Shown one piece after another: positions 1-64,000 of a DNA stretch of 64,000 nt (within the stretch, counting starts at the first letter, position 1; every line of letters begins with the position of its first letter). The notes under the pieces were generated by a model. The model was not told the origin of the DNA. It saw only the letters and a program-made list of their open reading frames with translations, and ran no database searches. The DNA is from a bacterium (lineage in GTDB: Bacteria; JADJOY01): the NCBI GenBank assembly GCA_046331705.1, contig JAXLQJ010000003.1:62001-126000 (forward strand), given 5' to 3'. A program made the position numbers and the translations under genes.

Positions 1-1
1 G

Positions 2-1285
2 ACGTCGGCGTCCTATCCGTGGTCGTATGGACACTTCGTGAACGGCGTGTTCCGCACGGTCATGTCATACGACACCGAATGCACCCTCGGCTGCCCTCGG
101 GCGCAGCGTTTCTCCAACCCCAACGTGAGCTACAGCGGCTTCGCGACCGGAATCGCCGACCAGCGCGACAACCATCGCACCTTGAATTCGACGATGCCGA
201 TCGCCGCGAGCTTCCGCGTCGCGGTGCAGGCCGCCGATCGAGTGGGTGATCTCGACGGCGACAGCCAAGACGACGTCTTGGGTCCCGTGCCCAGCGCCTC
301 CGACGCTGTCGTGTCGCTCTCCTTGGGCGGACCCTTCGGCCATCCGAGCGGCTGGACCTCCGAAACCGACGGCGACGATGGCTGGTACGTGGGCGATTTC
401 ACCGGCGACGCCGTGACGGACGTGCTGCGGTTCGAATCGGGTGTGTGCGGTGCCCGGGTGCTCTTCTCCAACGGCACGGCGTTGGCGTCGACGTCACCCG
501 CAGGGTGCTGGACGGGCCTCGGTCGTGGCGATGATGGCTGGTACGTCGGCGATTTCGACGGCGACGGCCGCGACGACATCTTCCGCTACGTCGCCGGCAA
601 TTGCGGCGCCGACATGTTGCTCTCCGACGGGACCGCGTTCGTACGCGGCACCGTCGCCTGTTGGACGGGCCTCAACCATGGCGACGATCACTGGCGCGTG
701 GGTGACTTTGATGGCGACGGTCGCGACGACATCTTCCGTTTCCAATCCGGCATCTGTGGCGCGGACGTGTTGGTGTCCGATGGCACGTCGTTCGTACGTG
801 GAGCGATCGGCGGATGCTGGACCGGGCTCGGCCAGGGGGATGACGGCTGGTACGTCGGCGACTTCAACGGCGATGGACGGGACGACCTCTTTCGCTACAT
901 CGCCGGCAACTGTGGCGCCGACATGTTGCTCTCGAGCGGCACGGCGTTCGTGCGCGGCGCCGTCGATTGTTGGACGGGGCTCGGCCATGGAGACGACCAC
1001 TGGCGCGTGGGTGATTTCGACGGCGACGGACGCGACGACATCTTGCGCCTCGATGTCGGCAAGCCCGACGTTCTGCTTTCCAACGGTGACAGCTTCTGCC
1101 ACGACTGCGACGGCGACGGCCTCCTCAACAGCGACGACAACTGCCCGCGCGCCGCAAATCCCAACCAAGAGGACGGCGATCACGACGGCGTGGGCGATGC
1201 CTGCCTCCCGCGCTCGGTGTTCCGCGACGGCTTCGAAAACGGCGACCTCTCCGAGTGGTCCGGGTCGAGCGGCGACTCGACGTGA
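2..1285 (+). CDS. Secreted multidomain protein, 5'-truncated: end of a reprolysin/M12-like metalloprotease domain, FG-GAP/VCBS-like repeats, thrombospondin type-3 repeat, C-terminal FxDGFExG tail
   Basis: The frame is open from base 2 ([23 protein letters not shown]). RTVMSY...RFSNP resembles the Met-turn region of M12-type proteases. Repeated [10 protein letters not shown] motifs follow, then DGDG..DNCP...[16 protein letters not shown]. Ends [18 protein letters not shown]. Confidence 0.8.
350..1100 (+). repeat. Five intragenic tandem repeats of about 153 bp (51-52 aa)
   Basis: WTG(L)...GDD(G/H)W(Y/R)VGDFxGDGRDD...CGAD.L.S.GT.F units. Units 2-5 start near 507, 660, 816 and 969. Confidence 0.85.
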
Positions 1286-1352
1286 CTTGCCACGATCTCG
1301 AGGGGAATGCCTTTCCGACACACGACGTGAAGGAGATTCGCTTCTACAGCGG

Positions 1353-1830
1353 ATGACGCTCAGAGACGAGCAGCGAGAGCTGATCTTCTGCCGGGCCATG
1401 CAGGCGTTCCCAAGCGTCGACCTCGGCCTCAACCTCAGCGCCCCGATCGAATACGACGACTCGGCCGCCTGCGATCGAGTCGTGGTCGGATCCTGGAACG
1501 CGGATCACCCGTGCGTCGCCACGATCTCGGGTGCCAGCATCAGCGCCCGGTGCGACGTCGGGAAGTAACGCTGCGTCGGCCTCCAGAACGGCTTCGCCGA
1601 GTGCGTCTTCCAGGGCACCACTACGGTCACGATCGCCGGCACGACGAGCGAGGGGCCCGACGACAACGGGGTGACCCACGTGAATGCAAGCGACTCGCAG
1701 ATCGGCGCGCCCGTGACGAGGTGTCGATCGGAGTACGGCTACGATTCATCGCCCTGCATCCACCGACCGAACGGCACGCCGGTCACACCGAACGACGCCT
1801 GCGCCGTCGCGCCGCGAGCTCGTGGAGATC
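1353..1830 (+). pseudogene. Possible interrupted Cys-rich hypothetical gene
   Basis: ATG at 1353 (MTLRDEQRELIF...) runs to TAA at 1566-1568. The same frame continues with protein-like sequence (RCVGLQNGFAECVFQGTTTVTIAG...). The end point is uncertain. Confidence 0.3.
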
Positions 1831-2802
1831 ACGCATCCACGCGCGCTTGCCGGTGGCCTCGGCGTACGGACGCGAATGGGCGAGCATGTAGGCGCGAGCC
1901 AGTCCCGCGAACGGGCGGATCAGGTGACGCGCCGGACCGACCAGCGCGCGAAGCTCGTCGAGATAGGTCTGGAAGCCGTGCTGCCGATAGCGAAGCAGCG
2001 CCTCGCTCTCGTCGCTCTCGAGCCAGTCGGAGTAGAACATCCGCTCGCCGAAGGCCGCGCGGGGAAGCGGTGCGATCCCGAGCACGCCGAGCGCCGCGTT
2101 GAAGAAGTCCCGGTAGTCCATGCGCGTCGCGGCGCCGCCACCGATGAGCAGGACCTGGCCGTCCAGATCGCTCCGTCCCACGGTGTTGGCGAGGGCGAGC
2201 GCCACGTCGCGCGGGTGGGTGAACTCGATGTGGACCTCGGGATGGAACTCGAAGAGGAACGGGCTCACGCTCGCGAGCGAGATGGGCGGCGCTGCGGCGA
2301 GACGGAAGATCACGTGCGGCAAACCCGAGTCACGAAGCAGCGTCTCGCACTCCACCTTGGTGCGGCTGTAGGTGTCTTCGGGGTGAAGGGGCTCGTCGGC
2401 TCGGCGCAGGCCGCGGTTCTCGCGGTTGCGGCCGTACGCGGCGGGCGTCGAGCAGAACACGATCGTGGGCGGCGGCACTCGGGTGCGGCAGGCGTCGACC
2501 AGGTTGCGCGTGCCGCCCACGTTCACCGCGAACGCCAGCGCCTCGTTCTCGTCGCTGACAGGCGGCAATACCGCAGCGAGGTGCAGCACGTGGCCGACAT
2601 CGCCGACGAGCTCGCGAACCAGGCTCGCGTCGCGAATGTCGCCGAAGCGCGCCGTGATCCCCGGGGCCGCGAAGCGCGCCGCCGTCTGGCGGGTCTTCTT
2701 CGAGTCGACGTCGAAGGCCACGACCTCGTGGCCGCGCTCGCGAAGCAATCCGACCGTGAATGCTCCGACGTTGCCACACGCACCGGTCACCAGCACTCGC
2801 AT
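1783..2802 (-). CDS. NAD-dependent epimerase/dehydratase (extended SDR, 3-beta-HSD-like)
   Basis: MRVLVTGACGNVG Rossmann motif, HLAA, VNVGGT, YSRTK (YxxxK). Confidence 0.9.
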   Translation of the reverse strand: MRVLVTGACGNVGAFTVGLLRERGHEVVAFDVDSKKTRQTAARFAAPGITARFGDIRDASLVRELVGDVGHVLHLAAVLPPVSDENEALAFAVNVGGTRNLVDACRTRVPPPTIVFCSTPAAYGRNRENRGLRRADEPLHPEDTYSRTKVECETLLRDSGLPHVIFRLAAAPPISLASVSPFLFEFHPEVHIEFTHPRDVALALANTVGRSDLDGQVLLIGGGAATRMDYRDFFNAALGVLGIAPLPRAAFGERMFYSDWLESDESEALLRYRQHGFQTYLDELRALVGPARHLIRPFAGLARAYMLAHSRPYAEATGKRAWMRDLHELAARRRRRRSV

Positions 2803-2815
2803 GCGCTCGTCCTCG

Positions 2816-4126
2816 TCATTCCGTGGCGAGGGCGCGCGCAACGTCGCGAAACGCCCACAAGGTGTGCTCGATCTCGCGCTCGCCGTGGGCCGCCGACACG
2901 AAGAACTTCTCGTGCGCCTTCACGACACCGCGTTCGAGCAGCAGCTCGGTGAAGCGCATGCGCTTGAACACGTCGGCGGCGAGCGAGCTGCGGTGATCGT
3001 GGACCGGTTGGTCGGTGAACCACGCTTCGAAGCACGACGGCTCGCCAGTCACCTGCACGGGCACGCCCACGTCGGCGAACGCTTCCCGCAGGCCCTCCAT
3101 GAGGCGCCTACCGGTGGATTCGATGCGCGCGTACACGCCCGGTTTCTCGAGCTCGGTGAGACAGGCGAGCGCAGCGGTGGCGGAGATGGGATTGGCGCTG
3201 AAGGTGCCGCTCGCCATGACGTAGGGCTCGCCGGCGAACTTCCGGAGCGGATTGGCGAAGCGCATGTAGCGCTCGGCGCCGCAGAGCACGCCGATCGGGT
3301 GGCCGCCCGAGATGCTCTTGCCCAGCGCACAGAGATCGGGGACGACACCGTAGCGCTCCTGCGCGCCACCGAGCGCCAAGCGAAAGCCCGTCACGACCTC
3401 GTCGAACACGAACGGGACGTCGAGGGCGCGCGTGACGTCGCGCAAGCCGGCGAGGAATCCTGGGCGCGGCGGGAACGTGCGCTGGAGCGGCTCGACGATG
3501 ACGCACGCCACGTCGTCGCGATGCTGCTCGAGGATCCGCACCGCCGCGTCGAGATCGTTCCACGGCGCGATCAGCACCTGCTCGCGGGTGGTGTCGGGGA
3601 TGCCGTCCGAATTGGGCACGGCGCGCGGGTAGTCGGGTAGCTCGTGGGTCCACTGGTTGCTCATGAGCGACCACTCGCCCATGCCGTGGTAAGCGCCCTC
3701 GAATTTGAGCACCTTCGTGCGACCGGTATAGGCGCGGGCGATTCGCACGGCGTAGCCGGTGGCGTCCGTGCCCGAGCACTGGAAGAGCACCTGCTCGGCG
3801 CACGGCACCCGCGCCACGATCCGGCGCGCCAGCTCCACCGGCGGCTCGCTCAGGATCAAGTACGTGGTGCCGCCGGCGAGACGATCGCGCACCGCGGCGG
3901 TCACCGCGGGATGCGCGTGGCCGAGCACCATCGGCCCCGAGCCGAGCAGATAATCCACGTATTCGTTGCCGCTCAGATCCCAGAGCCGCGGCCCCTCGGC
4001 GCGCTGCACCACGAACATGAGCTCGTTGCGGATCGAGGTGCTGCGAAGACCGGTGGGGATGAGCCGGTTCGCATCCTCGACCAACGCCGTCTCCCGGGCG
4101 CTGCGTGGCTTGCGCACGTAGCTCAC
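2816..4126 (-). CDS. Class-III PLP aminotransferase (glutamate-1-semialdehyde aminomutase-like)
   Basis: GPRLWDLSGNEYVDY, KFEGAYHG, FDEVVTGFR, ALGKSISGG (PLP lysine), SGTFSANP. The GTG start overlaps the upstream TGA. Confidence 0.9.
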   Translation of the reverse strand: MSYVRKPRSARETALVEDANRLIPTGLRSTSIRNELMFVVQRAEGPRLWDLSGNEYVDYLLGSGPMVLGHAHPAVTAAVRDRLAGGTTYLILSEPPVELARRIVARVPCAEQVLFQCSGTDATGYAVRIARAYTGRTKVLKFEGAYHGMGEWSLMSNQWTHELPDYPRAVPNSDGIPDTTREQVLIAPWNDLDAAVRILEQHRDDVACVIVEPLQRTFPPRPGFLAGLRDVTRALDVPFVFDEVVTGFRLALGGAQERYGVVPDLCALGKSISGGHPIGVLCGAERYMRFANPLRKFAGEPYVMASGTFSANPISATAALACLTELEKPGVYARIESTGRRLMEGLREAFADVGVPVQVTGEPSCFEAWFTDQPVHDHRSSLAADVFKRMRFTELLLERGVVKAHEKFFVSAAHGEREIEHTLWAFRDVARALATE

Positions 4127-5358
4127 GAGCCCACCCCCCGCCCCTTCTCGCGCTCGATGCCCAAGGCATCCATGTAGGGGCCGAAGCGCTCGTGGATCTG
4201 CTCGCGGGTGATGCCGTAGTCGACGCCCTGGTATTGGTGCTTGCCGTGCTTCCCGGGCGGATGGGATCGCTGGTGCTGCTCGAGCGCCGCGCGACCCGCC
4301 TCCGAAAGCGGCTGTCCCCAATGGGCGAGTGCCTTCTCCGCGGTGCCGACCGGATCGCGCATGAAGTCGCGGAAATGGACGTCGTAGAAGCGATCGGGGT
4401 GACGCTGCCGCGCCGCCAGCGCGCGCTCGGCGGCGACCGCCCACACTTCCATCTGGTGAAGGGCGACCTCGCGGCGCGGCGCTTCGCGCTCCTGCAGCTT
4501 CCGAAAATGGGTGCAGAGGCTCACGTACGAGTCGAGGATCGCCGCCGGATCGCGATGGGTCTGGATGATGCACGCGTCGGGGTAGACCTCGAGCAGCGCG
4601 TCGATGTGCCGGATGTGCACCGGATACTTGAGCAACCAGCGCTTGCCGCGCTCGTTGGCGCCGATGATCTGCAGCAAGCGACGGTGGCGCCGATACGAGC
4701 CCACGTGGTCGCGCGAGCCGTACCACGCCGCGTAGGTGGGCACGTGGTTGCCGACCTCGAAGCAATCGTCCGTGAAGCTCTGCGCCAGGAGGTGCCGGCA
4801 CTCCTCGGGGCCGCCGGCGGTGATGTGGTGGATCGCCTCCAATCCCTCACCGAGGCCATACATCATCGCCAGCTCGCCGCGCGCGGCCCAGTAGTCCCGA
4901 CGCATCTGCCAGGTGTGTCGCGGCGGACGCGGCTGCACGTGGGTGGCGAGGAAGAACTCGAGACACTGGGTGTCCGGATTCGCGCCCATCAAGTAGTGGA
5001 GCGCTGTGCTGCCGGTGCGCACGATGCCGGTGATGACGAGCGGGCGCTCGATGGGCACAGCGTGGAATTCGGGGTGCTCCTTCCACCATTTGTTCGAGAG
5101 CAGCCGGTTGGTGAGCAGACCCACCACCTGGTACTCGGCGAGCCATCGGCCCAGCGGGTGCAACCGCGATTCGTCGTCGTACGAGCCCATCAAGATCTCG
5201 AAGGGCTCGCGATAGTCGGTGTCGCCGAAATCGTCGTAGCCGCTGGCTACGCGGATGGCCTTCTCGTGCAGCTCGTCGACGCGCTGGCGCCACGGCTTCA
5301 CGCGCTTCTCGAATACTTTCCAGATCGGCAGCGTCGCCGACCTCTGGATCAGGTCCAT
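4123..5358 (-). CDS. PAPS-dependent sulfotransferase (mycobacterial Stf / Sulfotransfer_3 type)
   Basis: ITGIVRTGSTALH (5'-PSB loop), WLLKYPVH, THRDP....S (3'-PB). Alternative GTG start at 5364. Confidence 0.9.
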   Translation of the reverse strand: MDLIQRSATLPIWKVFEKRVKPWRQRVDELHEKAIRVASGYDDFGDTDYREPFEILMGSYDDESRLHPLGRWLAEYQVVGLLTNRLLSNKWWKEHPEFHAVPIERPLVITGIVRTGSTALHYLMGANPDTQCLEFFLATHVQPRPPRHTWQMRRDYWAARGELAMMYGLGEGLEAIHHITAGGPEECRHLLAQSFTDDCFEVGNHVPTYAAWYGSRDHVGSYRRHRRLLQIIGANERGKRWLLKYPVHIRHIDALLEVYPDACIIQTHRDPAAILDSYVSLCTHFRKLQEREAPRREVALHQMEVWAVAAERALAARQRHPDRFYDVHFRDFMRDPVGTAEKALAHWGQPLSEAGRAALEQHQRSHPPGKHGKHQYQGVDYGITREQIHERFGPYMDALGIEREKGRGVGS

Positions 5359-5360
5359 GA

Positions 5361-6185
5361 TCACGGGGCGATCTCCAGTGGCACGGCGCTGGCCTCGAGC
5401 TGCCGCGCGGTGAGATGGTCGACGAGCGCGGGAAGGACGCGACGCAAGCCGAGCAGCAAGCGGTTGCCGGAGGGGAACACGATGCACGCTCGATTGCGCG
5501 CGACACCGCGCAAGATGGCGCGCGCGGCGGCGGTGGGCGTGATGGGGCGGATCGGCGCCGCCTCGACGGTGGCGCGGTAATCGTATCGACCGATCGGTTC
5601 GGCGGCGTCGAAGATGCCGGTGGCGACCAGTCCGGGGCACGCCACCGAGACCCGCACGCCGTAGCGGCGCGCTTCCGCGCGCAGCGCCAGACTGAAGCCG
5701 ACCACCGCGTGCTTGGACGCCGTGTAGACGCTCGACCAGGGCACCGGCATGAGCCCCGCCGAGGACGCGGTGTTCACGACGTGACCGTGGCGCTGGCGAC
5801 GCATCACGCGGCACGCCGCACGCGAACCGTGGATCACGGCCAACGTGTTGACGCGCATCATCTTCTCGATCGCGGCCTCGCTCATGTCGGCGAGCTCGCC
5901 GCCGGCCACGATGCCCGCGTTGTTGAAGAGGAGATCGAGGCGACCGCGCCGCGCGGCGTGGTCCTCGATCGCGGCGCCGTAGGCGCGGGAGTCGGCGAGA
6001 TCGAGCACCAGCGGCTCGAACGTCGGGCTCGCGAGCCGGGCCGCGGTCGCAGCGAGACCCGCCGAGTCGCGATCGATGCCGAGCACGAGGACGCCGCGCG
6101 CCACCAGCTCGCTCGCGAGCGCGGCGCCGATCCCCGAGGCCACCCCGCTCACGATCGCCACCCGCCCCGCAAGGTCGCTCGTCAC
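5361..6185 (-). CDS. Classical short-chain dehydrogenase/reductase
   Basis: SGVASGIG, LFNNAGI, NTASSAG, YTASK. Confidence 0.93.
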   Translation of the reverse strand: MTSDLAGRVAIVSGVASGIGAALASELVARGVLVLGIDRDSAGLAATAARLASPTFEPLVLDLADSRAYGAAIEDHAARRGRLDLLFNNAGIVAGGELADMSEAAIEKMMRVNTLAVIHGSRAACRVMRRQRHGHVVNTASSAGLMPVPWSSVYTASKHAVVGFSLALRAEARRYGVRVSVACPGLVATGIFDAAEPIGRYDYRATVEAAPIRPITPTAAARAILRGVARNRACIVFPSGNRLLLGLRRVLPALVDHLTARQLEASAVPLEIAP

Positions 6186-6230
6186 GCACCCCTCGCCGCT
6201 TCTTCCCGACGTGAACGACTGGACGCTTTA

Positions 6231-6246
6231 GTTAACACTTGTTAAC
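6231..6246. promoter_or_regulatory. Palindromic operator, probably for the adjacent TetR
   Basis: GTTAACA-CT-TGTTAAC is a perfect 7-bp inverted repeat in an AT-rich patch between the divergent SDR and tetR genes. Confidence 0.75.
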
Positions 6247-6277
6247 ACTAGCTCGCAAGCCGAGAGGAAGAGCCCTC

Positions 6278-6916
6278 GTGACTACTCACCCCCTCCACGA
6301 CGCCGACAAGCTCAAGACCAAGTACCGGTTGCTGGAGGTCGCGGCCCGCCACATCGCGCTTCACGGCGTCGCCGCCACCTCGCTGCGGGCGATCGCCGCC
6401 GAAGCCGGCGTGAGCGCCGCCGCCATCTATCGCCACTACCCCGGCGGCAAGGCGGATCTCCACGCGGCCACCCTCGGCATGGTCGCGGAGGCGGTCGCAC
6501 GGCTGGTGTGGGAAGAGCCGATGCACGAAGAGCCGCTCGCGGAAGCGCTGGTCCGGCGCGTGGCACTCTTCTGGGACTTCTGCGCCGAGCACGGCGCCAT
6601 CGCCGCGTTGGTGGTGCGCGAGAACGTCACGGGTGGTCCCGACGGGCCGTCACCGTTCCTCGGCGAGCACCTCGCCGCGATCGCCGAGCTGCGCAAGCTC
6701 CTCGAGCGAGCCATCGCCGCCGGAGAGCTGCGCTCCGTCAACGTGTCGTCGTTCCTCTTCTGGGTGACGACGTACGTGACCAGCTTTCACGGGTGCCGGG
6801 CCCTTCGCGACGCGGTGTGGACGAAGCGCGATCTCGGCCGCGCGCGACAGACCTTTCTGGAAGCGGTCCGCGCCGAGCTCACGCCGCCGACGCGTGCCCC
6901 GCGTCGCAGGCGCTGA
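6278..6916 (+). CDS. TetR/AcrR family transcriptional regulator
   Basis: LLEVAARHIALHGVAATSLRAIAAEAGVSAAAIYRHY HTH. GAGAGG precedes the GTG start. Confidence 0.92.
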   Translation: MTTHPLHDADKLKTKYRLLEVAARHIALHGVAATSLRAIAAEAGVSAAAIYRHYPGGKADLHAATLGMVAEAVARLVWEEPMHEEPLAEALVRRVALFWDFCAEHGAIAALVVRENVTGGPDGPSPFLGEHLAAIAELRKLLERAIAAGELRSVNVSSFLFWVTTYVTSFHGCRALRDAVWTKRDLGRARQTFLEAVRAELTPPTRAPRRRR

Positions 6917-6917
6917 C

Positions 6918-7526
6918 GTGGCCATCGCACATTCGGCGCTCGCCGCGCTCGCGCTCCCTTCTTTCGACGACGTGCTGCCCGCGGCGTTTCGCCGCGACCT
7001 CGGGCTCGATCCGGCGACGCAGTACGGCGTCGCCTGTCGCGACGTACCGCGAGCCATCGCAGACGCGGAAGCGCTCGGTGGGGGCCCCTTCCTGCGCGCT
7101 CGCGTGTCGCCGCCCCACTGGACCGAACGTGGCGTGCGTCGTCGCGCGCACCTCGACTTCGCCCTCGGCTATTGCGACGACGTGCAGCTCGAATTCCTCG
7201 GTCCGGGGAAAGGTACGCGCTTCTACGCCGACGCCCTCGGTGACGCCGACACGATTCTTCACCACGTCGGCGTCTACCAGCGCGGCCTCGCGTCGCTCAC
7301 CGAACGCCTGGAACGCGCGGGTCACGTCACCGTGGTCTCTGGCGGCGTGCGCCTCGGCCCGCTGGCGCGCTTCCAGTTCCGCTACTTCGACACCCGCGCC
7401 GCACTCGGCATCTACCTCGAGATCCTCGACTTCGCCTGGCTCGGTGATCATCCGATTCCGATGCGCCCGTTCATCGAGCGCGCCGCACGCCTTCGATCAC
7501 CGCGCTTCCGGGCTGCGCCGCGGTGA
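6918..7526 (+). CDS. VOC/glyoxalase family protein (methylmalonyl-CoA epimerase-like fold)
   Basis: QYGVACRDVPRA, VQLEFLGP, ILHHVGV, FRYFDT....GIYLEI. Confidence 0.8.
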   Translation: MAIAHSALAALALPSFDDVLPAAFRRDLGLDPATQYGVACRDVPRAIADAEALGGGPFLRARVSPPHWTERGVRRRAHLDFALGYCDDVQLEFLGPGKGTRFYADALGDADTILHHVGVYQRGLASLTERLERAGHVTVVSGGVRLGPLARFQFRYFDTRAALGIYLEILDFAWLGDHPIPMRPFIERAARLRSPRFRAAPR

Positions 7527-7544
7527 AACCTGACGCGACGGCAA

Positions 7545-8375
7545 TCAGCTTGGACGGCTTCCGAAGCGAACGCGCATCTGGCCGGCGACGAACGATCCCA
7601 GTCGCCCGGTTACGAATCGGGGGAAGAAGCGGTAGAGCCACCACGAAGCGACGGCACCGGCGGTGACGGTGATGATCGCGCGGTTGCGCTCGACGCCGCG
7701 CAGGATCACCCGGGCACACACGTCCGCGGGGCAGAGGCGGAAGAGCGGATCGGCGAGCATCTTCTCCTTGTCGAGGTGAAGCCACGTGAGCGAGTGCTTG
7801 ATGGGCGTGTCGATCAGCCCCGGGCACACGGCGCTCACCTTCACACCGAGCGCGGCTCCCTCGCCTCGCAGCGAAGTCGAGAGCCCCACGACCGCGTGCT
7901 TGGTGGTGGCATAGGCCGCCGCGCCAGGCGTCGGCACCAACCCGGCTAGCGATGCGGTGTTCACGATGTGGCCGGTGCCGCGCTCGACCATCCGCGGATA
8001 CGCCGCGGCGATTCCGTGCACCACGCCGTGGAGATTCACCTCCAAGAGCCGCTTCCACTGGGCGAGCGTCATGTCGCGCACCTCGCCGAAGAGCGCGATG
8101 CCGGCGTTGTTGAAGAGGTAGTCGAGCCGCCCATCGCTGGCGTAAGTCCCGGCGATCAGCTCCTCCACCTGCACGGCGTCGGCCACGTCCACCCGCGCGG
8201 CGCGCGCGCGGCCGCCGCTGGCGACGATTGCTGCCGCGGCGGCATCCGCCTTGGCGCCGTCGACGTCCGCGATGACGACCTGGGCACCCCGCTGCGCCAG
8301 CTCCTGCACCACCGCCAGCCCGATCCCCGAGGCGCCACCGGTCACGATCGCGACTCGATCCTGAAATGCGCTCAT
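7545..8375 (-). CDS. Classical short-chain dehydrogenase/reductase
   Basis: VTGGASGIG, LFNNAGI, NTASLAG, YATTK. Confidence 0.93.
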   Translation of the reverse strand: MSAFQDRVAIVTGGASGIGLAVVQELAQRGAQVVIADVDGAKADAAAAAIVASGGRARAARVDVADAVQVEELIAGTYASDGRLDYLFNNAGIALFGEVRDMTLAQWKRLLEVNLHGVVHGIAAAYPRMVERGTGHIVNTASLAGLVPTPGAAAYATTKHAVVGLSTSLRGEGAALGVKVSAVCPGLIDTPIKHSLTWLHLDKEKMLADPLFRLCPADVCARVILRGVERNRAIITVTAGAVASWWLYRFFPRFVTGRLGSFVAGQMRVRFGSRPS

Positions 8376-8499
8376 CACCCGTTCTCCGTATCCACGCGCA
8401 TCCTCGCGCGCCTATGAATCCGCAAGATTCACGAGCGGGAACCTGCGGCCGCGACGGAGCGCGGCCCTCCATGCTTCTTGCCGCACCACCGCGCGCCGC

Positions 8500-10098
8500 T
8501 CAGCGTCCCAGCGCGCGCTGTGCCACCGACAGCATGTTCTTGTTGGTGAGCGCGCTGGCGCAGAGCACACCGCCCATGAGCGCGCCGCCCACGCCGGCGG
8601 AGCACACGTCTTGCCCGGTGAGGTAGAGGCCCGGAACGCTGGTGCGGGGCCTGAGCCTTCGCTCCTGGAACCGCCGCGGATCGTGGTCGAGACCGTAAAG
8701 CTCGCCCCGCTCCCAGGCCGCGAAGTGCTGGGTGGTGAGCGGCGTGGAGAGCTCGCCGTGGATCACGTGGCCTTCGGCCTGGGGAACCCAGCGATAGAGC
8801 TGCGTCAAGAGGCGCTCGGTGAAGCGCTGCTTGAGCGCTTCGTACTCGTCACCGCGATGGTGCCAGCGCGAATCGCGCCAGCGCTCGAACCAGGCATACG
8901 GCGCGAGCGTGATGACGTCGATCGTCGAGCGGCCGGGATGACGTTGGGTGAAGCTCGGATCCTTCGCCGCGGGAAACGACACGTACACCACGGGGAACGG
9001 CGCTTCCGGGTCGGCGACGAACGCATCCACGTTCCGCTCGTGATGCTCGTCCGGGTAGAGCCACAGATTGGCCTTGGGCAGCTCGAGCTCCTCGGCGGTG
9101 CGATCGAGCCCGAGGTAGAGGCACATGTGGCCGACGCTGCGCGTGAGCCCGGCGATCGCCTCGCGCTCGCGCGCCGGCACTTCGGCGCCGAGAAGTCGGC
9201 CGAAGGTGTTGTGCGCGCCGGCGTCGCTCACGATCACCGGCGCCCGAAGCTCGCGGCCGTCCTCGAGGCGCACGCCCGCCGCGCGACCGCCCTCGACCAG
9301 GATGCGCTCGACGACGGCGCGCACCACCACCGCGCCGCCACGCTGCTCGATGGTCGGCACGATCGCTGCCGCGAAGCGGCTCGCTCCGCCCACGGGGAAG
9401 AAGCCGCCGCGCAGGTAATGGCCGGCAACCATCGCATGGATCGCGAAGCTCGAGCGCGCGGGCGGCAATCCGTAGTCGCCGAACTGGCCCGTCAGCACCG
9501 AGATCAGCTTCTGGTTGGAGGTGATCTCTTCCAGCACCTCGCGCGTGGTACGCGCCGCGAGACGCTCGAGCTTGCGACGCATGAGGCCGCCCACGAGCGC
9601 CGCCGCAGGCGCAGGAATGGCGCGCTCGGCGAAGTAGAGCATTCCCGCCCGTTGCGCTTCCGCGACCCGGTCGAGGTAGCGCTCGATGGCGGCACGTTCG
9701 CCGGGAAACCGTGCGGCGAGCCGCTCGACGAAGTTCTCGCGTCCGGCGGCGAAGTCGTAGACCTCGTCGCCGAGGACGATGCGATCGTAGACCTCGCCCA
9801 TCGACGCCCACTCGATCGGCTCGGCAGCGATGTCGTCGAGCACCACGCGCATCGGCGCCTTGGGATGACCGACGTCGCCGATGTAGTGCACACCCACGTC
9901 CCACTCGAAGCCATTGCGGTGGAAGGTGTGCGTGAAGCCACCCGCGGTGTAGTGCTGCTCGAGGACCAGCACCCGCTTGCGCGCGTGCTTGGCGAGCAAG
10001 GCCGCTGCGGCGAGCCCACCGATTCCCGAGCCGATCACGATCGCGTCGTACGAGCCTGCCGGCTCGAAGCGACGATACGGCGTGCCGATGGACGTCAT
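8500..10098 (-). CDS. FAD-dependent oxidoreductase, phytoene desaturase / all-trans-retinol 13,14-reductase-like
   Basis: DAIVIGSGIGG, LEQHYTAGG.THTF, WDVGVHYIG, STPLT, GLYLTGQD...AGVGGALMGG. Confidence 0.88.
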   Translation of the reverse strand: MTSIGTPYRRFEPAGSYDAIVIGSGIGGLAAAALLAKHARKRVLVLEQHYTAGGFTHTFHRNGFEWDVGVHYIGDVGHPKAPMRVVLDDIAAEPIEWASMGEVYDRIVLGDEVYDFAAGRENFVERLAARFPGERAAIERYLDRVAEAQRAGMLYFAERAIPAPAAALVGGLMRRKLERLAARTTREVLEEITSNQKLISVLTGQFGDYGLPPARSSFAIHAMVAGHYLRGGFFPVGGASRFAAAIVPTIEQRGGAVVVRAVVERILVEGGRAAGVRLEDGRELRAPVIVSDAGAHNTFGRLLGAEVPAREREAIAGLTRSVGHMCLYLGLDRTAEELELPKANLWLYPDEHHERNVDAFVADPEAPFPVVYVSFPAAKDPSFTQRHPGRSTIDVITLAPYAWFERWRDSRWHHRGDEYEALKQRFTERLLTQLYRWVPQAEGHVIHGELSTPLTTQHFAAWERGELYGLDHDPRRFQERRLRPRTSVPGLYLTGQDVCSAGVGGALMGGVLCASALTNKNMLSVAQRALGR

Positions 10099-10431
10099 CG
10101 CTGGCTGCCTCCCGGCAAGCGAGGATAGCGGTCGCGGCCGCCCCCGGCTCGTCTCGATCCGGCTCCGGCGAGGAGCCTGCTGCGCGTCGTGCTTCGCACC
10201 GCGCCAGGATCCTCGCTCCACGTCTTCTCGGGGGTCTCGCGAGATCCCCGCCCGAGCAAAGGCGCGACTTCTCCGGGGCCCCACCGAGTCGACCGGCTGC
10301 GCTCGGCGGGCGCCAACGGCGTCGTGCGCTTCACCGCGGGTGCGACACCGCCCGTCGGCGCCGACCGAGAGCGGCGCCGCCGGCGCGCGGGCTCCAGCGC
10401 GATCCGCGGGAGAGACGGTTCGAGGGCGCGC

Positions 10432-12603
10432 TCAGGGCGCGCTCGACCCCCAGTTGTCGATGTTGCCGCTCTCGAAGTCGTCGGCGAACACGTACCAGCC
10501 CTTCATCCGCTGGATGAAGATCTCCTCTTCGTCGTTCACCAGGGTGCCGGTGTTGTCGTCGCCGCCCCAGACCACCAGGAACTGACCGTTGGCGGCGTTG
10601 GCCGCGACCGCGACCTCTTGCGTCTGGTACGTGGTGTTGCCGAGCCCGCCTGCATCGGAGACACGCTCGTCGTTCGGGCCCGCGCCCACGATGGTGCCGG
10701 TCATGCGCTGGGCGAAGACCTCCCACTCGTTGTTGACCATGCCGTCGACGGTGTCCTCGCCGGACCAGACCGCCATGTATTCGTCGTCGATCGGGTTGTA
10801 GACGACGTCCGGCCCCCACATCACCTGGTACGTGGCATCGCCGACGCCGCCTGCGTCGCTCACGCGATAGTCGTTGCTGCCGAGGCCGCCGAGGGCTGCG
10901 TCCATGCGCTGCGAGAACACCTCGAACTCGTTGTCGACGAGCCCACCGACGTCGTCGTCACCCAGCCACACCACCAGGTATTGGTTCGCTTTCGGGTTGT
11001 ACGCCACGGCCGGCGCGTACGCCCCGTACGTCGGATCACCGGTGCCGCCCATGTCGCTCACGCGAGCGTCGTTGGTGCCGACGCCACCACCGAACTGATC
11101 CATGAGCTGGGCGTAGATCTCGAACTCGTCGTCGACCAGCGAGCCGCTGTCGTCGTCGCCCGTCCACACGATCAAGTACTCCAAATCCTCGGTGTTGAAG
11201 GTCACGTCGGGCTGGATGGCGTCGTAGGCGGGGTCGCCGGTTCCACCCATGTCACTGATGCGCAGGTTCGAACCGACCGGAACACCGGTCGAGTACACGC
11301 GCTGTGCCCAGATCTCGTTCTCCTCGTCCACCAATCCACCGGTGTTGGTGTCGCCGTCCCACACCACCAGGTACTCGTCCGGGCTGGGGTTGTAGGTGGC
11401 GGATGGTCGGTTCGCGTCGTAGTCGCGGTCGCCGTCCGGCCCCATGGTGCTGATCCGGAAGTTCCCGCCGTATTGGGGGAAGAGGTATGCGTCGACCACC
11501 TGACCCCAGATCTCGAACTCGCCGTCCACCAGGTCGCCGTCGGGGCTGTCTGCCGACCACACGACCAGAAACTGGCCGTACGTGGAATTGAAGGCGATCG
11601 CCGGATCGTGGGCCTTGTAGTCCGCGGTACCGGTGCCGCCCGCGTAGCTGATGCGGACGTCGCTGTAGCCGGTCTGGCTGCCGGAAGCGGTGATGACCTG
11701 GCCGAAGATCTCGGTCTCCCCTTCCACGAGGCCGCCCGTCGAGTCGTCGCCTTCCCAGACCACCACGTAGGTGTCGTTGATGCTGTTGTACGCCACCGCC
11801 GGCTTGAAGGCGTCGTAGGCCGGATCGCCGTTGGGGCCCATGTCGCTGATGCGCACGTCGTTGCTACCGATCTCCGGATCGATCGTGACCGGATAGGCGG
11901 CGCTCGCCAGCGCGGCGCCGTTCACCACCAAACGCGTGGCGGTTGCCGAGACGTCGAAGCTGCACGGGATCACGCGGCCGTCGGCGTCGAAGACCCGGGC
12001 GTCGCCGAGCCACACCTCGGCGCCATCGCCACGCCACTGCCAGCGTTCGGGGCCGCGCTCGTGACGCCCGCCCGAGCGAATCGTTCCCGTGACGACGAGA
12101 TCGCCGCCGGCGAGCGGTAGCGCGCTCGGCACCACGAAGCGCTGCTCGAAGGAGTTGGTGTCGAACCGATACTCCTCCCGCACGCGGCCGCGGTCGTAGC
12201 GGACGTTTCCGTCGACTGCGCGGACCGGCGTCACGGGCTCGATCGCAACCAGCTCGGCGCCTGCCGACGAGCGCACGCTCGCCAAGGTCCACCGCCAGTC
12301 GGGCGCGCCGCGCACACCCCACACGCGCACGCCGTCACTCGTGAAGTCCACCGTGCGCCGCGGATGCGAGAGCCGCAGCCCGCCGGCGATCGGCTCGACG
12401 CGATTCACCGCCAGGCGCGCGGCCGCCTCGCGATCAGGCCTGCCGCGTGCGTCCGGTGCGCTCGCTGGGTCCGGAAGCGTCGGTGAGCGTTCGACGATCC
12501 GCTCGTCGGCCCGCGAACGCTCGCTCGTGCGAGCACCACTCGCCGAGCAACTGCTCAGCGTGACCAGAATCACCAGGCCGGTGGCGACGCGGCGCAGATC
12601 CAT
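10432..12603 (-). CDS. Secreted (possibly lipo-) protein: N-terminal domain ending YPVTIDP, seven acidic repeats of about 66 aa, C-terminal FADDFESG tail
   Basis: Signal peptide MDLRRVATGLVILVTLSSC. Repeats RISDMG..GD..YDA..P...YN.....YLVVW.GDD..G.LVD.E.EI..Q. GGAGG RBS. Confidence 0.85.
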   Translation of the reverse strand: MDLRRVATGLVILVTLSSCSASGARTSERSRADERIVERSPTLPDPASAPDARGRPDREAAARLAVNRVEPIAGGLRLSHPRRTVDFTSDGVRVWGVRGAPDWRWTLASVRSSAGAELVAIEPVTPVRAVDGNVRYDRGRVREEYRFDTNSFEQRFVVPSALPLAGGDLVVTGTIRSGGRHERGPERWQWRGDGAEVWLGDARVFDADGRVIPCSFDVSATATRLVVNGAALASAAYPVTIDPEIGSNDVRISDMGPNGDPAYDAFKPAVAYNSINDTYVVVWEGDDSTGGLVEGETEIFGQVITASGSQTGYSDVRISYAGGTGTADYKAHDPAIAFNSTYGQFLVVWSADSPDGDLVDGEFEIWGQVVDAYLFPQYGGNFRISTMGPDGDRDYDANRPSATYNPSPDEYLVVWDGDTNTGGLVDEENEIWAQRVYSTGVPVGSNLRISDMGGTGDPAYDAIQPDVTFNTEDLEYLIVWTGDDDSGSLVDDEFEIYAQLMDQFGGGVGTNDARVSDMGGTGDPTYGAYAPAVAYNPKANQYLVVWLGDDDVGGLVDNEFEVFSQRMDAALGGLGSNDYRVSDAGGVGDATYQVMWGPDVVYNPIDDEYMAVWSGEDTVDGMVNNEWEVFAQRMTGTIVGAGPNDERVSDAGGLGNTTYQTQEVAVAANAANGQFLVVWGGDDNTGTLVNDEEEIFIQRMKGWYVFADDFESGNIDNWGSSAP
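10490..11870 (-). repeat. Seven intragenic repeats of about 200 bp (probable beta-propeller blades)
   Basis: Seven R(I/V)S...VW...E(I/V) units counted in the translation. Confidence 0.85.
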
Positions 12604-12668
12604 GGCATCCCCCTCCGGGGCCACGACGCGCGCCGGATGGCGCGACGACGCGCCCCTTCGGATCTGCC

Positions 12669-12684
12669 TGGAATTCTCGTGCCA
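12669..12684 (-). promoter_or_regulatory. Imperfect sigma54-like -24/-12 element
   Basis: TGGCACGAGAATTCCA has a perfect -24 box, but -12 reads TTCC instead of TTGC. It lies about 65 nt upstream of the ATG at 12603. Confidence 0.3.
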
Positions 12685-12935
12685 GGCGTCGTCGGCGCGA
12701 CCGCACCGAGGCGCGCGGTCGGCGAGCCTGCGACGCGGGCGCGCGCTCGCGCACGCCGCCTGACTCGGCAATTCCGCGTTCGCGTGCGCTCGATCGCGCG
12801 GCCGCGCGGCCGCGTGGCGCGACGGACGCCCATTGCGTGGGCGTCGCGAGCGACACCAAGCCGCGACTCGATCGCGGCTCGACGGGTGGGCGGTGGGTGG
12901 GCTCGGTAACCGAGCGGGAAGTGCGCGCTCGAGGG

Positions 12936-14858
12936 TCAGGGCACCGAGGAGCCCCAATCCAAGACGTCGCCCTCCTCGAATCCGTCGGCGAAGAGCCAAT
13001 CGGCAGCGCGCTCCACGGCGTGATCGCCCCGCACCAGTCCGTGCCCGCTCTCGAAATCGACTCCCGCCGCGCCCATGTTCTCGGCCGTGCTCTCGAGCAG
13101 GTGGTAGACCTGCACCGGCGGCAGGCTCGAGTTCTTCTGACGCACCAGCGCCGCCAATCCCGCGGCATGCGGCGCCGCCGCCGAGGTGCCGAAGAAATTC
13201 GGCGAGGTGTCGAGGTCGCTGCCGTCACCCGGATCGCTGATGTCGGAGCCGCCGAAGAAGGTCGTGTTGGTGCCGTCCGGCGCCACGAGATTCGGCTTCT
13301 GGCGCACCACGTTGATGGGATTGTCGTTCAGATCCCAGAGCGTCGGGGTGCCGCCGATCGAGGAGAAGCTCTCGAGCACGGCCGGGCTGGTGCCGAACGG
13401 CGGCGTCTGGAAGTAGAACGCCGCGCCCATCGAGCGCGCCCCGCGCGCGTTGGCGTGGCCGTAGCTCGACGCGGTGTTGGTGGCGTACTCGTTCACGACC
13501 ATCGACGATCGGAAGTACGTGTACTTGAGCAAGGCCGGCGCCGATCCCTGGTGCACGCTGATCGCGATGTTCGCCAGCGTCGCGCCTCCACCGTTGCTGA
13601 TGCCCATGATCTCGATCGGGTCGCCGCCGACGTTGGCCGTGTGGATGCCGATCACCGGGCTGGTGGGCGGATCGAGGTACAGCCAGAAGTCGAGGTCCGA
13701 GGTCGCGCCGGCCCCACCGCTCGCGGACGCGTAGGGCGAGCTCCACTGAAGCACGATCTGTGTCGTGCCGTTCGGGATCGTCACCTTCTGGTAGACGTCG
13801 ACGCCCGGACCGGGATCGAAGTCGTGGCCGATGTCGTTCTGGTAGCCGAACGGCAATCCTGCCGGCGACGTCCCGCTGGAACGGAAGGGTGCGTCGTAGG
13901 CCTGGCGCGCCTGATTGCCCGCCGAGGAGAAGTACGGGACACCCGCGGCGACGACCTCGTCGACGGCTTGGGCGATGATCCCGTCCTGGAACATCGGCTC
14001 GGCGAAGTAGATGACGTCGTCGTTGATGACGTCCGCGCCCGCGGTATTCGCCAGCGCGAGGATGCCGGCGGCGAACGCCGCCTGGCCGCCGTTCGCCGTG
14101 TTGAAGGCCTGCGCGGCGCCGGGCGCCACGTCGGCGATCAGCTCCATCATGCCGCGGCCCTCGTCCGTCTGACCGGAGCACGAGGGCGCCTCCGCCAGCA
14201 CCGTGACGCCCGCCGGCAGATCGCCCGAGGTGACTCCCGCCGGCGCGCCGCCCAGGCAGTTGTAGCTGTTCGAGAGCGTACCCACGACCATGCCGGCCCC
14301 GGTCACGCTGCTCGCCGGGCGGGCCACGTCGGTGCGCATCGCCTCGTCTCCCTGGCTGAGCACCGAGCCGGTGTTGGTGGTGTGGTAGGCGGGTCGCGCG
14401 AAGCGCAGCGCGCTGGCGTCGGCCATCGCCAGCAGCGCCGCCACGGGCATGCGCCCCGACACCACGTGCCGGTAGCGGGCCACCTGCCCCATTCCCAGCG
14501 CGGCGAGCTGCGTGCGCAGGCGCCCGCCCTCACCCGCCGCGGCGACCGCGTCGATCACGACCCCGTTCTCGTCGAGATCGAGCATCGTGTTCGCCGAGCG
14601 GAACGGCCCTGCCGCGTGGCTCTGCTGGAAATCTCGATGTTCCAGGTAGAGCGCCAAGAGGTCCGGGCCGAGCTTGCGGCCCGGACCGGAGTCGGTCACC
14701 AGATCCGTGCGCGCGCTCGTGAGCGCCGTGAGCGCGGGAGCGGCCACCGCTTGCTGCGCTCGTGACGCGATCGGAAACGCGAGGCAGGTCGCGGCCGCCA
14801 TCGTCGTGAGCGCGAGGCGCCGCCTGCGGGAACGATTCACCGAAGTCGCAGCTTCCAT
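12936..14858 (-). CDS. Secreted subtilase-fold serine protease (S8 / S53-like subgroup) with propeptide and C-terminal FADGFEEG tail
   Basis: Signal peptide; TDEGRGMMELIADVAPGA, YFSSAGN, KPNLVAPDG, FFGTSAAAPHAAG. GAGGAG RBS. Confidence 0.88.
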   Translation of the reverse strand: MEAATSVNRSRRRRLALTTMAAATCLAFPIASRAQQAVAAPALTALTSARTDLVTDSGPGRKLGPDLLALYLEHRDFQQSHAAGPFRSANTMLDLDENGVVIDAVAAAGEGGRLRTQLAALGMGQVARYRHVVSGRMPVAALLAMADASALRFARPAYHTTNTGSVLSQGDEAMRTDVARPASSVTGAGMVVGTLSNSYNCLGGAPAGVTSGDLPAGVTVLAEAPSCSGQTDEGRGMMELIADVAPGAAQAFNTANGGQAAFAAGILALANTAGADVINDDVIYFAEPMFQDGIIAQAVDEVVAAGVPYFSSAGNQARQAYDAPFRSSGTSPAGLPFGYQNDIGHDFDPGPGVDVYQKVTIPNGTTQIVLQWSSPYASASGGAGATSDLDFWLYLDPPTSPVIGIHTANVGGDPIEIMGISNGGGATLANIAISVHQGSAPALLKYTYFRSSMVVNEYATNTASSYGHANARGARSMGAAFYFQTPPFGTSPAVLESFSSIGGTPTLWDLNDNPINVVRQKPNLVAPDGTNTTFFGGSDISDPGDGSDLDTSPNFFGTSAAAPHAAGLAALVRQKNSSLPPVQVYHLLESTAENMGAAGVDFESGHGLVRGDHAVERAADWLFADGFEEGDVLDWGSSVP

Positions 14859-14959
14859 CGTACGGTTCTCCTCGGTTTCGCGTGGCGCCGGTGGGCGAAG
14901 GCGCGCACGCGGTCCAGCTTGGCCCATTCGCGGCGCGTGAGAAACCATGCTTCCGCCGC

Positions 14960-16055
14960 TCAGCAGATCCGCGGAAGCTGCTCGCCGCTCAGCATGTCGA
15001 CCACTCGGTTCGAGCCGATCGCGCTCGTGAGCGTGACCAGGGCCGCTGGATCGGCCTCGACCGAGCCGATGCGCGCGGCGCCCACGCTCACCGGATGGGC
15101 GCGCAAGATCGCCAGCGCACGCTCGGCGTCGGCAGGCGCCACGATGGCCACGAACCGCCCTTCGTTGGCGACGTAGAGCGGATCGAGGCCCAGGATCTCG
15201 CACGCCGCCCGTACGTCCTCGCGAACCGCGATGGCGCGCTCGTCCACGTGGAGGTGGAGGCGCGCGTCGCGGGCGATCTCGACCAAGGTGCTCGCCAGCC
15301 CGCCGCGGGTGGGGTCGCGCAGGCAATGCACCTCGACGCCCGCCTCGAGGAGCGCGAGAACCGGCGCCGCGAGCGGCGCGCAATCGCTCTCGATCTCCGA
15401 CTCGAACGCGAGCCCCTCGCGCACCGCCATGATCGCCATGCCGTGGCGGCCGACGTCGCCGCTCACGAGGATGGCGTCCCCGGGACGCACGCTCGACGGC
15501 TCGATCGCGAGCTCGGTCACGGGCACGCCGATGCCCGCGGTGTTCACGTAGAGGCCGTCCGCCTTGCCGCGATCCACCACCTTGGTGTCGCCGGTCACCA
15601 CCGCCACACCCGTCGCGCGCGCGGCCGCCGCCATCGACTGCACGATCCGCCACAAGGTCTCCATGGGGAGACCTTCCTCCAAAATGAAGCCGACGCTCAG
15701 CGCCCGCGGGCGCGCACCGCACATCGCCAGATCGTTGACCGTGCCGTTCACCGCCAGCGTGCCGATGTCGCCGCCCGGGAAGAAGAGCGGTCGCACCACG
15801 TACGAGTCGGTGGTGAGCACGACGCGCGGCGAGCCGAGCGCCAGCGTCGCGCCGTCGTGGCGCGGTCCCATCGCCTCGGCGCCGAAGCCGCGCACGAAGA
15901 TCTGCTCGATGAGCTGGTGCATCAGCCGCCCGCCGCCGCCGTGCGCCATGAGCACGCGCGGGTACTGGTCGATCGGCAGCGGACAGCTCAGCGCGAAGCT
16001 CGCGGGTGCGGCGCTCGCGGGCGCGGCGGACTCGGTTCCGCCAGCGCGCTCGTCG

Positions 16056-16066
<11 letters not shown>
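14960..16066 (-). CDS. hypE: Hydrogenase maturation carbamoyl dehydratase HypE
   Basis: [52 protein letters not shown]-terminal LPRIC. Confidence 0.97.
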
Positions 16067-17176
<1,110 letters not shown>

Positions 17177-17180
<4 letters not shown>

Positions 17181-17431
17181 GCCGGCGGGTCCCCGAGCTC
17201 CTCGAGCTCACCCATGGTCTTCAGGTACGCGAAGACCTCGAGCGCCTGGGCCTCGTCGATGGTGTTGAGCGCGATGCCAACGTGGACGAGCACGTAATCG
17301 CCCACCTTCGCCTCCGGGACGCAGACCAGGTTCACCGGCTTCACCACGCCCGCGAAATCGACGCGGCCGCTTCGCATCCACGCGTCGTCACCCTCGATGC
17401 TCACGATCCGGCCCGGCACGGCGAGACACAT
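17177..17431 (-). CDS. hypC: Hydrogenase chaperone HypC
   Basis: MCLAVPG N-terminus, GDYVLVHVG. Confidence 0.97.
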
Positions 17432-17449
17432 GGAAATCGTCCTTTCCGC

Positions 17450-19777
17450 TCAGCGTCGCATCCGACGCAGCGCCACGGCCATCTGGCCGAGCGCGATCCC
17501 GCCATCGTTGGGCGGCACGCGCTGGTGCCAGTACGGGCGGAATCCCTCGGCCCGCAGCCGCGTCACGGCGCGCTCCGTCAAGACTCGATTCTGGAAGCAG
17601 CCGCCGCTCAGCACCACCCGCTCCTCTCCGATCCAGCGCGCGACGTCCACGATCGCCTCCGCCATGCCCGCGTGGAAGCGAGCGGCCACCACGCCGGCGG
17701 GCACGTGGCGCCCGAGGTCGTCGACGAGCGCACGCACGGCTGGCTCCCAGTCTGCCATCCGCTCGGGCGCGTCGGTGGATCTCTCGCCACGCCAGGGGAC
17801 CACCGGCAACGTGTAGCGATCGGTGGTGTCCGCGTCGCACGCCCACTCGAGCTCCATGGCCGCTTGTCCCTCGAAGCTCGAGCGCTGCCGAATCCCCGTC
17901 AGCGACGCGACCGCGTCGAACAGCCGTCCGGCCGACGTGGTGAGCGGCGAGCGCACGCCCTTGGCGAGCGCGGCGAGCAAGACCGTGCGCTCGTTCGCGC
18001 CGAACGCGCGCATCGGCTCGAGATCGTCGCGCTCGCCGAGCGCCGCGCCGAAGCATGCGTGGAGCAGCGCCAGCGCCGCGCGGCGCGGCTCGCGCGCGAC
18101 CGCGTCGCCGCCGGGCAAGCGAAAGGGACGGAGGCTCGCGACGCGCCGGAACTCGGCGCCGTCGGTGAGCAAGAACTCGCCGCCCCAGCTCGTTCCATCG
18201 GTGCCCAGACCGGTGCCATCCCACGCCACACCCAGGACCGGCCCCGACAGCTGATTCTCGAGCATCGCGCCCGCGACGTGGGCGAGATGATGTTGAACCG
18301 CGAGTCGCGTGCCGCCGGCGCCGACTGCGTGCTGCGTCGAGAGGTAGTCGGGGTGGAGGTCCGTGGCCAGGAGCCGCGGCGAGACGCGATACAAGCGCGT
18401 GAAGCTGTCGATGACCTCGCGGAACGCCGCCAGCGCCTCGGGGGTCTCGAGATCGCCGATGTGCTGGCTCACGAACACGTTCGCTCCCACCGCCAGCGCC
18501 ACGGTGCTCTTGAGATGGGCACCGACGGCGAGCACCGGCTCGGCTGCGACCACGTCGGAGGCGATCGGCACCGGCAGCGGCGCATAGCCACGCGATCGGC
18601 GCAGCACCAGCTCGCGATCGAGAAGCACGCGCACCACCGAGTCGTCGACGTGTCGTGCGATGGGACGATCGTGGACCAGGAAGCAGTCGGCGATGCCCGC
18701 GAGGCGTCGCACGGCGTCGTGGGCATCGATGCAGATCGGCTCGTCCGAACGGTTGCCCGAGGTCGCCACCACCGGCTGCCCCAGATCGCGCAGCAACAGA
18801 TGGTGCAGCGGTGTGGCGGGCAGCATCGCGCCGAGCGAGGGGTTTCCGGGCGCCACGTTCGCCGCCACGGACGCCGCGGCGCCCGCCCGCCGCCTGAGCA
18901 GCACGATCGGCGCTTGCGGCGAGGTCAGCACCCGCGTCTCGGCGGCGGAGACCTCGCACGCGGCGGCGAGCGCGGCGAGGTGCGCGAACATCACCGCGAG
19001 CGGCTTCTCCTCTCGGTGCTTGCGCCGCCGCAGCTCGCCCACCACGCGCTCGTCACTGGCGACGCACATCAGGTGGAAGCCACCCATGCCGTGGACGGCG
19101 ACGATCCACCCCTCGCGAAGCGCCGCAACCGCGGCGCCGAGCGCAGCCTCGCGGCGCGCCAGCTCGCGCCCGTCCGCGTCCCACCACGCGAGGCTCGGCC
19201 CGCACTCGGGGCAGGCGTTCGGCTGGGCGTGGAAGCGCCGATCGCGCGGATCGTCGTACTCGAGCTGGCAGCGAGGGCACATGACGAAGCGCTTCATGGT
19301 GGTGCGCGGCCGGTCGTAAGGCAGCTCCTCGACGATGGTGAAGCGCGGGCCGCAGTTCGTGCAGTTGGTGAACGGATAGCGATGGCGGCGGTCGGCGGGA
19401 TCGAAGATCTCACGCAGGCAGTCGCTGCACGTGGCGAGATCGGGCAGCACGATCGCTTCGGTGGAGTCGCCCGCGGCGCTCGCGCGGATCTCGAATCCCT
19501 CGAGCGCCACGGGGTCGAGGAACACCGTCTCCACCGATTGCAGAGACGCGTTGGGCGGCAGCTCGCTTCGCAGCCGCTCCAGGAACGCGTCGAGACGCTC
19601 GCGACGCCCCTGGACCTCGATGAGCACGCCGGGGCCGGTGTTCTGGACCCAACCGTCGAGAGCGAGCTCGGCGGCGAGACGAAAGACGAACGGCCGGAAG
19701 CCCACGCCCTGGACCGCGCCACGCACCGCCAGCCGGGCCCGCTCGGTCACGGCCGGGTCGCGCGCCACGTCGATCAC
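17450..19777 (-). CDS. hypF: Carbamoyltransferase HypF
   Basis: Acylphosphatase motif VQGVGFRPFV, two Zn fingers (C..C...YPFTNCTNCGPR; C..C...RRFHAQPNACPECGP), QHH.AH, LSGGCFQN, PPNDGGIALGQ. Confidence 0.97.
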   Translation of the reverse strand: MIDVARDPAVTERARLAVRGAVQGVGFRPFVFRLAAELALDGWVQNTGPGVLIEVQGRRERLDAFLERLRSELPPNASLQSVETVFLDPVALEGFEIRASAAGDSTEAIVLPDLATCSDCLREIFDPADRRHRYPFTNCTNCGPRFTIVEELPYDRPRTTMKRFVMCPRCQLEYDDPRDRRFHAQPNACPECGPSLAWWDADGRELARREAALGAAVAALREGWIVAVHGMGGFHLMCVASDERVVGELRRRKHREEKPLAVMFAHLAALAAACEVSAAETRVLTSPQAPIVLLRRRAGAAASVAANVAPGNPSLGAMLPATPLHHLLLRDLGQPVVATSGNRSDEPICIDAHDAVRRLAGIADCFLVHDRPIARHVDDSVVRVLLDRELVLRRSRGYAPLPVPIASDVVAAEPVLAVGAHLKSTVALAVGANVFVSQHIGDLETPEALAAFREVIDSFTRLYRVSPRLLATDLHPDYLSTQHAVGAGGTRLAVQHHLAHVAGAMLENQLSGPVLGVAWDGTGLGTDGTSWGGEFLLTDGAEFRRVASLRPFRLPGGDAVAREPRRAALALLHACFGAALGERDDLEPMRAFGANERTVLLAALAKGVRSPLTTSAGRLFDAVASLTGIRQRSSFEGQAAMELEWACDADTTDRYTLPVVPWRGERSTDAPERMADWEPAVRALVDDLGRHVPAGVVAARFHAGMAEAIVDVARWIGEERVVLSGGCFQNRVLTERAVTRLRAEGFRPYWHQRVPPNDGGIALGQMAVALRRMRR

Positions 19778-21978
19778 ACGACCGTGAAGGCGATGGGCTG
19801 CAGGTCGGCGAGGCGCGACGAGGTGCCGACGTGCGCCACGTATTCACCCTTCGCCACCACGAACGCGTGGCGCTCGATGTCCCAGTACCCGAGCTTGTCG
19901 ACGGGCACGTCGATCTCCACCGTGGCGCTCGCGCCCGAATCGACTCGCACCTTTCGGAACCCTCTGAGCTCCCGTACCGGCCTGTCCAGGTCGCTCCTGG
20001 GCGGCTCGACGTAGACCTGCACGACCTCGCTGCCCGCGCGCCCGCCGGTGTTGGTCACGGTGACGGTGATCCGCAACGCATCGCGCGTCCGGACGCGGCT
20101 CGCTGCCACGGCAGGAGCGCTGAGCTCGAAGGTCGTGTACGAGAGCCCGTGGCCGAACGCGAACGCGGGCTCGACGCCGTTGCGGTCGAGGAGACGGTAG
20201 CCGTGATAGCGATCGTAGACCGCCGAATCGCCTGCGGGATCGAACGCCGGCAAATCGGCAGCCGAGCGCGGGAACACGCACGGCAGCTTGCCGCCGGGGC
20301 TTCGTTCGCCGAGCAGAACGGCCGCAAGCGCGCGGCCGCCTTCCATGCCCGGGTACCACGCCACCAAGATGGAGGGGATCGACTCGCGCCATGCCTCGCT
20401 CACGATCGCGCTGCCCGCGATCACCACCGCGACGGTTCGCGGGTTGAGGCGGCTCGCCTCGAGCAACAGCGCTTCGTCCTCGGGACGCAGGGTGAGCGAA
20501 TGGCGATCGCCGCCACCGACGACCAGATTCTCGCCTTCGTCGTCGTGGGTGTAGCCGACCACGGCGATCACCGCGTCCGCTGCGGCGACCGCGTCCTCGT
20601 ATCCCGCGAGCGTCGACGAGGGAACGGCCACGATGTCGGCGTTCGGCAGAGCCTCGCGGATGCCGGCGAGCGGTGAGACGGCGTACGGCGGTCGCACCTC
20701 GCTGCTACCCGAATCACCGAGATTGGGCGCATCGGCGAGCCGACCGACCATCGCCACGCGCCGCAGGTTCGCACTCATGAGCGGCAGGAGCGGCGCAGCG
20801 CTTCCCTGAGGCGGCTCGTTCCGCAGCAGCACCATCGCTTCCACGGCCACTTCGCGGGCGAGCGCCTGGTGCTCGGGTCCGGCGACGGCCGCGGGCTGGT
20901 AGCGCTGCGGCTCGCCGACGGCCGCGAACCGATGCTGCTGGCGAAGCAGCCGGCGGCACGCGTCGTCGAGCCGCGTCCGCGCCACGCGCCCGTCCTCGAC
21001 GGCACGCACCAGCTTGTCCCCGAACTGGAGGGCGAGCGGCATCTCGAGATCGAGACCGGCGTTCATCGCCGCCACGCCGTCGCGGATGCCGAAGATGAAA
21101 TCCGAGAGCACGAAGCCGTCGAAACGCCACTCGTCCTTCAGGATCGCGGTGAGGAGCGTGGGATTCTGCCCACAGTACGCGCCATTCAGCTTGTTGTAGG
21201 CGCTCATCACCGCGGCGGCGCCGGCGTCCACACACGCCTTGAAATGCGGCAGGTACACCTCGTGAAGCGCGCGTTCGTCGATCTGGACGTCGACGTAGAA
21301 GCGCGAGTCCTCGATCGAGTTGCAGGCGAAATGCTTCACGCACGCCATCAGGTGACGCTGGACGCCGCCGAGCAGAGCGACACCCATCGCAGCCGTGAGC
21401 ACCGGATCCTCGCCGTAGCATTCCTGCGCGCGCCCCCACGCCGGATGCCTGAGCAAGTTCACGCACACACCGGCGAAGAGCGTGGCGCCTTCGGTACGCG
21501 CCTCGACGCCGATCGCGTCACCCACCCGCGCCTCGAGCTCCGGGTCCCAGGTGGCGCCGCGCGCCATCGACACCGGAAACGACGTGGAGTGATTCATCAC
21601 CACGCCCCGCGGCCCGTCCGTGAAACGAATCCCTTCGAGACCGCGCTCGGGCAGCTCGCCGCTCACGACGGGGCGCGTGTTGTAGGCGAGCACCGTGTTG
21701 ACGAAGTTCGCGAGGGTGAGCGCGCCGCCCGAGACCAGCGTGGCTTTCTCCGCCACGGAAAGCTCGGCGAGGAGCGCGTCGATGGCGGCGTCGTCGGCAC
21801 CGCCCGAGCCGGCTGCGTGGCCGTCGCCCCCGCACCCGAACGAGCCGAAGGCGTGGCCGGCGCCAGCGAGCGCGGCGAGCCGCAGCAGCGCGCGACGCGT
21901 GAGGCGCTGTGCGTGCCGATCCGTGTCGAACGTCGGGGGATTCGACTCCACGAAGTCCTCCGCGCGCGCCCGAGCCAC
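19774..21978 (-). CDS. GH3 beta-glucosidase with Tat (lipo)protein signal and C-terminal Fn3-like domain
   Basis: LTRRALL..GSFGC, FTDGPRG, WGRAQECYGEDP, KHFACN, VMSAYNK, VLSDF, FGHGLSYT, EVVQVY. The start is uncertain. Confidence 0.92.
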   Translation of the reverse strand: MARARAEDFVESNPPTFDTDRHAQRLTRRALLRLAALAGAGHAFGSFGCGGDGHAAGSGGADDAAIDALLAELSVAEKATLVSGGALTLANFVNTVLAYNTRPVVSGELPERGLEGIRFTDGPRGVVMNHSTSFPVSMARGATWDPELEARVGDAIGVEARTEGATLFAGVCVNLLRHPAWGRAQECYGEDPVLTAAMGVALLGGVQRHLMACVKHFACNSIEDSRFYVDVQIDERALHEVYLPHFKACVDAGAAAVMSAYNKLNGAYCGQNPTLLTAILKDEWRFDGFVLSDFIFGIRDGVAAMNAGLDLEMPLALQFGDKLVRAVEDGRVARTRLDDACRRLLRQQHRFAAVGEPQRYQPAAVAGPEHQALAREVAVEAMVLLRNEPPQGSAAPLLPLMSANLRRVAMVGRLADAPNLGDSGSSEVRPPYAVSPLAGIREALPNADIVAVPSSTLAGYEDAVAAADAVIAVVGYTHDDEGENLVVGGGDRHSLTLRPEDEALLLEASRLNPRTVAVVIAGSAIVSEAWRESIPSILVAWYPGMEGGRALAAVLLGERSPGGKLPCVFPRSAADLPAFDPAGDSAVYDRYHGYRLLDRNGVEPAFAFGHGLSYTTFELSAPAVAASRVRTRDALRITVTVTNTGGRAGSEVVQVYVEPPRSDLDRPVRELRGFRKVRVDSGASATVEIDVPVDKLGYWDIERHAFVVAKGEYVAHVGTSSRLADLQPIAFTVV

Positions 21979-21996
21979 CCGCCAGCGCGCGCCGCC

Positions 21997-23910
21997 TCAA
22001 CCCGGCCAGTCTTCCCAATCCTGGGGAAGGATCGCGTACGAACCCTTGCGCACGTTGGCGAACACCAGCTCCGGCAAGCTGAAGAGCGCGCCGTCGACAC
22101 CGCCGTGCAGCACCGCCCCGCCGTCGAAGGGTGCGGCGAGGATCCCGGCGGCGATCGCGCTCACCCCGACGGCCAGGTTGATCGCACCGAGCACCGGCCG
22201 CGCCGCCACCCGCTCGGAGGTGAAGAACACGAACGGCTCGTCGAACCGACCGCTGGCGTACGAGCGCGCCGAGAACACGTTCGATTCGCGCAGCTCGCGC
22301 CACGCCGCGGTCGGCGACGTCGCCGACGTCGAGCCCGCGCCCTGACGTGCGAGCTGCACCTCGCGAAACGACGGCAACCGCGCTCGCGATGCGATCGGAT
22401 ACGCCGCCGCGACCCGCTGCGCCGAGACCGCGGGAAGGAAGCCGCCCACGGCGTCCGCGTCCACGAGTCCGTCGATGCGCGTCGGCCCGTCGGCGCCTGG
22501 GCCGTCGAGGGTGCGGAACAGCTCGGTGACGCAATTGCGGTCGAAGAGGTCGTAACGGTAGACCCGCTCGATCGCCGCGCGGAGCTCGCCGCGCGCGTGC
22601 GAGGTCTCGGCGAGTCCGCGGGCGCGCTCGTCGGCGCCGAGACGCGGCATCGGCACCGCCGGCGGCCACGCCGCGCGCGTCGGCAACGTCACCTCGGGGA
22701 GTCGACGAACGGGCACGCCCTCGGCGGCGGCCCGCTCGAGCTCGTAGGCCAGGCTCGCGGCCCGCTCGAGGCGGCTCAGATCGGCCTCGTCGAGGCGTTC
22801 GTTCGCGACGAATCGCCGCCGCGCCTCGGCCAGGTCCTGGCGACGTTCCTCCGACACGCGCGCGAGCACCGCGGACGCGCGGCGCGTCACGCTCGCGGGG
22901 ACGATCGGCGCCCCGTCCGCGAACGCATCGAGCACCCGCAGTCGACCGGACGCGAGCGAGGCGTCGATCGCGAGCAGTCGCGCCAGACCGATGAGCAAGG
23001 GCTCGCCCCAGTCCTCGCGACGGGACGAGAAGAGCAGCGGCAGCGTCCGCACCAGCTCACGCGACCACTCCTGCAAGCGCGCGCGCTCCTCGCTCGCCAG
23101 CGGCGAAGAGACCCCGCCCGGCTCCACCAACGCATCCGGCGCGAGCGCACGCGGCGAGCGCAGCAGCTCGAGCGCCAGCCACGCCGTCGCGAGCGTTCGA
23201 TGGCGCTGCGCGAAGCCCGGCTCCCACGCACGGACGCGGCCCGGCGCCACCCAGTCCGCGGCGCCCCCCCGTGGCGCCGGACGCAGCGCCTCGATCGCGG
23301 CCGCGAGCGCCTGCTGACGCTCGGCGATCGCATCGGCACCGAACCGCGCTTCGATCGCCCGCCGTAGCTCGGCGAGCGGCGATTCCCGCTCGCTCGGCGT
23401 GGCGGGCGCCCGGTCTTCGAAGTAGCCGGCGGCGGGAAGGCCCGGCAGCTCCTCGACGAGCGTGGCCCGCGCCTCGGGCTGCGACGCGCCGCTCGACGCT
23501 TCACCCGCGAGCCAAGCCAGCAACCGCTCGTCCTCCGCGAGGCTCGCCTCGTGCTCGAACACGTGCGTCTCGGCGAGCAGACGCAGCTCGAAGCGATCCC
23601 GGACGCGGCGCGCCTCGTCCGCGTCCAGGTCGATCCCCAGCGCCTCGATCGCCCGATTCTCGAGCGCCCGGTAGGTGAGCTCGAAACTCGCGGAGTCGGT
23701 GCGGTGAAGCCGGATCGTGCCGTCTTCGTGGTGCTGGAAGTGGTAAGTCGAATCGCCGGCGCGCAGCGCGACGTGGCCGCCGCTCGACGAACCCGAGTTG
23801 GGCTCGATCACCAGGTAGTCGAGCGGCGCGGCGAACGCCAGCCGCGGCGCGCTGGTCACGACCAACGCGAGCGCGGCGATCGCGCTCGTCGCGCGCACGC
23901 GGCTCGCCAC
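21997..23910 (-). CDS. Secreted hypothetical protein with permuted papain-like (DUF4105/Lnb-like) His and Cys motifs
   Basis: Signal peptide, then SGGHVALR near the N-terminus and YRYDLFDRNCVTEL far downstream. Confidence 0.6.
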   Translation of the reverse strand: MASRVRATSAIAALALVVTSAPRLAFAAPLDYLVIEPNSGSSSGGHVALRAGDSTYHFQHHEDGTIRLHRTDSASFELTYRALENRAIEALGIDLDADEARRVRDRFELRLLAETHVFEHEASLAEDERLLAWLAGEASSGASQPEARATLVEELPGLPAAGYFEDRAPATPSERESPLAELRRAIEARFGADAIAERQQALAAAIEALRPAPRGGAADWVAPGRVRAWEPGFAQRHRTLATAWLALELLRSPRALAPDALVEPGGVSSPLASEERARLQEWSRELVRTLPLLFSSRREDWGEPLLIGLARLLAIDASLASGRLRVLDAFADGAPIVPASVTRRASAVLARVSEERRQDLAEARRRFVANERLDEADLSRLERAASLAYELERAAAEGVPVRRLPEVTLPTRAAWPPAVPMPRLGADERARGLAETSHARGELRAAIERVYRYDLFDRNCVTELFRTLDGPGADGPTRIDGLVDADAVGGFLPAVSAQRVAAAYPIASRARLPSFREVQLARQGAGSTSATSPTAAWRELRESNVFSARSYASGRFDEPFVFFTSERVAARPVLGAINLAVGVSAIAAGILAAPFDGGAVLHGGVDGALFSLPELVFANVRKGSYAILPQDWEDWPG

Positions 23911-23915
23911 CGCGC

Positions 23916-24338
23916 TCAGCCCTTGTAGCCCTTCTGGATCCAGACCTGTTGCTCGCCCGTGGGCGCCAACACCTGCACGAAAGCGTCGAGCTCGGTCTTC
24001 GAGTAGCCGGCCGCCGCGAGCCCCTGGCCGATGCCGCGATAGGTCGCCTCGCTCGCCTCCCAATTGCTGATGCCGTGCTTCGCCGCGATCTTGCCGATCT
24101 CGGGGCGAAGCGCCGCGGCCGTGCCGCCCGCCTTCACGTGCGCCTTGGTGAAGTCGCGGACCTCCTCGCGATACGCGATCTCGGGGCTGCTCGATCGCGA
24201 CCACGAGGTGATCGGGCTGGACACGATGTCGGAGACGGCCGCCGAGCTGGCGGAGAACGACTCGCACCCCGAGGAGGAAAACGTCACGAGCGTTGCGAGC
24301 GCGAACGCTGCGCGGGTGCGCCGTGCGGCGGATGACAT
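23916..24338 (-). CDS. Small putative lipoprotein with Ser-rich linker, resembling a Leptospira-type putative lipoprotein family
   Basis: GGAGG RBS, lipobox-like FSSSGC, IAAKHGISNWE....TYRGIGQGL..AG. Confidence 0.7.
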   Translation of the reverse strand: MSSAARRTRAAFALATLVTFSSSGCESFSASSAAVSDIVSSPITSWSRSSSPEIAYREEVRDFTKAHVKAGGTAAALRPEIGKIAAKHGISNWEASEATYRGIGQGLAAAGYSKTELDAFVQVLAPTGEQQVWIQKGYKG

Positions 24339-24602
24339 GCGGACCTCCAGTGCGGGACGGAGCCCGCGATCGGGTGTTCGGGACACGTACCACGCGGCCG
24401 ATTCCATTTCCACACCGACCGCGCGCCTCGGAGTGCGATCATCCACGTCCCTGGATCGTGGCGCCCGCGGCGATAGCGCCGTTTCCACCGCACGGCTTTG
24501 CTCGCGGCGCAGCGACCGAAAAGCGCTGGCGCGAGCAGAAGCGCCGCCTGTAACATCGCCTGCGGCGTGCCCCACCGCGGTCGATCCGAGAGGTGCGCAG
24601 CC

Positions 24603-26123
24603 ATGCCGACCATCCGTCTCGCACGCCTCGTGGGCGTGCTCCTGGCGGTATCCACCCAGCTCGTGCGCCTGGCGCGAGCCGAGCCCGGGCCCGCGACCAG
24701 CGCGGCCCACACGGCGACGCCGGAGACGAGTCAGCGAGCGCGCGCCTTGCCGCTCGTCAACACACCGTGGACGGGCGACTTCGAGCAGATGCTCGAGCGG
24801 CGGATGATCCGGGTGCTGGTCCCGTACAGCCGCTCGCTCTACTTCAACGACAGGGGGCGCGAGCGCGGCGTCACCGCCGATCTCGTCCGGGAGTTCGAGC
24901 AGCAGCTGAACCGGATCCACGCGGCGCGGCTCGCGAAGCGACCGATCACGGTCGTCCTGATCCCCACCACCCGCGACCGCTTGCTGCCGGGGCTGGTCGA
25001 AGGTCTGGGCGACATCGCCGCCGGCAACCTCACGGTGACCGAGACTCGCCTCGACGTCGCCGATTTCCACGTGCTCCCTCACCAACCCGAGATCCGCGAG
25101 CTGGTGGTGACGAGCGCGCGGGCACCCGCCGTGGAGACCGCCGAGGATCTCGCGGGCAGGCGCGTGCACGTGCGTCGCTCGAGCAGCTACTACGAGAGCC
25201 TGGTCGCGCTGAATCAGCGGCTCGTGGCCGCGGGCAAGCCGCCCGCCGAGCTGATGCTCGTCCCGGACGCGCTCGAGGACGAGGACATGATGGAGATGGT
25301 GAACGCCGGGCTGCTCGAGACGATCGTCGTGGACGATTGGAAGGCGAGGATGTGGGCCACGGTGCTGCCCTCGATCGTCGTCCACGAGCACGCGGTGTTG
25401 CGCAGCGGCGCGCGGATCGGCTGGGCGTATCGCAAAGGCAGCACAGAGCTCGCGGAGGCCTTCCGCGCCTGCGACGAAGCGTTCGGCAAGCAGCAAGCGT
25501 CGCTCGGCTATCGCCACGCGCAGTACCTGAAGCGCATCCAGCAGATCCGGAACAACGCGGGCGACGCCGAGCGCCGGCGCTTCGAGGCCCTGATCGAGCT
25601 CTTTCGACGGCACGGTGCCGCGTACCGCTTCGACCCGCTGATGCTCGCCGCGCAGGGCTTTCAGGAATCGCGGCTGCGGCAAGAGGTGCGCAGCCGCGTC
25701 GGCGCGATCGGCGTGATGCAGCTCATGCCAGCCACCGGTCGCGAGATGAACGTCGGCAACATCGTCGAGGTGGAACCCAACGTGCATGCCGGAGCCAAGT
25801 ACATGGACCGCCTCATGACGCGCTACTTCGGGGACGCGAGCTTCGACGAGACGAACCGCACGCTGTTCGCGTTCGCGGCGTACAACGCGGGTCCCCGGCG
25901 CATCCAGCAGATGCGCGACGAAGCGGCGAAGCGGGGGCTGAACCCCGACGAATGGTTCAACAACGTCGAGATCGTGACGGGCGAGAAGGTCGGACTCGAG
26001 ACGACGACCTACGTGCGGAACATCTACAAGTACTACGCGGCGTACAAGCTCTTGACCGACGCCGAGGCCGAGCGGCGCCGTGCGCGCGATGCCCTCGCCA
26101 CCGGCGGCGGGAGCGCACCATGA
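24603..26123 (+). CDS. MltF-family lytic transglycosylase (SBP_bac_3 domain plus SLT domain)
   Basis: GDIAAGNLTVT; SLT motifs QGFQESRL, GVMQLMP, AAYNAG, ETTTYV. Confidence 0.9.
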   Translation: MPTIRLARLVGVLLAVSTQLVRLARAEPGPATSAAHTATPETSQRARALPLVNTPWTGDFEQMLERRMIRVLVPYSRSLYFNDRGRERGVTADLVREFEQQLNRIHAARLAKRPITVVLIPTTRDRLLPGLVEGLGDIAAGNLTVTETRLDVADFHVLPHQPEIRELVVTSARAPAVETAEDLAGRRVHVRRSSSYYESLVALNQRLVAAGKPPAELMLVPDALEDEDMMEMVNAGLLETIVVDDWKARMWATVLPSIVVHEHAVLRSGARIGWAYRKGSTELAEAFRACDEAFGKQQASLGYRHAQYLKRIQQIRNNAGDAERRRFEALIELFRRHGAAYRFDPLMLAAQGFQESRLRQEVRSRVGAIGVMQLMPATGREMNVGNIVEVEPNVHAGAKYMDRLMTRYFGDASFDETNRTLFAFAAYNAGPRRIQQMRDEAAKRGLNPDEWFNNVEIVTGEKVGLETTTYVRNIYKYYAAYKLLTDAEAERRRARDALATGGGSAP

Positions 26124-26208
26124 CCTTGCCCGAACGTCGATCGATCGTCCGCGCCGCGACGGGTGCGAATCGCCATCGCGCCGCGCGCGTCACCTGGCGA
26201 CCCGCCTC

Positions 26209-27690
26209 ATGACGGAAACACAGGGAACCCGCGCATCGGGCGGCGCACGGCGGCCGCGGGTGGCGGTGATCGGCGCAGGCATGTCGGGGCTGCTCGCGGG
26301 GATCAAGCTCGCCGACGCGGGCATCCCGGACTTCACGATCTTCGAGAAGGCCCACGACGTGGGCGGCACCTGGCGCGAGAACCGCTATCCCGGGCTCACC
26401 TGCGACGTCCCTTCGCTGCTCTACTCGTACTCGTTCGCGCTCGGCACCGAGTGGACGCGGCGCTATCCCGCCGGGCCCGAGATCCAGGCGTATTTCCGCG
26501 GCATCGCCGAGAAGCACGACTTGCTGCCGCGCATCCGCTTCCGGTCGGAGGTGGTGGAGGCGGTTCGCACGCGCGGGGTGTGGCGGCTCACGCTCGGCGA
26601 CGGCTCGACCCACGACGCGGATTTCGTGATCGCGGCGTGCGGCTTCCTGCACCGTCCACGCAATCCCGACATCGAGGGGCTCGACAGCTTCGCGGGTGCC
26701 GCCTTCCACAGCGCGCGCTGGCCCGACGGGCTCGATCTCAGCGGAAAGCGCGTGGGCGTGATCGGCACCGGCTCGACCGCGGCGCAGGTGATCCCGGAGC
26801 TGGCACGGATCGCAGCGCGCCTGACGGTCTTCCAGCGCACCGCGCAGTGGGTGTTTCCGGCGCCGAACCCGGTGTTCGGCGAGGCCGCGCGGGCCCGCTT
26901 CCGGCGCCACCCCCGGCTCCTGCGCTTGCGCTACCAGCTGTGGCGGATCGGCTTCGAGATGGGGGCGCACGCGCTGCTCGGCAATCGGCCGCTGCTGGCG
27001 TGGATCGACTGGCGCTGCCGCCGCAACCTCGCGCAAGTCCGCGATCCCGCGCTGCGCGCCAAGCTCACGCCCACCTACCGCGCCGGCTGCAAGCGGCTGG
27101 TGATCTCGGAGGCGTTCTACCCGGCGATGCAGCGCGAGAACGTGGAGCTCGTCACCGAGCCCATCGCGCGCATCCGTCCCGAGGGCGTCGAGACGTGCGA
27201 CGGCACGCTTCGCGGGCTCGATGCGCTGGTGCTGGCGACCGGATTCGACGCGCACGCCTACGTTCGCCCGATGCGCGTCGTGAACGAGAGCGGGCTCACC
27301 GTCGACGAGCTCTGGAAGGACGGGGTCCACGGCTACCGCACCGTGGCGCTGCCGAGCTTCCCGAACTTCTTCCTGGTGTGCGGCCCGCACAGCCCCATCG
27401 GCAACTACTCGGTGATCACCGTCTCCGAGGTGCAGGTCGGGTACATCGTGCGTTGCATCGAGCTCTTCCGGCGCGGCGTGCTGACGAGCCTGGCGCCGAC
27501 CGCCGCGGCGACACACGCCTTCAACGCGTCGTTGCGAGGCGCCCTCGCCGGCACCGTGTGGGTCAGCGGCTGCAAGAGCTGGTACCTGGACGAGCACGGC
27601 GTGCCGGTGCTCTGGCCGTGGCCGATCGCCGAGCTGCGTCGCCAGCTGCGTGAGCCCGATCTCGCCGAGTTCGAGGTGGTGCGCGGGTGA
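26209..27690 (+). CDS. Flavin-containing monooxygenase (Baeyer-Villiger type)
   Basis: GAGMSG, GGTWRENRYPGLTCD, fingerprint FAGAAFHSARW, GTGSTA, ATGF. Confidence 0.93.
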   Translation: MTETQGTRASGGARRPRVAVIGAGMSGLLAGIKLADAGIPDFTIFEKAHDVGGTWRENRYPGLTCDVPSLLYSYSFALGTEWTRRYPAGPEIQAYFRGIAEKHDLLPRIRFRSEVVEAVRTRGVWRLTLGDGSTHDADFVIAACGFLHRPRNPDIEGLDSFAGAAFHSARWPDGLDLSGKRVGVIGTGSTAAQVIPELARIAARLTVFQRTAQWVFPAPNPVFGEAARARFRRHPRLLRLRYQLWRIGFEMGAHALLGNRPLLAWIDWRCRRNLAQVRDPALRAKLTPTYRAGCKRLVISEAFYPAMQRENVELVTEPIARIRPEGVETCDGTLRGLDALVLATGFDAHAYVRPMRVVNESGLTVDELWKDGVHGYRTVALPSFPNFFLVCGPHSPIGNYSVITVSEVQVGYIVRCIELFRRGVLTSLAPTAAATHAFNASLRGALAGTVWVSGCKSWYLDEHGVPVLWPWPIAELRRQLREPDLAEFEVVRG

Positions 27691-27699
27691 ACGCCCGCC

Positions 27700-28635
27700 T
27701 CACGCGGGCGGGATGCCGTAGTCCTCGCGGACCTGGGCCAAGGGGAGGCTGGTCACGGAGAACGGGTCCCAGTGATCGCCGAGATCCACCTTGCACGCTG
27801 CACCCCGCTGCGCCGCGCGCAGCACCTTGGCCACGTCGAAGAGCCCGGTTTCGGCCTGAGCGACGGGCGTCAGCCGGATCCCGATGTGGAACTGGATCAC
27901 CGCGAACAGCAAGAACGTGAACCCGTCCTGGCGCGTGAAGCCCGCCTGGAACGCGCCCTGCTGGATCTCGCCAGGCGCGTCGGTGTCGTAGCCGGAGAGC
28001 ACGTGACCGAAATCGTGAAACACCATCCGCTCCGGCAATCCGCCCTTCTCGCCGGGGAACGCGAATCTTCGGCGCGTGCAATGTTCCCAGAAGACGCGGC
28101 CGAAGGTGCCCTCGGGCAGCAGCCCGAGGGATTTGTAGCGCCACGCGACCTCGGGGTTCTCGGCGCCGGTCAAGGGCGCGAGCATCTTGCGCACCCCGGC
28201 GAAGCCCTCTTCCTCGAGCACTTTCGGCCCGATGTTCCCCATCATGCGGCGAACCATGTCGAAGCGGGTCGCCAGCCGATGGCCCGCGGCGAGATCCGCG
28301 ATGACCTTCAAGCCGCGCTCGTCCACACCCAGCGCGTCGGCCAAGGCGTCGACCGCGGCGCGTCCTTCGGGTCGAACCTCGCCCTCGACCATCGCGGCGA
28401 TCAGCGCGAGCTGCACCACGCGCTTGCGCTGGTGCGGGTCCTCGATGACCCGCGCCACCTCGGCGCCGGCGATCGGCGCGAGGGTGCTCACGTCGACGCG
28501 GCTCCCGTGCAGCTCGCCGATCACCTCCAGGAAACGCCGCTCGGCCTCCGTCACGACGCCGTTGCTGGCCATCACCCCGAACAAGGCGCGCAGCGCGTGC
28601 GGCAACGCCTCCCCGCTCAACACCGCCAGGTCCAT
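27700..28635 (-). CDS. TerB-like N-terminal domain fused to a Coq4-like metal-binding domain
   Basis: SNGVVTEAERRFL (TerB-like); LPEGTFGR and HDFGHVLSGYDTDAPGE (Coq4-type HDxxH...E). Confidence 0.7.
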   Translation of the reverse strand: MDLAVLSGEALPHALRALFGVMASNGVVTEAERRFLEVIGELHGSRVDVSTLAPIAGAEVARVIEDPHQRKRVVQLALIAAMVEGEVRPEGRAAVDALADALGVDERGLKVIADLAAGHRLATRFDMVRRMMGNIGPKVLEEEGFAGVRKMLAPLTGAENPEVAWRYKSLGLLPEGTFGRVFWEHCTRRRFAFPGEKGGLPERMVFHDFGHVLSGYDTDAPGEIQQGAFQAGFTRQDGFTFLLFAVIQFHIGIRLTPVAQAETGLFDVAKVLRAAQRGAACKVDLGDHWDPFSVTSLPLAQVREDYGIPPA

Positions 28636-28754
28636 CGAAGCCCCCCCAACCGTGCAGCGCACGGAATCCGGCGCAGCAGCCTTTCCCGAAGACGCGGCGC
28701 ACCGCAACGGTTGGACATCGCTCCGGGTGGGCCGCGCGGGCCGCTGGCGGCGAC

Positions 28755-28769
28755 GCATCGGATGTGCCA
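28755..28769 (-). promoter_or_regulatory. Candidate sigma54 promoter for the TerB/Coq4-like gene
   Basis: TGGCACATCCGATGC (GG-N10-GC), intergenic, about 120 nt upstream of the ATG. Confidence 0.4.
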
Positions 28770-28809
28770 CACCGCGTCGGACGACGCGGCGCCCCAAGGA
28801 GGTGGAGTG

Positions 28810-29538
28810 ATGACGAAGCGAGCCCGAGCGTTCGGGATGAGCATGGCGATCGCGCTGACGCTGGGCTGCGGCGAATCGACCGGCGGCGGTGGCGGCGTCG
28901 CCTCGCTCAGCGGCGACGCGATCCCGTTCAACGTGAGCCCGGACGCGCGGGTCCCGGGTGCCACGATCTCGATCCTCGAGCACCCGGAGATGAGCCTGGT
29001 CACCGGCGCCGACGGCCACTTCGCGTTCGACGGGCTCGCCGTGGGCAGCGACGCCACGGTCGTCCTCGAGCATCCCGGCTACCACCGCATCCAAACCGGC
29101 ACCCTGCGCCTTGGCGCTGCGGGCGCGGACCGCGTCACGTTCCAGGCGGTGGATCCGCTCACGTACTGGGGCATGGGGTTGCTCATCGGCATGATCCCGG
29201 ACGAGCGCAACCGCTGCCAGATGGTCACCACCGTCACGCGCGTGGGGAAATCGCTCTACGACGAAGGCGCCCACGGCGAGGCCGGCGCGACCGTGACCCT
29301 CGATCCGCCGCTCTCGCCCGAGCACGGCCCGATCTACTTCGGCTCGAACGTGCTGCCCGATCCCACGCTCACCGAGACCAGCGACGACGGCGGCGTCCTC
29401 TTCGTCCAGGTGCCGCCTGGCGAATACACCTGGACGGCCACCAAGCCCGGCGTGCGCTTCGCGCAGGTGCGGATGAAATGCCGCGCCGGGTGGCTGGTGA
29501 ACGCGTCGCCGCCGTGGGGCTTGCAAGCGCTCGACTGA
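28810..29538 (+). CDS. Lipoprotein with carboxypeptidase-regulatory-like (prealbumin-fold) domains
   Basis: Lipobox LTLGC; VPGATISI...TGADGHFAFDGL; GEAGATV..., F..VPPGEYT. Confidence 0.7.
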   Translation: MTKRARAFGMSMAIALTLGCGESTGGGGGVASLSGDAIPFNVSPDARVPGATISILEHPEMSLVTGADGHFAFDGLAVGSDATVVLEHPGYHRIQTGTLRLGAAGADRVTFQAVDPLTYWGMGLLIGMIPDERNRCQMVTTVTRVGKSLYDEGAHGEAGATVTLDPPLSPEHGPIYFGSNVLPDPTLTETSDDGGVLFVQVPPGEYTWTATKPGVRFAQVRMKCRAGWLVNASPPWGLQALD

Positions 29539-29559
29539 GCGCACCGCCGGCGTCGTCGG

Positions 29560-31281
29560 TCAGGGGACGAGCACCTCGCCCTCGGTGTTCGCGAGGGCGA
29601 ACGCCAGGATCTCGTCGCAGACGCCGTTCCCACCCGCGTTCGAATCGTCCGCCAAGAGCAGGTCGAAGTGCGTGTAGCTCGGGAAGATCCGCACCCGGAA
29701 CGCGTCGTCGCTCGAGCGCGGACGACCGTTGCGCGCCGGATCGGCGACCGCGCGGCGGACGGCCTCGTGAAGCTCGGCACGTGGCGCCATGCCCGCGCCG
29801 CCGCCGAGCGAGAGGATCGGCACGTCGATGCGCGCGGTGTGAAAGAGATCCAGGCCGTATTCCGCCGACTGCCAATCCCCAGGCCGGATCGTGCTCAGCG
29901 ATCCGAGGGCGTTGCCATCGAGCATCGGTCGGGCCGCGAAGTACCACTCGGTGTAGTTGCTGGGGCCGCGCCAGAGCGCCTCGGCGAGCCGGGTCAGATC
30001 GGTGAGCTCGGGCTTGCCTTGGCCCGCGGCGCTCGTCGCCAGCTCTTCGCGATCGCTCCAGCGGTACTCCACCTCGGGATCGACGAGGGCGAAGCCGGGA
30101 TCGAGGAAGAGCGGGATCGGCGGGAAGGCACGACGCACGACCCGATCGGCGGGATCGACGAATCCGGCGCTCACCTGGAGTGGGTTCCAGGGCTGGAAAT
30201 CGTCGTCGAAGATCATCCCCAAGAGCGCCTCGTTGGTCAGCCCGAGATCCCGGTAGGTGGGTGGCAGACCGAGCCATGCGTCCGGCAGCCCCTGCGCGAA
30301 GAGCACGTTCCAGAGCGACTCGATCCCCGGCGTGGACGGCAGCGCCGCGAGATCGACCTGGCCCGCCGGCCCATCCGTGGAGTCCGCGGGGTCGTCGAAG
30401 TGCGGATGGGCACGCATCGCGACGATCTCGGCGAGGGCGAGCGCTTCGGGATTGAGCATGGGCAGCAAGCCGTCGTAGCGCGGCGAACGGCCGTCGCGAA
30501 TGGCCGCGAGCCGGGCGGCGTACTCGTCGCGCCCGAGGCTCGGCGGCGACGCGAAGATGGGCGCGTCGACGAGAACGCTCGCGGCCACCTGCTCGAAGCC
30601 AGCGTCGCCGGTGGTGGTCGCGTCGCCATCGAAATCCCAGCCCAGGAAGTCGAGCGCGTGCACGACCCCGAGGGAATGACCGACCAGCACCACGTTGGTG
30701 CGACGGCGCTCCGCCGGAACCAGCGCGATCGCCGCCATCAAGTCGCGCACCACGACGCCGATCCCCCACTCGCTGAGATACGGAACGTCGGCCTGCTCGA
30801 GAAAACCGGCGAAGCGCCGCCCCGCGACCTCGGCACCGTGGAAGTAGTAATCCTGCGCGAGCCGCGCGCTGCCGACACGCTCGGCCTCCTCCAGGCCAGT
30901 GAGATCCTCGAGGCGGTTCGGACGCCGCTCGAACGCCCACACCTCCACCGCGCCGTCGCTGCGCTGCAAGAGCTCGCGCGCCAGCAGATCGAAGTCGCTG
31001 GCGCCGGAAGCGATCCCCGGCACCATCACGAGAATCGCGCGCACCGGCTGCCCCGCCGTCAGCCGATAGCGGTAGAACACGGCGTGCGCTAGCTCCGCGG
31101 GCGTCGCGTCGGCGGTGACGGGATTGGGCGGGATGGGCGGCGGAGCGGTGCTCGTTGGCTCGGCCACCACGGCCAGCGCACCGCGTTCCGGGGCGCGGGA
31201 CGGATTCGCGCCGCAGGCCCACGCAGAGGCGAGCAGCAGCGCCGCGAGCGCCGCGCGCGTCGGTCGCGGGGAGATCGCCAT
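29560..31281 (-). CDS. Alpha/beta-hydrolase fold lipoprotein
   Basis: Lipobox-like AWACG, VMVPGI, nucleophile elbow VGHSLG, C-terminal YTHFDL. Confidence 0.78.
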   Translation of the reverse strand: MAISPRPTRAALAALLLASAWACGANPSRAPERGALAVVAEPTSTAPPPIPPNPVTADATPAELAHAVFYRYRLTAGQPVRAILVMVPGIASGASDFDLLARELLQRSDGAVEVWAFERRPNRLEDLTGLEEAERVGSARLAQDYYFHGAEVAGRRFAGFLEQADVPYLSEWGIGVVVRDLMAAIALVPAERRRTNVVLVGHSLGVVHALDFLGWDFDGDATTTGDAGFEQVAASVLVDAPIFASPPSLGRDEYAARLAAIRDGRSPRYDGLLPMLNPEALALAEIVAMRAHPHFDDPADSTDGPAGQVDLAALPSTPGIESLWNVLFAQGLPDAWLGLPPTYRDLGLTNEALLGMIFDDDFQPWNPLQVSAGFVDPADRVVRRAFPPIPLFLDPGFALVDPEVEYRWSDREELATSAAGQGKPELTDLTRLAEALWRGPSNYTEWYFAARPMLDGNALGSLSTIRPGDWQSAEYGLDLFHTARIDVPILSLGGGAGMAPRAELHEAVRRAVADPARNGRPRSSDDAFRVRIFPSYTHFDLLLADDSNAGGNGVCDEILAFALANTEGEVLVP

Positions 31282-31440
31282 CGTCGGCTCGGCGCGATCG
31301 CGGGGTGGCGGGCGCGGCTGCGGGTGCCTCGCCACGCGCGCCGTCGCCGGTGTTGCTCACGCTGCCCGATTCTCGGCGGGTGTGGCGTGAGCTAGGTCAC
31401 GTCGGCGCGTTCAGGCAGCCGATCGTCGGCGCCGCGCGCC

Positions 31441-32655
31441 TCAGGCGAGCTGGAACTCGTCGGCGAGCAGCTGGCGCGCGATGGTGAGCATCTGGATCTC
31501 GTTGGTGCCGCCGCCGATCTCGAGGAGCTTCGCGTCGCGCATGAAGCGCTCCACGTTGCCCTCGGCGAGATAGCCGAGGCCGCCGCGAAGCTGGATCGCG
31601 TCGAGGGCCACCTCGGTGGCGGCGCGCCCCGAATAGAGCTTGGCCGCGCAGGCATCGAGCATGGAGCGCTTTCCCTCGCGCTGCAGCCACAGCATCTGGA
31701 ACACGAAGTTCCGCACCACCGCCCGGTGCATGTACATCCGCGCCAGGATCGCCTGGACGAGCTGGTGCTCGCCGATGGGCTTGCCGAACTGGGTGCGTTC
31801 GCGGGCGTAGCGCACCGACTCCTCGATGCAGCGCTCGATGATGCCGAGCGCGAGGATCGGCGAGCCGGCGCGCTCGCCCTCGAGGATGCTCACCGCCTGC
31901 CGCTTGGAGGGGTCCTTCTCGTGACCGCCGATCAGGCGATCGCGGCCGACGCGGACGTTCTCGAGGAAGATCTCGCCAGTGGGCGAGGCGTGCATGCCGA
32001 GCTTCTTGAACGGCGAGCCGACGCTCAGCCCCGGCATCCCCTTGTCGAGGACGAAGCCGTGCACCAGTCGTGCGTCGTCGCCGCGGTCGATCTTCGCGTA
32101 GACCACCAGCACGTCGGCGTGCGGCGCGTTGGTGACCAGCGTCTTCGAGCCGTTGAGGACGTAGCCGTCACCGTCCGGTCGCGCGGTGGTGCGCATCGCG
32201 AACGCGTTCGAGCCGGTGTCGGGCTCGGTGAGCCCCCACGCTCCGATGGTCTCCATCGCCACCAGGCCGAGCCCCCAGCGCTCCTGCTGCTGGGGCGTGC
32301 CCTTGGCCATCAGCGTCTGACCGGCGAGGCCGACGCTCGCGCCCAGCGCCAGCGCCACACCCGGGCAGACCCGCGCCAGCTCGATCCCCACGATGGCGGA
32401 GAGCGCTGGATCCCGACCGCCGAGGCCCACCTCGGCTCCCTCTTGCGCCTTTCCCTCGGCGCGCTTCGCCTGTGCCTTGGCGAAGCCCTCGCGTACCAGC
32501 GCGCCCAGACCGAAGGTCTCGGACATCTTGCGCATGATCGCGTAGGGCAGCATCTCGCCCGCTTCCAGCGCCGCGACGTGGGGCTCCACCTCGCGCTCGC
32601 AGAAGCTGCGGGCCAGATCGCGAACCATGCGGTGCTCCGGTGTCCACTCGAACAT
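31441..32655 (-). CDS. Acyl-CoA dehydrogenase (isovaleryl/long-chain type)
   Basis: AWGLTEPDTGSNA, LNGSKTLVTN, KLGMHASPT, RTQFGKPIG, RDAKLLEIGGGTNEIQ. Confidence 0.95.
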   Translation of the reverse strand: MFEWTPEHRMVRDLARSFCEREVEPHVAALEAGEMLPYAIMRKMSETFGLGALVREGFAKAQAKRAEGKAQEGAEVGLGGRDPALSAIVGIELARVCPGVALALGASVGLAGQTLMAKGTPQQQERWGLGLVAMETIGAWGLTEPDTGSNAFAMRTTARPDGDGYVLNGSKTLVTNAPHADVLVVYAKIDRGDDARLVHGFVLDKGMPGLSVGSPFKKLGMHASPTGEIFLENVRVGRDRLIGGHEKDPSKRQAVSILEGERAGSPILALGIIERCIEESVRYARERTQFGKPIGEHQLVQAILARMYMHRAVVRNFVFQMLWLQREGKRSMLDACAAKLYSGRAATEVALDAIQLRGGLGYLAEGNVERFMRDAKLLEIGGGTNEIQMLTIARQLLADEFQLA

Positions 32656-32723
32656 GCGCGCTCCTCTCCATCGTGACGAGCCGACGGCACGGCCGCCGGC
32701 TCGATCCATCGGGTCGAGGAGAA

Positions 32724-32754
32724 ACTTAGCGTACGAACATTTGTCGTGGTAAGT
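32724..32754. promoter_or_regulatory. AT-rich imperfect inverted repeat, candidate MarR operator in the divergent promoter
   Basis: ACTTAGCGTACGAACATTTGTCGTGGTAAGT, with ACTTA/TAAGT ends and inner ACGA/TCGT. Confidence 0.5.
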
Positions 32755-32785
32755 AGTCCAGGATCGTCCCCCGCTGGAGGAGCGC

Positions 32786-33349
32786 ATGCCCCCCGATTCG
32801 AGCGAAGCAGCGCCGACCCGCGCCACGAGCGCTCCGCGGCGTCGTGCGCGCGGCAGCGCTCGCGAGCGCCGCCCACGCCGCGCGGGCGCGTCCCCCGAAC
32901 GCCCGTCCGTGGACCGCATCGTCGAGTCGTTCGTCTACCTCTACTCCGAAGGGCGACGGCTGCACGCCGAGCAATCCGCGGCGTACGGGCTCACGTCCGC
33001 GCAGCTCGCGGTCCTCACGATCCTCCACGGTCTGGGCGGCGAGCTTCGGACCTCGGCGATCGGCGAGCGGCTGCGCGCCCACGCCAGCACCGTGACCGGC
33101 ATCGTCGATCGGATGGTGCGCGACGGCTGGGTCGAACGGGTCGCCGACGAGCAGGACCGCCGGGTGGTGCGCGTCCGTCTCACGCCGCGCGGGCGCGAGC
33201 TGGCACGGCGCGTGCCTTCGACCGCCATGGACCTGCTCCGTCGCGCGGTGGCGCGCCTTTCCACCGACGAGCAGCGCCAGCTGCTCAGCATCTTCGGCAG
33301 GCTCGGCCAAGAGCTCGCCGCCGTGGTCCAGTCCGTCGACTCCGTGTGA
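32786..33349 (+). CDS. MarR family transcriptional regulator
   Basis: GLTSAQLAVL, STVTGIVDRMVRDGWVER..DEQDRRVVRVRLTPRG. Confidence 0.93.
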   Translation: MPPDSSEAAPTRATSAPRRRARGSARERRPRRAGASPERPSVDRIVESFVYLYSEGRRLHAEQSAAYGLTSAQLAVLTILHGLGGELRTSAIGERLRAHASTVTGIVDRMVRDGWVERVADEQDRRVVRVRLTPRGRELARRVPSTAMDLLRRAVARLSTDEQRQLLSIFGRLGQELAAVVQSVDSV

Positions 33350-33374
33350 GCCGCGCACCGCGCCCGGAGGCACC

Positions 33375-34301
33375 ATGATCCGCGTCCACGTCGACCCCGC
33401 CTTCAGCGAGAAGCTCAATCGGGCCAGCGTCACCCGCCGCTGCTATCCGTGGGACGCGATCGACTGGTCGGTGCCGATCGACGATGCGCACCTCTACATG
33501 CCCGAGGAGTTCTCGTTCCTCGCCGGCACGGTGCTCTGGGAGCGGCTCGAGCCGCCGGCGCGCAGCTTCGTCACCCGCTGGGAAGCCACCCAGACGCTGC
33601 GCAACGTGGGCGTGGGCGAACACATCCTCAACCAGGCGCTCTTGGCGCTGGTGCGGCACACCAACCCCTACGACCCGGCGTGGCGCTACATGCTCCACGA
33701 GGTCGCCGAGGAGTGCCAGCACATGGCGATGTTCAATGCCTGGATCCGGATCAATCCGGACATCCGCACCAAGGGGCTCGCCGACGATCGCTGGGGGCTC
33801 GTCGCATCGGTGCTCACACCGGTGATCGCGACGCGCTTCCCGGTGCTGCTCTGGCTGCTCACGCTGCTGCTCGAGGTCGCCGGCGACGATCTCGGTCGGG
33901 CGCAAGCGCGAAACGAGTCGGGCCTGCTGCACCCGATCATCGAGCAGATGGGCCGCGCCCATCTCACGGAGGAGGCGCGCCACATCGCGTTCGCCAGGCA
34001 CTGGGTCGAGCAGGCGCTGCCACGGCTCACCCGGCTCGATCGACGGCTCCTCGCCGAGGTCGCGGAGCGGCTGGTGGACGGCATCCTGTGGCTCGGCCTC
34101 CTGCCCTTGCCCTACAGCCGCCAGCTCGAGCGGTTCGTGGCCCACGACGAGTTCCACGCCGCGCTGCGCTCGTCGCATCGCCGCGCGATGCTGCGCCGCC
34201 AGCTCGCGCCGACCGTCGAGAGCCTCGCGGAGCTGGGCGTGGTGCGCCCCGCCGCGCTGCGCCGCTGGCGAAAGGCCGGGCTCGTCGCTCGTGCCGCCTG
34301 A
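33375..34301 (+). CDS. AurF-like ferritin-fold diiron oxygenase
   Basis: IDW N-terminal motif, GE, EVAEECQHMAMF, H..EEARHIAFA. GGAGG RBS. Confidence 0.88.
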   Translation: MIRVHVDPAFSEKLNRASVTRRCYPWDAIDWSVPIDDAHLYMPEEFSFLAGTVLWERLEPPARSFVTRWEATQTLRNVGVGEHILNQALLALVRHTNPYDPAWRYMLHEVAEECQHMAMFNAWIRINPDIRTKGLADDRWGLVASVLTPVIATRFPVLLWLLTLLLEVAGDDLGRAQARNESGLLHPIIEQMGRAHLTEEARHIAFARHWVEQALPRLTRLDRRLLAEVAERLVDGILWLGLLPLPYSRQLERFVAHDEFHAALRSSHRRAMLRRQLAPTVESLAELGVVRPAALRRWRKAGLVARAA

Positions 34302-35808
34302 GCCGCCGGGCCGATCCGATCCGGTCACGCGCGCACGGCGCACGCTGCGCGCCGCCGCGTGCGGGGGCCTGGTCGCGACCGCGGTGTCGTGCAGCGGCGA
34401 GCCCGCGGCAGCGACGTCCGCGGGCTATCGCGTGGAGCACGGGGCAATTCTCGACGCACGCGGCCGCACGTTGATTCCCCGCGGGCTCAACTACGCCAAC
34501 GACCACAAATTCCCCGCGCCCGAGGACGGCGTGTTCCTGCCCCCGTGGGAGTCGCCACGGGACTTTTCCGACCTCGCGTCGTGGGGTCTCGATTCGGTGC
34601 GGCTGCTGGTGGTGTGGGAGGCGCTCGAGCCGGAGCCGGGGCGCTACGACGACGTCTATCTGGAGGGGATTCGCGAACGCCTCGACTGGGCGCAAGCGGC
34701 GGGCCTGGGCGTCGTCGTGGACATGCACCAGGATCTCTACGCGCGCACCTTCACCGGCGACGGCGCGCCGCCGTGGGCGGTGCTGTCGGACGGATTGCCG
34801 TTCGAGCCGCGCTCGCCCTGGTACCTCAACTTCGCCTCTCCCGCGCTGCTGCGCGCCATCGACAACTTCTTCGCCGATCGCGACGGCGTGCTGTCGCGCT
34901 TCGTCGACGCCTGGGCCCACGTCGTCGAGCGGCTCCACGATCATCCAGCGCTGATCGGCTACGACCTGCTCAACGAGCCCTTCCCCGGCTCGCTCTTCCT
35001 GGCGCCCGACGTGGCCGATCGCCACGACCTGGACCCCTTCTACCGGCGGTTGATCGCGCGCCTCGCGCCGCTCGATCGCGCGCACCTGTTCTTCGTCGAG
35101 CCCAACCCGGTGCGCACCAACGTGCTGGTGGCGGGCTATCCCACGGCGCTCGGCCCCTACGACGAGGCGGAGGGCCGGCTGGTGCTCGCGCCCCATCTCT
35201 ACGACCCGCTGGTCACCACCACGCTGCGCTACACGGGCAACGACGCGTTCATCCTCGCCGGCGTGCGCGGCGCCACGGCGGAGGCCGCGCGCTTGGGCTG
35301 GGGCCTGTGGTTCGGCGAGTGGAGCGTGTGGGACGGCCGGGTCGAAGGCGGCCGCGCGTTCCTCCACGACCAGCTCGCCGCGTTCGACGAGGCTCGCTGC
35401 GGGTGGTCGTACTGGAATCTGAGCAGGAACCCCGCCGATCTCACCTCGCCGATCCAGTCGCCCGAGCTCCTCGACGAGCTGGCTCGGCCCCAGCTCGCGC
35501 GCGTGGCCGGCGAGCCGCTCGCGATCGCGTGCGAGCCCGATCGCTGTCGTTTCGAGATCCGCGAGGTCGCCCTCGCCGCACCCACCGAGATCCGCGTGCC
35601 GGCGCGCTTCGCGACCGCCGCCGACGTCCAGGTCGAGATCGATCCGCCGCGACGCAGCGCGTGGCGATCGCCGACGGCGGGCGTCGCGGTGCTCGAAGTC
35701 TTCCCGCGCGGCAGCGGCGGCCCGGTCACGATGACGCTCGCCCGTCCCGGCGCGAGCGCTCGCGCGCGAGCCGCGCACGCCGACGAGGCGTGGAGCGTCG
35801 CCCCATGA
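34291..35808 (+). CDS. GH5 glycoside hydrolase, endoglycoceramidase-like, probable lipoprotein
   Basis: RGLN, VRLLVVWEALEPEPGRYD, VVVDMHQDLY, GDGAP.WA, YDLLNEP, APHLY, FGEW. The start is uncertain. Confidence 0.88.
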   Translation: MPPEPPGRSDPVTRARRTLRAAACGGLVATAVSCSGEPAAATSAGYRVEHGAILDARGRTLIPRGLNYANDHKFPAPEDGVFLPPWESPRDFSDLASWGLDSVRLLVVWEALEPEPGRYDDVYLEGIRERLDWAQAAGLGVVVDMHQDLYARTFTGDGAPPWAVLSDGLPFEPRSPWYLNFASPALLRAIDNFFADRDGVLSRFVDAWAHVVERLHDHPALIGYDLLNEPFPGSLFLAPDVADRHDLDPFYRRLIARLAPLDRAHLFFVEPNPVRTNVLVAGYPTALGPYDEAEGRLVLAPHLYDPLVTTTLRYTGNDAFILAGVRGATAEAARLGWGLWFGEWSVWDGRVEGGRAFLHDQLAAFDEARCGWSYWNLSRNPADLTSPIQSPELLDELARPQLARVAGEPLAIACEPDRCRFEIREVALAAPTEIRVPARFATAADVQVEIDPPRRSAWRSPTAGVAVLEVFPRGSGGPVTMTLARPGASARARAAHADEAWSVAP

Positions 35809-36467
35809 GCACCGTCGTGCAGGTTCCGGCAGCCCGGCAGCAGCAACGCGCTCGCCGCCGCGACGCCGCCAGCGGTCTCGCGCTGGTGCTCTTCTTCCTG
35901 TTCTCGGAGCCGATCCCGTTCGGTCCCCGCCTCGGTGACGCACCGCCGTTCTTCAGCGTCAATGCGTTCTTGCCCGCGGCGACGCGCGACTGGCCGATGG
36001 CGCTGCTCGTGGTGCCGTCGGCTCTCGGCCTCGCGGTCGCGCTGCGTCCGCTTCGGCGGCGCCCCTGGGATTGGCTGGGCTTCGCGCTGGTGCTTCCCGT
36101 GGTGCCGTTCTACGTGCTGGTGTGGCGCTCGCGCGACCCGCTGGCGAGCTGGTACCTGTGGCTCCTCTTGGTGGCGCCGTGGGCCGGCCTCAACCTGTGG
36201 GTCCGAAGCATCGACTACTTCTACGCCTCGTGCGTCGCCGCGCCGCTCTGGGACATGGGAGCGGCGCTCTTCGGCCTCGCCCACGGCATGGCGATCGTGC
36301 CCGAGCCCTACGCGCCCGCGGTGCCACCGTGGGTCTCGGTGGCCGTGGACCTGGCGCTGGTGGCGCTCTTCACCACGCTCTGGCGGCGCCGCGTCGACTG
36401 GGGGACGGTGCTCGGCATCGAGCGACTGCGCGCGGTCGAAGCCGCCGAGTCGCAGGAAGCGCCGTGA
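35805..36467 (+). CDS. Hypothetical integral membrane protein (about 6 TM segments)
   Basis: ATGA overlap with the GH5 stop; hydrophobic Trp/Leu-rich segments. Confidence 0.7.
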   Translation: MSTVVQVPAARQQQRARRRDAASGLALVLFFLFSEPIPFGPRLGDAPPFFSVNAFLPAATRDWPMALLVVPSALGLAVALRPLRRRPWDWLGFALVLPVVPFYVLVWRSRDPLASWYLWLLLVAPWAGLNLWVRSIDYFYASCVAAPLWDMGAALFGLAHGMAIVPEPYAPAVPPWVSVAVDLALVALFTTLWRRRVDWGTVLGIERLRAVEAAESQEAP

Positions 36468-36821
36468 CCGTGCTGGTGACCGGCGCCACCGGCTTCCTGG
36501 GCAGCAGGCTCGCGCGGCTGCTCCTCGAGTCGCGGCGGCGCGCGGGTCGCGCGAGCGCGCATTCGCCGGGGTGAGCGCCCGTACCACGTCGCGGCGCTCC
36601 ACGAGCTCGGCACACCCGATCCGGAACGGATGCGCGCCATCGACGTCGAGGGCACGCGCCACGTCCTCGAGCTCGCCGCTCGGCGCTCGCTCCCCGCGGT
36701 CCACACCAGCTCGGTGATCGTGCTCGGCCCCACGGCGGGCGCACCAGCGGAGGAGACGTCCCCGCCCACGAGCGCCCACGAGCCTCAAGTCCTGCGCGCG
36801 AGGCGTCGAAGAGATCGGTAG
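36464..36821 (+). pseudogene. Degraded NAD-dependent epimerase (dihydroflavonol reductase/HpnA-like)
   Basis: VLVTGATGFLGSRLARLL stops at 36574. Another frame carries HVAALHELG..DPERMRAIDVEGTRHVLE...VHTSSVIVLG. The middle and the YxxxK half are missing. Confidence 0.75.
36785..36812 (+). promoter_or_regulatory. Candidate sigma28 (FliA) promoter for the flagellin
   Basis: TCAAG-N15-GTCGAAGA versus consensus TAAAG/TCAAG-N14-15-GCCGATAA, about 125 nt upstream of the ATG. Confidence 0.45.
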
Positions 36822-36935
36822 CTCGGACGTCCAAGCCCCCAGGGCCCGCGCACCGAGCACATCCAATCCGCGCAGTCGCCACGCCGCCGAGGATGGCGGC
36901 CGGTGCCGCGAGCCAGCCAAGGAGGGCGGTCAGTC

Positions 36936-37757
36936 ATGGCACTTCGAGTCAACACCAACGTCGGCGCATTGCAGGCACAGCGGGCCCTGAGCCTGGTCTC
37001 CCAGCGGGTCGACACCAACCTGCAACGGTTGTCGTCGGGGCTACGCATCAACAGCGCCGCCGACGATGCCGCCGGTCTCGCCGTGAGCGAGAAGCTCGCG
37101 TCCGACAACCGGGGCTACGGCCAGGACATCCGCAACGCCAACGACGGCATCAGCCTGATCCAGGTGGGCGAGAGCGCGCTGGGCGAGATCAGCTCGAGCC
37201 TCACGCGACTGCGCGAGTTGGCGCTGCAGAGCGCCAACGGCACCCTCAGCTCGAACGACCGCATCGCGATCAACACCGAGTTCTCGGCGCTGCGCTCCGA
37301 GATCGATCGCATCGCCAAGACCACGGAGTTCTCGGGCAGCAGCCCGCTCAACAGCGCGACCACCGTCACCTTGCAGGTCGGGCTCAACTCCGGCGGCAAC
37401 AACGTCATCAGCCTCACCACGGTCAACGCCGCCGCCAGCGCGCTCGGCCTGGCCTCGCTCAGCGTCTCGACGCAAAGCGGCGCCACCGGCACCTTGGACG
37501 CGCTCAGCGACGCGCTGGAGAGCGTGTCGAGCTTCCGCGCCACGTTTGGCGCGGTGCAGAACCGCCTGCAGACCTCCATCCGCAACCTGGGAGTGGCGGT
37601 CGAGAACAGCGCCGCCGCCCAGTCGCGGATCCGCGACGTCGACGTGGCGAGCGAGGCGAGCGACATGGCGAAGAATCAGATCATCCAGCAGGCTGCGGTG
37701 GCCGCGCTGGCACAGGCGAACGTCTCCGGCCAGCTCGCGCTCAAGCTGCTCACCTGA
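36936..37757 (+). CDS. fliC: Flagellin, minimal form (273 aa)
   Basis: MALRVNTN, RLSSGLRINSAADDAAGLA, RNANDGISLIQ, LQVG, RATFGAVQNRL, SRIRDVD.A.E, AQAN..L.LL. AAGGAGG RBS. Confidence 0.96.
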   Translation: MALRVNTNVGALQAQRALSLVSQRVDTNLQRLSSGLRINSAADDAAGLAVSEKLASDNRGYGQDIRNANDGISLIQVGESALGEISSSLTRLRELALQSANGTLSSNDRIAINTEFSALRSEIDRIAKTTEFSGSSPLNSATTVTLQVGLNSGGNNVISLTTVNAAASALGLASLSVSTQSGATGTLDALSDALESVSSFRATFGAVQNRLQTSIRNLGVAVENSAAAQSRIRDVDVASEASDMAKNQIIQQAAVAALAQANVSGQLALKLLT

Positions 37758-37873
37758 TGGGTGCGCGCGCGATCGTCACCCGCTCGCGCGCCCCCCTGAC
37801 CGACGCACCTCGCCGCGGATATACCGGTCGCGCGCGGAAGCGGCAGCCACGCCGCCTCCGCGCCCTCGATCGG

Positions 37874-39163
37874 ATGATCCCGAAGCGCGCTCCCACCCCC
37901 TCGCGCCGGCCGCGCGCCGCGCGGCCCCTCGGTCTCGTGCTCGCGGCCGCGTTGCTCGCGCCGTGGTCCGCAGCCGCCGCGACCGCGGATCCGGCTCCCT
38001 CCGCCCCACCGGAAGCCGAGATCGAACGACTGCGGTCGCTCGGCTACGCCGGCTTCGATTCCGCATCCGCGAGCTCCTCCGGCGACGGGGTCGTTCTTCA
38101 CGATGCGGCGCGCTCGTACCCAGGCTACGACCTCTACACCAATCCGCGGCTCTGCTCGGCGGTCTTGATCGATGCCGCGGGCCACGAACGCCACCGCTGG
38201 TCGGCCAAGCGTTGTGGCAAATGGTTCCACGCCACGCTGCTCGACTCCGGCGTGCTCGTGGTCCCAGCCACCGACTCCGCTGCGGGCGAGACCGCCGACG
38301 ACGATCTCGCGAGCCGGCACCTGCTGGCCCTCGGCTGGTCGGGCGAGGTGCTCTGGGATCGCCCGCTCGCAGTGCACCACGACGTCGCGCCCACTCCCTC
38401 GGGCGAGCTCGTCACGCTCCTGGTCGCCAACCGCGCCGCCGGCGACATCGATGCGGGCACACCGCTGCGCGACAACCTGGTCGCCCGCCTCACGGCGCAG
38501 GGCGAAGTGGTGGACCGGCATTCGCTCTACGCGGCGCTGCGGGGTGCGGGCGTGCTCGAGCTGGGCGGCGTAGCCAAGCGGCGCGCCGGCGCCATCGACC
38601 TGCTCCACGCGAACGCGGTCCAGTGGCTCGCCGATGGGCCCGATCTCGGCCAGCCCGCGCCCGCCCGTCACCGACCGCACGTGCTCGTCACGATCCGACA
38701 CCAGGACCTGGTGGCGCTGTTGCGCTGGGACACGGGCGAGATCGTGTGGAGCTGGGGGCGCGGCGAGCTCATGGGTCCCCACGACGCGACACTGCTACCC
38801 TCGGGCCATGTGCTCGTCTTCGACAACGGATTGGGTCGCGGCTGGTCGCGGGTGGTCGAGCTCGATCCGCGCGCGCGGCGCATCGTCTGGGAATACCGCA
38901 GCGATCCACCGGATCGGTTCTTCACGCTGAGCCGCGGCTCGAGCCAGCGACTTCCCAACGGCAACACGCTGATCGCCGAGTCCGATCGCGGTCACGCATT
39001 CGAGGTCACGGCGAGTGGCGAGCGGGTGTGGGAGTTCTGGAACCCGGCTCGCAACGAGCGCGGCGAGCGCTCGTCGATCGTCCGCATGCGCCGGATCGAG
39101 CCGGCGCTGGTGGATCGGCTGCTGGGACGGCCCGCGCCGCTCGGGGCGGCGCCCGCGCCTTAG
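37874..39163 (+). CDS. Secreted arylsulfotransferase-like (ASST) beta-propeller protein
   Basis: Signal peptide, YPGY.LY, VHHD, DLLHANAV, IRHQD, PHDA, VFDNG, QRLPNGNTLI.ES. Confidence 0.82.
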   Translation: MIPKRAPTPSRRPRAARPLGLVLAAALLAPWSAAAATADPAPSAPPEAEIERLRSLGYAGFDSASASSSGDGVVLHDAARSYPGYDLYTNPRLCSAVLIDAAGHERHRWSAKRCGKWFHATLLDSGVLVVPATDSAAGETADDDLASRHLLALGWSGEVLWDRPLAVHHDVAPTPSGELVTLLVANRAAGDIDAGTPLRDNLVARLTAQGEVVDRHSLYAALRGAGVLELGGVAKRRAGAIDLLHANAVQWLADGPDLGQPAPARHRPHVLVTIRHQDLVALLRWDTGEIVWSWGRGELMGPHDATLLPSGHVLVFDNGLGRGWSRVVELDPRARRIVWEYRSDPPDRFFTLSRGSSQRLPNGNTLIAESDRGHAFEVTASGERVWEFWNPARNERGERSSIVRMRRIEPALVDRLLGRPAPLGAAPAP

Positions 39164-39208
39164 CGGGTCCCCGAGCACATCCACTCGACGCGACCCACCG
39201 CTGCCGGA

Positions 39209-40651
39209 ATGGCCGTCATGACCGAGCCCATCGAGCCGATCGTCGATTCTCCGGAGCCCGCGCCGGGCCCACCACCGGTGGTGGCGCCGCCGATCCGGCG
39301 CGGTCGGCAGTGGCTGCGCGGGCTGGCGGCTGGGGCGCTGGTGCTCGCGGCGCTCGAGGGTGGGCTGCGCGCCGTGGACGCGGTCCACCCACTCGCGATG
39401 CTGCGCGACGCCCGGGACGAGGGGAACGTCCGCGCGCCCCGTGACGAAGCGAGCCGCGAACCCAGCGCGGCCGGCGTCGAGCGCGTCGCGACGATCGGCG
39501 ACGCCGCCGTGACCGGTGCCGTCGCCCCTCCGCTCGATCACGCGAGCGTCCTCGAGCGGCTGCTCACCCGCGGCGGGCACCCCGCGCGGGTGCTCGACCG
39601 GAGCGTGGCGGAGGCGGAGCCGAGCGATCTCCCGTCGATCTTCATCCGCGATGCGCTGCCCACGGCGCCCGATCGCGTGCTGGTCTTCGTCGCGGTCGGC
39701 GACGATCTCGCCGCCCGCGATCGCGTCCAGCCGCGCTACCGCCACTCGTATCTCGCCCGCCTGGCCCACGCGTTGCTCGCGCCGCGTCGTGACGGCGGGC
39801 GCGGCGCGAGCGAGGCGCGCCCGCCGCCCGTCGACGGCGAACGCTTCCTGGCGCTCGAGCGCGAGCGAAGCTGGATCTTCGCAGGCCCGAGCACGCGCCT
39901 CACCGACGCCGTGAACCGCGCCATCGCACCCCTCGTGGAGACGAAGCAGCTCGCCGACCGACGGCGGGTACGGCTCACCGTGGTGCTGGCGCCGGACCCC
40001 GCCCAGATCGATCCGACCGTGCGCAAGCGAATCGGCGCGAGCTCGCAAGCGGAGAGCGACAGCGGCGAGCACGCGCTCAGCCGTCCCAGCGAGCTGCTCG
40101 CGGGCGCGCTCGCCCAGCACGGCATCGAGGTCGTCGATCTCACCGCGGAGCTCGCCCGCCGTGGCGCCCGCACGCGTCTCCACTCGCCGGATTCCATCGG
40201 CTGGAATGCCCTCGGCAGCCGCATGGCGGCAGCGATCGTCGCGCGCGACGTGTTCCACGTGACGTCGCGCAATCCGCGCCGCCCGCGCCCCAGCGCTGCG
40301 CCGCCCCCCACCGCTGCCGGCGCCGGCGCCACCAGCTCGCGGGTCTTCGAGGGCGTACACGAGCACACCGGGTGCGACGCCATCCGCGCCTGGGCGTGGG
40401 AACCAAGCCGTCCGGACGAGAGCGTCGACGTCGACGTGCTCGACGGCGAGACCCTCGTCATCACGCAGACCGCCGATGTCTACCGCGGGGATCTGCTCGC
40501 CGCCGGCAAAGGCGACGGCTCGCACGGCTTCGAGCTCCGGACCCCGGCGCGGCTGCGCGACGGCGAGGCGCACACCATTCGGCTGCGGATCGCGGGATCC
40601 AGCTTCGATCTCACCAACACGCCCAGCACGCTGTGGTGTCCCGCGCCCTGA
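39209..40651 (+). CDS. Membrane-anchored degenerate SGNH/AlgX-like protein with a C-terminal Ig-like (RxDL...GF) module
   Basis: N-terminal TM (LAALEGGLR). SGNH blocks are recognisable but substituted: IGDAA, DRSVAE, VGDD, DSIGWNALG. C-terminal AWAWEP....ADVYRGDL..AGKGDGSHGF. Confidence 0.7.
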   Translation: MAVMTEPIEPIVDSPEPAPGPPPVVAPPIRRGRQWLRGLAAGALVLAALEGGLRAVDAVHPLAMLRDARDEGNVRAPRDEASREPSAAGVERVATIGDAAVTGAVAPPLDHASVLERLLTRGGHPARVLDRSVAEAEPSDLPSIFIRDALPTAPDRVLVFVAVGDDLAARDRVQPRYRHSYLARLAHALLAPRRDGGRGASEARPPPVDGERFLALERERSWIFAGPSTRLTDAVNRAIAPLVETKQLADRRRVRLTVVLAPDPAQIDPTVRKRIGASSQAESDSGEHALSRPSELLAGALAQHGIEVVDLTAELARRGARTRLHSPDSIGWNALGSRMAAAIVARDVFHVTSRNPRRPRPSAAPPPTAAGAGATSSRVFEGVHEHTGCDAIRAWAWEPSRPDESVDVDVLDGETLVITQTADVYRGDLLAAGKGDGSHGFELRTPARLRDGEAHTIRLRIAGSSFDLTNTPSTLWCPAP

Positions 40652-40883
40652 AGTCTGGAGGCTGACCCCAATCCGGGCTGAGCCTCACTCCAGCCTCGGC
40701 CGACGGGTCCTCGTTCCGCTCACGCCAGGCCAGGGGCGCTCAGGGACAGTGACCGCCTGCGGAGCCAGCCCAGCTGCAGATCGAGCCGTTGTCGTTCGGC
40801 ACTTCGTCGACGAGCAGCAGCTCCACGTCCCCCACCCGGCTCACCTGGTCGAGCGCGAAGTCGTTGGCAGCGACGCCGCGCTT

Positions 40884-42836
40884 CTACGGTGCCACGCGCC
40901 ACAGACGGGCGCAGAGCGTTCGGCAATCGCCGGTCGTCCACACGTCGCAGGGACGGAACGTGCGATCGCAGCGCAGCGCGATCTCCGTCCCGCGCCCGGC
41001 GCCCGCGGGCAGCGTGACGGCGAGATCGTGGCGATCGCCGTCGCGTAGCTGAACGCGCGCGTCCGCGACGTCGCCGGGCACCGCGGAGAGCGCGACGGGG
41101 TGCACGGCGAGATCGGGCTCGGCGGCGGATACCTCGGCCTGCACGCGTCGCACGCGGCGGCCATCGATCACCAAGCGAGCGCTCGGCCCCAACCATCGGA
41201 AGGATTCACCGGTGGGCGTCCATTCCTCGGCATAGGCGCCGTGGAGCGTGATCGGCGGCGGCCACGCGACGTTCCGCGCCACGGCGATGGCCATCGCCGC
41301 GAGACACGCGACGAGCCCGAGCCGCGCGACGAGCGCGACGCGTACGCGGCTGACGGGGTCGCGATCACGTCGTGGATCCGGCGTGGCCGACGCCACGCCC
41401 AATCCGTGCCCGAGGACGGCCAGCACGATCGCGAGATGCTCGGCCACCAGCATCGGATGCCCGACGAGCATCATCACGCCCTCGCCCACCAAGCCGAGCG
41501 CGAGCGAGCGCTCTCCCCACGCCTCCGGATCGTGCGCCGCGCGCGCCGCGAGGCCTCGGAACGCGACCACGACCATCGCCACGAAGACCACGAGCGCGAG
41601 CGGGCCGCCCTCGACGGCGATCTGCAGGAACTGGTCGTGCGCGTTGCGCAGCGGCGCCGCGTCGGGCGGCCGCAGCGCTGGCGACATCCGCGGCATCGCG
41701 CGATAGAGGTTCCCCGGCCCGACGCCCGTGAGCGGGTGCGCGGCGCCCGCGAGCCACGCCGCGCGCCAGAGCTCGAGACGTCCGCTCACCAGCCGTCGCG
41801 CCTCGGGCTCGCCCCGCAACAGCGCGACGAAGCGCGCGACGGTGGCGTGCGCCGGCAGGCGGTCGGGCGGCAGGGAGCGCAACGCCAGGAGCATGCCCGC
41901 GAGCACGACGCTCGTCGCGAGCAACCCGTGACGCCAGGCGCGCGGCGACAAGCGGCCACGTGCCGACCACGCCGCCTGCGCCGCCACCGCACCCAGCACC
42001 GCCCGCGACCCCGTCATCACCAGCACGCCGCCCAGACACACCGTGGCGCCGCCGAGCGACGCAATGCGTGCCGCGGCGGGCCAGCGCTTGCCAAGGCGAG
42101 CCAGCGACGCGAGCAACGGCGGACCCATGAGCACCAGCGAGGCCGCGAACGCGTTGGCATCGGGCGCCGTGCCGTTGACGCGCCGGATCACCTGCCACGA
42201 GCCATCCGGCAGCTGACGACCGAACGGCGCCACCGCCCAGCCGGTCCACGCTTGGAAGATCCCGAGCGCCAGCGCGAGCCCGGCCACGCAGGCAAGCGTG
42301 CGGGGCAGCGGCGCGGCGCGGTCGCTCCGCGAGCCGCTCAGCGCGGCGACGGCCACGCCCACGCCGCACGCCTCGTAGAGGTCGAGAAGACGCCGCAGCC
42401 CGAAGAGCGGATGCGTTTGATCGGCCAGGTGTCCGATGCCGCCGAGCACCGCCGCGAGGTCGGTGCGAAACGGTGTCGACAGGACGTCGAGCTCGCGCGA
42501 GCACGCCACCAGCCACGCCGCCGCCATCACCACCAGGAACGCGCCGAGCGAGGCGGCGGCGCGCCGGGCCGCGCGCAGCTCGCCCGTCGCGACCGCGACG
42601 GGACGCAGCACCAAGCCGGCGAGCGCGATCGCCAACCACGCGTCGATCGTCGTGGCGGTGCCGACGGCGCCACGCCACGCCGGGTTGCCGGTGAGCGCGA
42701 CGGCCGCCACCAGCGCACCGATCCGCAGCGCCGGCGGAGCGAAGGCGGACACTCCCGCGAAGCCGGCGAATCCCAGCCACCACGCACGCGGCAGCCCACC
42801 CCAGGGCAGGGTCGCGGCCGCGAGCCAGATGGGCAA
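40884..42836 (-). CDS. O-antigen ligase (Wzy_C/WaaL) family membrane protein with periplasmic C-terminal domain
   Basis: RVNGT..DANAFA, MTGSRA, GRLELWRAA......PLTGVGPGN, NAHDQFLQIAVEGG. May start at CTG 42950. Confidence 0.85.
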   Translation of the reverse strand: MPIWLAAATLPWGGLPRAWWLGFAGFAGVSAFAPPALRIGALVAAVALTGNPAWRGAVGTATTIDAWLAIALAGLVLRPVAVATGELRAARRAAASLGAFLVVMAAAWLVACSRELDVLSTPFRTDLAAVLGGIGHLADQTHPLFGLRRLLDLYEACGVGVAVAALSGSRSDRAAPLPRTLACVAGLALALGIFQAWTGWAVAPFGRQLPDGSWQVIRRVNGTAPDANAFAASLVLMGPPLLASLARLGKRWPAAARIASLGGATVCLGGVLVMTGSRAVLGAVAAQAAWSARGRLSPRAWRHGLLATSVVLAGMLLALRSLPPDRLPAHATVARFVALLRGEPEARRLVSGRLELWRAAWLAGAAHPLTGVGPGNLYRAMPRMSPALRPPDAAPLRNAHDQFLQIAVEGGPLALVVFVAMVVVAFRGLAARAAHDPEAWGERSLALGLVGEGVMMLVGHPMLVAEHLAIVLAVLGHGLGVASATPDPRRDRDPVSRVRVALVARLGLVACLAAMAIAVARNVAWPPPITLHGAYAEEWTPTGESFRWLGPSARLVIDGRRVRRVQAEVSAAEPDLAVHPVALSAVPGDVADARVQLRDGDRHDLAVTLPAGAGRGTEIALRCDRTFRPCDVWTTGDCRTLCARLWRVAP

Positions 42837-42946
42837 CGCGTAGAGCGCGACCCACGCGCGCTCGCGGATCGCGAGTCCCCGGGGCGCTCGATCGTTGGCG
42901 AGGGGCGCGGGCTCCGGCCCGCTCGCCGGCGCGCCCGGGTGGCGGC

Positions 42947-43954
42947 TCAGGCTAGCTCGACCTCAGCCGCGAATCCCGGCACATCCACCGCCGGGCAGGG
43001 AATGGACTCGCCGAGGCGAGCGGCACGGCGCGCGAAGATGGCGCGTCGCCGCGACCACATCTGCGGCAGCTGCTTCACGATGTCGACGTAGGCGGGCAGA
43101 AGATCGCGATCCCACAGCAGCGCGTACGCGAGTCGCACCGCCTCGAAGCCCGCCACCACCGGCAGATCCCGCATCAACCGCGACGCCCGCTCGTTCTTGA
43201 GGATCTGGAAGCAGTGGTTCTTGAACGAGTGGCAGCGGATCGCCGAGGGCATGGCGCGACGGGACGCGGCGCTTTCCGGCTTCCAGCGCCGCTGGTGAAC
43301 GGCGCGCGCCGCGGGAACGTAGAGGACGTCGAAGCCGAGCAAGTTGGCTCGCCAGCACAGATCGGTGTCCTCGCGGTACGCGAAGAACGACTCGTCGAAC
43401 ACTTCGCCATCCACCTCGAGCGTGCCCAGTGCCGAGAGCCGCAGCATCATCGCCGCGCCGCACACCGCGAAGACGCGCTCGGTCTCGTCGTACTGGCCGT
43501 GGTCGAGCTGAAAGCTGCCGCGATCGTAGGGACGGCGATGACGAGGAAGCGAGATGCCGGCGCTGTCGATGCGCGTGCGACACGGCCTGAGGAGCTTCCC
43601 GGACGCGAGAGCCACGCTGCGATGCGCCCGCAGCTCGTCCAGCAGGCGTTCCGCGTAGTCGGGCTCGAGCTCGATGTCCGGATTGAGCAGCAGCGCGGCT
43701 TCGGGGAGATACGGATCGGCGCGCCCCTCGGCCAAGAACCGGTTGGCGCCCGCGCCAAAACCGCGGTTGGGAACCAGCGACCAGCGCACCGTCGGGAAAC
43801 GCTTGGCGAGTGCCTCTGCCTGGACGGGATCGCCGTCCGCGTCGACCACCCGGATCCAGGCCGGCGGGATGGTCTGACGGGTCAGGCTTTCGAGGCAGGA
43901 CGCCAGGTCGTCGTAGGTCTTGTAGTTGACGACCCCTGCGACATAACGCGTCAT
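42947..43954 (-). CDS. GT2 family glycosyltransferase (WbbL-like)
   Basis: VVNYK, NRGFGAGAN, LLNPD, CGAAMMLR, FDESFFAYREDTDLCWR. Confidence 0.92.
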   Translation of the reverse strand: MTRYVAGVVNYKTYDDLASCLESLTRQTIPPAWIRVVDADGDPVQAEALAKRFPTVRWSLVPNRGFGAGANRFLAEGRADPYLPEAALLLNPDIELEPDYAERLLDELRAHRSVALASGKLLRPCRTRIDSAGISLPRHRRPYDRGSFQLDHGQYDETERVFAVCGAAMMLRLSALGTLEVDGEVFDESFFAYREDTDLCWRANLLGFDVLYVPAARAVHQRRWKPESAASRRAMPSAIRCHSFKNHCFQILKNERASRLMRDLPVVAGFEAVRLAYALLWDRDLLPAYVDIVKQLPQMWSRRRAIFARRAARLGESIPCPAVDVPGFAAEVELA

Positions 43955-44471
43955 CAGGCCCCCGAACGCGCTCGGCACGACAGCGCGCGGTGCGGTTTGG
44001 CGGATTGAAGCACAACCCGAAGATCAGGGGAAGTCCCCGCCACGAAAGGATTCTGGCCGGAGGTGCCAATCGTCATGGCGCCCCAGGGTGACGCCACGCG
44101 CAGGCGCTGCCAAGTCCGCGGGCCAGGCTCGGGCTGCGGTTCGACCGCCGGCCGTGCCACTCGGGCGACGGGGCCGGGCCGGGTGGAGGGCCGTGCGGCG
44201 TCCGGCGTGAGGGGACCGCGCCCCGGCGATGACCCGGGACCCGTGGTCGGTCGCACCGCGAACCGCCGTTCGGGCCGAGCCCATGGCAGTGAGAGGCCAG
44301 GCCAGGGCAAACCGCCCTGCCGAGCGGGACGTCGGGCCGGCCGAGGCGGGCTCGAGACATCGCTCCCGCTCGCCGCCCAAGCAGTCGATGGGCGCGGCCG
44401 GCGTCACGGGCCGGGGGGGGGCCGGGTAGGCCCACGCGATGCGAGCCGGTGCCACGCCAGGCGACCGACGG

Positions 44472-45881
44472 TCAGAAGCCCACCGCGCTGTAGAGGAGGG
44501 GGTTTTTCTTGTTGGTGAAACCGGGAAATCCCGTCGAGAAGCCGACGATGTAGAACTGGTCGCCGAGCTTGGCGATGCCTCCCGGCGTCTGCTCGGTGTT
44601 GTCGGCGCACGCGACGCTCGACTGGTGGCAGAAGTTCGGTGCTGCGGCCGCGTCCTTCATCAGGCTGCTGGCGTCGAGCCGCACCAACGACGTATCACCG
44701 CCCGAGCCCCCGCTCTTGGCGGCGCCGATCACGTAGACGTAGCCGCGGCCGCGGTCGTTGTCGATCGCGACGGTGCGCGTGAAGCGCGACTCCGCTTCCG
44801 GCGGCAGATAGGGCGCCGCGGTCTGCGCGGCGAGGCCGAGGTCGAACTTGAGGACGAAGCTGCCGCTCGGCACCCCGCCGAAGAAGTTGGCGAGGTAACC
44901 ACCCACGTACACACCCGTCGCGTCGACCACGGCCCCCGCCGTCGCGACCGGGCCCAGGAAGGGATTCGGATGCGCCCAGGGGGTCGCGGCGACCGGCGCC
45001 TCGGGCGGCGTGTCACCGAGGTCCGTGTAACGCAGCACCAGCGCCTTGGCGCCCACGCCGGCGATGCCGCCGCCGCCCTGCCGGCCCGCGACGTAGATGT
45101 ACCGGGCGCCGCCACTCGCGTAGATCGCCAGCGCCCCGTCGGCGGCGTCGTAGTGGCCCTTCGATCCGCCGCCGCTCACGTGGTAGGTCGTCGCCCAGAT
45201 CGGTAGGCCCGTGCGGCCGTCGAAACGCGCGAGCCCTACCTGCCCTTCCACCCCGGGCGCATAGCTGCTGTTCGGCACGCCGTGGTGCCCCGACACGGTG
45301 ATGCGATTCTCGTCCGGATCGACGTAGAGCCCGTCGATCTCGTCGTAGCCGTTGGTCACACCGTAAAGCGCCGCGCCGTTGCTGCTGACCGAGTAGCGCG
45401 CTCCGGTCGACGACCAGAGGCCACCGGCGTTGGCGCTCCACGGCACCGGCGCGCACGGCTCCTTCGTGAATCGCATGATGTACCAATACGACTCCGCGGC
45501 AGCACCCGGGCCGTCGTGACTCGCACCCGCCACGTAGAGGTAGCGGTTGCCGGCGAACGCCACGAACGGCTTCGCGACCTTGCCGGGGCCGCGCGGATTG
45601 TTGCTGGTGTTGTTGCTGGTGCTGTCGATCGCGTCGAGCGCGCGGTTCGAGAAGTATCGCGTGCACGCGATCTTGTCCTCGGCGTGATCCTGGTAGAACG
45701 CGTAGACGTTCCCCTGCGGATCGATCGTCACCGCGAAGGCCTCGTCGCCGAACCGTGTCGCCGAGGGCGTGCCGAGCGACGGCGACCAGCTGGTGTCGAA
45801 TCGCGGCGCGCCCGCCTGCGCCCTGCCCCCCAGGAATACCGCTGCTGCGACGGCGGCGATCGTTCGGGCCGACTGCTTCAC
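44472..45881 (-). CDS. Secreted hypothetical protein, probable beta-propeller
   Basis: AGGAGG RBS, signal peptide ending AQA, blade-like strands (AVTIDPQGNVY, YLYVAG, YIYVAG, VVDATGVYVGG, YVYVIG). Confidence 0.75.
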   Translation of the reverse strand: MKQSARTIAAVAAAVFLGGRAQAGAPRFDTSWSPSLGTPSATRFGDEAFAVTIDPQGNVYAFYQDHAEDKIACTRYFSNRALDAIDSTSNNTSNNPRGPGKVAKPFVAFAGNRYLYVAGASHDGPGAAAESYWYIMRFTKEPCAPVPWSANAGGLWSSTGARYSVSSNGAALYGVTNGYDEIDGLYVDPDENRITVSGHHGVPNSSYAPGVEGQVGLARFDGRTGLPIWATTYHVSGGGSKGHYDAADGALAIYASGGARYIYVAGRQGGGGIAGVGAKALVLRYTDLGDTPPEAPVAATPWAHPNPFLGPVATAGAVVDATGVYVGGYLANFFGGVPSGSFVLKFDLGLAAQTAAPYLPPEAESRFTRTVAIDNDRGRGYVYVIGAAKSGGSGGDTSLVRLDASSLMKDAAAAPNFCHQSSVACADNTEQTPGGIAKLGDQFYIVGFSTGFPGFTNKKNPLLYSAVGF

Positions 45882-46305
45882 GAATGCTTCCTCCTGTGCG
45901 ACGCGGGCGCGCGAGTCTGGCGCCACGACGGGCCGGACAGCAACTCGCGGCGCGAGCGGCGGGGCGAGCGGCCGCGCAGCCTCGAACGGCGAGCGAGCCC
46001 CACCTCGCGACGCGCGCCCGAGCCACCGAGCACGCCGCATGCCGGAGGAGACATCGGACCGGGTGAGCGCCGCTTCGCTGCGCGATGCGAGCATCGCTCC
46101 GCGCACCACCGCCAGCACGGCCCACGCGCCAACCGCTGACGATCGTCGCCACCTCTGGCGAACATCGTCGGCAGCCCTGACGAGGATCGTCGGCGGCTCG
46201 CCCCGGTCGATGAGCAGGGCGAGTTGCGGCCCACGCAACGATTCCCGCGCTGCCCAGCGGTGATCCGTCACGCCCTGGCCCACGGCGATGGGCGAGAGAA
46301 CATCT

Positions 46306-46321
46306 TGGTTCCCGATTTGCT
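46306..46321 (+). promoter_or_regulatory. Candidate sigma54 promoter for the TonB receptor operon
   Basis: TGGTTCCCGATTTGCT (GG-N10-GC, consensus TTGCT at -12), about 120 nt upstream of the ATG at 46442. Confidence 0.55.
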
Positions 46322-46441
46322 GAGTGGGCACGGGCCGAGACCCGGGTTTCCCCAGCAGAGGATCTGACATGATCGGGCCGCCAGCGGGCGCCCGCGCGTG
46401 GGGTGCGGCGGTCGCGCTGAACGAAGGAACGAGCTCTCCCG

Positions 46442-48559
46442 ATGCCTGTCCGGCCTTCCGCCTTGCCGCCAGACCACACCTGTCAGCGATTCGCCGTTGG
46501 CCGCGCCCTGCTCTGCCTGGCGCTGGCGATCACGCAACCCTGTCGCGCTGCGCGCGCCGAGCCGCCCGCGGAGGCGCCGCTCGCCGACGAGGACGCGTAC
46601 CTGACCAGCGAAGAGGGCTTCGTCTACGCGCCGCTCAAGCGTCGCCAGCCCATCGCGCGCTCGCCCAGCTCGGTCCGCGTGTTCACGGCGGACGAGATCC
46701 GCGCCTCCGGCGCCCGCAACCTGGGCGAGTTCCTGCGCCGCCTCCCCGAGCTCTCCCGCGAGGTGCTGAGCTCCGGCGAGACGGCGATCGACGGCGCGCG
46801 CGGCGTGGGCGGCGAGATGACGATCTTCCGCTTCCTCGAGGTGCGCCTGGACGGTCGCTCGGTGCGTCAGGAATGGCTCGGTGTCGTGTTCTACGAGCCG
46901 TTGCCCATCTTCCTCGACGACGTGAAGCGGATCGAGATCATCCGAGGTCCCGCGGGCGCGCTCTACGGCGAGTCCGGGCTCAACCTGGTGATCGACATCC
47001 GCACCCGCACGCCGGAGGAAGCCCAGGGCACCCAGCTCCAGGTCGCGGCTTACGGCCCCACGCAAGGCTTCGAAGCGTCGGGAGTCCACGGGCTGGCGCT
47101 GGGGCCGGTGTGGAGCAAGCTCTCCGTGAGCTATCGCTCGCTCGACGAGTTCGACTCGGTCGTCCCGCCACAGGACGACGGCGACGACACCGCGAGCAAG
47201 GGGTTGCGCGTCGCGAGCCGCAGCGCCCTGGATCTCGGCCACGACGGACGAATCGAGGCCGAGCTCGGTTACACGGACGGCAGCGTGGACGTGCTGCTCG
47301 GTGCGCCGCTGTCGCTCCACGGCGCCTCCGAGCGCAGCGCGCTCGTGAGCTACGACCGCGAGCTTCCCTTCGGCTCGCTCGCAGCGGAGTGGACGTGGAC
47401 CGAGTTCGCCACCGAGGTCGTCCCGCCGCGCGGCGCCGAGGCCGCGCGGGTCCACGCCGACTCGTGGAGCGGCGAGATCCGGCACACCGCGCCCCTACCG
47501 CTCGCGCAAACGCTCGTCTCGGGTGTCTCCTACCGCTACGTCTCGGCGCGCGGAGATCTCTTCGACGAGTCCCGTGCGCTCGACGACCTTGGGCTCTTTC
47601 TCGCCGACGAGATCGACCTCGGCGCGAACCTGACGGCGTACGCCAACCTCCGCGGCGAGCTGCTCCAGCCCTCCGGATCCGAGATCCTCCCGGGCGGCAG
47701 CCTGGTCTGGACGCCGGCCGAAGGACACACGCTGCGGGCCAGCGTGGGGCGCGGTGTCGCGGCCCCGTCGCTGTTCGGGCTCCACGGCGCCTTCAATCTG
47801 AGCCCGGGCCTCAAGAACATCGGCCCGCCGTTCGACACGCTCGACTTCGTGGTCCTCGGCAACCCCGACCTCGAGAGTCAGGCGCTCACGTCGTACGAGC
47901 TCGGCTACCGCGGCGTGGGGCTCGACGGACGCGTCACGGCGGTCGTGAACGGCTACTTCCAGGACGTTCGCAAGCTCGCGGCCGCAGGCTATTTCCGTCC
48001 CGACACCATCGGTTTCGAAGACGGCCGGCTGCAGATCGGGATCCCGATCGCGAACCGCTACAGCTACCACGTGGTCGGCGGCGAGGCGTCGCTCGAGCTG
48101 CGCCCGCTCGCGTGGCTGCGCATGGAGCTCGGCTACGCGCTGGCACACGTGCTCGACGAGCACGATCTCGTGTCCGGCGCGCCCAGCCACGCGATCGGCG
48201 ACGTGACCCGCCAGCACCGCGGCCTCGCGCTGGTCGGCGTCGACTTCCGCAAGGGCACCATCCCGGCGCCGTGGCTGCGCCCGTTCGATGCCGAGATTTC
48301 CTTCCAGGCGACCTCGACGTCCGAGGTCGAGACGCTTCCGAGCCAGATCGGCGCCGGGCGCTACCCGATCCTCGCGGGCTTCCTCGGCGAGCCGACCACG
48401 CGGCCCGGCGACCGCTACCTGAACGCACGTCTCGGCTGGACGCTGATCCCTTCGACGCTCGAGGTCGCGCTCGAGGGATGGAACTTGCTCGGAACCAGCA
48501 TCCCGCTGTGGGTGGATGGCACGCGGCTGCTCTCGCTCCGGATGACGGTGGGCTTTTGA
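46442..48559 (+). CDS. TonB-dependent outer-membrane receptor
   Basis: Plug motifs SPSSVRVFTADEIRASGARNLGEFLR, V.LDGR, RIEIIRGPAGALYG; GNPDLES...SYELGYR; C-terminal Phe. Confidence 0.9.
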   Translation: MPVRPSALPPDHTCQRFAVGRALLCLALAITQPCRAARAEPPAEAPLADEDAYLTSEEGFVYAPLKRRQPIARSPSSVRVFTADEIRASGARNLGEFLRRLPELSREVLSSGETAIDGARGVGGEMTIFRFLEVRLDGRSVRQEWLGVVFYEPLPIFLDDVKRIEIIRGPAGALYGESGLNLVIDIRTRTPEEAQGTQLQVAAYGPTQGFEASGVHGLALGPVWSKLSVSYRSLDEFDSVVPPQDDGDDTASKGLRVASRSALDLGHDGRIEAELGYTDGSVDVLLGAPLSLHGASERSALVSYDRELPFGSLAAEWTWTEFATEVVPPRGAEAARVHADSWSGEIRHTAPLPLAQTLVSGVSYRYVSARGDLFDESRALDDLGLFLADEIDLGANLTAYANLRGELLQPSGSEILPGGSLVWTPAEGHTLRASVGRGVAAPSLFGLHGAFNLSPGLKNIGPPFDTLDFVVLGNPDLESQALTSYELGYRGVGLDGRVTAVVNGYFQDVRKLAAAGYFRPDTIGFEDGRLQIGIPIANRYSYHVVGGEASLELRPLAWLRMELGYALAHVLDEHDLVSGAPSHAIGDVTRQHRGLALVGVDFRKGTIPAPWLRPFDAEISFQATSTSEVETLPSQIGAGRYPILAGFLGEPTTRPGDRYLNARLGWTLIPSTLEVALEGWNLLGTSIPLWVDGTRLLSLRMTVGF

Positions 48560-49560
48560 AGAAGCGCGCCACGCTCGGGGCGGCCGAGAGTGTGGCGGCC
48601 CGGTGCCGTCCACCGCCACGCCGACCATCGCGCTGGGTCCGCGCGCTGGCGCTCGGCGCGTTGTTGATGCCTCCCGCCGTGGTGCGCGATGCACGCGCCG
48701 AGCCGGCCGCGGCGGCGACCAGCGCCGTGTTCGCCGTGCGCAGCGGCGAGCTGGTCGCGTACGACGCCGTGCTCGCGAGCTTCCGCGCCACACTCGGCTC
48801 CGAGGTCGCGAGCACCTCGCTTCCCGACGTCCAGGAGCACGCCACCGCGGTGCTGGATCGCCTCGCCGCCGATCGACCCAAGCTCTTCTTCGCCCTCGGC
48901 GCGCGGGCGGCGGCCGTGCTCCACCACGAGCTTCCGGGCACGCCGCTGGTGTTCGCGATGGTGCTGCAGCCCGATCGCTACGAGCTCACCGGACGCAACG
49001 TGGCGGGGGTGCGACAGACCGTGGATCCACGAACCCAGCTTCGCGCGCTCCACCGACTGATGCCGGCGCTACGCCGGGTCGGCGTTCCGTTCGATCCCGA
49101 GCACACCCGCGCGCTCGCCGACGAGGCGGTCGCCGACGGGCTCGAGCTCGGCCTCACGCCGGTCGCCGCGGCCATCGCGTCGAAGGAGGCCGCCGCTGGG
49201 GTGCTGAGCCGTCTCGTCGAGAACGTCGACGCGCTGTGGGTGCCGCCGGACTCGACCCTCGTCAACCCGGAGACCCTGGCGCTGTTGCTGCACGTGGCGA
49301 GCGAGCACCGAATCGCGGTGATGACCCACAGCGAGCACGTGGTGGAGACGGGCGCGCTCCTGGCGCTCGCCGTCGACGAGCGCGCGGTGGGAGCCCGGGC
49401 GGCGGAGATCGCCCGCGAGGTGCTCGCGGGCAAGCCCGCCGGCCAGATCGGCATCGTCGACGCGCCAGCGCGACTGGTGCTCAACGTCGACGCCGCGGCG
49501 CGGCTCGGCCTCTCGATCCCGCGCGAGATGCTCCGCGAGGCGGCGCGGGTGTACCCATGA
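48556..49560 (+). CDS. Periplasmic solute-binding protein (ABC_sub_bind type) with no transporter partners
   Basis: ALGARAA, PLVFAMV..P, NVAGV, RRVGV.FDP, VDALWVPPDST, V..GALLA, LVLN..AA.RLGL.IP..ML..A. The start overlaps the receptor stop. Confidence 0.85.
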   Translation: MKKRATLGAAESVAARCRPPPRRPSRWVRALALGALLMPPAVVRDARAEPAAAATSAVFAVRSGELVAYDAVLASFRATLGSEVASTSLPDVQEHATAVLDRLAADRPKLFFALGARAAAVLHHELPGTPLVFAMVLQPDRYELTGRNVAGVRQTVDPRTQLRALHRLMPALRRVGVPFDPEHTRALADEAVADGLELGLTPVAAAIASKEAAAGVLSRLVENVDALWVPPDSTLVNPETLALLLHVASEHRIAVMTHSEHVVETGALLALAVDERAVGARAAEIAREVLAGKPAGQIGIVDAPARLVLNVDAAARLGLSIPREMLREAARVYP

Positions 49561-51908
49561 CCACCTTCGGCCTGCGCGCCCGGCTCGGTATCCGCGGCGT
49601 GTTGCTGCTCGGCGTCCTCCCGCCGGTGCTGCTCGCGCTCTCGGCGGTCGGCGTCTTCGCCTATCGGACGGCGCGGGGCGAGGTGCTGGCGCAAAAGCAG
49701 CTCGAGCTCGCCAATCGCATGGACCGGGCGCGCGCCGACCTGGCGCGGACGCTCAGCCATCCGGTGGCCGATCTCATGAACCTGTCGCGTAGCTCGCTGA
49801 TCGCGAGCTTCCACTTCAATGCCCGCTACGGGCTGGCCGACGCGGCGGACGCCTCCGAGGTCGCGCTGCGCGAGTCGTTCCGCCACCTGCTCGCGGTGGC
49901 GCCCAACTACCACGGCATCGCCTACGTCGACTCGACCGGCGCCCGGGTGGATGCGGTGACGAGCGGCGGCGGGGGCGCGGCCGCCGGCGACCCGCCCTTC
50001 GACCTCGCGGAGATCTGCGCGGAGATCGCGCGGCTTCCGGTGGCCACGCCCCGCTTGCCGGAGCGGCTGCTCGAGAACGGCAGCCATCGGCTGTTGCGCT
50101 ACGCGGTGAGCGTCGGTGAGGCCACTGGCGAGCGCCTCGGCACGCTGGTGGTCGATCTCGATTTCGCCGCCGTGAACCGGATCCTCGACGAGCTGGCGCT
50201 CGAGCTGGGCGGCGCGGCGGCGCTCTGGAGCGACGGCACTCCCCTCGCGGAGGTCGTGCGCGGCCTGCCCTCGGCGACGCCACTCGGGCAGCTGCGCGGA
50301 CGCGCCGCCGAGCTGGCGAGCCAGATGGATGCTGAGCGGCGCGCCGTGAGGCACGACGAGGGGACGCTTCTCGGCATCGCGTGGCCCACGCCGGAAACCG
50401 ATCCGCTGGCGCTCGGCTGGGTCCTCGGCATCGTCGTTCCCGATGCCGCCTATCTGCAGCGCGTGCTCGACCTGCGCCGCAGCGTGCTGCTGCTGACGCT
50501 GCTCACCGCCGGGTCGGTCACCGCCGTGTGCGTGCTGTTCGTGAGCCAGCTCTCGTGGCCGCTGCGCTCGCTCACCGACGCCATCCGCCGCACCGGCGAA
50601 GGAGATCTCACGGCCGAGGTCGACGAGGGCTGGCGCAACGAGATCGGAGCGGCGGCGCGCGCCTTCAACCGCACGCTGCGCGCCCTCAGGCTCAGCCGCG
50701 CGGCGCTCGGCGCGCAGGTCGCGGAGACCGAGCGCATCAAGGGCGACCTCGAGAACCTCATCGAAGGATTGCCGAGCGCGGTGGTGCTGGTGGACGCGGC
50801 AGGCCACGTCCGCTACTGGAACGGTCAGGCGGAGCGCCAGACGGGGATCGCCCGCGACGCGGCGCTGGCGCGTGACCTCTTCGAGCTCGGCGCTGGCTAC
50901 GAGGCGCACCGCGAGCGCTTCGCGCGTGTGCTGCGCGACGCACGCTCCGAGGAAGTCCGGCGCGAGCTGGTGCCCGGCGGCGACGGTCGCAGCTGGGTGC
51001 GGCGCCTCACCCTCCACCCCATCACCGGCGCGGGGACGCCAGGCGTGGTGCTCATCTCGGAGGACGTGACCGCCGCCGATCGCTTGGAGCGGGCGATGGT
51101 CCAGGCGGACAAGCTCGCGTCCGTGGGCGGCCTCGCCGCCGGCATGGCGCACGAGCTCAACAACCCGCTGGCCGGGATCTTCTCGAACCTCGAGATCCTG
51201 GAGCGACGCCTCGATCCGGCTCAGCCGAGCGCGCGCGAGCGGCTGGCGCGCGCGGGCTTCGACGCGCCGACCATCGAGCGCTTGGCCCACTTCCTCGCCG
51301 AGCAGCGCATCACGCGCCACGCCGAGCTGATCCGCGTGTGTGCGACCCGCGCCACGCGCATCGTCCAGAACCTCCTCGACTTCTCGCGCAGCAGCCGCTC
51401 CGTGCTCGGCAGCGAGGGCGTCGCGGCACTCGTGGACAACACGCTGTTGCTCGCCCAGGCGGAATACGACGTGGCGCGCGGCTACGACGTGCGCGACATC
51501 GAGGTGCGCAGGCTCTTGCCGGACGATCTGCCCGCCGTGCGCTGCGATCGCCAGCAGATCGAGCAAGTGCTGCTCAACCTGGTCAAGAACGCGGCGCAGG
51601 CGCTGGCGGCGAAGCGGCGCGCGCAGCCCGACTTTCGTCCCTGCCTGACGTTTCGCGCCCACGCCGAGAACGGGCGCGTGTGCGTGGCCGTGGAGGACAA
51701 CGGGCCGGGAATCCCGCCCGATGCCCGCGAGCACGTCTTCGAGCCGTTCTTCTCGACGAAGGACGTGGGCGAGGGCACCGGGCTGGGTCTCTCGATCAGC
51801 TACTTCATCGTGACCGAGGGGCACGGGGGCGCGCTGCGCGTCGAGGACTGCGAATCCGGCGGGGCACGCTTCGTCCTGGAGCTTCCCGCCGCCGAGGCGA
51901 GCACGTGA
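49557..51908 (+). CDS. Membrane sensor histidine kinase (TM, Cache-like, TM, HAMP, PAS, HisKA, HATPase)
   Basis: Two TM segments, HAMP (PLRSL...GDLT..NEIG..A.AFN), PAS (YWN..AE..TG), AGMAHELNNPL, QVLLNLVKNA, DNGPGI, FEPFFSTK..GEGTGLGL. Confidence 0.93.
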   Translation: MTTFGLRARLGIRGVLLLGVLPPVLLALSAVGVFAYRTARGEVLAQKQLELANRMDRARADLARTLSHPVADLMNLSRSSLIASFHFNARYGLADAADASEVALRESFRHLLAVAPNYHGIAYVDSTGARVDAVTSGGGGAAAGDPPFDLAEICAEIARLPVATPRLPERLLENGSHRLLRYAVSVGEATGERLGTLVVDLDFAAVNRILDELALELGGAAALWSDGTPLAEVVRGLPSATPLGQLRGRAAELASQMDAERRAVRHDEGTLLGIAWPTPETDPLALGWVLGIVVPDAAYLQRVLDLRRSVLLLTLLTAGSVTAVCVLFVSQLSWPLRSLTDAIRRTGEGDLTAEVDEGWRNEIGAAARAFNRTLRALRLSRAALGAQVAETERIKGDLENLIEGLPSAVVLVDAAGHVRYWNGQAERQTGIARDAALARDLFELGAGYEAHRERFARVLRDARSEEVRRELVPGGDGRSWVRRLTLHPITGAGTPGVVLISEDVTAADRLERAMVQADKLASVGGLAAGMAHELNNPLAGIFSNLEILERRLDPAQPSARERLARAGFDAPTIERLAHFLAEQRITRHAELIRVCATRATRIVQNLLDFSRSSRSVLGSEGVAALVDNTLLLAQAEYDVARGYDVRDIEVRRLLPDDLPAVRCDRQQIEQVLLNLVKNAAQALAAKRRAQPDFRPCLTFRAHAENGRVCVAVEDNGPGIPPDAREHVFEPFFSTKDVGEGTGLGLSISYFIVTEGHGGALRVEDCESGGARFVLELPAAEAST

Positions 51909-52282
51909 AACGCCGGCTGCTGATCGTCGACGACGAGGCCTACTTCCGCGAAGCGGTGGCCTCGTACCTGGAGGACGAGGGCTACGAGGTCCGCGTCGCC
52001 GCCACCGCCGGAGAGGCACTGGAGCGTGTCGCCGCCGAGGTCCCCGACCTGTGCGTGCTCGATCTGCGCATGCCCGACGTGGACGGCTTCGAGCTGGCGA
52101 GCCGGCTGCGCCGGGTGGCGCCCGAGCTGCGTCTGCTGGTGGTGTCCGGCTCGGCGCGCTTTCTGCCCGCGGCGGCGCTCGAGAGCCTCGGGCTCGACGC
52201 CGAGGACGTCGTGGCGAAGCCCATTCCTCGGCTCGCGACGCTCGCGGACCGAATCGCCGAACGATTGGGAGACCGAGCGTGA
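51905..52282 (+). CDS. Single-domain response regulator (REC only)
   Basis: LIVDDE, VLDLRMPDVDG, VSG, KP. Confidence 0.9.
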   Translation: MKRRLLIVDDEAYFREAVASYLEDEGYEVRVAATAGEALERVAAEVPDLCVLDLRMPDVDGFELASRLRRVAPELRLLVVSGSARFLPAAALESLGLDAEDVVAKPIPRLATLADRIAERLGDRA

Positions 52283-53514
52283 GCGAGTCCCCCATCGTGC
52301 TCATCGTCGACGACGAGGAACCGGTGCGCGCCGGCATGGCCGTGTTCCTGGAGGATGCGGGCTATCGCGTGCGCGAGGCGGCTTCGGTGGCCGACGCGTG
52401 CACGGTGCTCGGCGCGGACGACGTCGGGCTCGTCCTCACCGACATCCGCATGCCGGGCGCCAGCGGCCTCGAGCTGGTGCGCTTCGTGCGCGACCATCAC
52501 CCCGACACCCACTCGATCCTGGTGTCCGGACGCGGCAATCTCGAGGACGCCATCGAGGCGATCCGCGCCGGCGCCTACGACTACCTGACCAAGCCCGTCG
52601 AGCGCATGGAGGTTCTCGAGCTCGCGGTGCGCCGCGCCCTCGAATCGCGCCGACTCAGGCTCGACGAGCGGCGCCACGCGGCGGCCCTCGCCAGCGCGCA
52701 CCGCGCCCTCGAAGAGGCGCAGGCGCACTTGGTACAGTCCGCGAAGATGGCGGCGCTCGGCGAGCTGGTCGCCGGCGTCGCGCACGAGATCAACAACCCG
52801 CTCGCGTTCGTGTACGCCAACGTCCGCATCCTCGACGACTACCTGGGCGACCTGGAGGGGCTGACGCGCGGCTTGGACGGTGCGCCGCCCGGCGTCCGCG
52901 AGGCCTCGCTCGACGAAGCGCTCACCAACATTCGCCGCATCGTCGACGGCTGCCGCGTGGGCACCGAGCGCACCCGCGCGATCGTCGCCCGGCTGCGCTC
53001 CTTCAGCCGTCCCGGCGAAGGCGACCGCCACGAGGTCGACCTTCACGAGATGCTGGAAGCGGCGCTCATGCTGGTGGGTCACCGCCTCGAGAACCGGATT
53101 CGCGTGCACCGCTCGTACGCGACGCTGCCGCGCTACCCGTGCCACGGCAGCGACCTGAGCCAGGTCTTCCTCAATCTGCTGGCGAACGCGATCGAGGCGA
53201 TCGACGGCACCGGTGACGTGTGGCTGCGGACCTGGATCGAGCCCGGCGGCGCCGGCACGACCTCCCCTCGCGCCTGGATCGCCGTCGCCGTGCGGGATAG
53301 CGGACCCGGGATCCCGCTCCCTCTCGTGGGGCGAATCTTCGAGCCCTTCTTCACCACCAAGCCCCCTGCCGCCGGGATGGGCCTCGGCCTGTTCGTGAGC
53401 TACGGAATCGTGGCGCGGCACGGCGGACGGCTGGAGGTGGTCCAGCCGACCTCGGGCGGCGCCGAGCTGCGCGTGCTCCTGCCGCTCCTGAACCCTTGCG
53501 CCCCCAACGCCTAG
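52279..53514 (+). CDS. Cytoplasmic hybrid REC-histidine kinase
   Basis: VLIVDDE, LTDIRMPG, YLTKP; AGVAHEINNPL, QVFLNLLANA, DSGPGI, GMGLGL. Confidence 0.92.
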   Translation: MSESPIVLIVDDEEPVRAGMAVFLEDAGYRVREAASVADACTVLGADDVGLVLTDIRMPGASGLELVRFVRDHHPDTHSILVSGRGNLEDAIEAIRAGAYDYLTKPVERMEVLELAVRRALESRRLRLDERRHAAALASAHRALEEAQAHLVQSAKMAALGELVAGVAHEINNPLAFVYANVRILDDYLGDLEGLTRGLDGAPPGVREASLDEALTNIRRIVDGCRVGTERTRAIVARLRSFSRPGEGDRHEVDLHEMLEAALMLVGHRLENRIRVHRSYATLPRYPCHGSDLSQVFLNLLANAIEAIDGTGDVWLRTWIEPGGAGTTSPRAWIAVAVRDSGPGIPLPLVGRIFEPFFTTKPPAAGMGLGLFVSYGIVARHGGRLEVVQPTSGGAELRVLLPLLNPCAPNA

Positions 53515-53535
53515 ACCCGGAAGCTCGAGCACTCC

Positions 53536-55185
53536 ATGCGCGCACACGTTTCCAACGTCATCCTGGAACCACCGACCTTCGACGACGGCAAGGGCGGCGA
53601 CTCGCCCGGCGGCGGTGCCGTGCCGCTGCGTGCCCTCGATCCGGCGGAAGCCGAGGCATCGCCCGCGCCGCGCCCGGCGACGGTGCTGGTCGTCGACGAC
53701 GAGCCGATGGCCCTCGACTCGCTCGAGCTCACGCTCAAGCGGCAGTGGCGGGTGCTGCGCGCGGCGAGCGGCGGCGACGCGCTGGCGGTGCTCGCGCGCG
53801 AGCCGGTCGACGTGGTGATCGCCGATCAACGCATGCCCGGCATGACCGGCGTCGAGCTACTGGAGCACGTCTACCGCGAGCATCCCGACGTCACCCGCGT
53901 GCTGCTCACTGGCTACACGGACCTCGAGGGGATGCTCGCGGCCGTGAACCGCGGTCACGTCTACTTCTACCTGACCAAGCCCTGGGACCCCGCCGAGCTG
54001 CGGGCGCACGTGGAGCGCGCGTTCGCGGCGCGGCGCGTGGCGCTCGAGCAGCAACAGGCGCTCACCTCGCTGCGCGCCGCCAACGCGGCGCTCGCCAGCG
54101 AGACTGCCTCGCTGCGCGACGCGCTCGGCGGGCCAGCGCGCTTCGAGGATTTCGCCGGCACCAGCGCGGGGCTGCGCGAGGCACTCGACCTCGCCGCGCG
54201 GGTCGCCAGCTCGGACGTGACGGTGCTCCTCGAGGGCGAGTCGGGCACCGGCAAGGAGCGCCTCGCGCGCGCGATCCACGCGGCGAGCCCGCGGGCGCGT
54301 CAGCCGTTCGTGGCGGTCAACTGCGGTGCGCTTCCCGAATCGCTGCTCGAGAGCGAGCTCTTCGGGCATGCGCGCGGCGCGTTCACCGGCGCCGTCACCG
54401 ACAAGAAGGGGCTCTTCGAGGAGGCCAACGGCGGCACCTTGCTGCTCGACGAGGTCGGCGACACCTCGCTCGCCATGCAGGTGAAGCTGCTGCGCGCGCT
54501 CCAGGAACGCACCATCCGTCCCGTGGGCACGACGCTGGCGCGCCCGGTCGACGTTCGGCTCATCAGCGCCACCCACCGCGACCTGGGCGCGATGGTGAGG
54601 TCGGGTCAGTTCCGCGAGGACTTCTACTATCGGATCAGCACCTTCCCCATCCGCCTGCCGCCGCTGCGGGAGCGGGTCGAGGACATTCCGGCCCTCGCCA
54701 CCCAGCTGCTGGCGCGGGCGGAGCGGCGGCTGCGACGCAACGTGCGCGGTCTCGCGGTCGAGACCTACGACCTGCTGCTCGGCTACCCGTTTCCGGGCAA
54801 CGTGCGCGAGCTCGAGAACGAGCTCGAGCGCGCGTTGGTGCTCGCGGAGCCGAACGACTGGATCGCGCCCGCGCTCTTCTCCGCGCGTCTGCGCGGCCTA
54901 CAGCAGCCGCGACCATCCGCGAGCGCGCCCACGAACGATCCGCAGGCCGCGCCGACCGAGCCGCCACCCTCGCCGCGAAGACGCGCGCGCCGCACGCTCG
55001 CCGAGGCGCGCGCCGAGTTCGAGCGCAGTCTCATCGAGGAGGCGTTGAGCGAATGCCACGGCAACGTTTCGCGCGCTGCGCGGATCCTCGGCCTCAGCCG
55101 CAGCGGCCTGCAGAAGCGCATGAAGGCACTCGGCGTCGGCCCGGCGCGCGGCGACGACGACTCCGACGAGTCGCCTGGCCTCTGA
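53536..55185 (+). CDS. Sigma54-dependent NtrC-family response regulator (REC, AAA+, Fis-type HTH)
   Basis: VVDDE, ADQRMPG, GESGTGKE, ESELFGH..GAFTGA, LLLDEVG, FPGNVRELEN, GNVSRAARILGLSR. Confidence 0.96.
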   Translation: MRAHVSNVILEPPTFDDGKGGDSPGGGAVPLRALDPAEAEASPAPRPATVLVVDDEPMALDSLELTLKRQWRVLRAASGGDALAVLAREPVDVVIADQRMPGMTGVELLEHVYREHPDVTRVLLTGYTDLEGMLAAVNRGHVYFYLTKPWDPAELRAHVERAFAARRVALEQQQALTSLRAANAALASETASLRDALGGPARFEDFAGTSAGLREALDLAARVASSDVTVLLEGESGTGKERLARAIHAASPRARQPFVAVNCGALPESLLESELFGHARGAFTGAVTDKKGLFEEANGGTLLLDEVGDTSLAMQVKLLRALQERTIRPVGTTLARPVDVRLISATHRDLGAMVRSGQFREDFYYRISTFPIRLPPLRERVEDIPALATQLLARAERRLRRNVRGLAVETYDLLLGYPFPGNVRELENELERALVLAEPNDWIAPALFSARLRGLQQPRPSASAPTNDPQAAPTEPPPSPRRRARRTLAEARAEFERSLIEEALSECHGNVSRAARILGLSRSGLQKRMKALGVGPARGDDDSDESPGL

Positions 55186-55255
55186 GCCCGCCGAGATCGT
55201 CGCGTCCGCACGTGCCGCGAGCGGCGCCCGCGGCGCCGGGTGGACGCCGCGGTCT

Positions 55256-57727
55256 TCAGCCGCCCTGGGTGCTCGACCACGCGGCGACGCCACCGGACTC
55301 GAAATCGCCGTCGAAGATCGCGGTTCCGGTGCGAACGGCCACGAAGCCCTGCCCTACGGCGCCACCCTCCTCGGCGATCAAGAAGCCGCGATAGACGGTG
55401 CCTGCCGTGGGGTGCAGCGCCGTCGAGCCCGACGCGGCGGGATTCGCGAGCGCCACGCCCTGGTCGATCGCTTCCTCGAGGAAGGTTCCGGAATCGGTGC
55501 TCCACGCCAGGCTGCTCGTGCCACCAGGCGCGACCACGTACGGTGTCGCGACCAGCGTGGTCGCCGGCAGCGCGCCGGCCGTCACGGTGTCGCGGACCGT
55601 CTGGCCGCTCACCACCAGCGCGTGCTGGCCGACGCTCGGCCGCGAGTCGAGCCCCGTGTAGCCGGTGCGCGCCTGTCCATCGACGGTGGCTTGCGTCGCG
55701 CCCGTCCAGGCGTAGGCGAGATCGGATTCCGCCGCGCCGTCCGAATCGCCCGCCGCTCCCGCCGGCAGCTGCTGCGTGGGAATCGCCCAGATCGCGCCGG
55801 CCTTGGGTGCGCTCACGGCGCCGCCATTGTCGTGAGTCGGTGCCTTGACCGTGCTGGTGCCGTTCGATCGGTTCACCACCAACGCGTTGAGGCCGGCGGC
55901 GTTCTTGGTCCCCGCCATCGAATGCAGGTAGTCGAAGCTCGTGTCCGGATAGAACGTGTTGCCGCCGTATTGGACGGCGTTGATCGGACCATTGGTGTAA
56001 TCGCCGTCCAGGATCGTGAAGGCGCTCGGCCCGGTGTTGTCGCTGAGCACGCAGTCGGTGACCGTGCCCGCAACGTTCCGCGGAGCGCCGGGTCCTCCGC
56101 CGCCGTCGGGCGCGAAGAAGATCGCGGCCCCCGAATGACTGTTGGTGAGCGAGTTCTCGACCAGGTACGAGCCATCCAGCGCCAGGCTCGCGCCCAGCAC
56201 CCAGATGGCGCCGCCGCTCATGCGCGCGGTGTTGAGCGCGAAGAAGCACCGCGCGACCGTCGCCGTGGTGTCACTGAAGAGCGCGAGCGCTCCCCCCGCC
56301 GCGTCGGCCGAGGTGGCGGAGCGCGCGTCGGATTGCATCAGCAGCGAGTCGCTCAGCGTGAGATCGGCGAGGCTGGCGGCGATCGCACCGCCGTAGCCGC
56401 CCTGGCTCGAGTCGCCGAGGACGTCGCAGTCGGCGAACACGACGCCGCTGAGCACCGCGGGCGCGCGGTTGCCCGCGAGGCCGCCCTGCGCGGGCACGCC
56501 GGTGCCGTAGGCGCGCGACGTGTCCCCGCCCACGAACACGCACCCGCCGAGGCGCCCGTTCCCCACGCCATCGGAGGCGCCCTCGAAGAGCGTGTCGTCC
56601 ACGGTGAGCGTTGCTGCGCGCCGATTGGTGGCACCCGAGTTGGTGCTGGAGTCGTTCACGTCGTCCGAGTGGATGAATAGCGCGCCGCCGTTGCCCTGGC
56701 CCGAGCCAGTGCCCACCGCGGCGTTGGCGCGGAAGATCGAGTGCTCGATGGCGGTGATGCAGCGGTAGCAGCTCAGCGCACCGCCGCCTTGCGACTCGTT
56801 GCTCTCGAAGCGCGAATGGAAGATGCGCAGCGTCGTCTGGTCCTCGCCGTGGATCGCGCCGCCCTCGGTCGCGCCGGGAGCGGTGACGCCGGCCGCGGGG
56901 CTCGCGACGTTGTTCACGAACGTGGAGTTGGCGATCAGCACGTCCGCGGCGGGGGTGGCGACGGGATCGGTCCAGGACCCGAGCGCGTAGATGGCACCGC
57001 CGGCGTAGCCAGCGCCGTTGCCCTCGAAGCGTGACTGAGTCACGCGCAGCGTCGCGTCGACCACGGCGATCGCGCCGCCGAAGGCGTTGTTCTGGTGGCC
57101 GGCGACGTTCGTGTGGTTGTCGATGAGCTGCGAGCCGTGGACGAAGACCCGTGACCCCTCGTACGCGAGGATCGCCCCACCCGCGAGCTTGGCGGTGTTG
57201 CCGCTCATGAGCACGTTCGAGAAATACGCCGTCGACCCGAGTCCCACGGAGATCGCGCCGCCGCCGTTGGTCACCGTGACGGAGGTGTTCTGCAGGAACT
57301 GGCAGTCGACGAAGGTCACGGTCGCGTTCGCCAGCGTCACACCGGCCCCGATTCCCGCGGTGTTCGACCGGCCGTTGGCGATGGTGATCCCCTCGAAGAC
57401 CAGCGGCCTGCCGGTGCCGGGGGTATTCATCACCCGCAGCACGTCCGTGGTTCCGCCGCCGCTCAACACCACGCTCGCGCCGGGAGCGGCGCGCACCGTG
57501 TAGCGCTTGGTCGCGCTGAAGATCTTGAAGCCGCCCGACGGCGCGACGTAGGTGCCGCTCGCCAGTTCGATGACGCCGCCGTCGGAGACCTGGCTGAGCG
57601 CGGCGGTCAAGGTTGCCGCGTCGGCGGGCACCCGCACCACGGTCGCTGCCGATGCCGCGGTCGCGACGACCGCAAATGCCAGCGAGATCGCGAGCCAATG
57701 GGAAGCGGCGACGCGCACGAACGGCAT
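55256..57727 (-). CDS. Secreted right-handed beta-helix protein (Pmp-like GGAI/FxxN repeats) with C-terminal FDGDFESG tail
   Basis: Signal peptide, VRVPAD..TL.AA, many GGAI/GGAL plus F..N motifs, no autotransporter barrel. Confidence 0.85.
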   Translation of the reverse strand: MPFVRVAASHWLAISLAFAVVATAASAATVVRVPADAATLTAALSQVSDGGVIELASGTYVAPSGGFKIFSATKRYTVRAAPGASVVLSGGGTTDVLRVMNTPGTGRPLVFEGITIANGRSNTAGIGAGVTLANATVTFVDCQFLQNTSVTVTNGGGAISVGLGSTAYFSNVLMSGNTAKLAGGAILAYEGSRVFVHGSQLIDNHTNVAGHQNNAFGGAIAVVDATLRVTQSRFEGNGAGYAGGAIYALGSWTDPVATPAADVLIANSTFVNNVASPAAGVTAPGATEGGAIHGEDQTTLRIFHSRFESNESQGGGALSCYRCITAIEHSIFRANAAVGTGSGQGNGGALFIHSDDVNDSSTNSGATNRRAATLTVDDTLFEGASDGVGNGRLGGCVFVGGDTSRAYGTGVPAQGGLAGNRAPAVLSGVVFADCDVLGDSSQGGYGGAIAASLADLTLSDSLLMQSDARSATSADAAGGALALFSDTTATVARCFFALNTARMSGGAIWVLGASLALDGSYLVENSLTNSHSGAAIFFAPDGGGGPGAPRNVAGTVTDCVLSDNTGPSAFTILDGDYTNGPINAVQYGGNTFYPDTSFDYLHSMAGTKNAAGLNALVVNRSNGTSTVKAPTHDNGGAVSAPKAGAIWAIPTQQLPAGAAGDSDGAAESDLAYAWTGATQATVDGQARTGYTGLDSRPSVGQHALVVSGQTVRDTVTAGALPATTLVATPYVVAPGGTSSLAWSTDSGTFLEEAIDQGVALANPAASGSTALHPTAGTVYRGFLIAEEGGAVGQGFVAVRTGTAIFDGDFESGGVAAWSSTQGG

Positions 57728-57760
57728 CCTGTCCGCTCGACACGTGCCGAGCCTGCAGGC

Positions 57761-59650
57761 TCACTGCGATTGGCGTGCCAATCCTCGGGGCCGTCGTGAA
57801 CGACGTGGCGACTCGGAAAGCGCCAGCCGCTCGAGCGGATACGCGCGCACCTCCGCCGCGTCGAACGCCCAAGCCCGGACGCTGCGCCAGCGCGCCGCGT
57901 CGAGCGAGCCGGTGGCCACGCGGGCGCGAAACCCCGCGTACCGACACCCGGGGCAGCTCTCGGCGCGCGCCACGTCCGGGCGCGCGTCGCGATCGATGGT
58001 GAGCGCGAAGGCCACCGGACGCCCCGCCTCGTCGTCGAAGCTGAGCAGCACGCCGTCGGCGGGTGCCGCGCGACTGCGCAAAACGGCCCACCCGCTCAGC
58101 ACCGTCGACCCGTCCGGTTCGTTCACCACGGCCTCCAAGTAGCCGCTCGGCTGCGGCGCCACCGCGGCGGCGAGGAGGTCGAGATGCGGATCGTCATGGC
58201 GCGGCGGCGACAAGTAGCCGATTCGTCCCAAGCGCCGCGCGACCCGGGTGAACACGTCCACCTCGGGGTAGAGGCGAACCTTCACGCTGTGCGGATCCAC
58301 GAAGAGCCCGCTCCACTGCAGCACCGCCGAGGCCTCGAGCCGGCGTGCGCGGGTGGCGCGGAACGCGTCGAGCGAGCCCACCGACGTGACGGCGCCCGCG
58401 GCGACCAGCCCGCCGATCGCGAGCGTGGCGAGCACTCGCCCGACTCTCGGTCGCGCCGCCTCCGGCGCGGTGCTGGGCTCGAGCGCGAAGAAGAGATGAG
58501 CGAGCGCGATGGGGAAATAGAGCGAGAACGTCGCGTAGCGCGACTCGAGCGCCTGCTCCACCCCGAACCCGAGTCGCCCCGCCGTGGTGAGCACCGTCGA
58601 GGCGAGCGGATACGCGGCCACCGCCAGCCACGGCGCCGCCCGGCGCAGCGCCTCCCGATCACCGCCAGCGCGAAACCAGCGCACGCCGAGCCCCACCAAC
58701 GAGCCCACGAGCGCCGCACCCGCGACGATCGCCGCCACGAGCGGTCGCTCCCGCGCGCCCGCGAGCGAGCGGCCGAGGCATCCCAGGAAATACGCGGCGG
58801 CGGCGAGTGGCGCCCGCAGCACCTCGCCGTAGCTCGGGTGCCCCGCGGGTTTCACGAAGCCATGGAAATAGCTCGCGACCGTGGCCGCGAACGCGAGCAC
58901 GTAGAGCGCGCTAGAGCGCCTCACTGCCGCGCGCTCGCGACGAGCGCGCGCGTCGTCGCCGCCGCGCCAGCCATGGGCGATCAACACCGGCAGCACGATC
59001 GGCCAGCACAGCATCCCGTTCGCGAACGAGTACGTGCTCACGAACGAGAGCGCGATCGCCGCCGCGAAGCGCGCGGCCAGCGGGGCGCGCGAGGTGCCCA
59101 CCACCAGCGCGGTCACGAGGCACGCGGGTGGCACGAACACGATCACCTGGATTCCCCAGAGCCAGTTCTCGTGCTGCACCAGCGAGAAGAGCAGCACGTT
59201 CGCCGCGGCCCACAGCGCCAGCGCCGCGTCCCGGCGAAGCGCCAGGGTGCGCCGCGCCAGCACCCACAGGCCGGCGGAGACCACCGCCGCCAGCAGCCAC
59301 GACACCGCCATCGGTGCCCGCACGTCGCCGCCCGTGAGCGCCGCCAGCCCCAGGAACGCGAGCCGCGGGAAGAGTTTCCGGCTCTCGTTGTGCTGCGCGA
59401 TCAGATCCGCGAACGTGAGATGGCCGTTACGCGCCTTCGGGTAGATCGTGGCGATCGCCCACTCGTCCCAGTACGGGACGTTCACCGCGTGGCGCCACAC
59501 GGCGCCAGCGGCGAGCACGCACGGGGCGAGCGCGAGGGCGAGCAGGATCGCCACGCGCCAGCGCGGGACGACGGCAACGCCGCCCGGAGCCACGTCGTCA
59601 CCGAGCGCTCGGCGCGCGCGCGCCGCATCCGTGCCCGGCACCACGATCAC
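57761..59650 (-). CDS. Polytopic membrane protein, GT-C-like glycosyltransferase, with periplasmic RPDV...GF module
   Basis: NVPYWDEW after TM1, QHNESR.LFPR, HENWLWG.Q, SRY, about 11-12 TM segments. GTGA overlap with the upstream GT. Confidence 0.72.
   Translation of the reverse strand: MIVVPGTDAARARRALGDDVAPGGVAVVPRWRVAILLALALAPCVLAAGAVWRHAVNVPYWDEWAIATIYPKARNGHLTFADLIAQHNESRKLFPRLAFLGLAALTGGDVRAPMAVSWLLAAVVSAGLWVLARRTLALRRDAALALWAAANVLLFSLVQHENWLWGIQVIVFVPPACLVTALVVGTSRAPLAARFAAAIALSFVSTYSFANGMLCWPIVLPVLIAHGWRGGDDARARRERAAVRRSSALYVLAFAATVASYFHGFVKPAGHPSYGEVLRAPLAAAAYFLGCLGRSLAGARERPLVAAIVAGAALVGSLVGLGVRWFRAGGDREALRRAAPWLAVAAYPLASTVLTTAGRLGFGVEQALESRYATFSLYFPIALAHLFFALEPSTAPEAARPRVGRVLATLAIGGLVAAGAVTSVGSLDAFRATRARRLEASAVLQWSGLFVDPHSVKVRLYPEVDVFTRVARRLGRIGYLSPPRHDDPHLDLLAAAVAPQPSGYLEAVVNEPDGSTVLSGWAVLRSRAAPADGVLLSFDDEAGRPVAFALTIDRDARPDVARAESCPGCRYAGFRARVATGSLDAARWRSVRAWAFDAAEVRAYPLERLALSESPRRSRRPRGLARQSQ
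57765..57780 (-). promoter_or_regulatory. Candidate sigma54 promoter for the beta-helix gene, overlapping a palindrome
   Basis: TGGCACGCCAATCGCA (GG-N10-GC), about 38 nt upstream of the ATG. Palindrome GATTGGC-GT-GCCAATC at 57768-57783. Confidence 0.6.
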
Positions 59651-62600
59651 CGTGCCACGGTCGCGGCGGCTTCGCGCAGCGCCTCGCCGTACGCCTCGAT
59701 CATCTCCGGAAAGCTCGTGAGGCCAGCGCCCACGAACGGGCTCGCGCTCGCGAAACGCGCGCACAGCTCGTCGTCGCTCAGCACTCGCACCAGCGAACGC
59801 GCGAGGTTCGCCGCCTCTCCCGGCTCGTAGAAGAGTGCGTTGACATTTTCCCGAACCTGCTCGCGGATGCCGAAGACCGGCGTGGTGACGATGGGAAGAC
59901 CGAAGGTCATCGCCTCCAGCAACACGTGCGGAAAGCTCTCGATGCGCGAGGTGCACACGAAGAGGTCCGCGGCGCGGAAGTAGCGCACGGGGTCGGGAGT
60001 CTCGGGGTGCAGCGCGACCCGCTCGCGCAAGCCAGCGGGCAGCGCGGCGATCGCGTTCGACACCGCGCGACTGTAGGGCAACCCGCGATCGCCGACGATG
60101 AAGCAGCGAACCCGCTCCCACCACGACGCGGGGAGCTGAGCGAGCGCCAGCGGGAGGTCGAGCTGTCCCTTGCGCTCGCACACGGTGCCGAGCAGCAGCA
60201 GCACCCGGTCGTCCGCCGCGATGCCGAGCGACGCGCGGGCCTCGTCCCGGGGCCAGCGCTCGGCCCGCTCGGCGAGCCGCTCGGGGTCGAGCGCGTCGTG
60301 GACGACGGTGAAGTTGTGGCGAGAATCCAGGCACCGATAGACGTCGCACGCGGCATCGGACGTGAAGATCACCCGATACGGCAACGCGAAGCAGCGGATC
60401 ACCTCGTCGAGGACGTGGCGCGGGTGATGGCGGAAGAGCGCCGCGCACCCCTCGCTCTCGTGGATGTTCCACACCACGGGGATGCCGGCGGAGGTGGCCG
60501 CCGCCACGGCGTGGTACGCGTGGATGGTGTTGGCGTAGACCACGTCGGCCGCGAACGCTCGCAAGCGCTCGGCGAACTGGGCGATCGCACGGGCATGGGA
60601 CGCGGCGTCGCCCGCCCCGGCGAGCGGGTGCGCTTCCACGTTCACCTCGATACCCGCGCGCTCGTAGAGGGCGCGCAGCGGCCCCTCGAGCGGCGAGAGC
60701 ACCACCGGATCGATCCCGTGGTCCCGACCCAGCGCCACCGCGAGGTCGTATTGGTGCTGTGGCGCGCCTTCGTGATTCAGGTTGTGGCTCACGCAGAGCA
60801 AGCGCAGGCGCCGCGATCGATCGCGGATCAAGCGTCGCGGCTGGATGTCGAAGCGCTCGCCGGCGCGCGACAGGTGCGGGCTCAGGAACGGGTCGGGCTC
60901 GCGGCTCAGCACCCGTCGATACGCCGCCACCTCGCGCGGGTTGTCGGCGAAGCCGCGGCTCACGCCCTCGTGATGGACGAGCTCGCACGGCACGTAGACC
61001 GTGCGCAGCCCGCGGGTGCTCAAGCGGTGGCCGTACTCGACGTCGTTGTACGCCACCGCGAAGCGCTCCTCGTCGAAGCCACCCAGCTCGAGGAAGAGCG
61101 CGCGCGGCGTGAGCAGGCAGGCACCGGTGACCGCCGCGCAATCGCGCGCCACGGCCTTGAGCGAGAGGTAGCCGTGGTCGTCGGCACGGGTGAGCTTGAA
61201 GGCGTGGCCCGCGAGCCCGTGGTGGAAGCCGCGCACGATCCCCGCGTGCTGGGTCCGGCCGTCGGGAAAGAGCAGATGGGCGCCGACCGCGCCCACTCCG
61301 GGCAGGCGCGCGTATCCCATCATCTGACTCAGCCAGTCGGGCGAACGGACCTCGGTGTCGTTGTTGAGCAGCACCAGGTACTCGGCCTCGACCGAGCGTG
61401 CGGCGGCGTTGACCAACGCCGAGAAGCTGAAGCGCCCGCCCGGGCTCGGGATGCGCACCACGTCGAACGCGCCGTGCGCGAGGAACTCGAGCGTGTCCGG
61501 CTCGCGGCTCTCGTTGTCGATCACGACGATGCGGTAGTTCGCGTAGCGCGTCTTCGCGAGCGAGCGGATGCACGCGCGCAAGAGCGGCAGCTGATCCTTG
61601 CTGGGGATCACGATGGCCACCGAGGGGCCGTCGTCCGCGAACGTGGGCCGGTAGATGCCGAGCCCGCCCGCCACCGCCCAATCGGGCCGCGCCACCTCGG
61701 CCGCGACCCCGCGGCGCGCGAGCGCCTCGGCGACCGCGCGCCGTCCGGCCTCGAAGCTCGCCGGCTTGGCGTCACCGCTGGTCGCCGTCGAGCCCGGCAC
61801 CGCGCGCCAGTGATAGAGGATCAACGGCACGTGGCCGACCCGCCGCGCGCGCTCCGCGGCGCGCAGCGCGAGATCGTGATCCTGCGAGCCCTCGAAGCCC
61901 ACGCGGCAGCCGCCGAGCTCCTCGAAGAGCGCTCGTCGCACCACCAGCAGGTGCGTGCAGTACATGAACGAGAGCAACAGCTCGGGCGACCAGTCGGGCT
62001 TGAACTGGGGCGCGTAGCGGCGGCCGGCGAGGTCGATCTTGTCGTCGTCGGAATAGACGAGATCGGTGTCGGGATGCTCGGCGAGGTGAAGCGCGACCTC
62101 GCCCAGCGCATCCGGGGCGAGCTCGTCGTCCTGATCGAGGAACGCCAGGAACTCGCCGGTCGCGAGCGCCGCGGCGCTGTTGGTGGCGCGGCTGATGTGA
62201 CCGTTCTCCGCGCGGCAAACGAGCCGAATGCGCCGATCGCGCTCGGCCCAGCGCGCCAGCGAGGCGCGCACCGCGGGGTTGGTGCTGGCGTCGTCGGCGA
62301 GGCAGAGCTCCCAGCTCTCGTAGACCTGGCTTCGCACCGACTCGATGGCGCGGTCGAGCAGCTCGAGCGGTGGGTCGTAGACCGGCATCACCACCGCGAT
62401 CTTGGGCAGCACGTCGCCAGCGCGCTCGAGCCGTAGCTCGAGCTCGCGCGCCGCGTCGGCGTGCCACGCGTTCACGCGGAGCCACGCGGCGTACGCGTCC
62501 TCGCGCCTCGGCGGCGCGACACCGGGTGGCAGGCAGCTTCCGGCCGAGACGCGAAAGCGCTCGCGATAGAGCCGCGCGGCGTGCGCCACCAGTGCGGGCA

Positions 62601-63999
62601 GCCGGCGCAGCGGCGGAACGCCTCCACGGCGGCGGCGGTAGTCGCTGGCGAGCCCGGTCGCGAACCGCACCAGCTCACGAGCGCCTTCGACTCGACGAGC
62701 CACCGCGCGCCCGAAGTCGCCGACCCATTCCGGCAGCACCAGGAAGGGCCGCGGAATGGGGTGCGTGAGGACCACGCCGGAAGCCAGCTCGGCCAGGAGC
62801 ACCACCGAACGGATTCCGGTCGGCAGACGGATCACGCCGTCGAATCCGCAGCGCACGTCGGGTGCGACGTCCTCGAAGGCTTGCGCGACGTCCGGTCGCT
62901 CGAACCCGTAGCGGGTGTCGGTGCGCACCGACCCGGATTGGAGCGCGAGCCGGACCACGCGGTCGCCCGGGCAGAAGCACCAGCCGGCGACGCGTTGACG
63001 CGGGCCAGCCAGGCGCAGCCGGCGCGGCTCGTCGACGTGCGCCCGAAGCTCCGGGCCCGTGCGCTCGATGGGGATCACCGCCACGCGCTCCCAGCGGCCG
63101 CGTCCGCGGTCGACCTCGAAGACCAGGCGCTGGGTGTGCGACGGGATCGTCGTCATCGCGACGAAGCCGGAGGTCGCGGCGCCGGGGATGTGCGGGTGCA
63201 TCGCCGCGACGTCGCGGCGCTCGAAACCGAGCGACGCGGGCGAGATCTCGGCGCCGGCCCACACGCGCAACGCCGAGATCGGCGGCCCATCGACCGTCAG
63301 CACCCAACCGGTGATCTCGCGCACGCCACCCTCGGCGCGTCCCAGCGTCAACGGCGGAGTGGCGAACAGCAGCTCGCTGGTCTCGATCAAGAGGTGACGC
63401 GACGAGCCAGCTCGATGCAACGGCTCCACCGCCCACTCGAGCTCCGCGCACTCGCGGTCGCGCTCCTCGAGCGTCGCGCAGAGCTCGGAGGCGCGCGCCG
63501 TCGCCGCGTCGAGCGCGCGCGCGCTGCGCGCCAGCTCCTCGACGCGCGCCGCGTCACGACGATCGCGCTCGGCGTGCGCGGCGCGGGCGGACTCGATCTC
63601 GCGGCCCAGCTCCTCGAGAATCCCCCGCGCACGCGCGAGCTCCGCCTCGCGCGCGTCGAGCTCCTCGCGCAGCACACGCACCGCCCAGCGGCCGCGGATC
63701 GCGTCGGGCTCGCTCGGATCGCTCTCCCGCTCCGCGGAAGGAACGGGCGATGGCGCGCCGGCGGCGCCCGCACGGACGAGCGGCATCTCGCCGAGCAACG
63801 CGCACGCGCCGGCCACCGAGGGCGCGAGCGCGTCGAGCGCGGCGGCGAGCGGCACCTCGCTCGCGCGGTCGGCGGCTTCGGCGGCGAGCGCCACATGACA
63901 CGCCTCGAGCCAGGGATGCAGCGGCGCCCCCCGATGCGTGGGCCGCGCTCGCTCCAGCGCCGGATCGAGGAAGGCGCGGATGCGCGCGAGCGTCGCCGT
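59647..63999 (-). CDS. Giant multidomain glycosyltransferase, 5'-truncated: putative sulfotransferase-domain tail, coiled coil, two Ig-like modules, GT2, GT2, GT4
   Basis: The frame is open to the window edge (..IRAFLDPALERAR..). GT2 #1: VMPVYD, LADDAS, FLDQDDEL, YSDDDK, FKPDWSPE, EGSQDHDL. GT2 #2: VIPSKD, LLNNDTEV, VAYNDVE. GT4: SHNL..EGAP, WNIHE, RKGQ, ESFPHVLLEAM. Confidence 0.9.
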   Translation of the reverse strand, partial: TATLARIRAFLDPALERARPTHRGAPLHPWLEACHVALAAEAADRASEVPLAAALDALAPSVAGACALLGEMPLVRAGAAGAPSPVPSAERESDPSEPDAIRGRWAVRVLREELDAREAELARARGILEELGREIESARAAHAERDRRDAARVEELARSARALDAATARASELCATLEERDRECAELEWAVEPLHRAGSSRHLLIETSELLFATPPLTLGRAEGGVREITGWVLTVDGPPISALRVWAGAEISPASLGFERRDVAAMHPHIPGAATSGFVAMTTIPSHTQRLVFEVDRGRGRWERVAVIPIERTGPELRAHVDEPRRLRLAGPRQRVAGWCFCPGDRVVRLALQSGSVRTDTRYGFERPDVAQAFEDVAPDVRCGFDGVIRLPTGIRSVVLLAELASGVVLTHPIPRPFLVLPEWVGDFGRAVARRVEGARELVRFATGLASDYRRRRGGVPPLRRLPALVAHAARLYRERFRVSAGSCLPPGVAPPRREDAYAAWLRVNAWHADAARELELRLERAGDVLPKIAVVMPVYDPPLELLDRAIESVRSQVYESWELCLADDASTNPAVRASLARWAERDRRIRLVCRAENGHISRATNSAAALATGEFLAFLDQDDELAPDALGEVALHLAEHPDTDLVYSDDDKIDLAGRRYAPQFKPDWSPELLLSFMYCTHLLVVRRALFEELGGCRVGFEGSQDHDLALRAAERARRVGHVPLILYHWRAVPGSTATSGDAKPASFEAGRRAVAEALARRGVAAEVARPDWAVAGGLGIYRPTFADDGPSVAIVIPSKDQLPLLRACIRSLAKTRYANYRIVVIDNESREPDTLEFLAHGAFDVVRIPSPGGRFSFSALVNAAARSVEAEYLVLLNNDTEVRSPDWLSQMMGYARLPGVGAVGAHLLFPDGRTQHAGIVRGFHHGLAGHAFKLTRADDHGYLSLKAVARDCAAVTGACLLTPRALFLELGGFDEERFAVAYNDVEYGHRLSTRGLRTVYVPCELVHHEGVSRGFADNPREVAAYRRVLSREPDPFLSPHLSRAGERFDIQPRRLIRDRSRRLRLLCVSHNLNHEGAPQHQYDLAVALGRDHGIDPVVLSPLEGPLRALYERAGIEVNVEAHPLAGAGDAASHARAIAQFAERLRAFAADVVYANTIHAYHAVAAATSAGIPVVWNIHESEGCAALFRHHPRHVLDEVIRCFALPYRVIFTSDAACDVYRCLDSRHNFTVVHDALDPERLAERAERWPRDEARASLGIAADDRVLLLLGTVCERKGQLDLPLALAQLPASWWERVRCFIVGDRGLPYSRAVSNAIAALPAGLRERVALHPETPDPVRYFRAADLFVCTSRIESFPHVLLEAMTFGLPIVTTPVFGIREQVRENVNALFYEPGEAANLARSLVRVLSDDELCARFASASPFVGAGLTSFPEMIEAYGEALREAAATVAR

Positions 64000-64000
64000 G

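Follow-up and report, generated by a model that had tools for sequence, protein, structure and literature searches.

A C-terminal tail shared by unrelated exported proteins of a JADJOY01 bacterium matches the first hairpin of a jelly-roll domain and probably docks on a separate, hairpin-less partner

In the cohesin-dockerin system, unrelated secreted cellulosomal enzymes dock non-covalently on a shared partner via one small module, which may be terminal or duplicated; SLH domains often anchor this partner to the cell wall. The dockerin is a folded Ca-binding module of ~70 residues, and the cohesin is a complete domain that it contacts at the surface. Chaperone-usher pili rely on donor-strand complementation, while SpyTag/SpyCatcher was engineered from a split CnaB domain and forms a covalent isopeptide bond. 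The C-terminal domain of the type IX secretion system (T9SS; TIGR04183 / PF18962) is a complete beta-sandwich of 70-100 residues, recognised by the translocon and removed by PorU. Archaeal cannulae are reported to consist of jelly-roll subunits linked by donor-strand complementation (bioRxiv 10.1101/2024.12.30.630787). C-terminal sorting by membrane enzymes is described for PEP-CTERM/exosortase, MYXO-CTERM/myxosortase, GlyGly-CTERM/rhombosortase and LPXTG/sortase (bioRxiv 10.1101/2023.06.07.544157, PMC11980579, PMC3237569).

The window analysed here, a 64-kb stretch of DNA from a bacterium of the JADJOY01 phylum, encodes four proteins (P0001-P0004) in which a sequence-only reading had noticed a common tail just before the stop. 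Translation confirmed all four tails (Table 1), and a profile search of the window found none beyond these. The passengers are unrelated, as had been claimed: Pfam assigns P0001 to reprolysin M12, FG-GAP and TSP3 families (Reprolysin_5/3/4, FG-GAP_3, TSP_3), P0003 to the subtilases (S8) and P0004 to PMP-type beta-helices, and a Pfam search found no family for the seven-repeat protein P0002. Signal peptides are present on the carriers, including the full ORF of P0001, with their types now refined: that of P0002 is lipoprotein-type (lipobox LSSC) and that of P0003 is Tat-like (SRRRRLAL, with RRRR). In model searches, no Pfam or NCBIfam model covered the tail itself.

Table 1 Positions of the tails, their carrier genes and the acceptor gene (window coordinates unless a contig is named).
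Feature	Coordinates	Strand	Description
P0001 tail	1217-1282 (with stop 1217..1285)	+	22 residues; profile match 29 bits, 3 residues before stop
P0001 carrier gene, 3' part	2..1285	+	Full ORF begins upstream of window: G000:C3:60925-63285 (L029)
P0002 tail	10435-10491 (with stop 10432..10491)	-	VFADDFESGNIDNWGSSAP, 19 aa, P-stop end; 32 bits, at stop
P0002 carrier gene	10432..12603	-	723 aa from MDLRR; 7-repeat lipoprotein
P0003 tail	12939-12995 (with stop 12936..12995)	-	LFADGFEEGDVLDWGSSVP, 19 aa, P-stop end; 29 bits
P0003 carrier gene	12936..14858	-	640 aa from MEAAT; Peptidase_S8 (subtilase)
P0004 tail	55259-55318 (with stop 55256..55318)	-	IFDGDFESGGVAAWSSTQGG, 20 aa
P0004 carrier gene	55256..57727	-	823 aa; PMP-repeat beta-helix; Sec signal peptide
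P0180 acceptor	G000:C3:129465-130124		3.5 kb beyond window end; signal peptide and hairpin-less X domain

The 8.2-Mb genome holds ~56-60 tails, nearly all at most six residues from a stop codon. A loose regular expression matched 50 times in 40,544 stop-to-stop ORFs; 39 of these matches end 2-9 residues before the stop, and 23 of the 39 have exactly four residues after W[ST], with P preceding the stop. A profile built from 44 tails gave 61 matches (the 44 among them) at or above 15 bits, 56 of which lie within six residues of the stop, and reversed ORFs gave no match at or above 12 bits. The tail pattern is far beyond chance. The motif proposed at the outset stands, its wording corrected to [VIL]FxDxFExGxxxxW[ST]xxxP-stop; F, F, E, G and W are each conserved in at least 90% of the 44 paralogous tails on unrelated passengers, and the precise P-stop end is kept across phyla. 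Signal-peptide-like N-termini, scored by a crude hydrophobicity heuristic, were found in 45 of 52 tail bearers vs 247 of 600 background ORFs, with clear AxA sites by eye in most bearers. The tail is a real tag, common to unrelated exported proteins and tightly linked to the C-terminus, but it is not exclusive to that position, as had been supposed. Five of the 61 matches sit elsewhere, two beginning within three residues of a predicted signal-peptide cleavage site and one lying ~30 residues past such a site. Copies also occur in tandem and ahead of protease domains, and C-terminal copies outscore internal ones (median 36.7 vs 26 bits).

In the P0005 family, some homologues carry PEP-CTERM at the junction where P0005 has its tail, so that the tail occupies a bona fide sorting-signal position, and other homologues have nothing in its place. 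The AlphaFold model of P0005 places an unpacked tail (pLDDT 44-55) beside a confident passenger (pLDDT >85). The motif is strand-like, and nothing more specific suggests that each passenger incorporates it into its own fold as a strand or cap; given unrelated passenger folds, the unpacked tail and the homologues with PEP-CTERM or nothing instead, we regard this as highly improbable.

The tail could also be the recognition signal of a dedicated envelope export or sorting machine, either an outer-membrane translocon or a sorting peptidase. Its constant spacing to the C-terminus, the exchange with PEP-CTERM and an all-or-none distribution among genomes all suit such a signal. Sortase-type systems are similar in that dozens of unrelated exported proteins in one genome bear a short conserved tail, many-to-one with a partner gene. 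However, the tail has no signature motif, transmembrane helix or basic cluster, and the PEP-CTERM, MYXO-CTERM, GlyGly-CTERM and T9SS models do not match it. The T9SS domain resembles it as a non-membrane C-terminal element of diverse cargo in diderm bacteria, yet the lineages considered here are not Bacteroidota. Because the motif stands directly after signal peptides and in tandem, a docking module fits better than a threaded secretion signal; cleavage is not implied, and the existence of a disulfide-bridged variant speaks for a folded module. A type II secretion system (T2SS) is present, but its secretin GspD is equally present in tail-less sibling genomes. The sequence-only reading had expected an outer-membrane export machine as the co-occurring partner. 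What domain searches (not an unbiased gene-content comparison) found instead, as sole partner, is a small soluble protein with a signal peptide, not a polytopic membrane peptidase, which corresponds to the rest of the tail's parent domain. We therefore consider an export signal, with this protein as unrelated cargo or minor accessory, unlikely.

Sequence comparison identifies the tail as strands 1-2, the first beta-hairpin, of a ~200-residue ConA-like jelly-roll domain (here called the X domain) from which it has become detached. Residues 322-820 of P0004 are colinear with a homologue in G005, motif included (49% identity, E 3e-138); past the motif P0004 stops and the homologue goes on with a 195-residue X domain. 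Most database homologues read IFADGFESGNLSAWSS..DGGDLSVS followed by the domain, and the contiguous arrangement is found at exoprotein C-termini in many other bacteria and in some proteins of the JADJOY01 phylum. In such cis proteins, PF14099 (also CBM_4_9) matches from profile position 1-3, about six residues or less from the motif start, and across the protein universe internal copies recur with a period of ~217 or ~290 residues, each forming strand 1 of a repeated domain. In a sense, then, the motif is a strand of a known carbohydrate-binding fold, the first one in cis of a ConA-like/polysaccharide-lyase/CBM-type jelly roll, and internal, tandem and post-signal-peptide copies exist beside the C-terminal majority of this genome. 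The AlphaFold model of one cis domain gives the hairpin modest confidence (pLDDT 53-61).

When the 217-aa repeat unit was used as a profile, a single ORF of this genome, P0180, matched, from profile position 24 onward. Its X domain directly follows a signal peptide ending AKA|AP, and its sequence has neither an anchor module nor a lipobox by which to retain cargo. In acceptors of this kind, usually encoded by a single gene, the mature N-terminus starts exactly where the hairpin would end. The same hairpin-less form with its own signal peptide occurred in 11/11 tail-rich genomes inspected first. In G005, G043 and G044 there are tail genes immediately beside that of the acceptor, and in four lineages the acceptor gene has a conserved neighbour of the alkaline-phosphatase superfamily (PF00884). 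Two acceptors, those of G044 and G226, continue past the acceptor domain into SLH domains (E 2e-18 and E 3.4e-15, respectively). In four sludge RNA libraries, each from a different study, contigs cover the acceptor ORF; such contigs cannot measure the level of expression.

Among the six genomes of the phylum, tails are all-or-none, as expected for a tag with a dedicated partner: 60 in this genome (G000), 57 in G001, 80 in G002, 122 in G005 and none in G003 and G004. Relatives of P0180 occur in all four tail-rich genomes (92% in G001, 94% in G002, nine matches in G005) and were not found in the two tail-less siblings. These siblings are close kin, since their HypD identity to this genome is 82% (G003) and 80% (G004) vs 63% for tail-rich G005; G001 and G002 are at 85%. 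The kin G000-G004 are not independent, as many accessory genes follow the same pattern, for example P0002, with orthologues only in G001 and G002. In other phyla, the X domain is present in 5/5 tail-bearing genomes, in exactly one copy in four, and each has a hairpin-less copy with a signal peptide. Only 6 of 151 sampled Acidobacteriota have an X domain, including all three with at least 50 tails, which carry one X-domain ORF of 220-235 aa each; the ORFs checked (G050, G160) have a signal peptide and the hairpin-less domain. Of 49 genomes chosen by tail DNA pattern alone, 43 have the X domain, vs these 6 of 151, and 23 of their 30 best loci (one of which, L240 of G227, duplicates G001) are of the signal-peptide, hairpin-less form. 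A stand-alone acceptor was not found, even with a broader profile, in tail-rich G212 (48 tails), G214 (28) and G239 (122), all of them MAGs, which may be incomplete. G239 (5.1 Mb), with only a weak cis-like match, is the serious exception to the pairing.

The tails might instead be what is left of C-terminal X domains after truncation, or small peptides that bind glycans or metals on their own, the co-occurrence reflecting expansion of the X-domain family. The motif is indeed simply strand 1 of that domain, three genomes (G047, G171, G172) are cis-only, and the motif's aromatic and acidic residues (F, F, W, D, E) would suit sugar or cation binding. This explanation nevertheless seems to us very doubtful, given the conservation of the motif and of its P-stop end, the higher scores of C-terminal copies, the acceptors which lack exactly the hairpin and have gained a signal peptide, and the mostly single X-domain copy, not an expanded family, in tail-rich genomes.

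In a predicted complex, the tail was placed in the acceptor's open edge with an ipSAE of 0.91 in three runs, vs 0.01 for the best of three controls; this mark is attained by 116/157 solved complexes and 2/215 mismatched pairs. The runs share at least 98% of contacts, with a partner pLDDT of 78-80: tail strand 1 lies against acceptor residues 216-218, strand 2 against 63-68 and the C-terminal end at the acceptor N-terminus (31-34). Since likeness to intact folds can give the two halves of a split fold a high score, the model shows structural compatibility, not binding. No covariation was seen between the residue after W in the tails and contacting acceptor residues 67-69.

On balance, we think it reasonably probable that the tail is a many-to-one docking tag acting by strand complementation and not a sortase- or translocon-type signal; with it, many cargo proteins would snap onto one shared partner. 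Cohesin-dockerin is similar in its many unrelated cargoes, small terminal or duplicated tag, shared partner and SLH link. It differs in that no Dockerin or Cohesin Pfam match occurs here, the acceptor has one site and is not a multi-cohesin scaffold, and a 20-residue hairpin would complete an incomplete fold. As in SpyTag/SpyCatcher, tag and "catcher" derive from one split domain, but here the split is natural, in a ConA-like jelly roll, with no covalent chemistry indicated. In pili and cannulae, too, a strand-lacking fold (also a jelly roll in cannulae) is completed outside the cytoplasm by another polypeptide; there, like subunits are each donor and acceptor and polymerise into filaments, whereas here a single acceptor, with no donor of its own, would serve ~57 different donors. 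Furthermore, what is donated is a hairpin of two strands from the N-terminal end of the fold, borne at the donor's C-terminus, and neither chaperone nor usher was seen. One acceptor gene for ~57 cargo genes would demand high acceptor expression, which counts against docking.

Complementation might also be real and serve transit, the acceptor working in the periplasm as a shared chaperone or as an adaptor for secretion, later released or recycled, that for example presents cargo to the T2SS or keeps it inactive. All evidence for pairing applies equally to this proposal; moreover, most acceptors stand alone without an anchor, a T2SS is present and the PF00884 neighbour hints at further processing. 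The SLH fusions, however, point to a static anchor, T2SS presence fails to track tails, and cis domains lie at the C-termini of exoproteins with PT-rich linkers, which hint at monoderm lineages without T2SS. We judge a transit role improbable.

What is new, as judged from the sequences, is the homology of the tail to the X-domain hairpin and the separate hairpin-less protein of tail-rich genomes. Under the docking proposal, the X domain is split in these genomes: ~50-120 unrelated Sec- or Tat-exported proteins keep just the 20-residue hairpin (...W[ST]xxxP-COOH), and the rest is made separately as an acceptor that has a signal peptide of its own. Once exported, the tail would slot in between the last strand of the acceptor and the acceptor's conserved YVQDD strand, so that strand complementation would complete the sandwich and many cargoes could dock on one shared domain. 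The tag had been proposed to serve export or surface attachment; the partner found speaks against an outer-membrane export machine, and surface attachment stays plausible given the SLH domains on two acceptors. SLH domains of diderm bacteria can be periplasmic, so these fusions are no proof of surface location. We infer that the acceptor would tie its cargo to the cell envelope or to envelope glycans, in two genomes (G044 and G226) via the fused SLH domains and in this genome, it may be, by binding, in the manner of a lectin, a polysaccharide that the surrounding locus makes.

Translation of the four tail genes of the window bore out that their products share a C-terminal tail, all four endings being as described, and Pfam searches showed that their passengers, the parts of these carriers outside the tail, are unrelated. 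The tail was covered by no Pfam or NCBIfam model, whether whole proteins or tails alone were scanned (E≤10); among 44 tails we saw only faint echoes of NTTRR-F1 (2/44, E 0.053) and CBM_4_9 (2/44, E 0.21), and the MtsC NCBIfam match on P0001, the metalloprotease carrier, spans residues 362–402, in the TSP3 repeats and outside the tail. As P0002 has a lipobox and P0003 a Tat-like signal, the tail is found on Sec cargo, on lipoproteins and possibly on Tat cargo. The genes of these two carriers are missing altogether downstream of hypFCDE in G003, a genome of the same candidate phylum which has kept the hyp genes, and a syntenic comparison with a tail-less orthologue was therefore ruled out.

Coordinates of the tails, the acceptor gene and neighbouring features (G000, genome under study; C, its contigs; L, loci)
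Feature	Position	Strand	Remark
Tail of P0001	window 1217–1282	+	passenger: reprolysin-type metalloprotease, FG-GAP and TSP3 repeats
Tail of P0002	window 10435–10491	-	passenger: seven-repeat lipoprotein, no Pfam family
Tail of P0003	window 12939–12995	-	passenger: subtilase
Tail of P0004	window 55259–55318	-	passenger: PMP-repeat beta-helix
Lipobox LVTLSSC of P0002	window 12603–12540	-
Tat-like SRRRRLAL signal of P0003	window 14858–14760	-
hypF-hypC-hypD-hypE hydrogenase maturation genes	window 14963–19843	-	directly upstream of the P0003 and P0002 genes
Five large ORFs	window 22000–24438, 27703–31356, 39164–40648, 44475–46529		high third-position G+C; no Pfam family at E≤1e-4
Flagellin, Wzy_C O-antigen-ligase-like, GT2 and >1450-aa multi-glycosyltransferase genes	window 36822–37754, 40887–44023, 59650–63999	+, -, -
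P0180 acceptor gene	G000:C3:129465–130124 = L199:5465–6124	+	3.5 kb past window end
RNA contig cover of acceptor ORF	L199 ~5322–6135
PF00884 (alkaline-phosphatase superfamily, 'sulfatase'-family) gene	G000:C3:130128–131777 = L199:6128–7777		just past window
Proteins with Cys-bridged module	L037 = C16:105442–106509; C31:40898–43534		two further ORFs on C8 and C16

The tail lacks the defining features of several established sorting signals. PEP-CTERM (TIGR02595/PF07589) is composed of a PEP motif, a hydrophobic transmembrane helix and an Arg-rich cluster, whereas the tails have no hydrophobic stretch, and TIGR02595 matched neither the four window proteins nor the 44 tails. MYXO-CTERM and GlyGly-CTERM combine an invariant Cys or Gly-Gly with a transmembrane helix and basic residues, an arrangement absent from the tails, which gave no NCBIfam match to either. 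The T9SS C-terminal domain (TIGR04183, PF18962) is a β-sandwich of 70–100 residues, unlike the conserved element of 20–26 residues in the 44 tails, and was matched on none of the carriers scanned (the four window proteins and, with Pfam, 60 carriers).

In the G000 assembly (8.17 Mb, 70% G+C, 118 contigs), of which C3:62001–126000 is the window, a loose regular expression found 50 matches in 40,544 stop-to-stop ORFs, 39 of them ending 2–9 residues before the stop and 23 having Pro as the last of exactly four residues beyond W[ST]. The tails follow the consensus [VIL]FxDxFExGxxxxW[ST]xxxP-stop (one tail, for example, ends ...IFEDDFESGGTSRWSSTHPA), in which G and W never vary and each of F, F and E is conserved in ≥90% of the 44 tails; a variant carries two Cys (GxxCxW...PxxxC). 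The C-terminal enrichment anticipated by the sequence-only reading was evident in a profile scan, since 56 of 61 matches at ≥15 bits lie ≤6 residues from the stop, in a search whose profile was trained on 44 of the very tails it recovers; reversed ORFs gave 0 matches at ≥12 bits. For signal-peptide enrichment, our own heuristic was positive in 45/52 tail bearers and 247/600 background ORFs, a high background which makes its support weak. By eye, most carriers have Sec, lipoprotein or Tat-like signals, and the passenger families on the 60 scanned carriers (S8, M12, S9, FG-GAP, beta-helix/PMP, BNR, PPC, DUF5122, GDSL, LamG and Omp28) are, as judged from annotation, of typical extracytoplasmic kinds.

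Five of the 61 profile matches are not C-terminal. Two of these begin ≤3 residues from the predicted signal-peptide cleavage site, as in ARA/ATPIFGDDFAPGNTCRWSAHAPADAC (slash, predicted cleavage), which precedes an FGE-sulfatase domain, and a third begins ~30 residues past the signal peptide. We also noted a Cys-bridged module (VYQNGFESADxCAW..P..C or PIFGDDFAPGNTCRW..) in four G000 proteins, ~245 residues before the C-terminus; in L037 it comes right after the signal peptide and the remainder of the protein is an FGE-sulfatase domain.

A 30-residue tail profile run against 1.84 billion representative proteins matched 4981 of them at E≤0.001. Among the best 150 of these 4981, sorted by summed score and thus biased to multi-copy proteins, 109 had internal copies only and 41 had a C-terminal copy; copies were 190–310 residues apart in 78 and in tandem, ≤45 residues apart, in 25. 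The single-copy proteins among these 150 had their motif at the C-terminus in 17/17 cases, and the median score was 36.7 bits for C-terminal copies versus 26 bits for internal ones. In the database protein P0043, the motif occupies residues 190–207 and PF14099 (Polysacc_lyase) residues 196–369 (profile positions 1–193, 51 bits vs a cut-off of 29.9), and a CBM_4_9 match begins at profile position 3 at another motif copy. The internal copies are the start of a repeated ConA-like jelly-roll domain, which continues after the motif as ...DGGDLSVS..AAL.GS.GLQ. The AlphaFold model of this complete cis domain, in which motif and remainder are contiguous, is a jelly roll whose strands 10–14 and 25–28, a hairpin, are formed by the motif with modest confidence, and its nearest neighbours among solved structures are polysaccharide lyases of PL36, PL20 and PL7 (TM 0.5–0.62). 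The alternative already raised from sequence, that the motif is a strand of a known carbohydrate domain, holds in a sense, for the cis forms, where PF14099 begins at the motif. Two or three module copies in tandem were also observed in metagenome proteins (P0047, P0087, P0052, P0075 and others), with short or PT-rich linkers between them, located C-terminally or ahead of S8 protease domains.

It has to be considered whether the carriers' tail is, as in cis forms, an intramolecular strand. In an AlphaFold2 model of the small tail protein P0005 (232 aa), computed on the alignment of its family, the passenger is a β-sandwich with pLDDT above 85 and the tail (residues 211–232) has pLDDT 44–55, which places the tail outside the passenger fold. 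Of the 22 relatives found for P0005, the alignment shows the tail at the end of 14, including one Cys variant; four distant ones have VPEP, a hydrophobic helix and RRR at the tail's junction, two (P0022 and P0023) end in ...ELISFSVD or ...ELLSFEVE, neither tail nor PEP-CTERM and possibly another short C-terminal end-tag, and the remaining two have other endings. TIGR02595 scored above its cut-off in two distant homologues, P0027 and P0029. The S8 proteases L270–L272 (G002, G004 and G003) share 65–66% identity with the tail-bearing L010 and carry three Cys-rich metal-binding repeats of MopE type in place of a tail, another case of C-terminal module swapping. They are the closest S8 relatives of L010 in these three genomes but are paralogues, and so uninformative about loss of the tail.

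A 217-residue profile of the repeat unit matched one ORF of G000 and no other, the alignment starting at profile position 24 and reaching the profile's end. This protein, P0180 (220 aa, MIRTHTQWRSAFLTTAIVAALVAIGGVAKA/APTLNVNASAAMGG...), consists of a signal peptide with the hairpin-less domain immediately behind it. Such proteins, here termed acceptors, begin directly after the signal peptide at position 24 of the cis-unit profile, or 2–5 of a hairpin-less profile, so that their fold is without strands present in complete homologues, as is characteristic of donor-strand complementation. No Pfam family at E≤0.01 and no NCBIfam family was found for the domain in P0180 and six other acceptors, whose kinship to the PF14099 kind of jelly roll rests on purpose-built profiles, not curated models.

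The candidate phylum comprises six species genomes in the collection. Tail matches numbered 60 in G000, 57 in G001, 80 in G002 (HypD 85% identical to G000 in both) and 122 in G005 (HypD 63%), and 0 in G003 (86% complete) and G004 (74% complete), which are close kin of the tail-bearing genomes as judged by HypD identities of 82% and 80%, respectively; the tail trait is all-or-none within the phylum. Relatives of P0180 were found in G001 (92% identity), G002 (94%) and G005 (nine matches), and not in G003 or G004. The suggestion that phylogenetic profiling would uncover an outer-membrane machine was therefore borne out as to co-occurrence, P0180 relatives being found in the tail-rich genomes of this phylum only, but not as to the machine, the co-occurring partner found being a soluble, signal-peptide-bearing domain fragment. 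Counting against a rival explanation in which a translocon or sortase recognises the tail, GspD (TIGR02517) is encoded in 6/6 genomes of the phylum, G003 and G004 among them, and T2SS was dropped as the discriminating machine. In G005, two copies are stand-alone, with signal peptide and without hairpin, and complete copies are found at the C-termini of large proteins; the G005 homologue of P0004 aligns colinearly with it over 500 residues (49% identity), up to and including the motif, after which P0004 ends and its homologue runs on with the 195-residue domain. Just upstream of a stand-alone acceptor gene, the same genome has a tail gene ending LLFADGFESGTTAAWSLTVP-stop.

Outside the phylum, 35 genomes of other lineages gave no tail match in 34 and one single match in one. 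A DNA pattern for the tail (F-x-D-x-F-E-x-G-x4-W-x4-P-stop) was found in at least 131 stretches of GTDB species genomes, and the 80 matches listed come overwhelmingly from Thermoanaerobaculia, Holophagae and other Acidobacteriota MAGs, together with a 'Deltaproteobacteria' MAG, Ca. Multivoradales, a Polyangiaceae and a Ca. Sulfomarinibacteraceae. Of five tail-bearing genomes taken from these loci, four gave exactly one domain copy with the hairpin-less profile and the fifth gave 20. All four single copies, and one among the 20, consist of a signal peptide and a hairpin-less domain, and a tail-bearing ORF adjoins the acceptor in two of the five genomes. Among 151 Acidobacteriota genomes, each ≥85% complete, ten had tails at E≤1e-4 (three with ≥50 matches, one with 7, six with 1–2) and six had the domain. 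The three tail-rich ones (G041, 50 matches; G050 and G160, ≥56 each) have one domain ORF each, of 220–235 aa, and the other three have cis forms within larger ORFs or broken frames. The domain was also present in 43 of 49 genomes picked by the tail DNA pattern alone (one of them, G227, being a duplicate of G001 and not independent), and the best 30 loci, one per genome, comprised 23 of the signal-peptide hairpin-less form and 7 cis forms. With a broader profile, built from 29 acceptors and run on genomes without an acceptor in the first search, an acceptor was recovered in G216 (34 tails, E 1.6e-47), only a weak cis-like match was obtained in G239 (122 tails), and none was found in G212 (48 tails) or G214 (28 tails). 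These last three tail-rich MAGs count against a docking model. One rival explanation takes the tails to be vestigial or self-sufficient peptides.

As had been proposed, we modelled the tail with a candidate partner, using mature P0180 (residues 31–220, own alignment) and the last 30 residues of P0005 (tail alignment). All three runs gave an ipSAE of 0.91, a mark reached by 116/157 solved complexes and 2/215 mismatched pairs, against 0.01 for the best of three controls; contacts agreed to ≥98% between runs and the partner pLDDT was 78–80. In the model, tail I-F-E-D pairs with acceptor residues 216–218, its last strand, W-S-S-T-H pairs with residues 63–68 (V-Y-V-Q-D-D) and the tail end contacts the acceptor N-terminus (31–34); the contacting acceptor segments are the best conserved in 29 acceptors (AYVQDxxPxxE and YxDxFxSxR). 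The tail thus fits P0180, which shows structural compatibility and not binding, as halves of a split fold may score high through likeness to intact folds. No covariation was seen between tail and acceptor contact residues.

Another rival explanation is that the acceptor is a transit chaperone. P0180 has no anchor, and SLH is absent from it and from most acceptors; on the other side, Pfam SLH repeats (PF00395) follow the domain in the acceptors of G044 (66.5 bits, E 2e-18) and G226 (56.2 bits, E 3.4e-15), and the extension of the G238 acceptor has look-alike repeats with no Pfam SLH match. The P0180 gene sits in a polysaccharide-type locus, with an ABC-2 transporter gene nearby, a giant glycosyltransferase gene running from the window's 3' end into L199, where it has a sulfotransferase domain, and Wzy_C and GT2 genes further upstream, in the window; the flagellin, Wzy_C, GT2 and multi-glycosyltransferase genes make up a polysaccharide locus to which P0004 and the acceptor also belong. 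The PF00884 open frame begins 4 nt after the acceptor stop codon, its likely start codon and signal peptide lying ~80 codons on, and in the protein the nucleophile motif (T-R-P-S-H-F-S-I-L-T-G) carries Thr rather than Cys or Ser. The acceptors of G041, G043 and G045 likewise have a PF00884 gene beside them; the orthologue adjoins the acceptor in G001 and G002 (76% identical) and is nearby in G005 (45%), and in G003 and G004 only paralogues of 32–42% identity were found. Contigs from four sludge metatranscriptome libraries of four studies cover the acceptor ORF, which is consistent with its expression without ranking the level; the next gene downstream is outside their cover, an absence that carries no weight. 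DNA runs point to activated sludge and wastewater as the organism's habitat.

The best-supported reading is that the tail is a candidate docking tag, the first hairpin of a split jelly-roll domain, which by the complex model would complete a separately secreted acceptor in trans. Docking would explain the strict terminal position of the tail, since its carboxy end abuts the acceptor's amino end, and would account for copies that occasionally stand N-terminally or in tandem, for the variant stapled by Cys, for a distribution that is all-or-none and for the architectural equivalence to PEP-CTERM. We further propose, at a little less than an even chance, a natural secretome-wide 'tag and catcher': the domain would have been split in bacteria of several phyla (those observed being Thermoanaerobaculia and Holophagae among the Acidobacteriota, the six-species candidate phylum of G000, Multivoradales and a Polyangiaceae), its 20-residue first hairpin being placed on 50–120 different exported enzymes and adhesins and the remainder secreted a single time, as an acceptor common to them all; completion of the fold would build complexes of enzyme and acceptor on the envelope or matrix, via SLH domains or polysaccharide binding, with the adjoining alkaline-phosphatase-superfamily enzyme as third component.

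Such a system would resemble cohesin-dockerin in its many-to-one docking, sometimes SLH-anchored. However, cohesin-dockerin pairs a dockerin on the cargo, made of a duplicated Ca-binding segment, with a cohesin module on the scaffold, and 0 Dockerin or Cohesin Pfam matches were found on 60 carriers or on acceptors. With donor-strand complementation it would share a fold completed in trans, the tail being the predicted supplier according to the model, but the chaperone-usher type has a periplasmic chaperone and an outer-membrane usher, none of which was noticed beside acceptor genes. The tail system belongs to neither. Motif-string and topical searches of open-access text found no literature on the tail or the domain split.

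To our knowledge, other short C-terminal tags shared by many exoproteins have pointed to membrane sorting enzymes or translocons, whereas the partner of this tail appears to be the rest of its own domain. Both components are named and small, and the question is therefore directly testable. If true, an abundant orphan tail (4981 representative proteins at E≤0.001), of which uncultured bacteria from sludge, sediment and soil encode dozens in each genome, would be explained, and protein engineering would gain a natural docking peptide of 20 residues with a catcher of ~190. There would also be a route from domain to tag which spares ~190 residues per cargo gene, many-to-one strand complementation would join the known modes of protein display, and diderm bacteria would sort and display proteins by a new principle, with a ready-made small docking tag.
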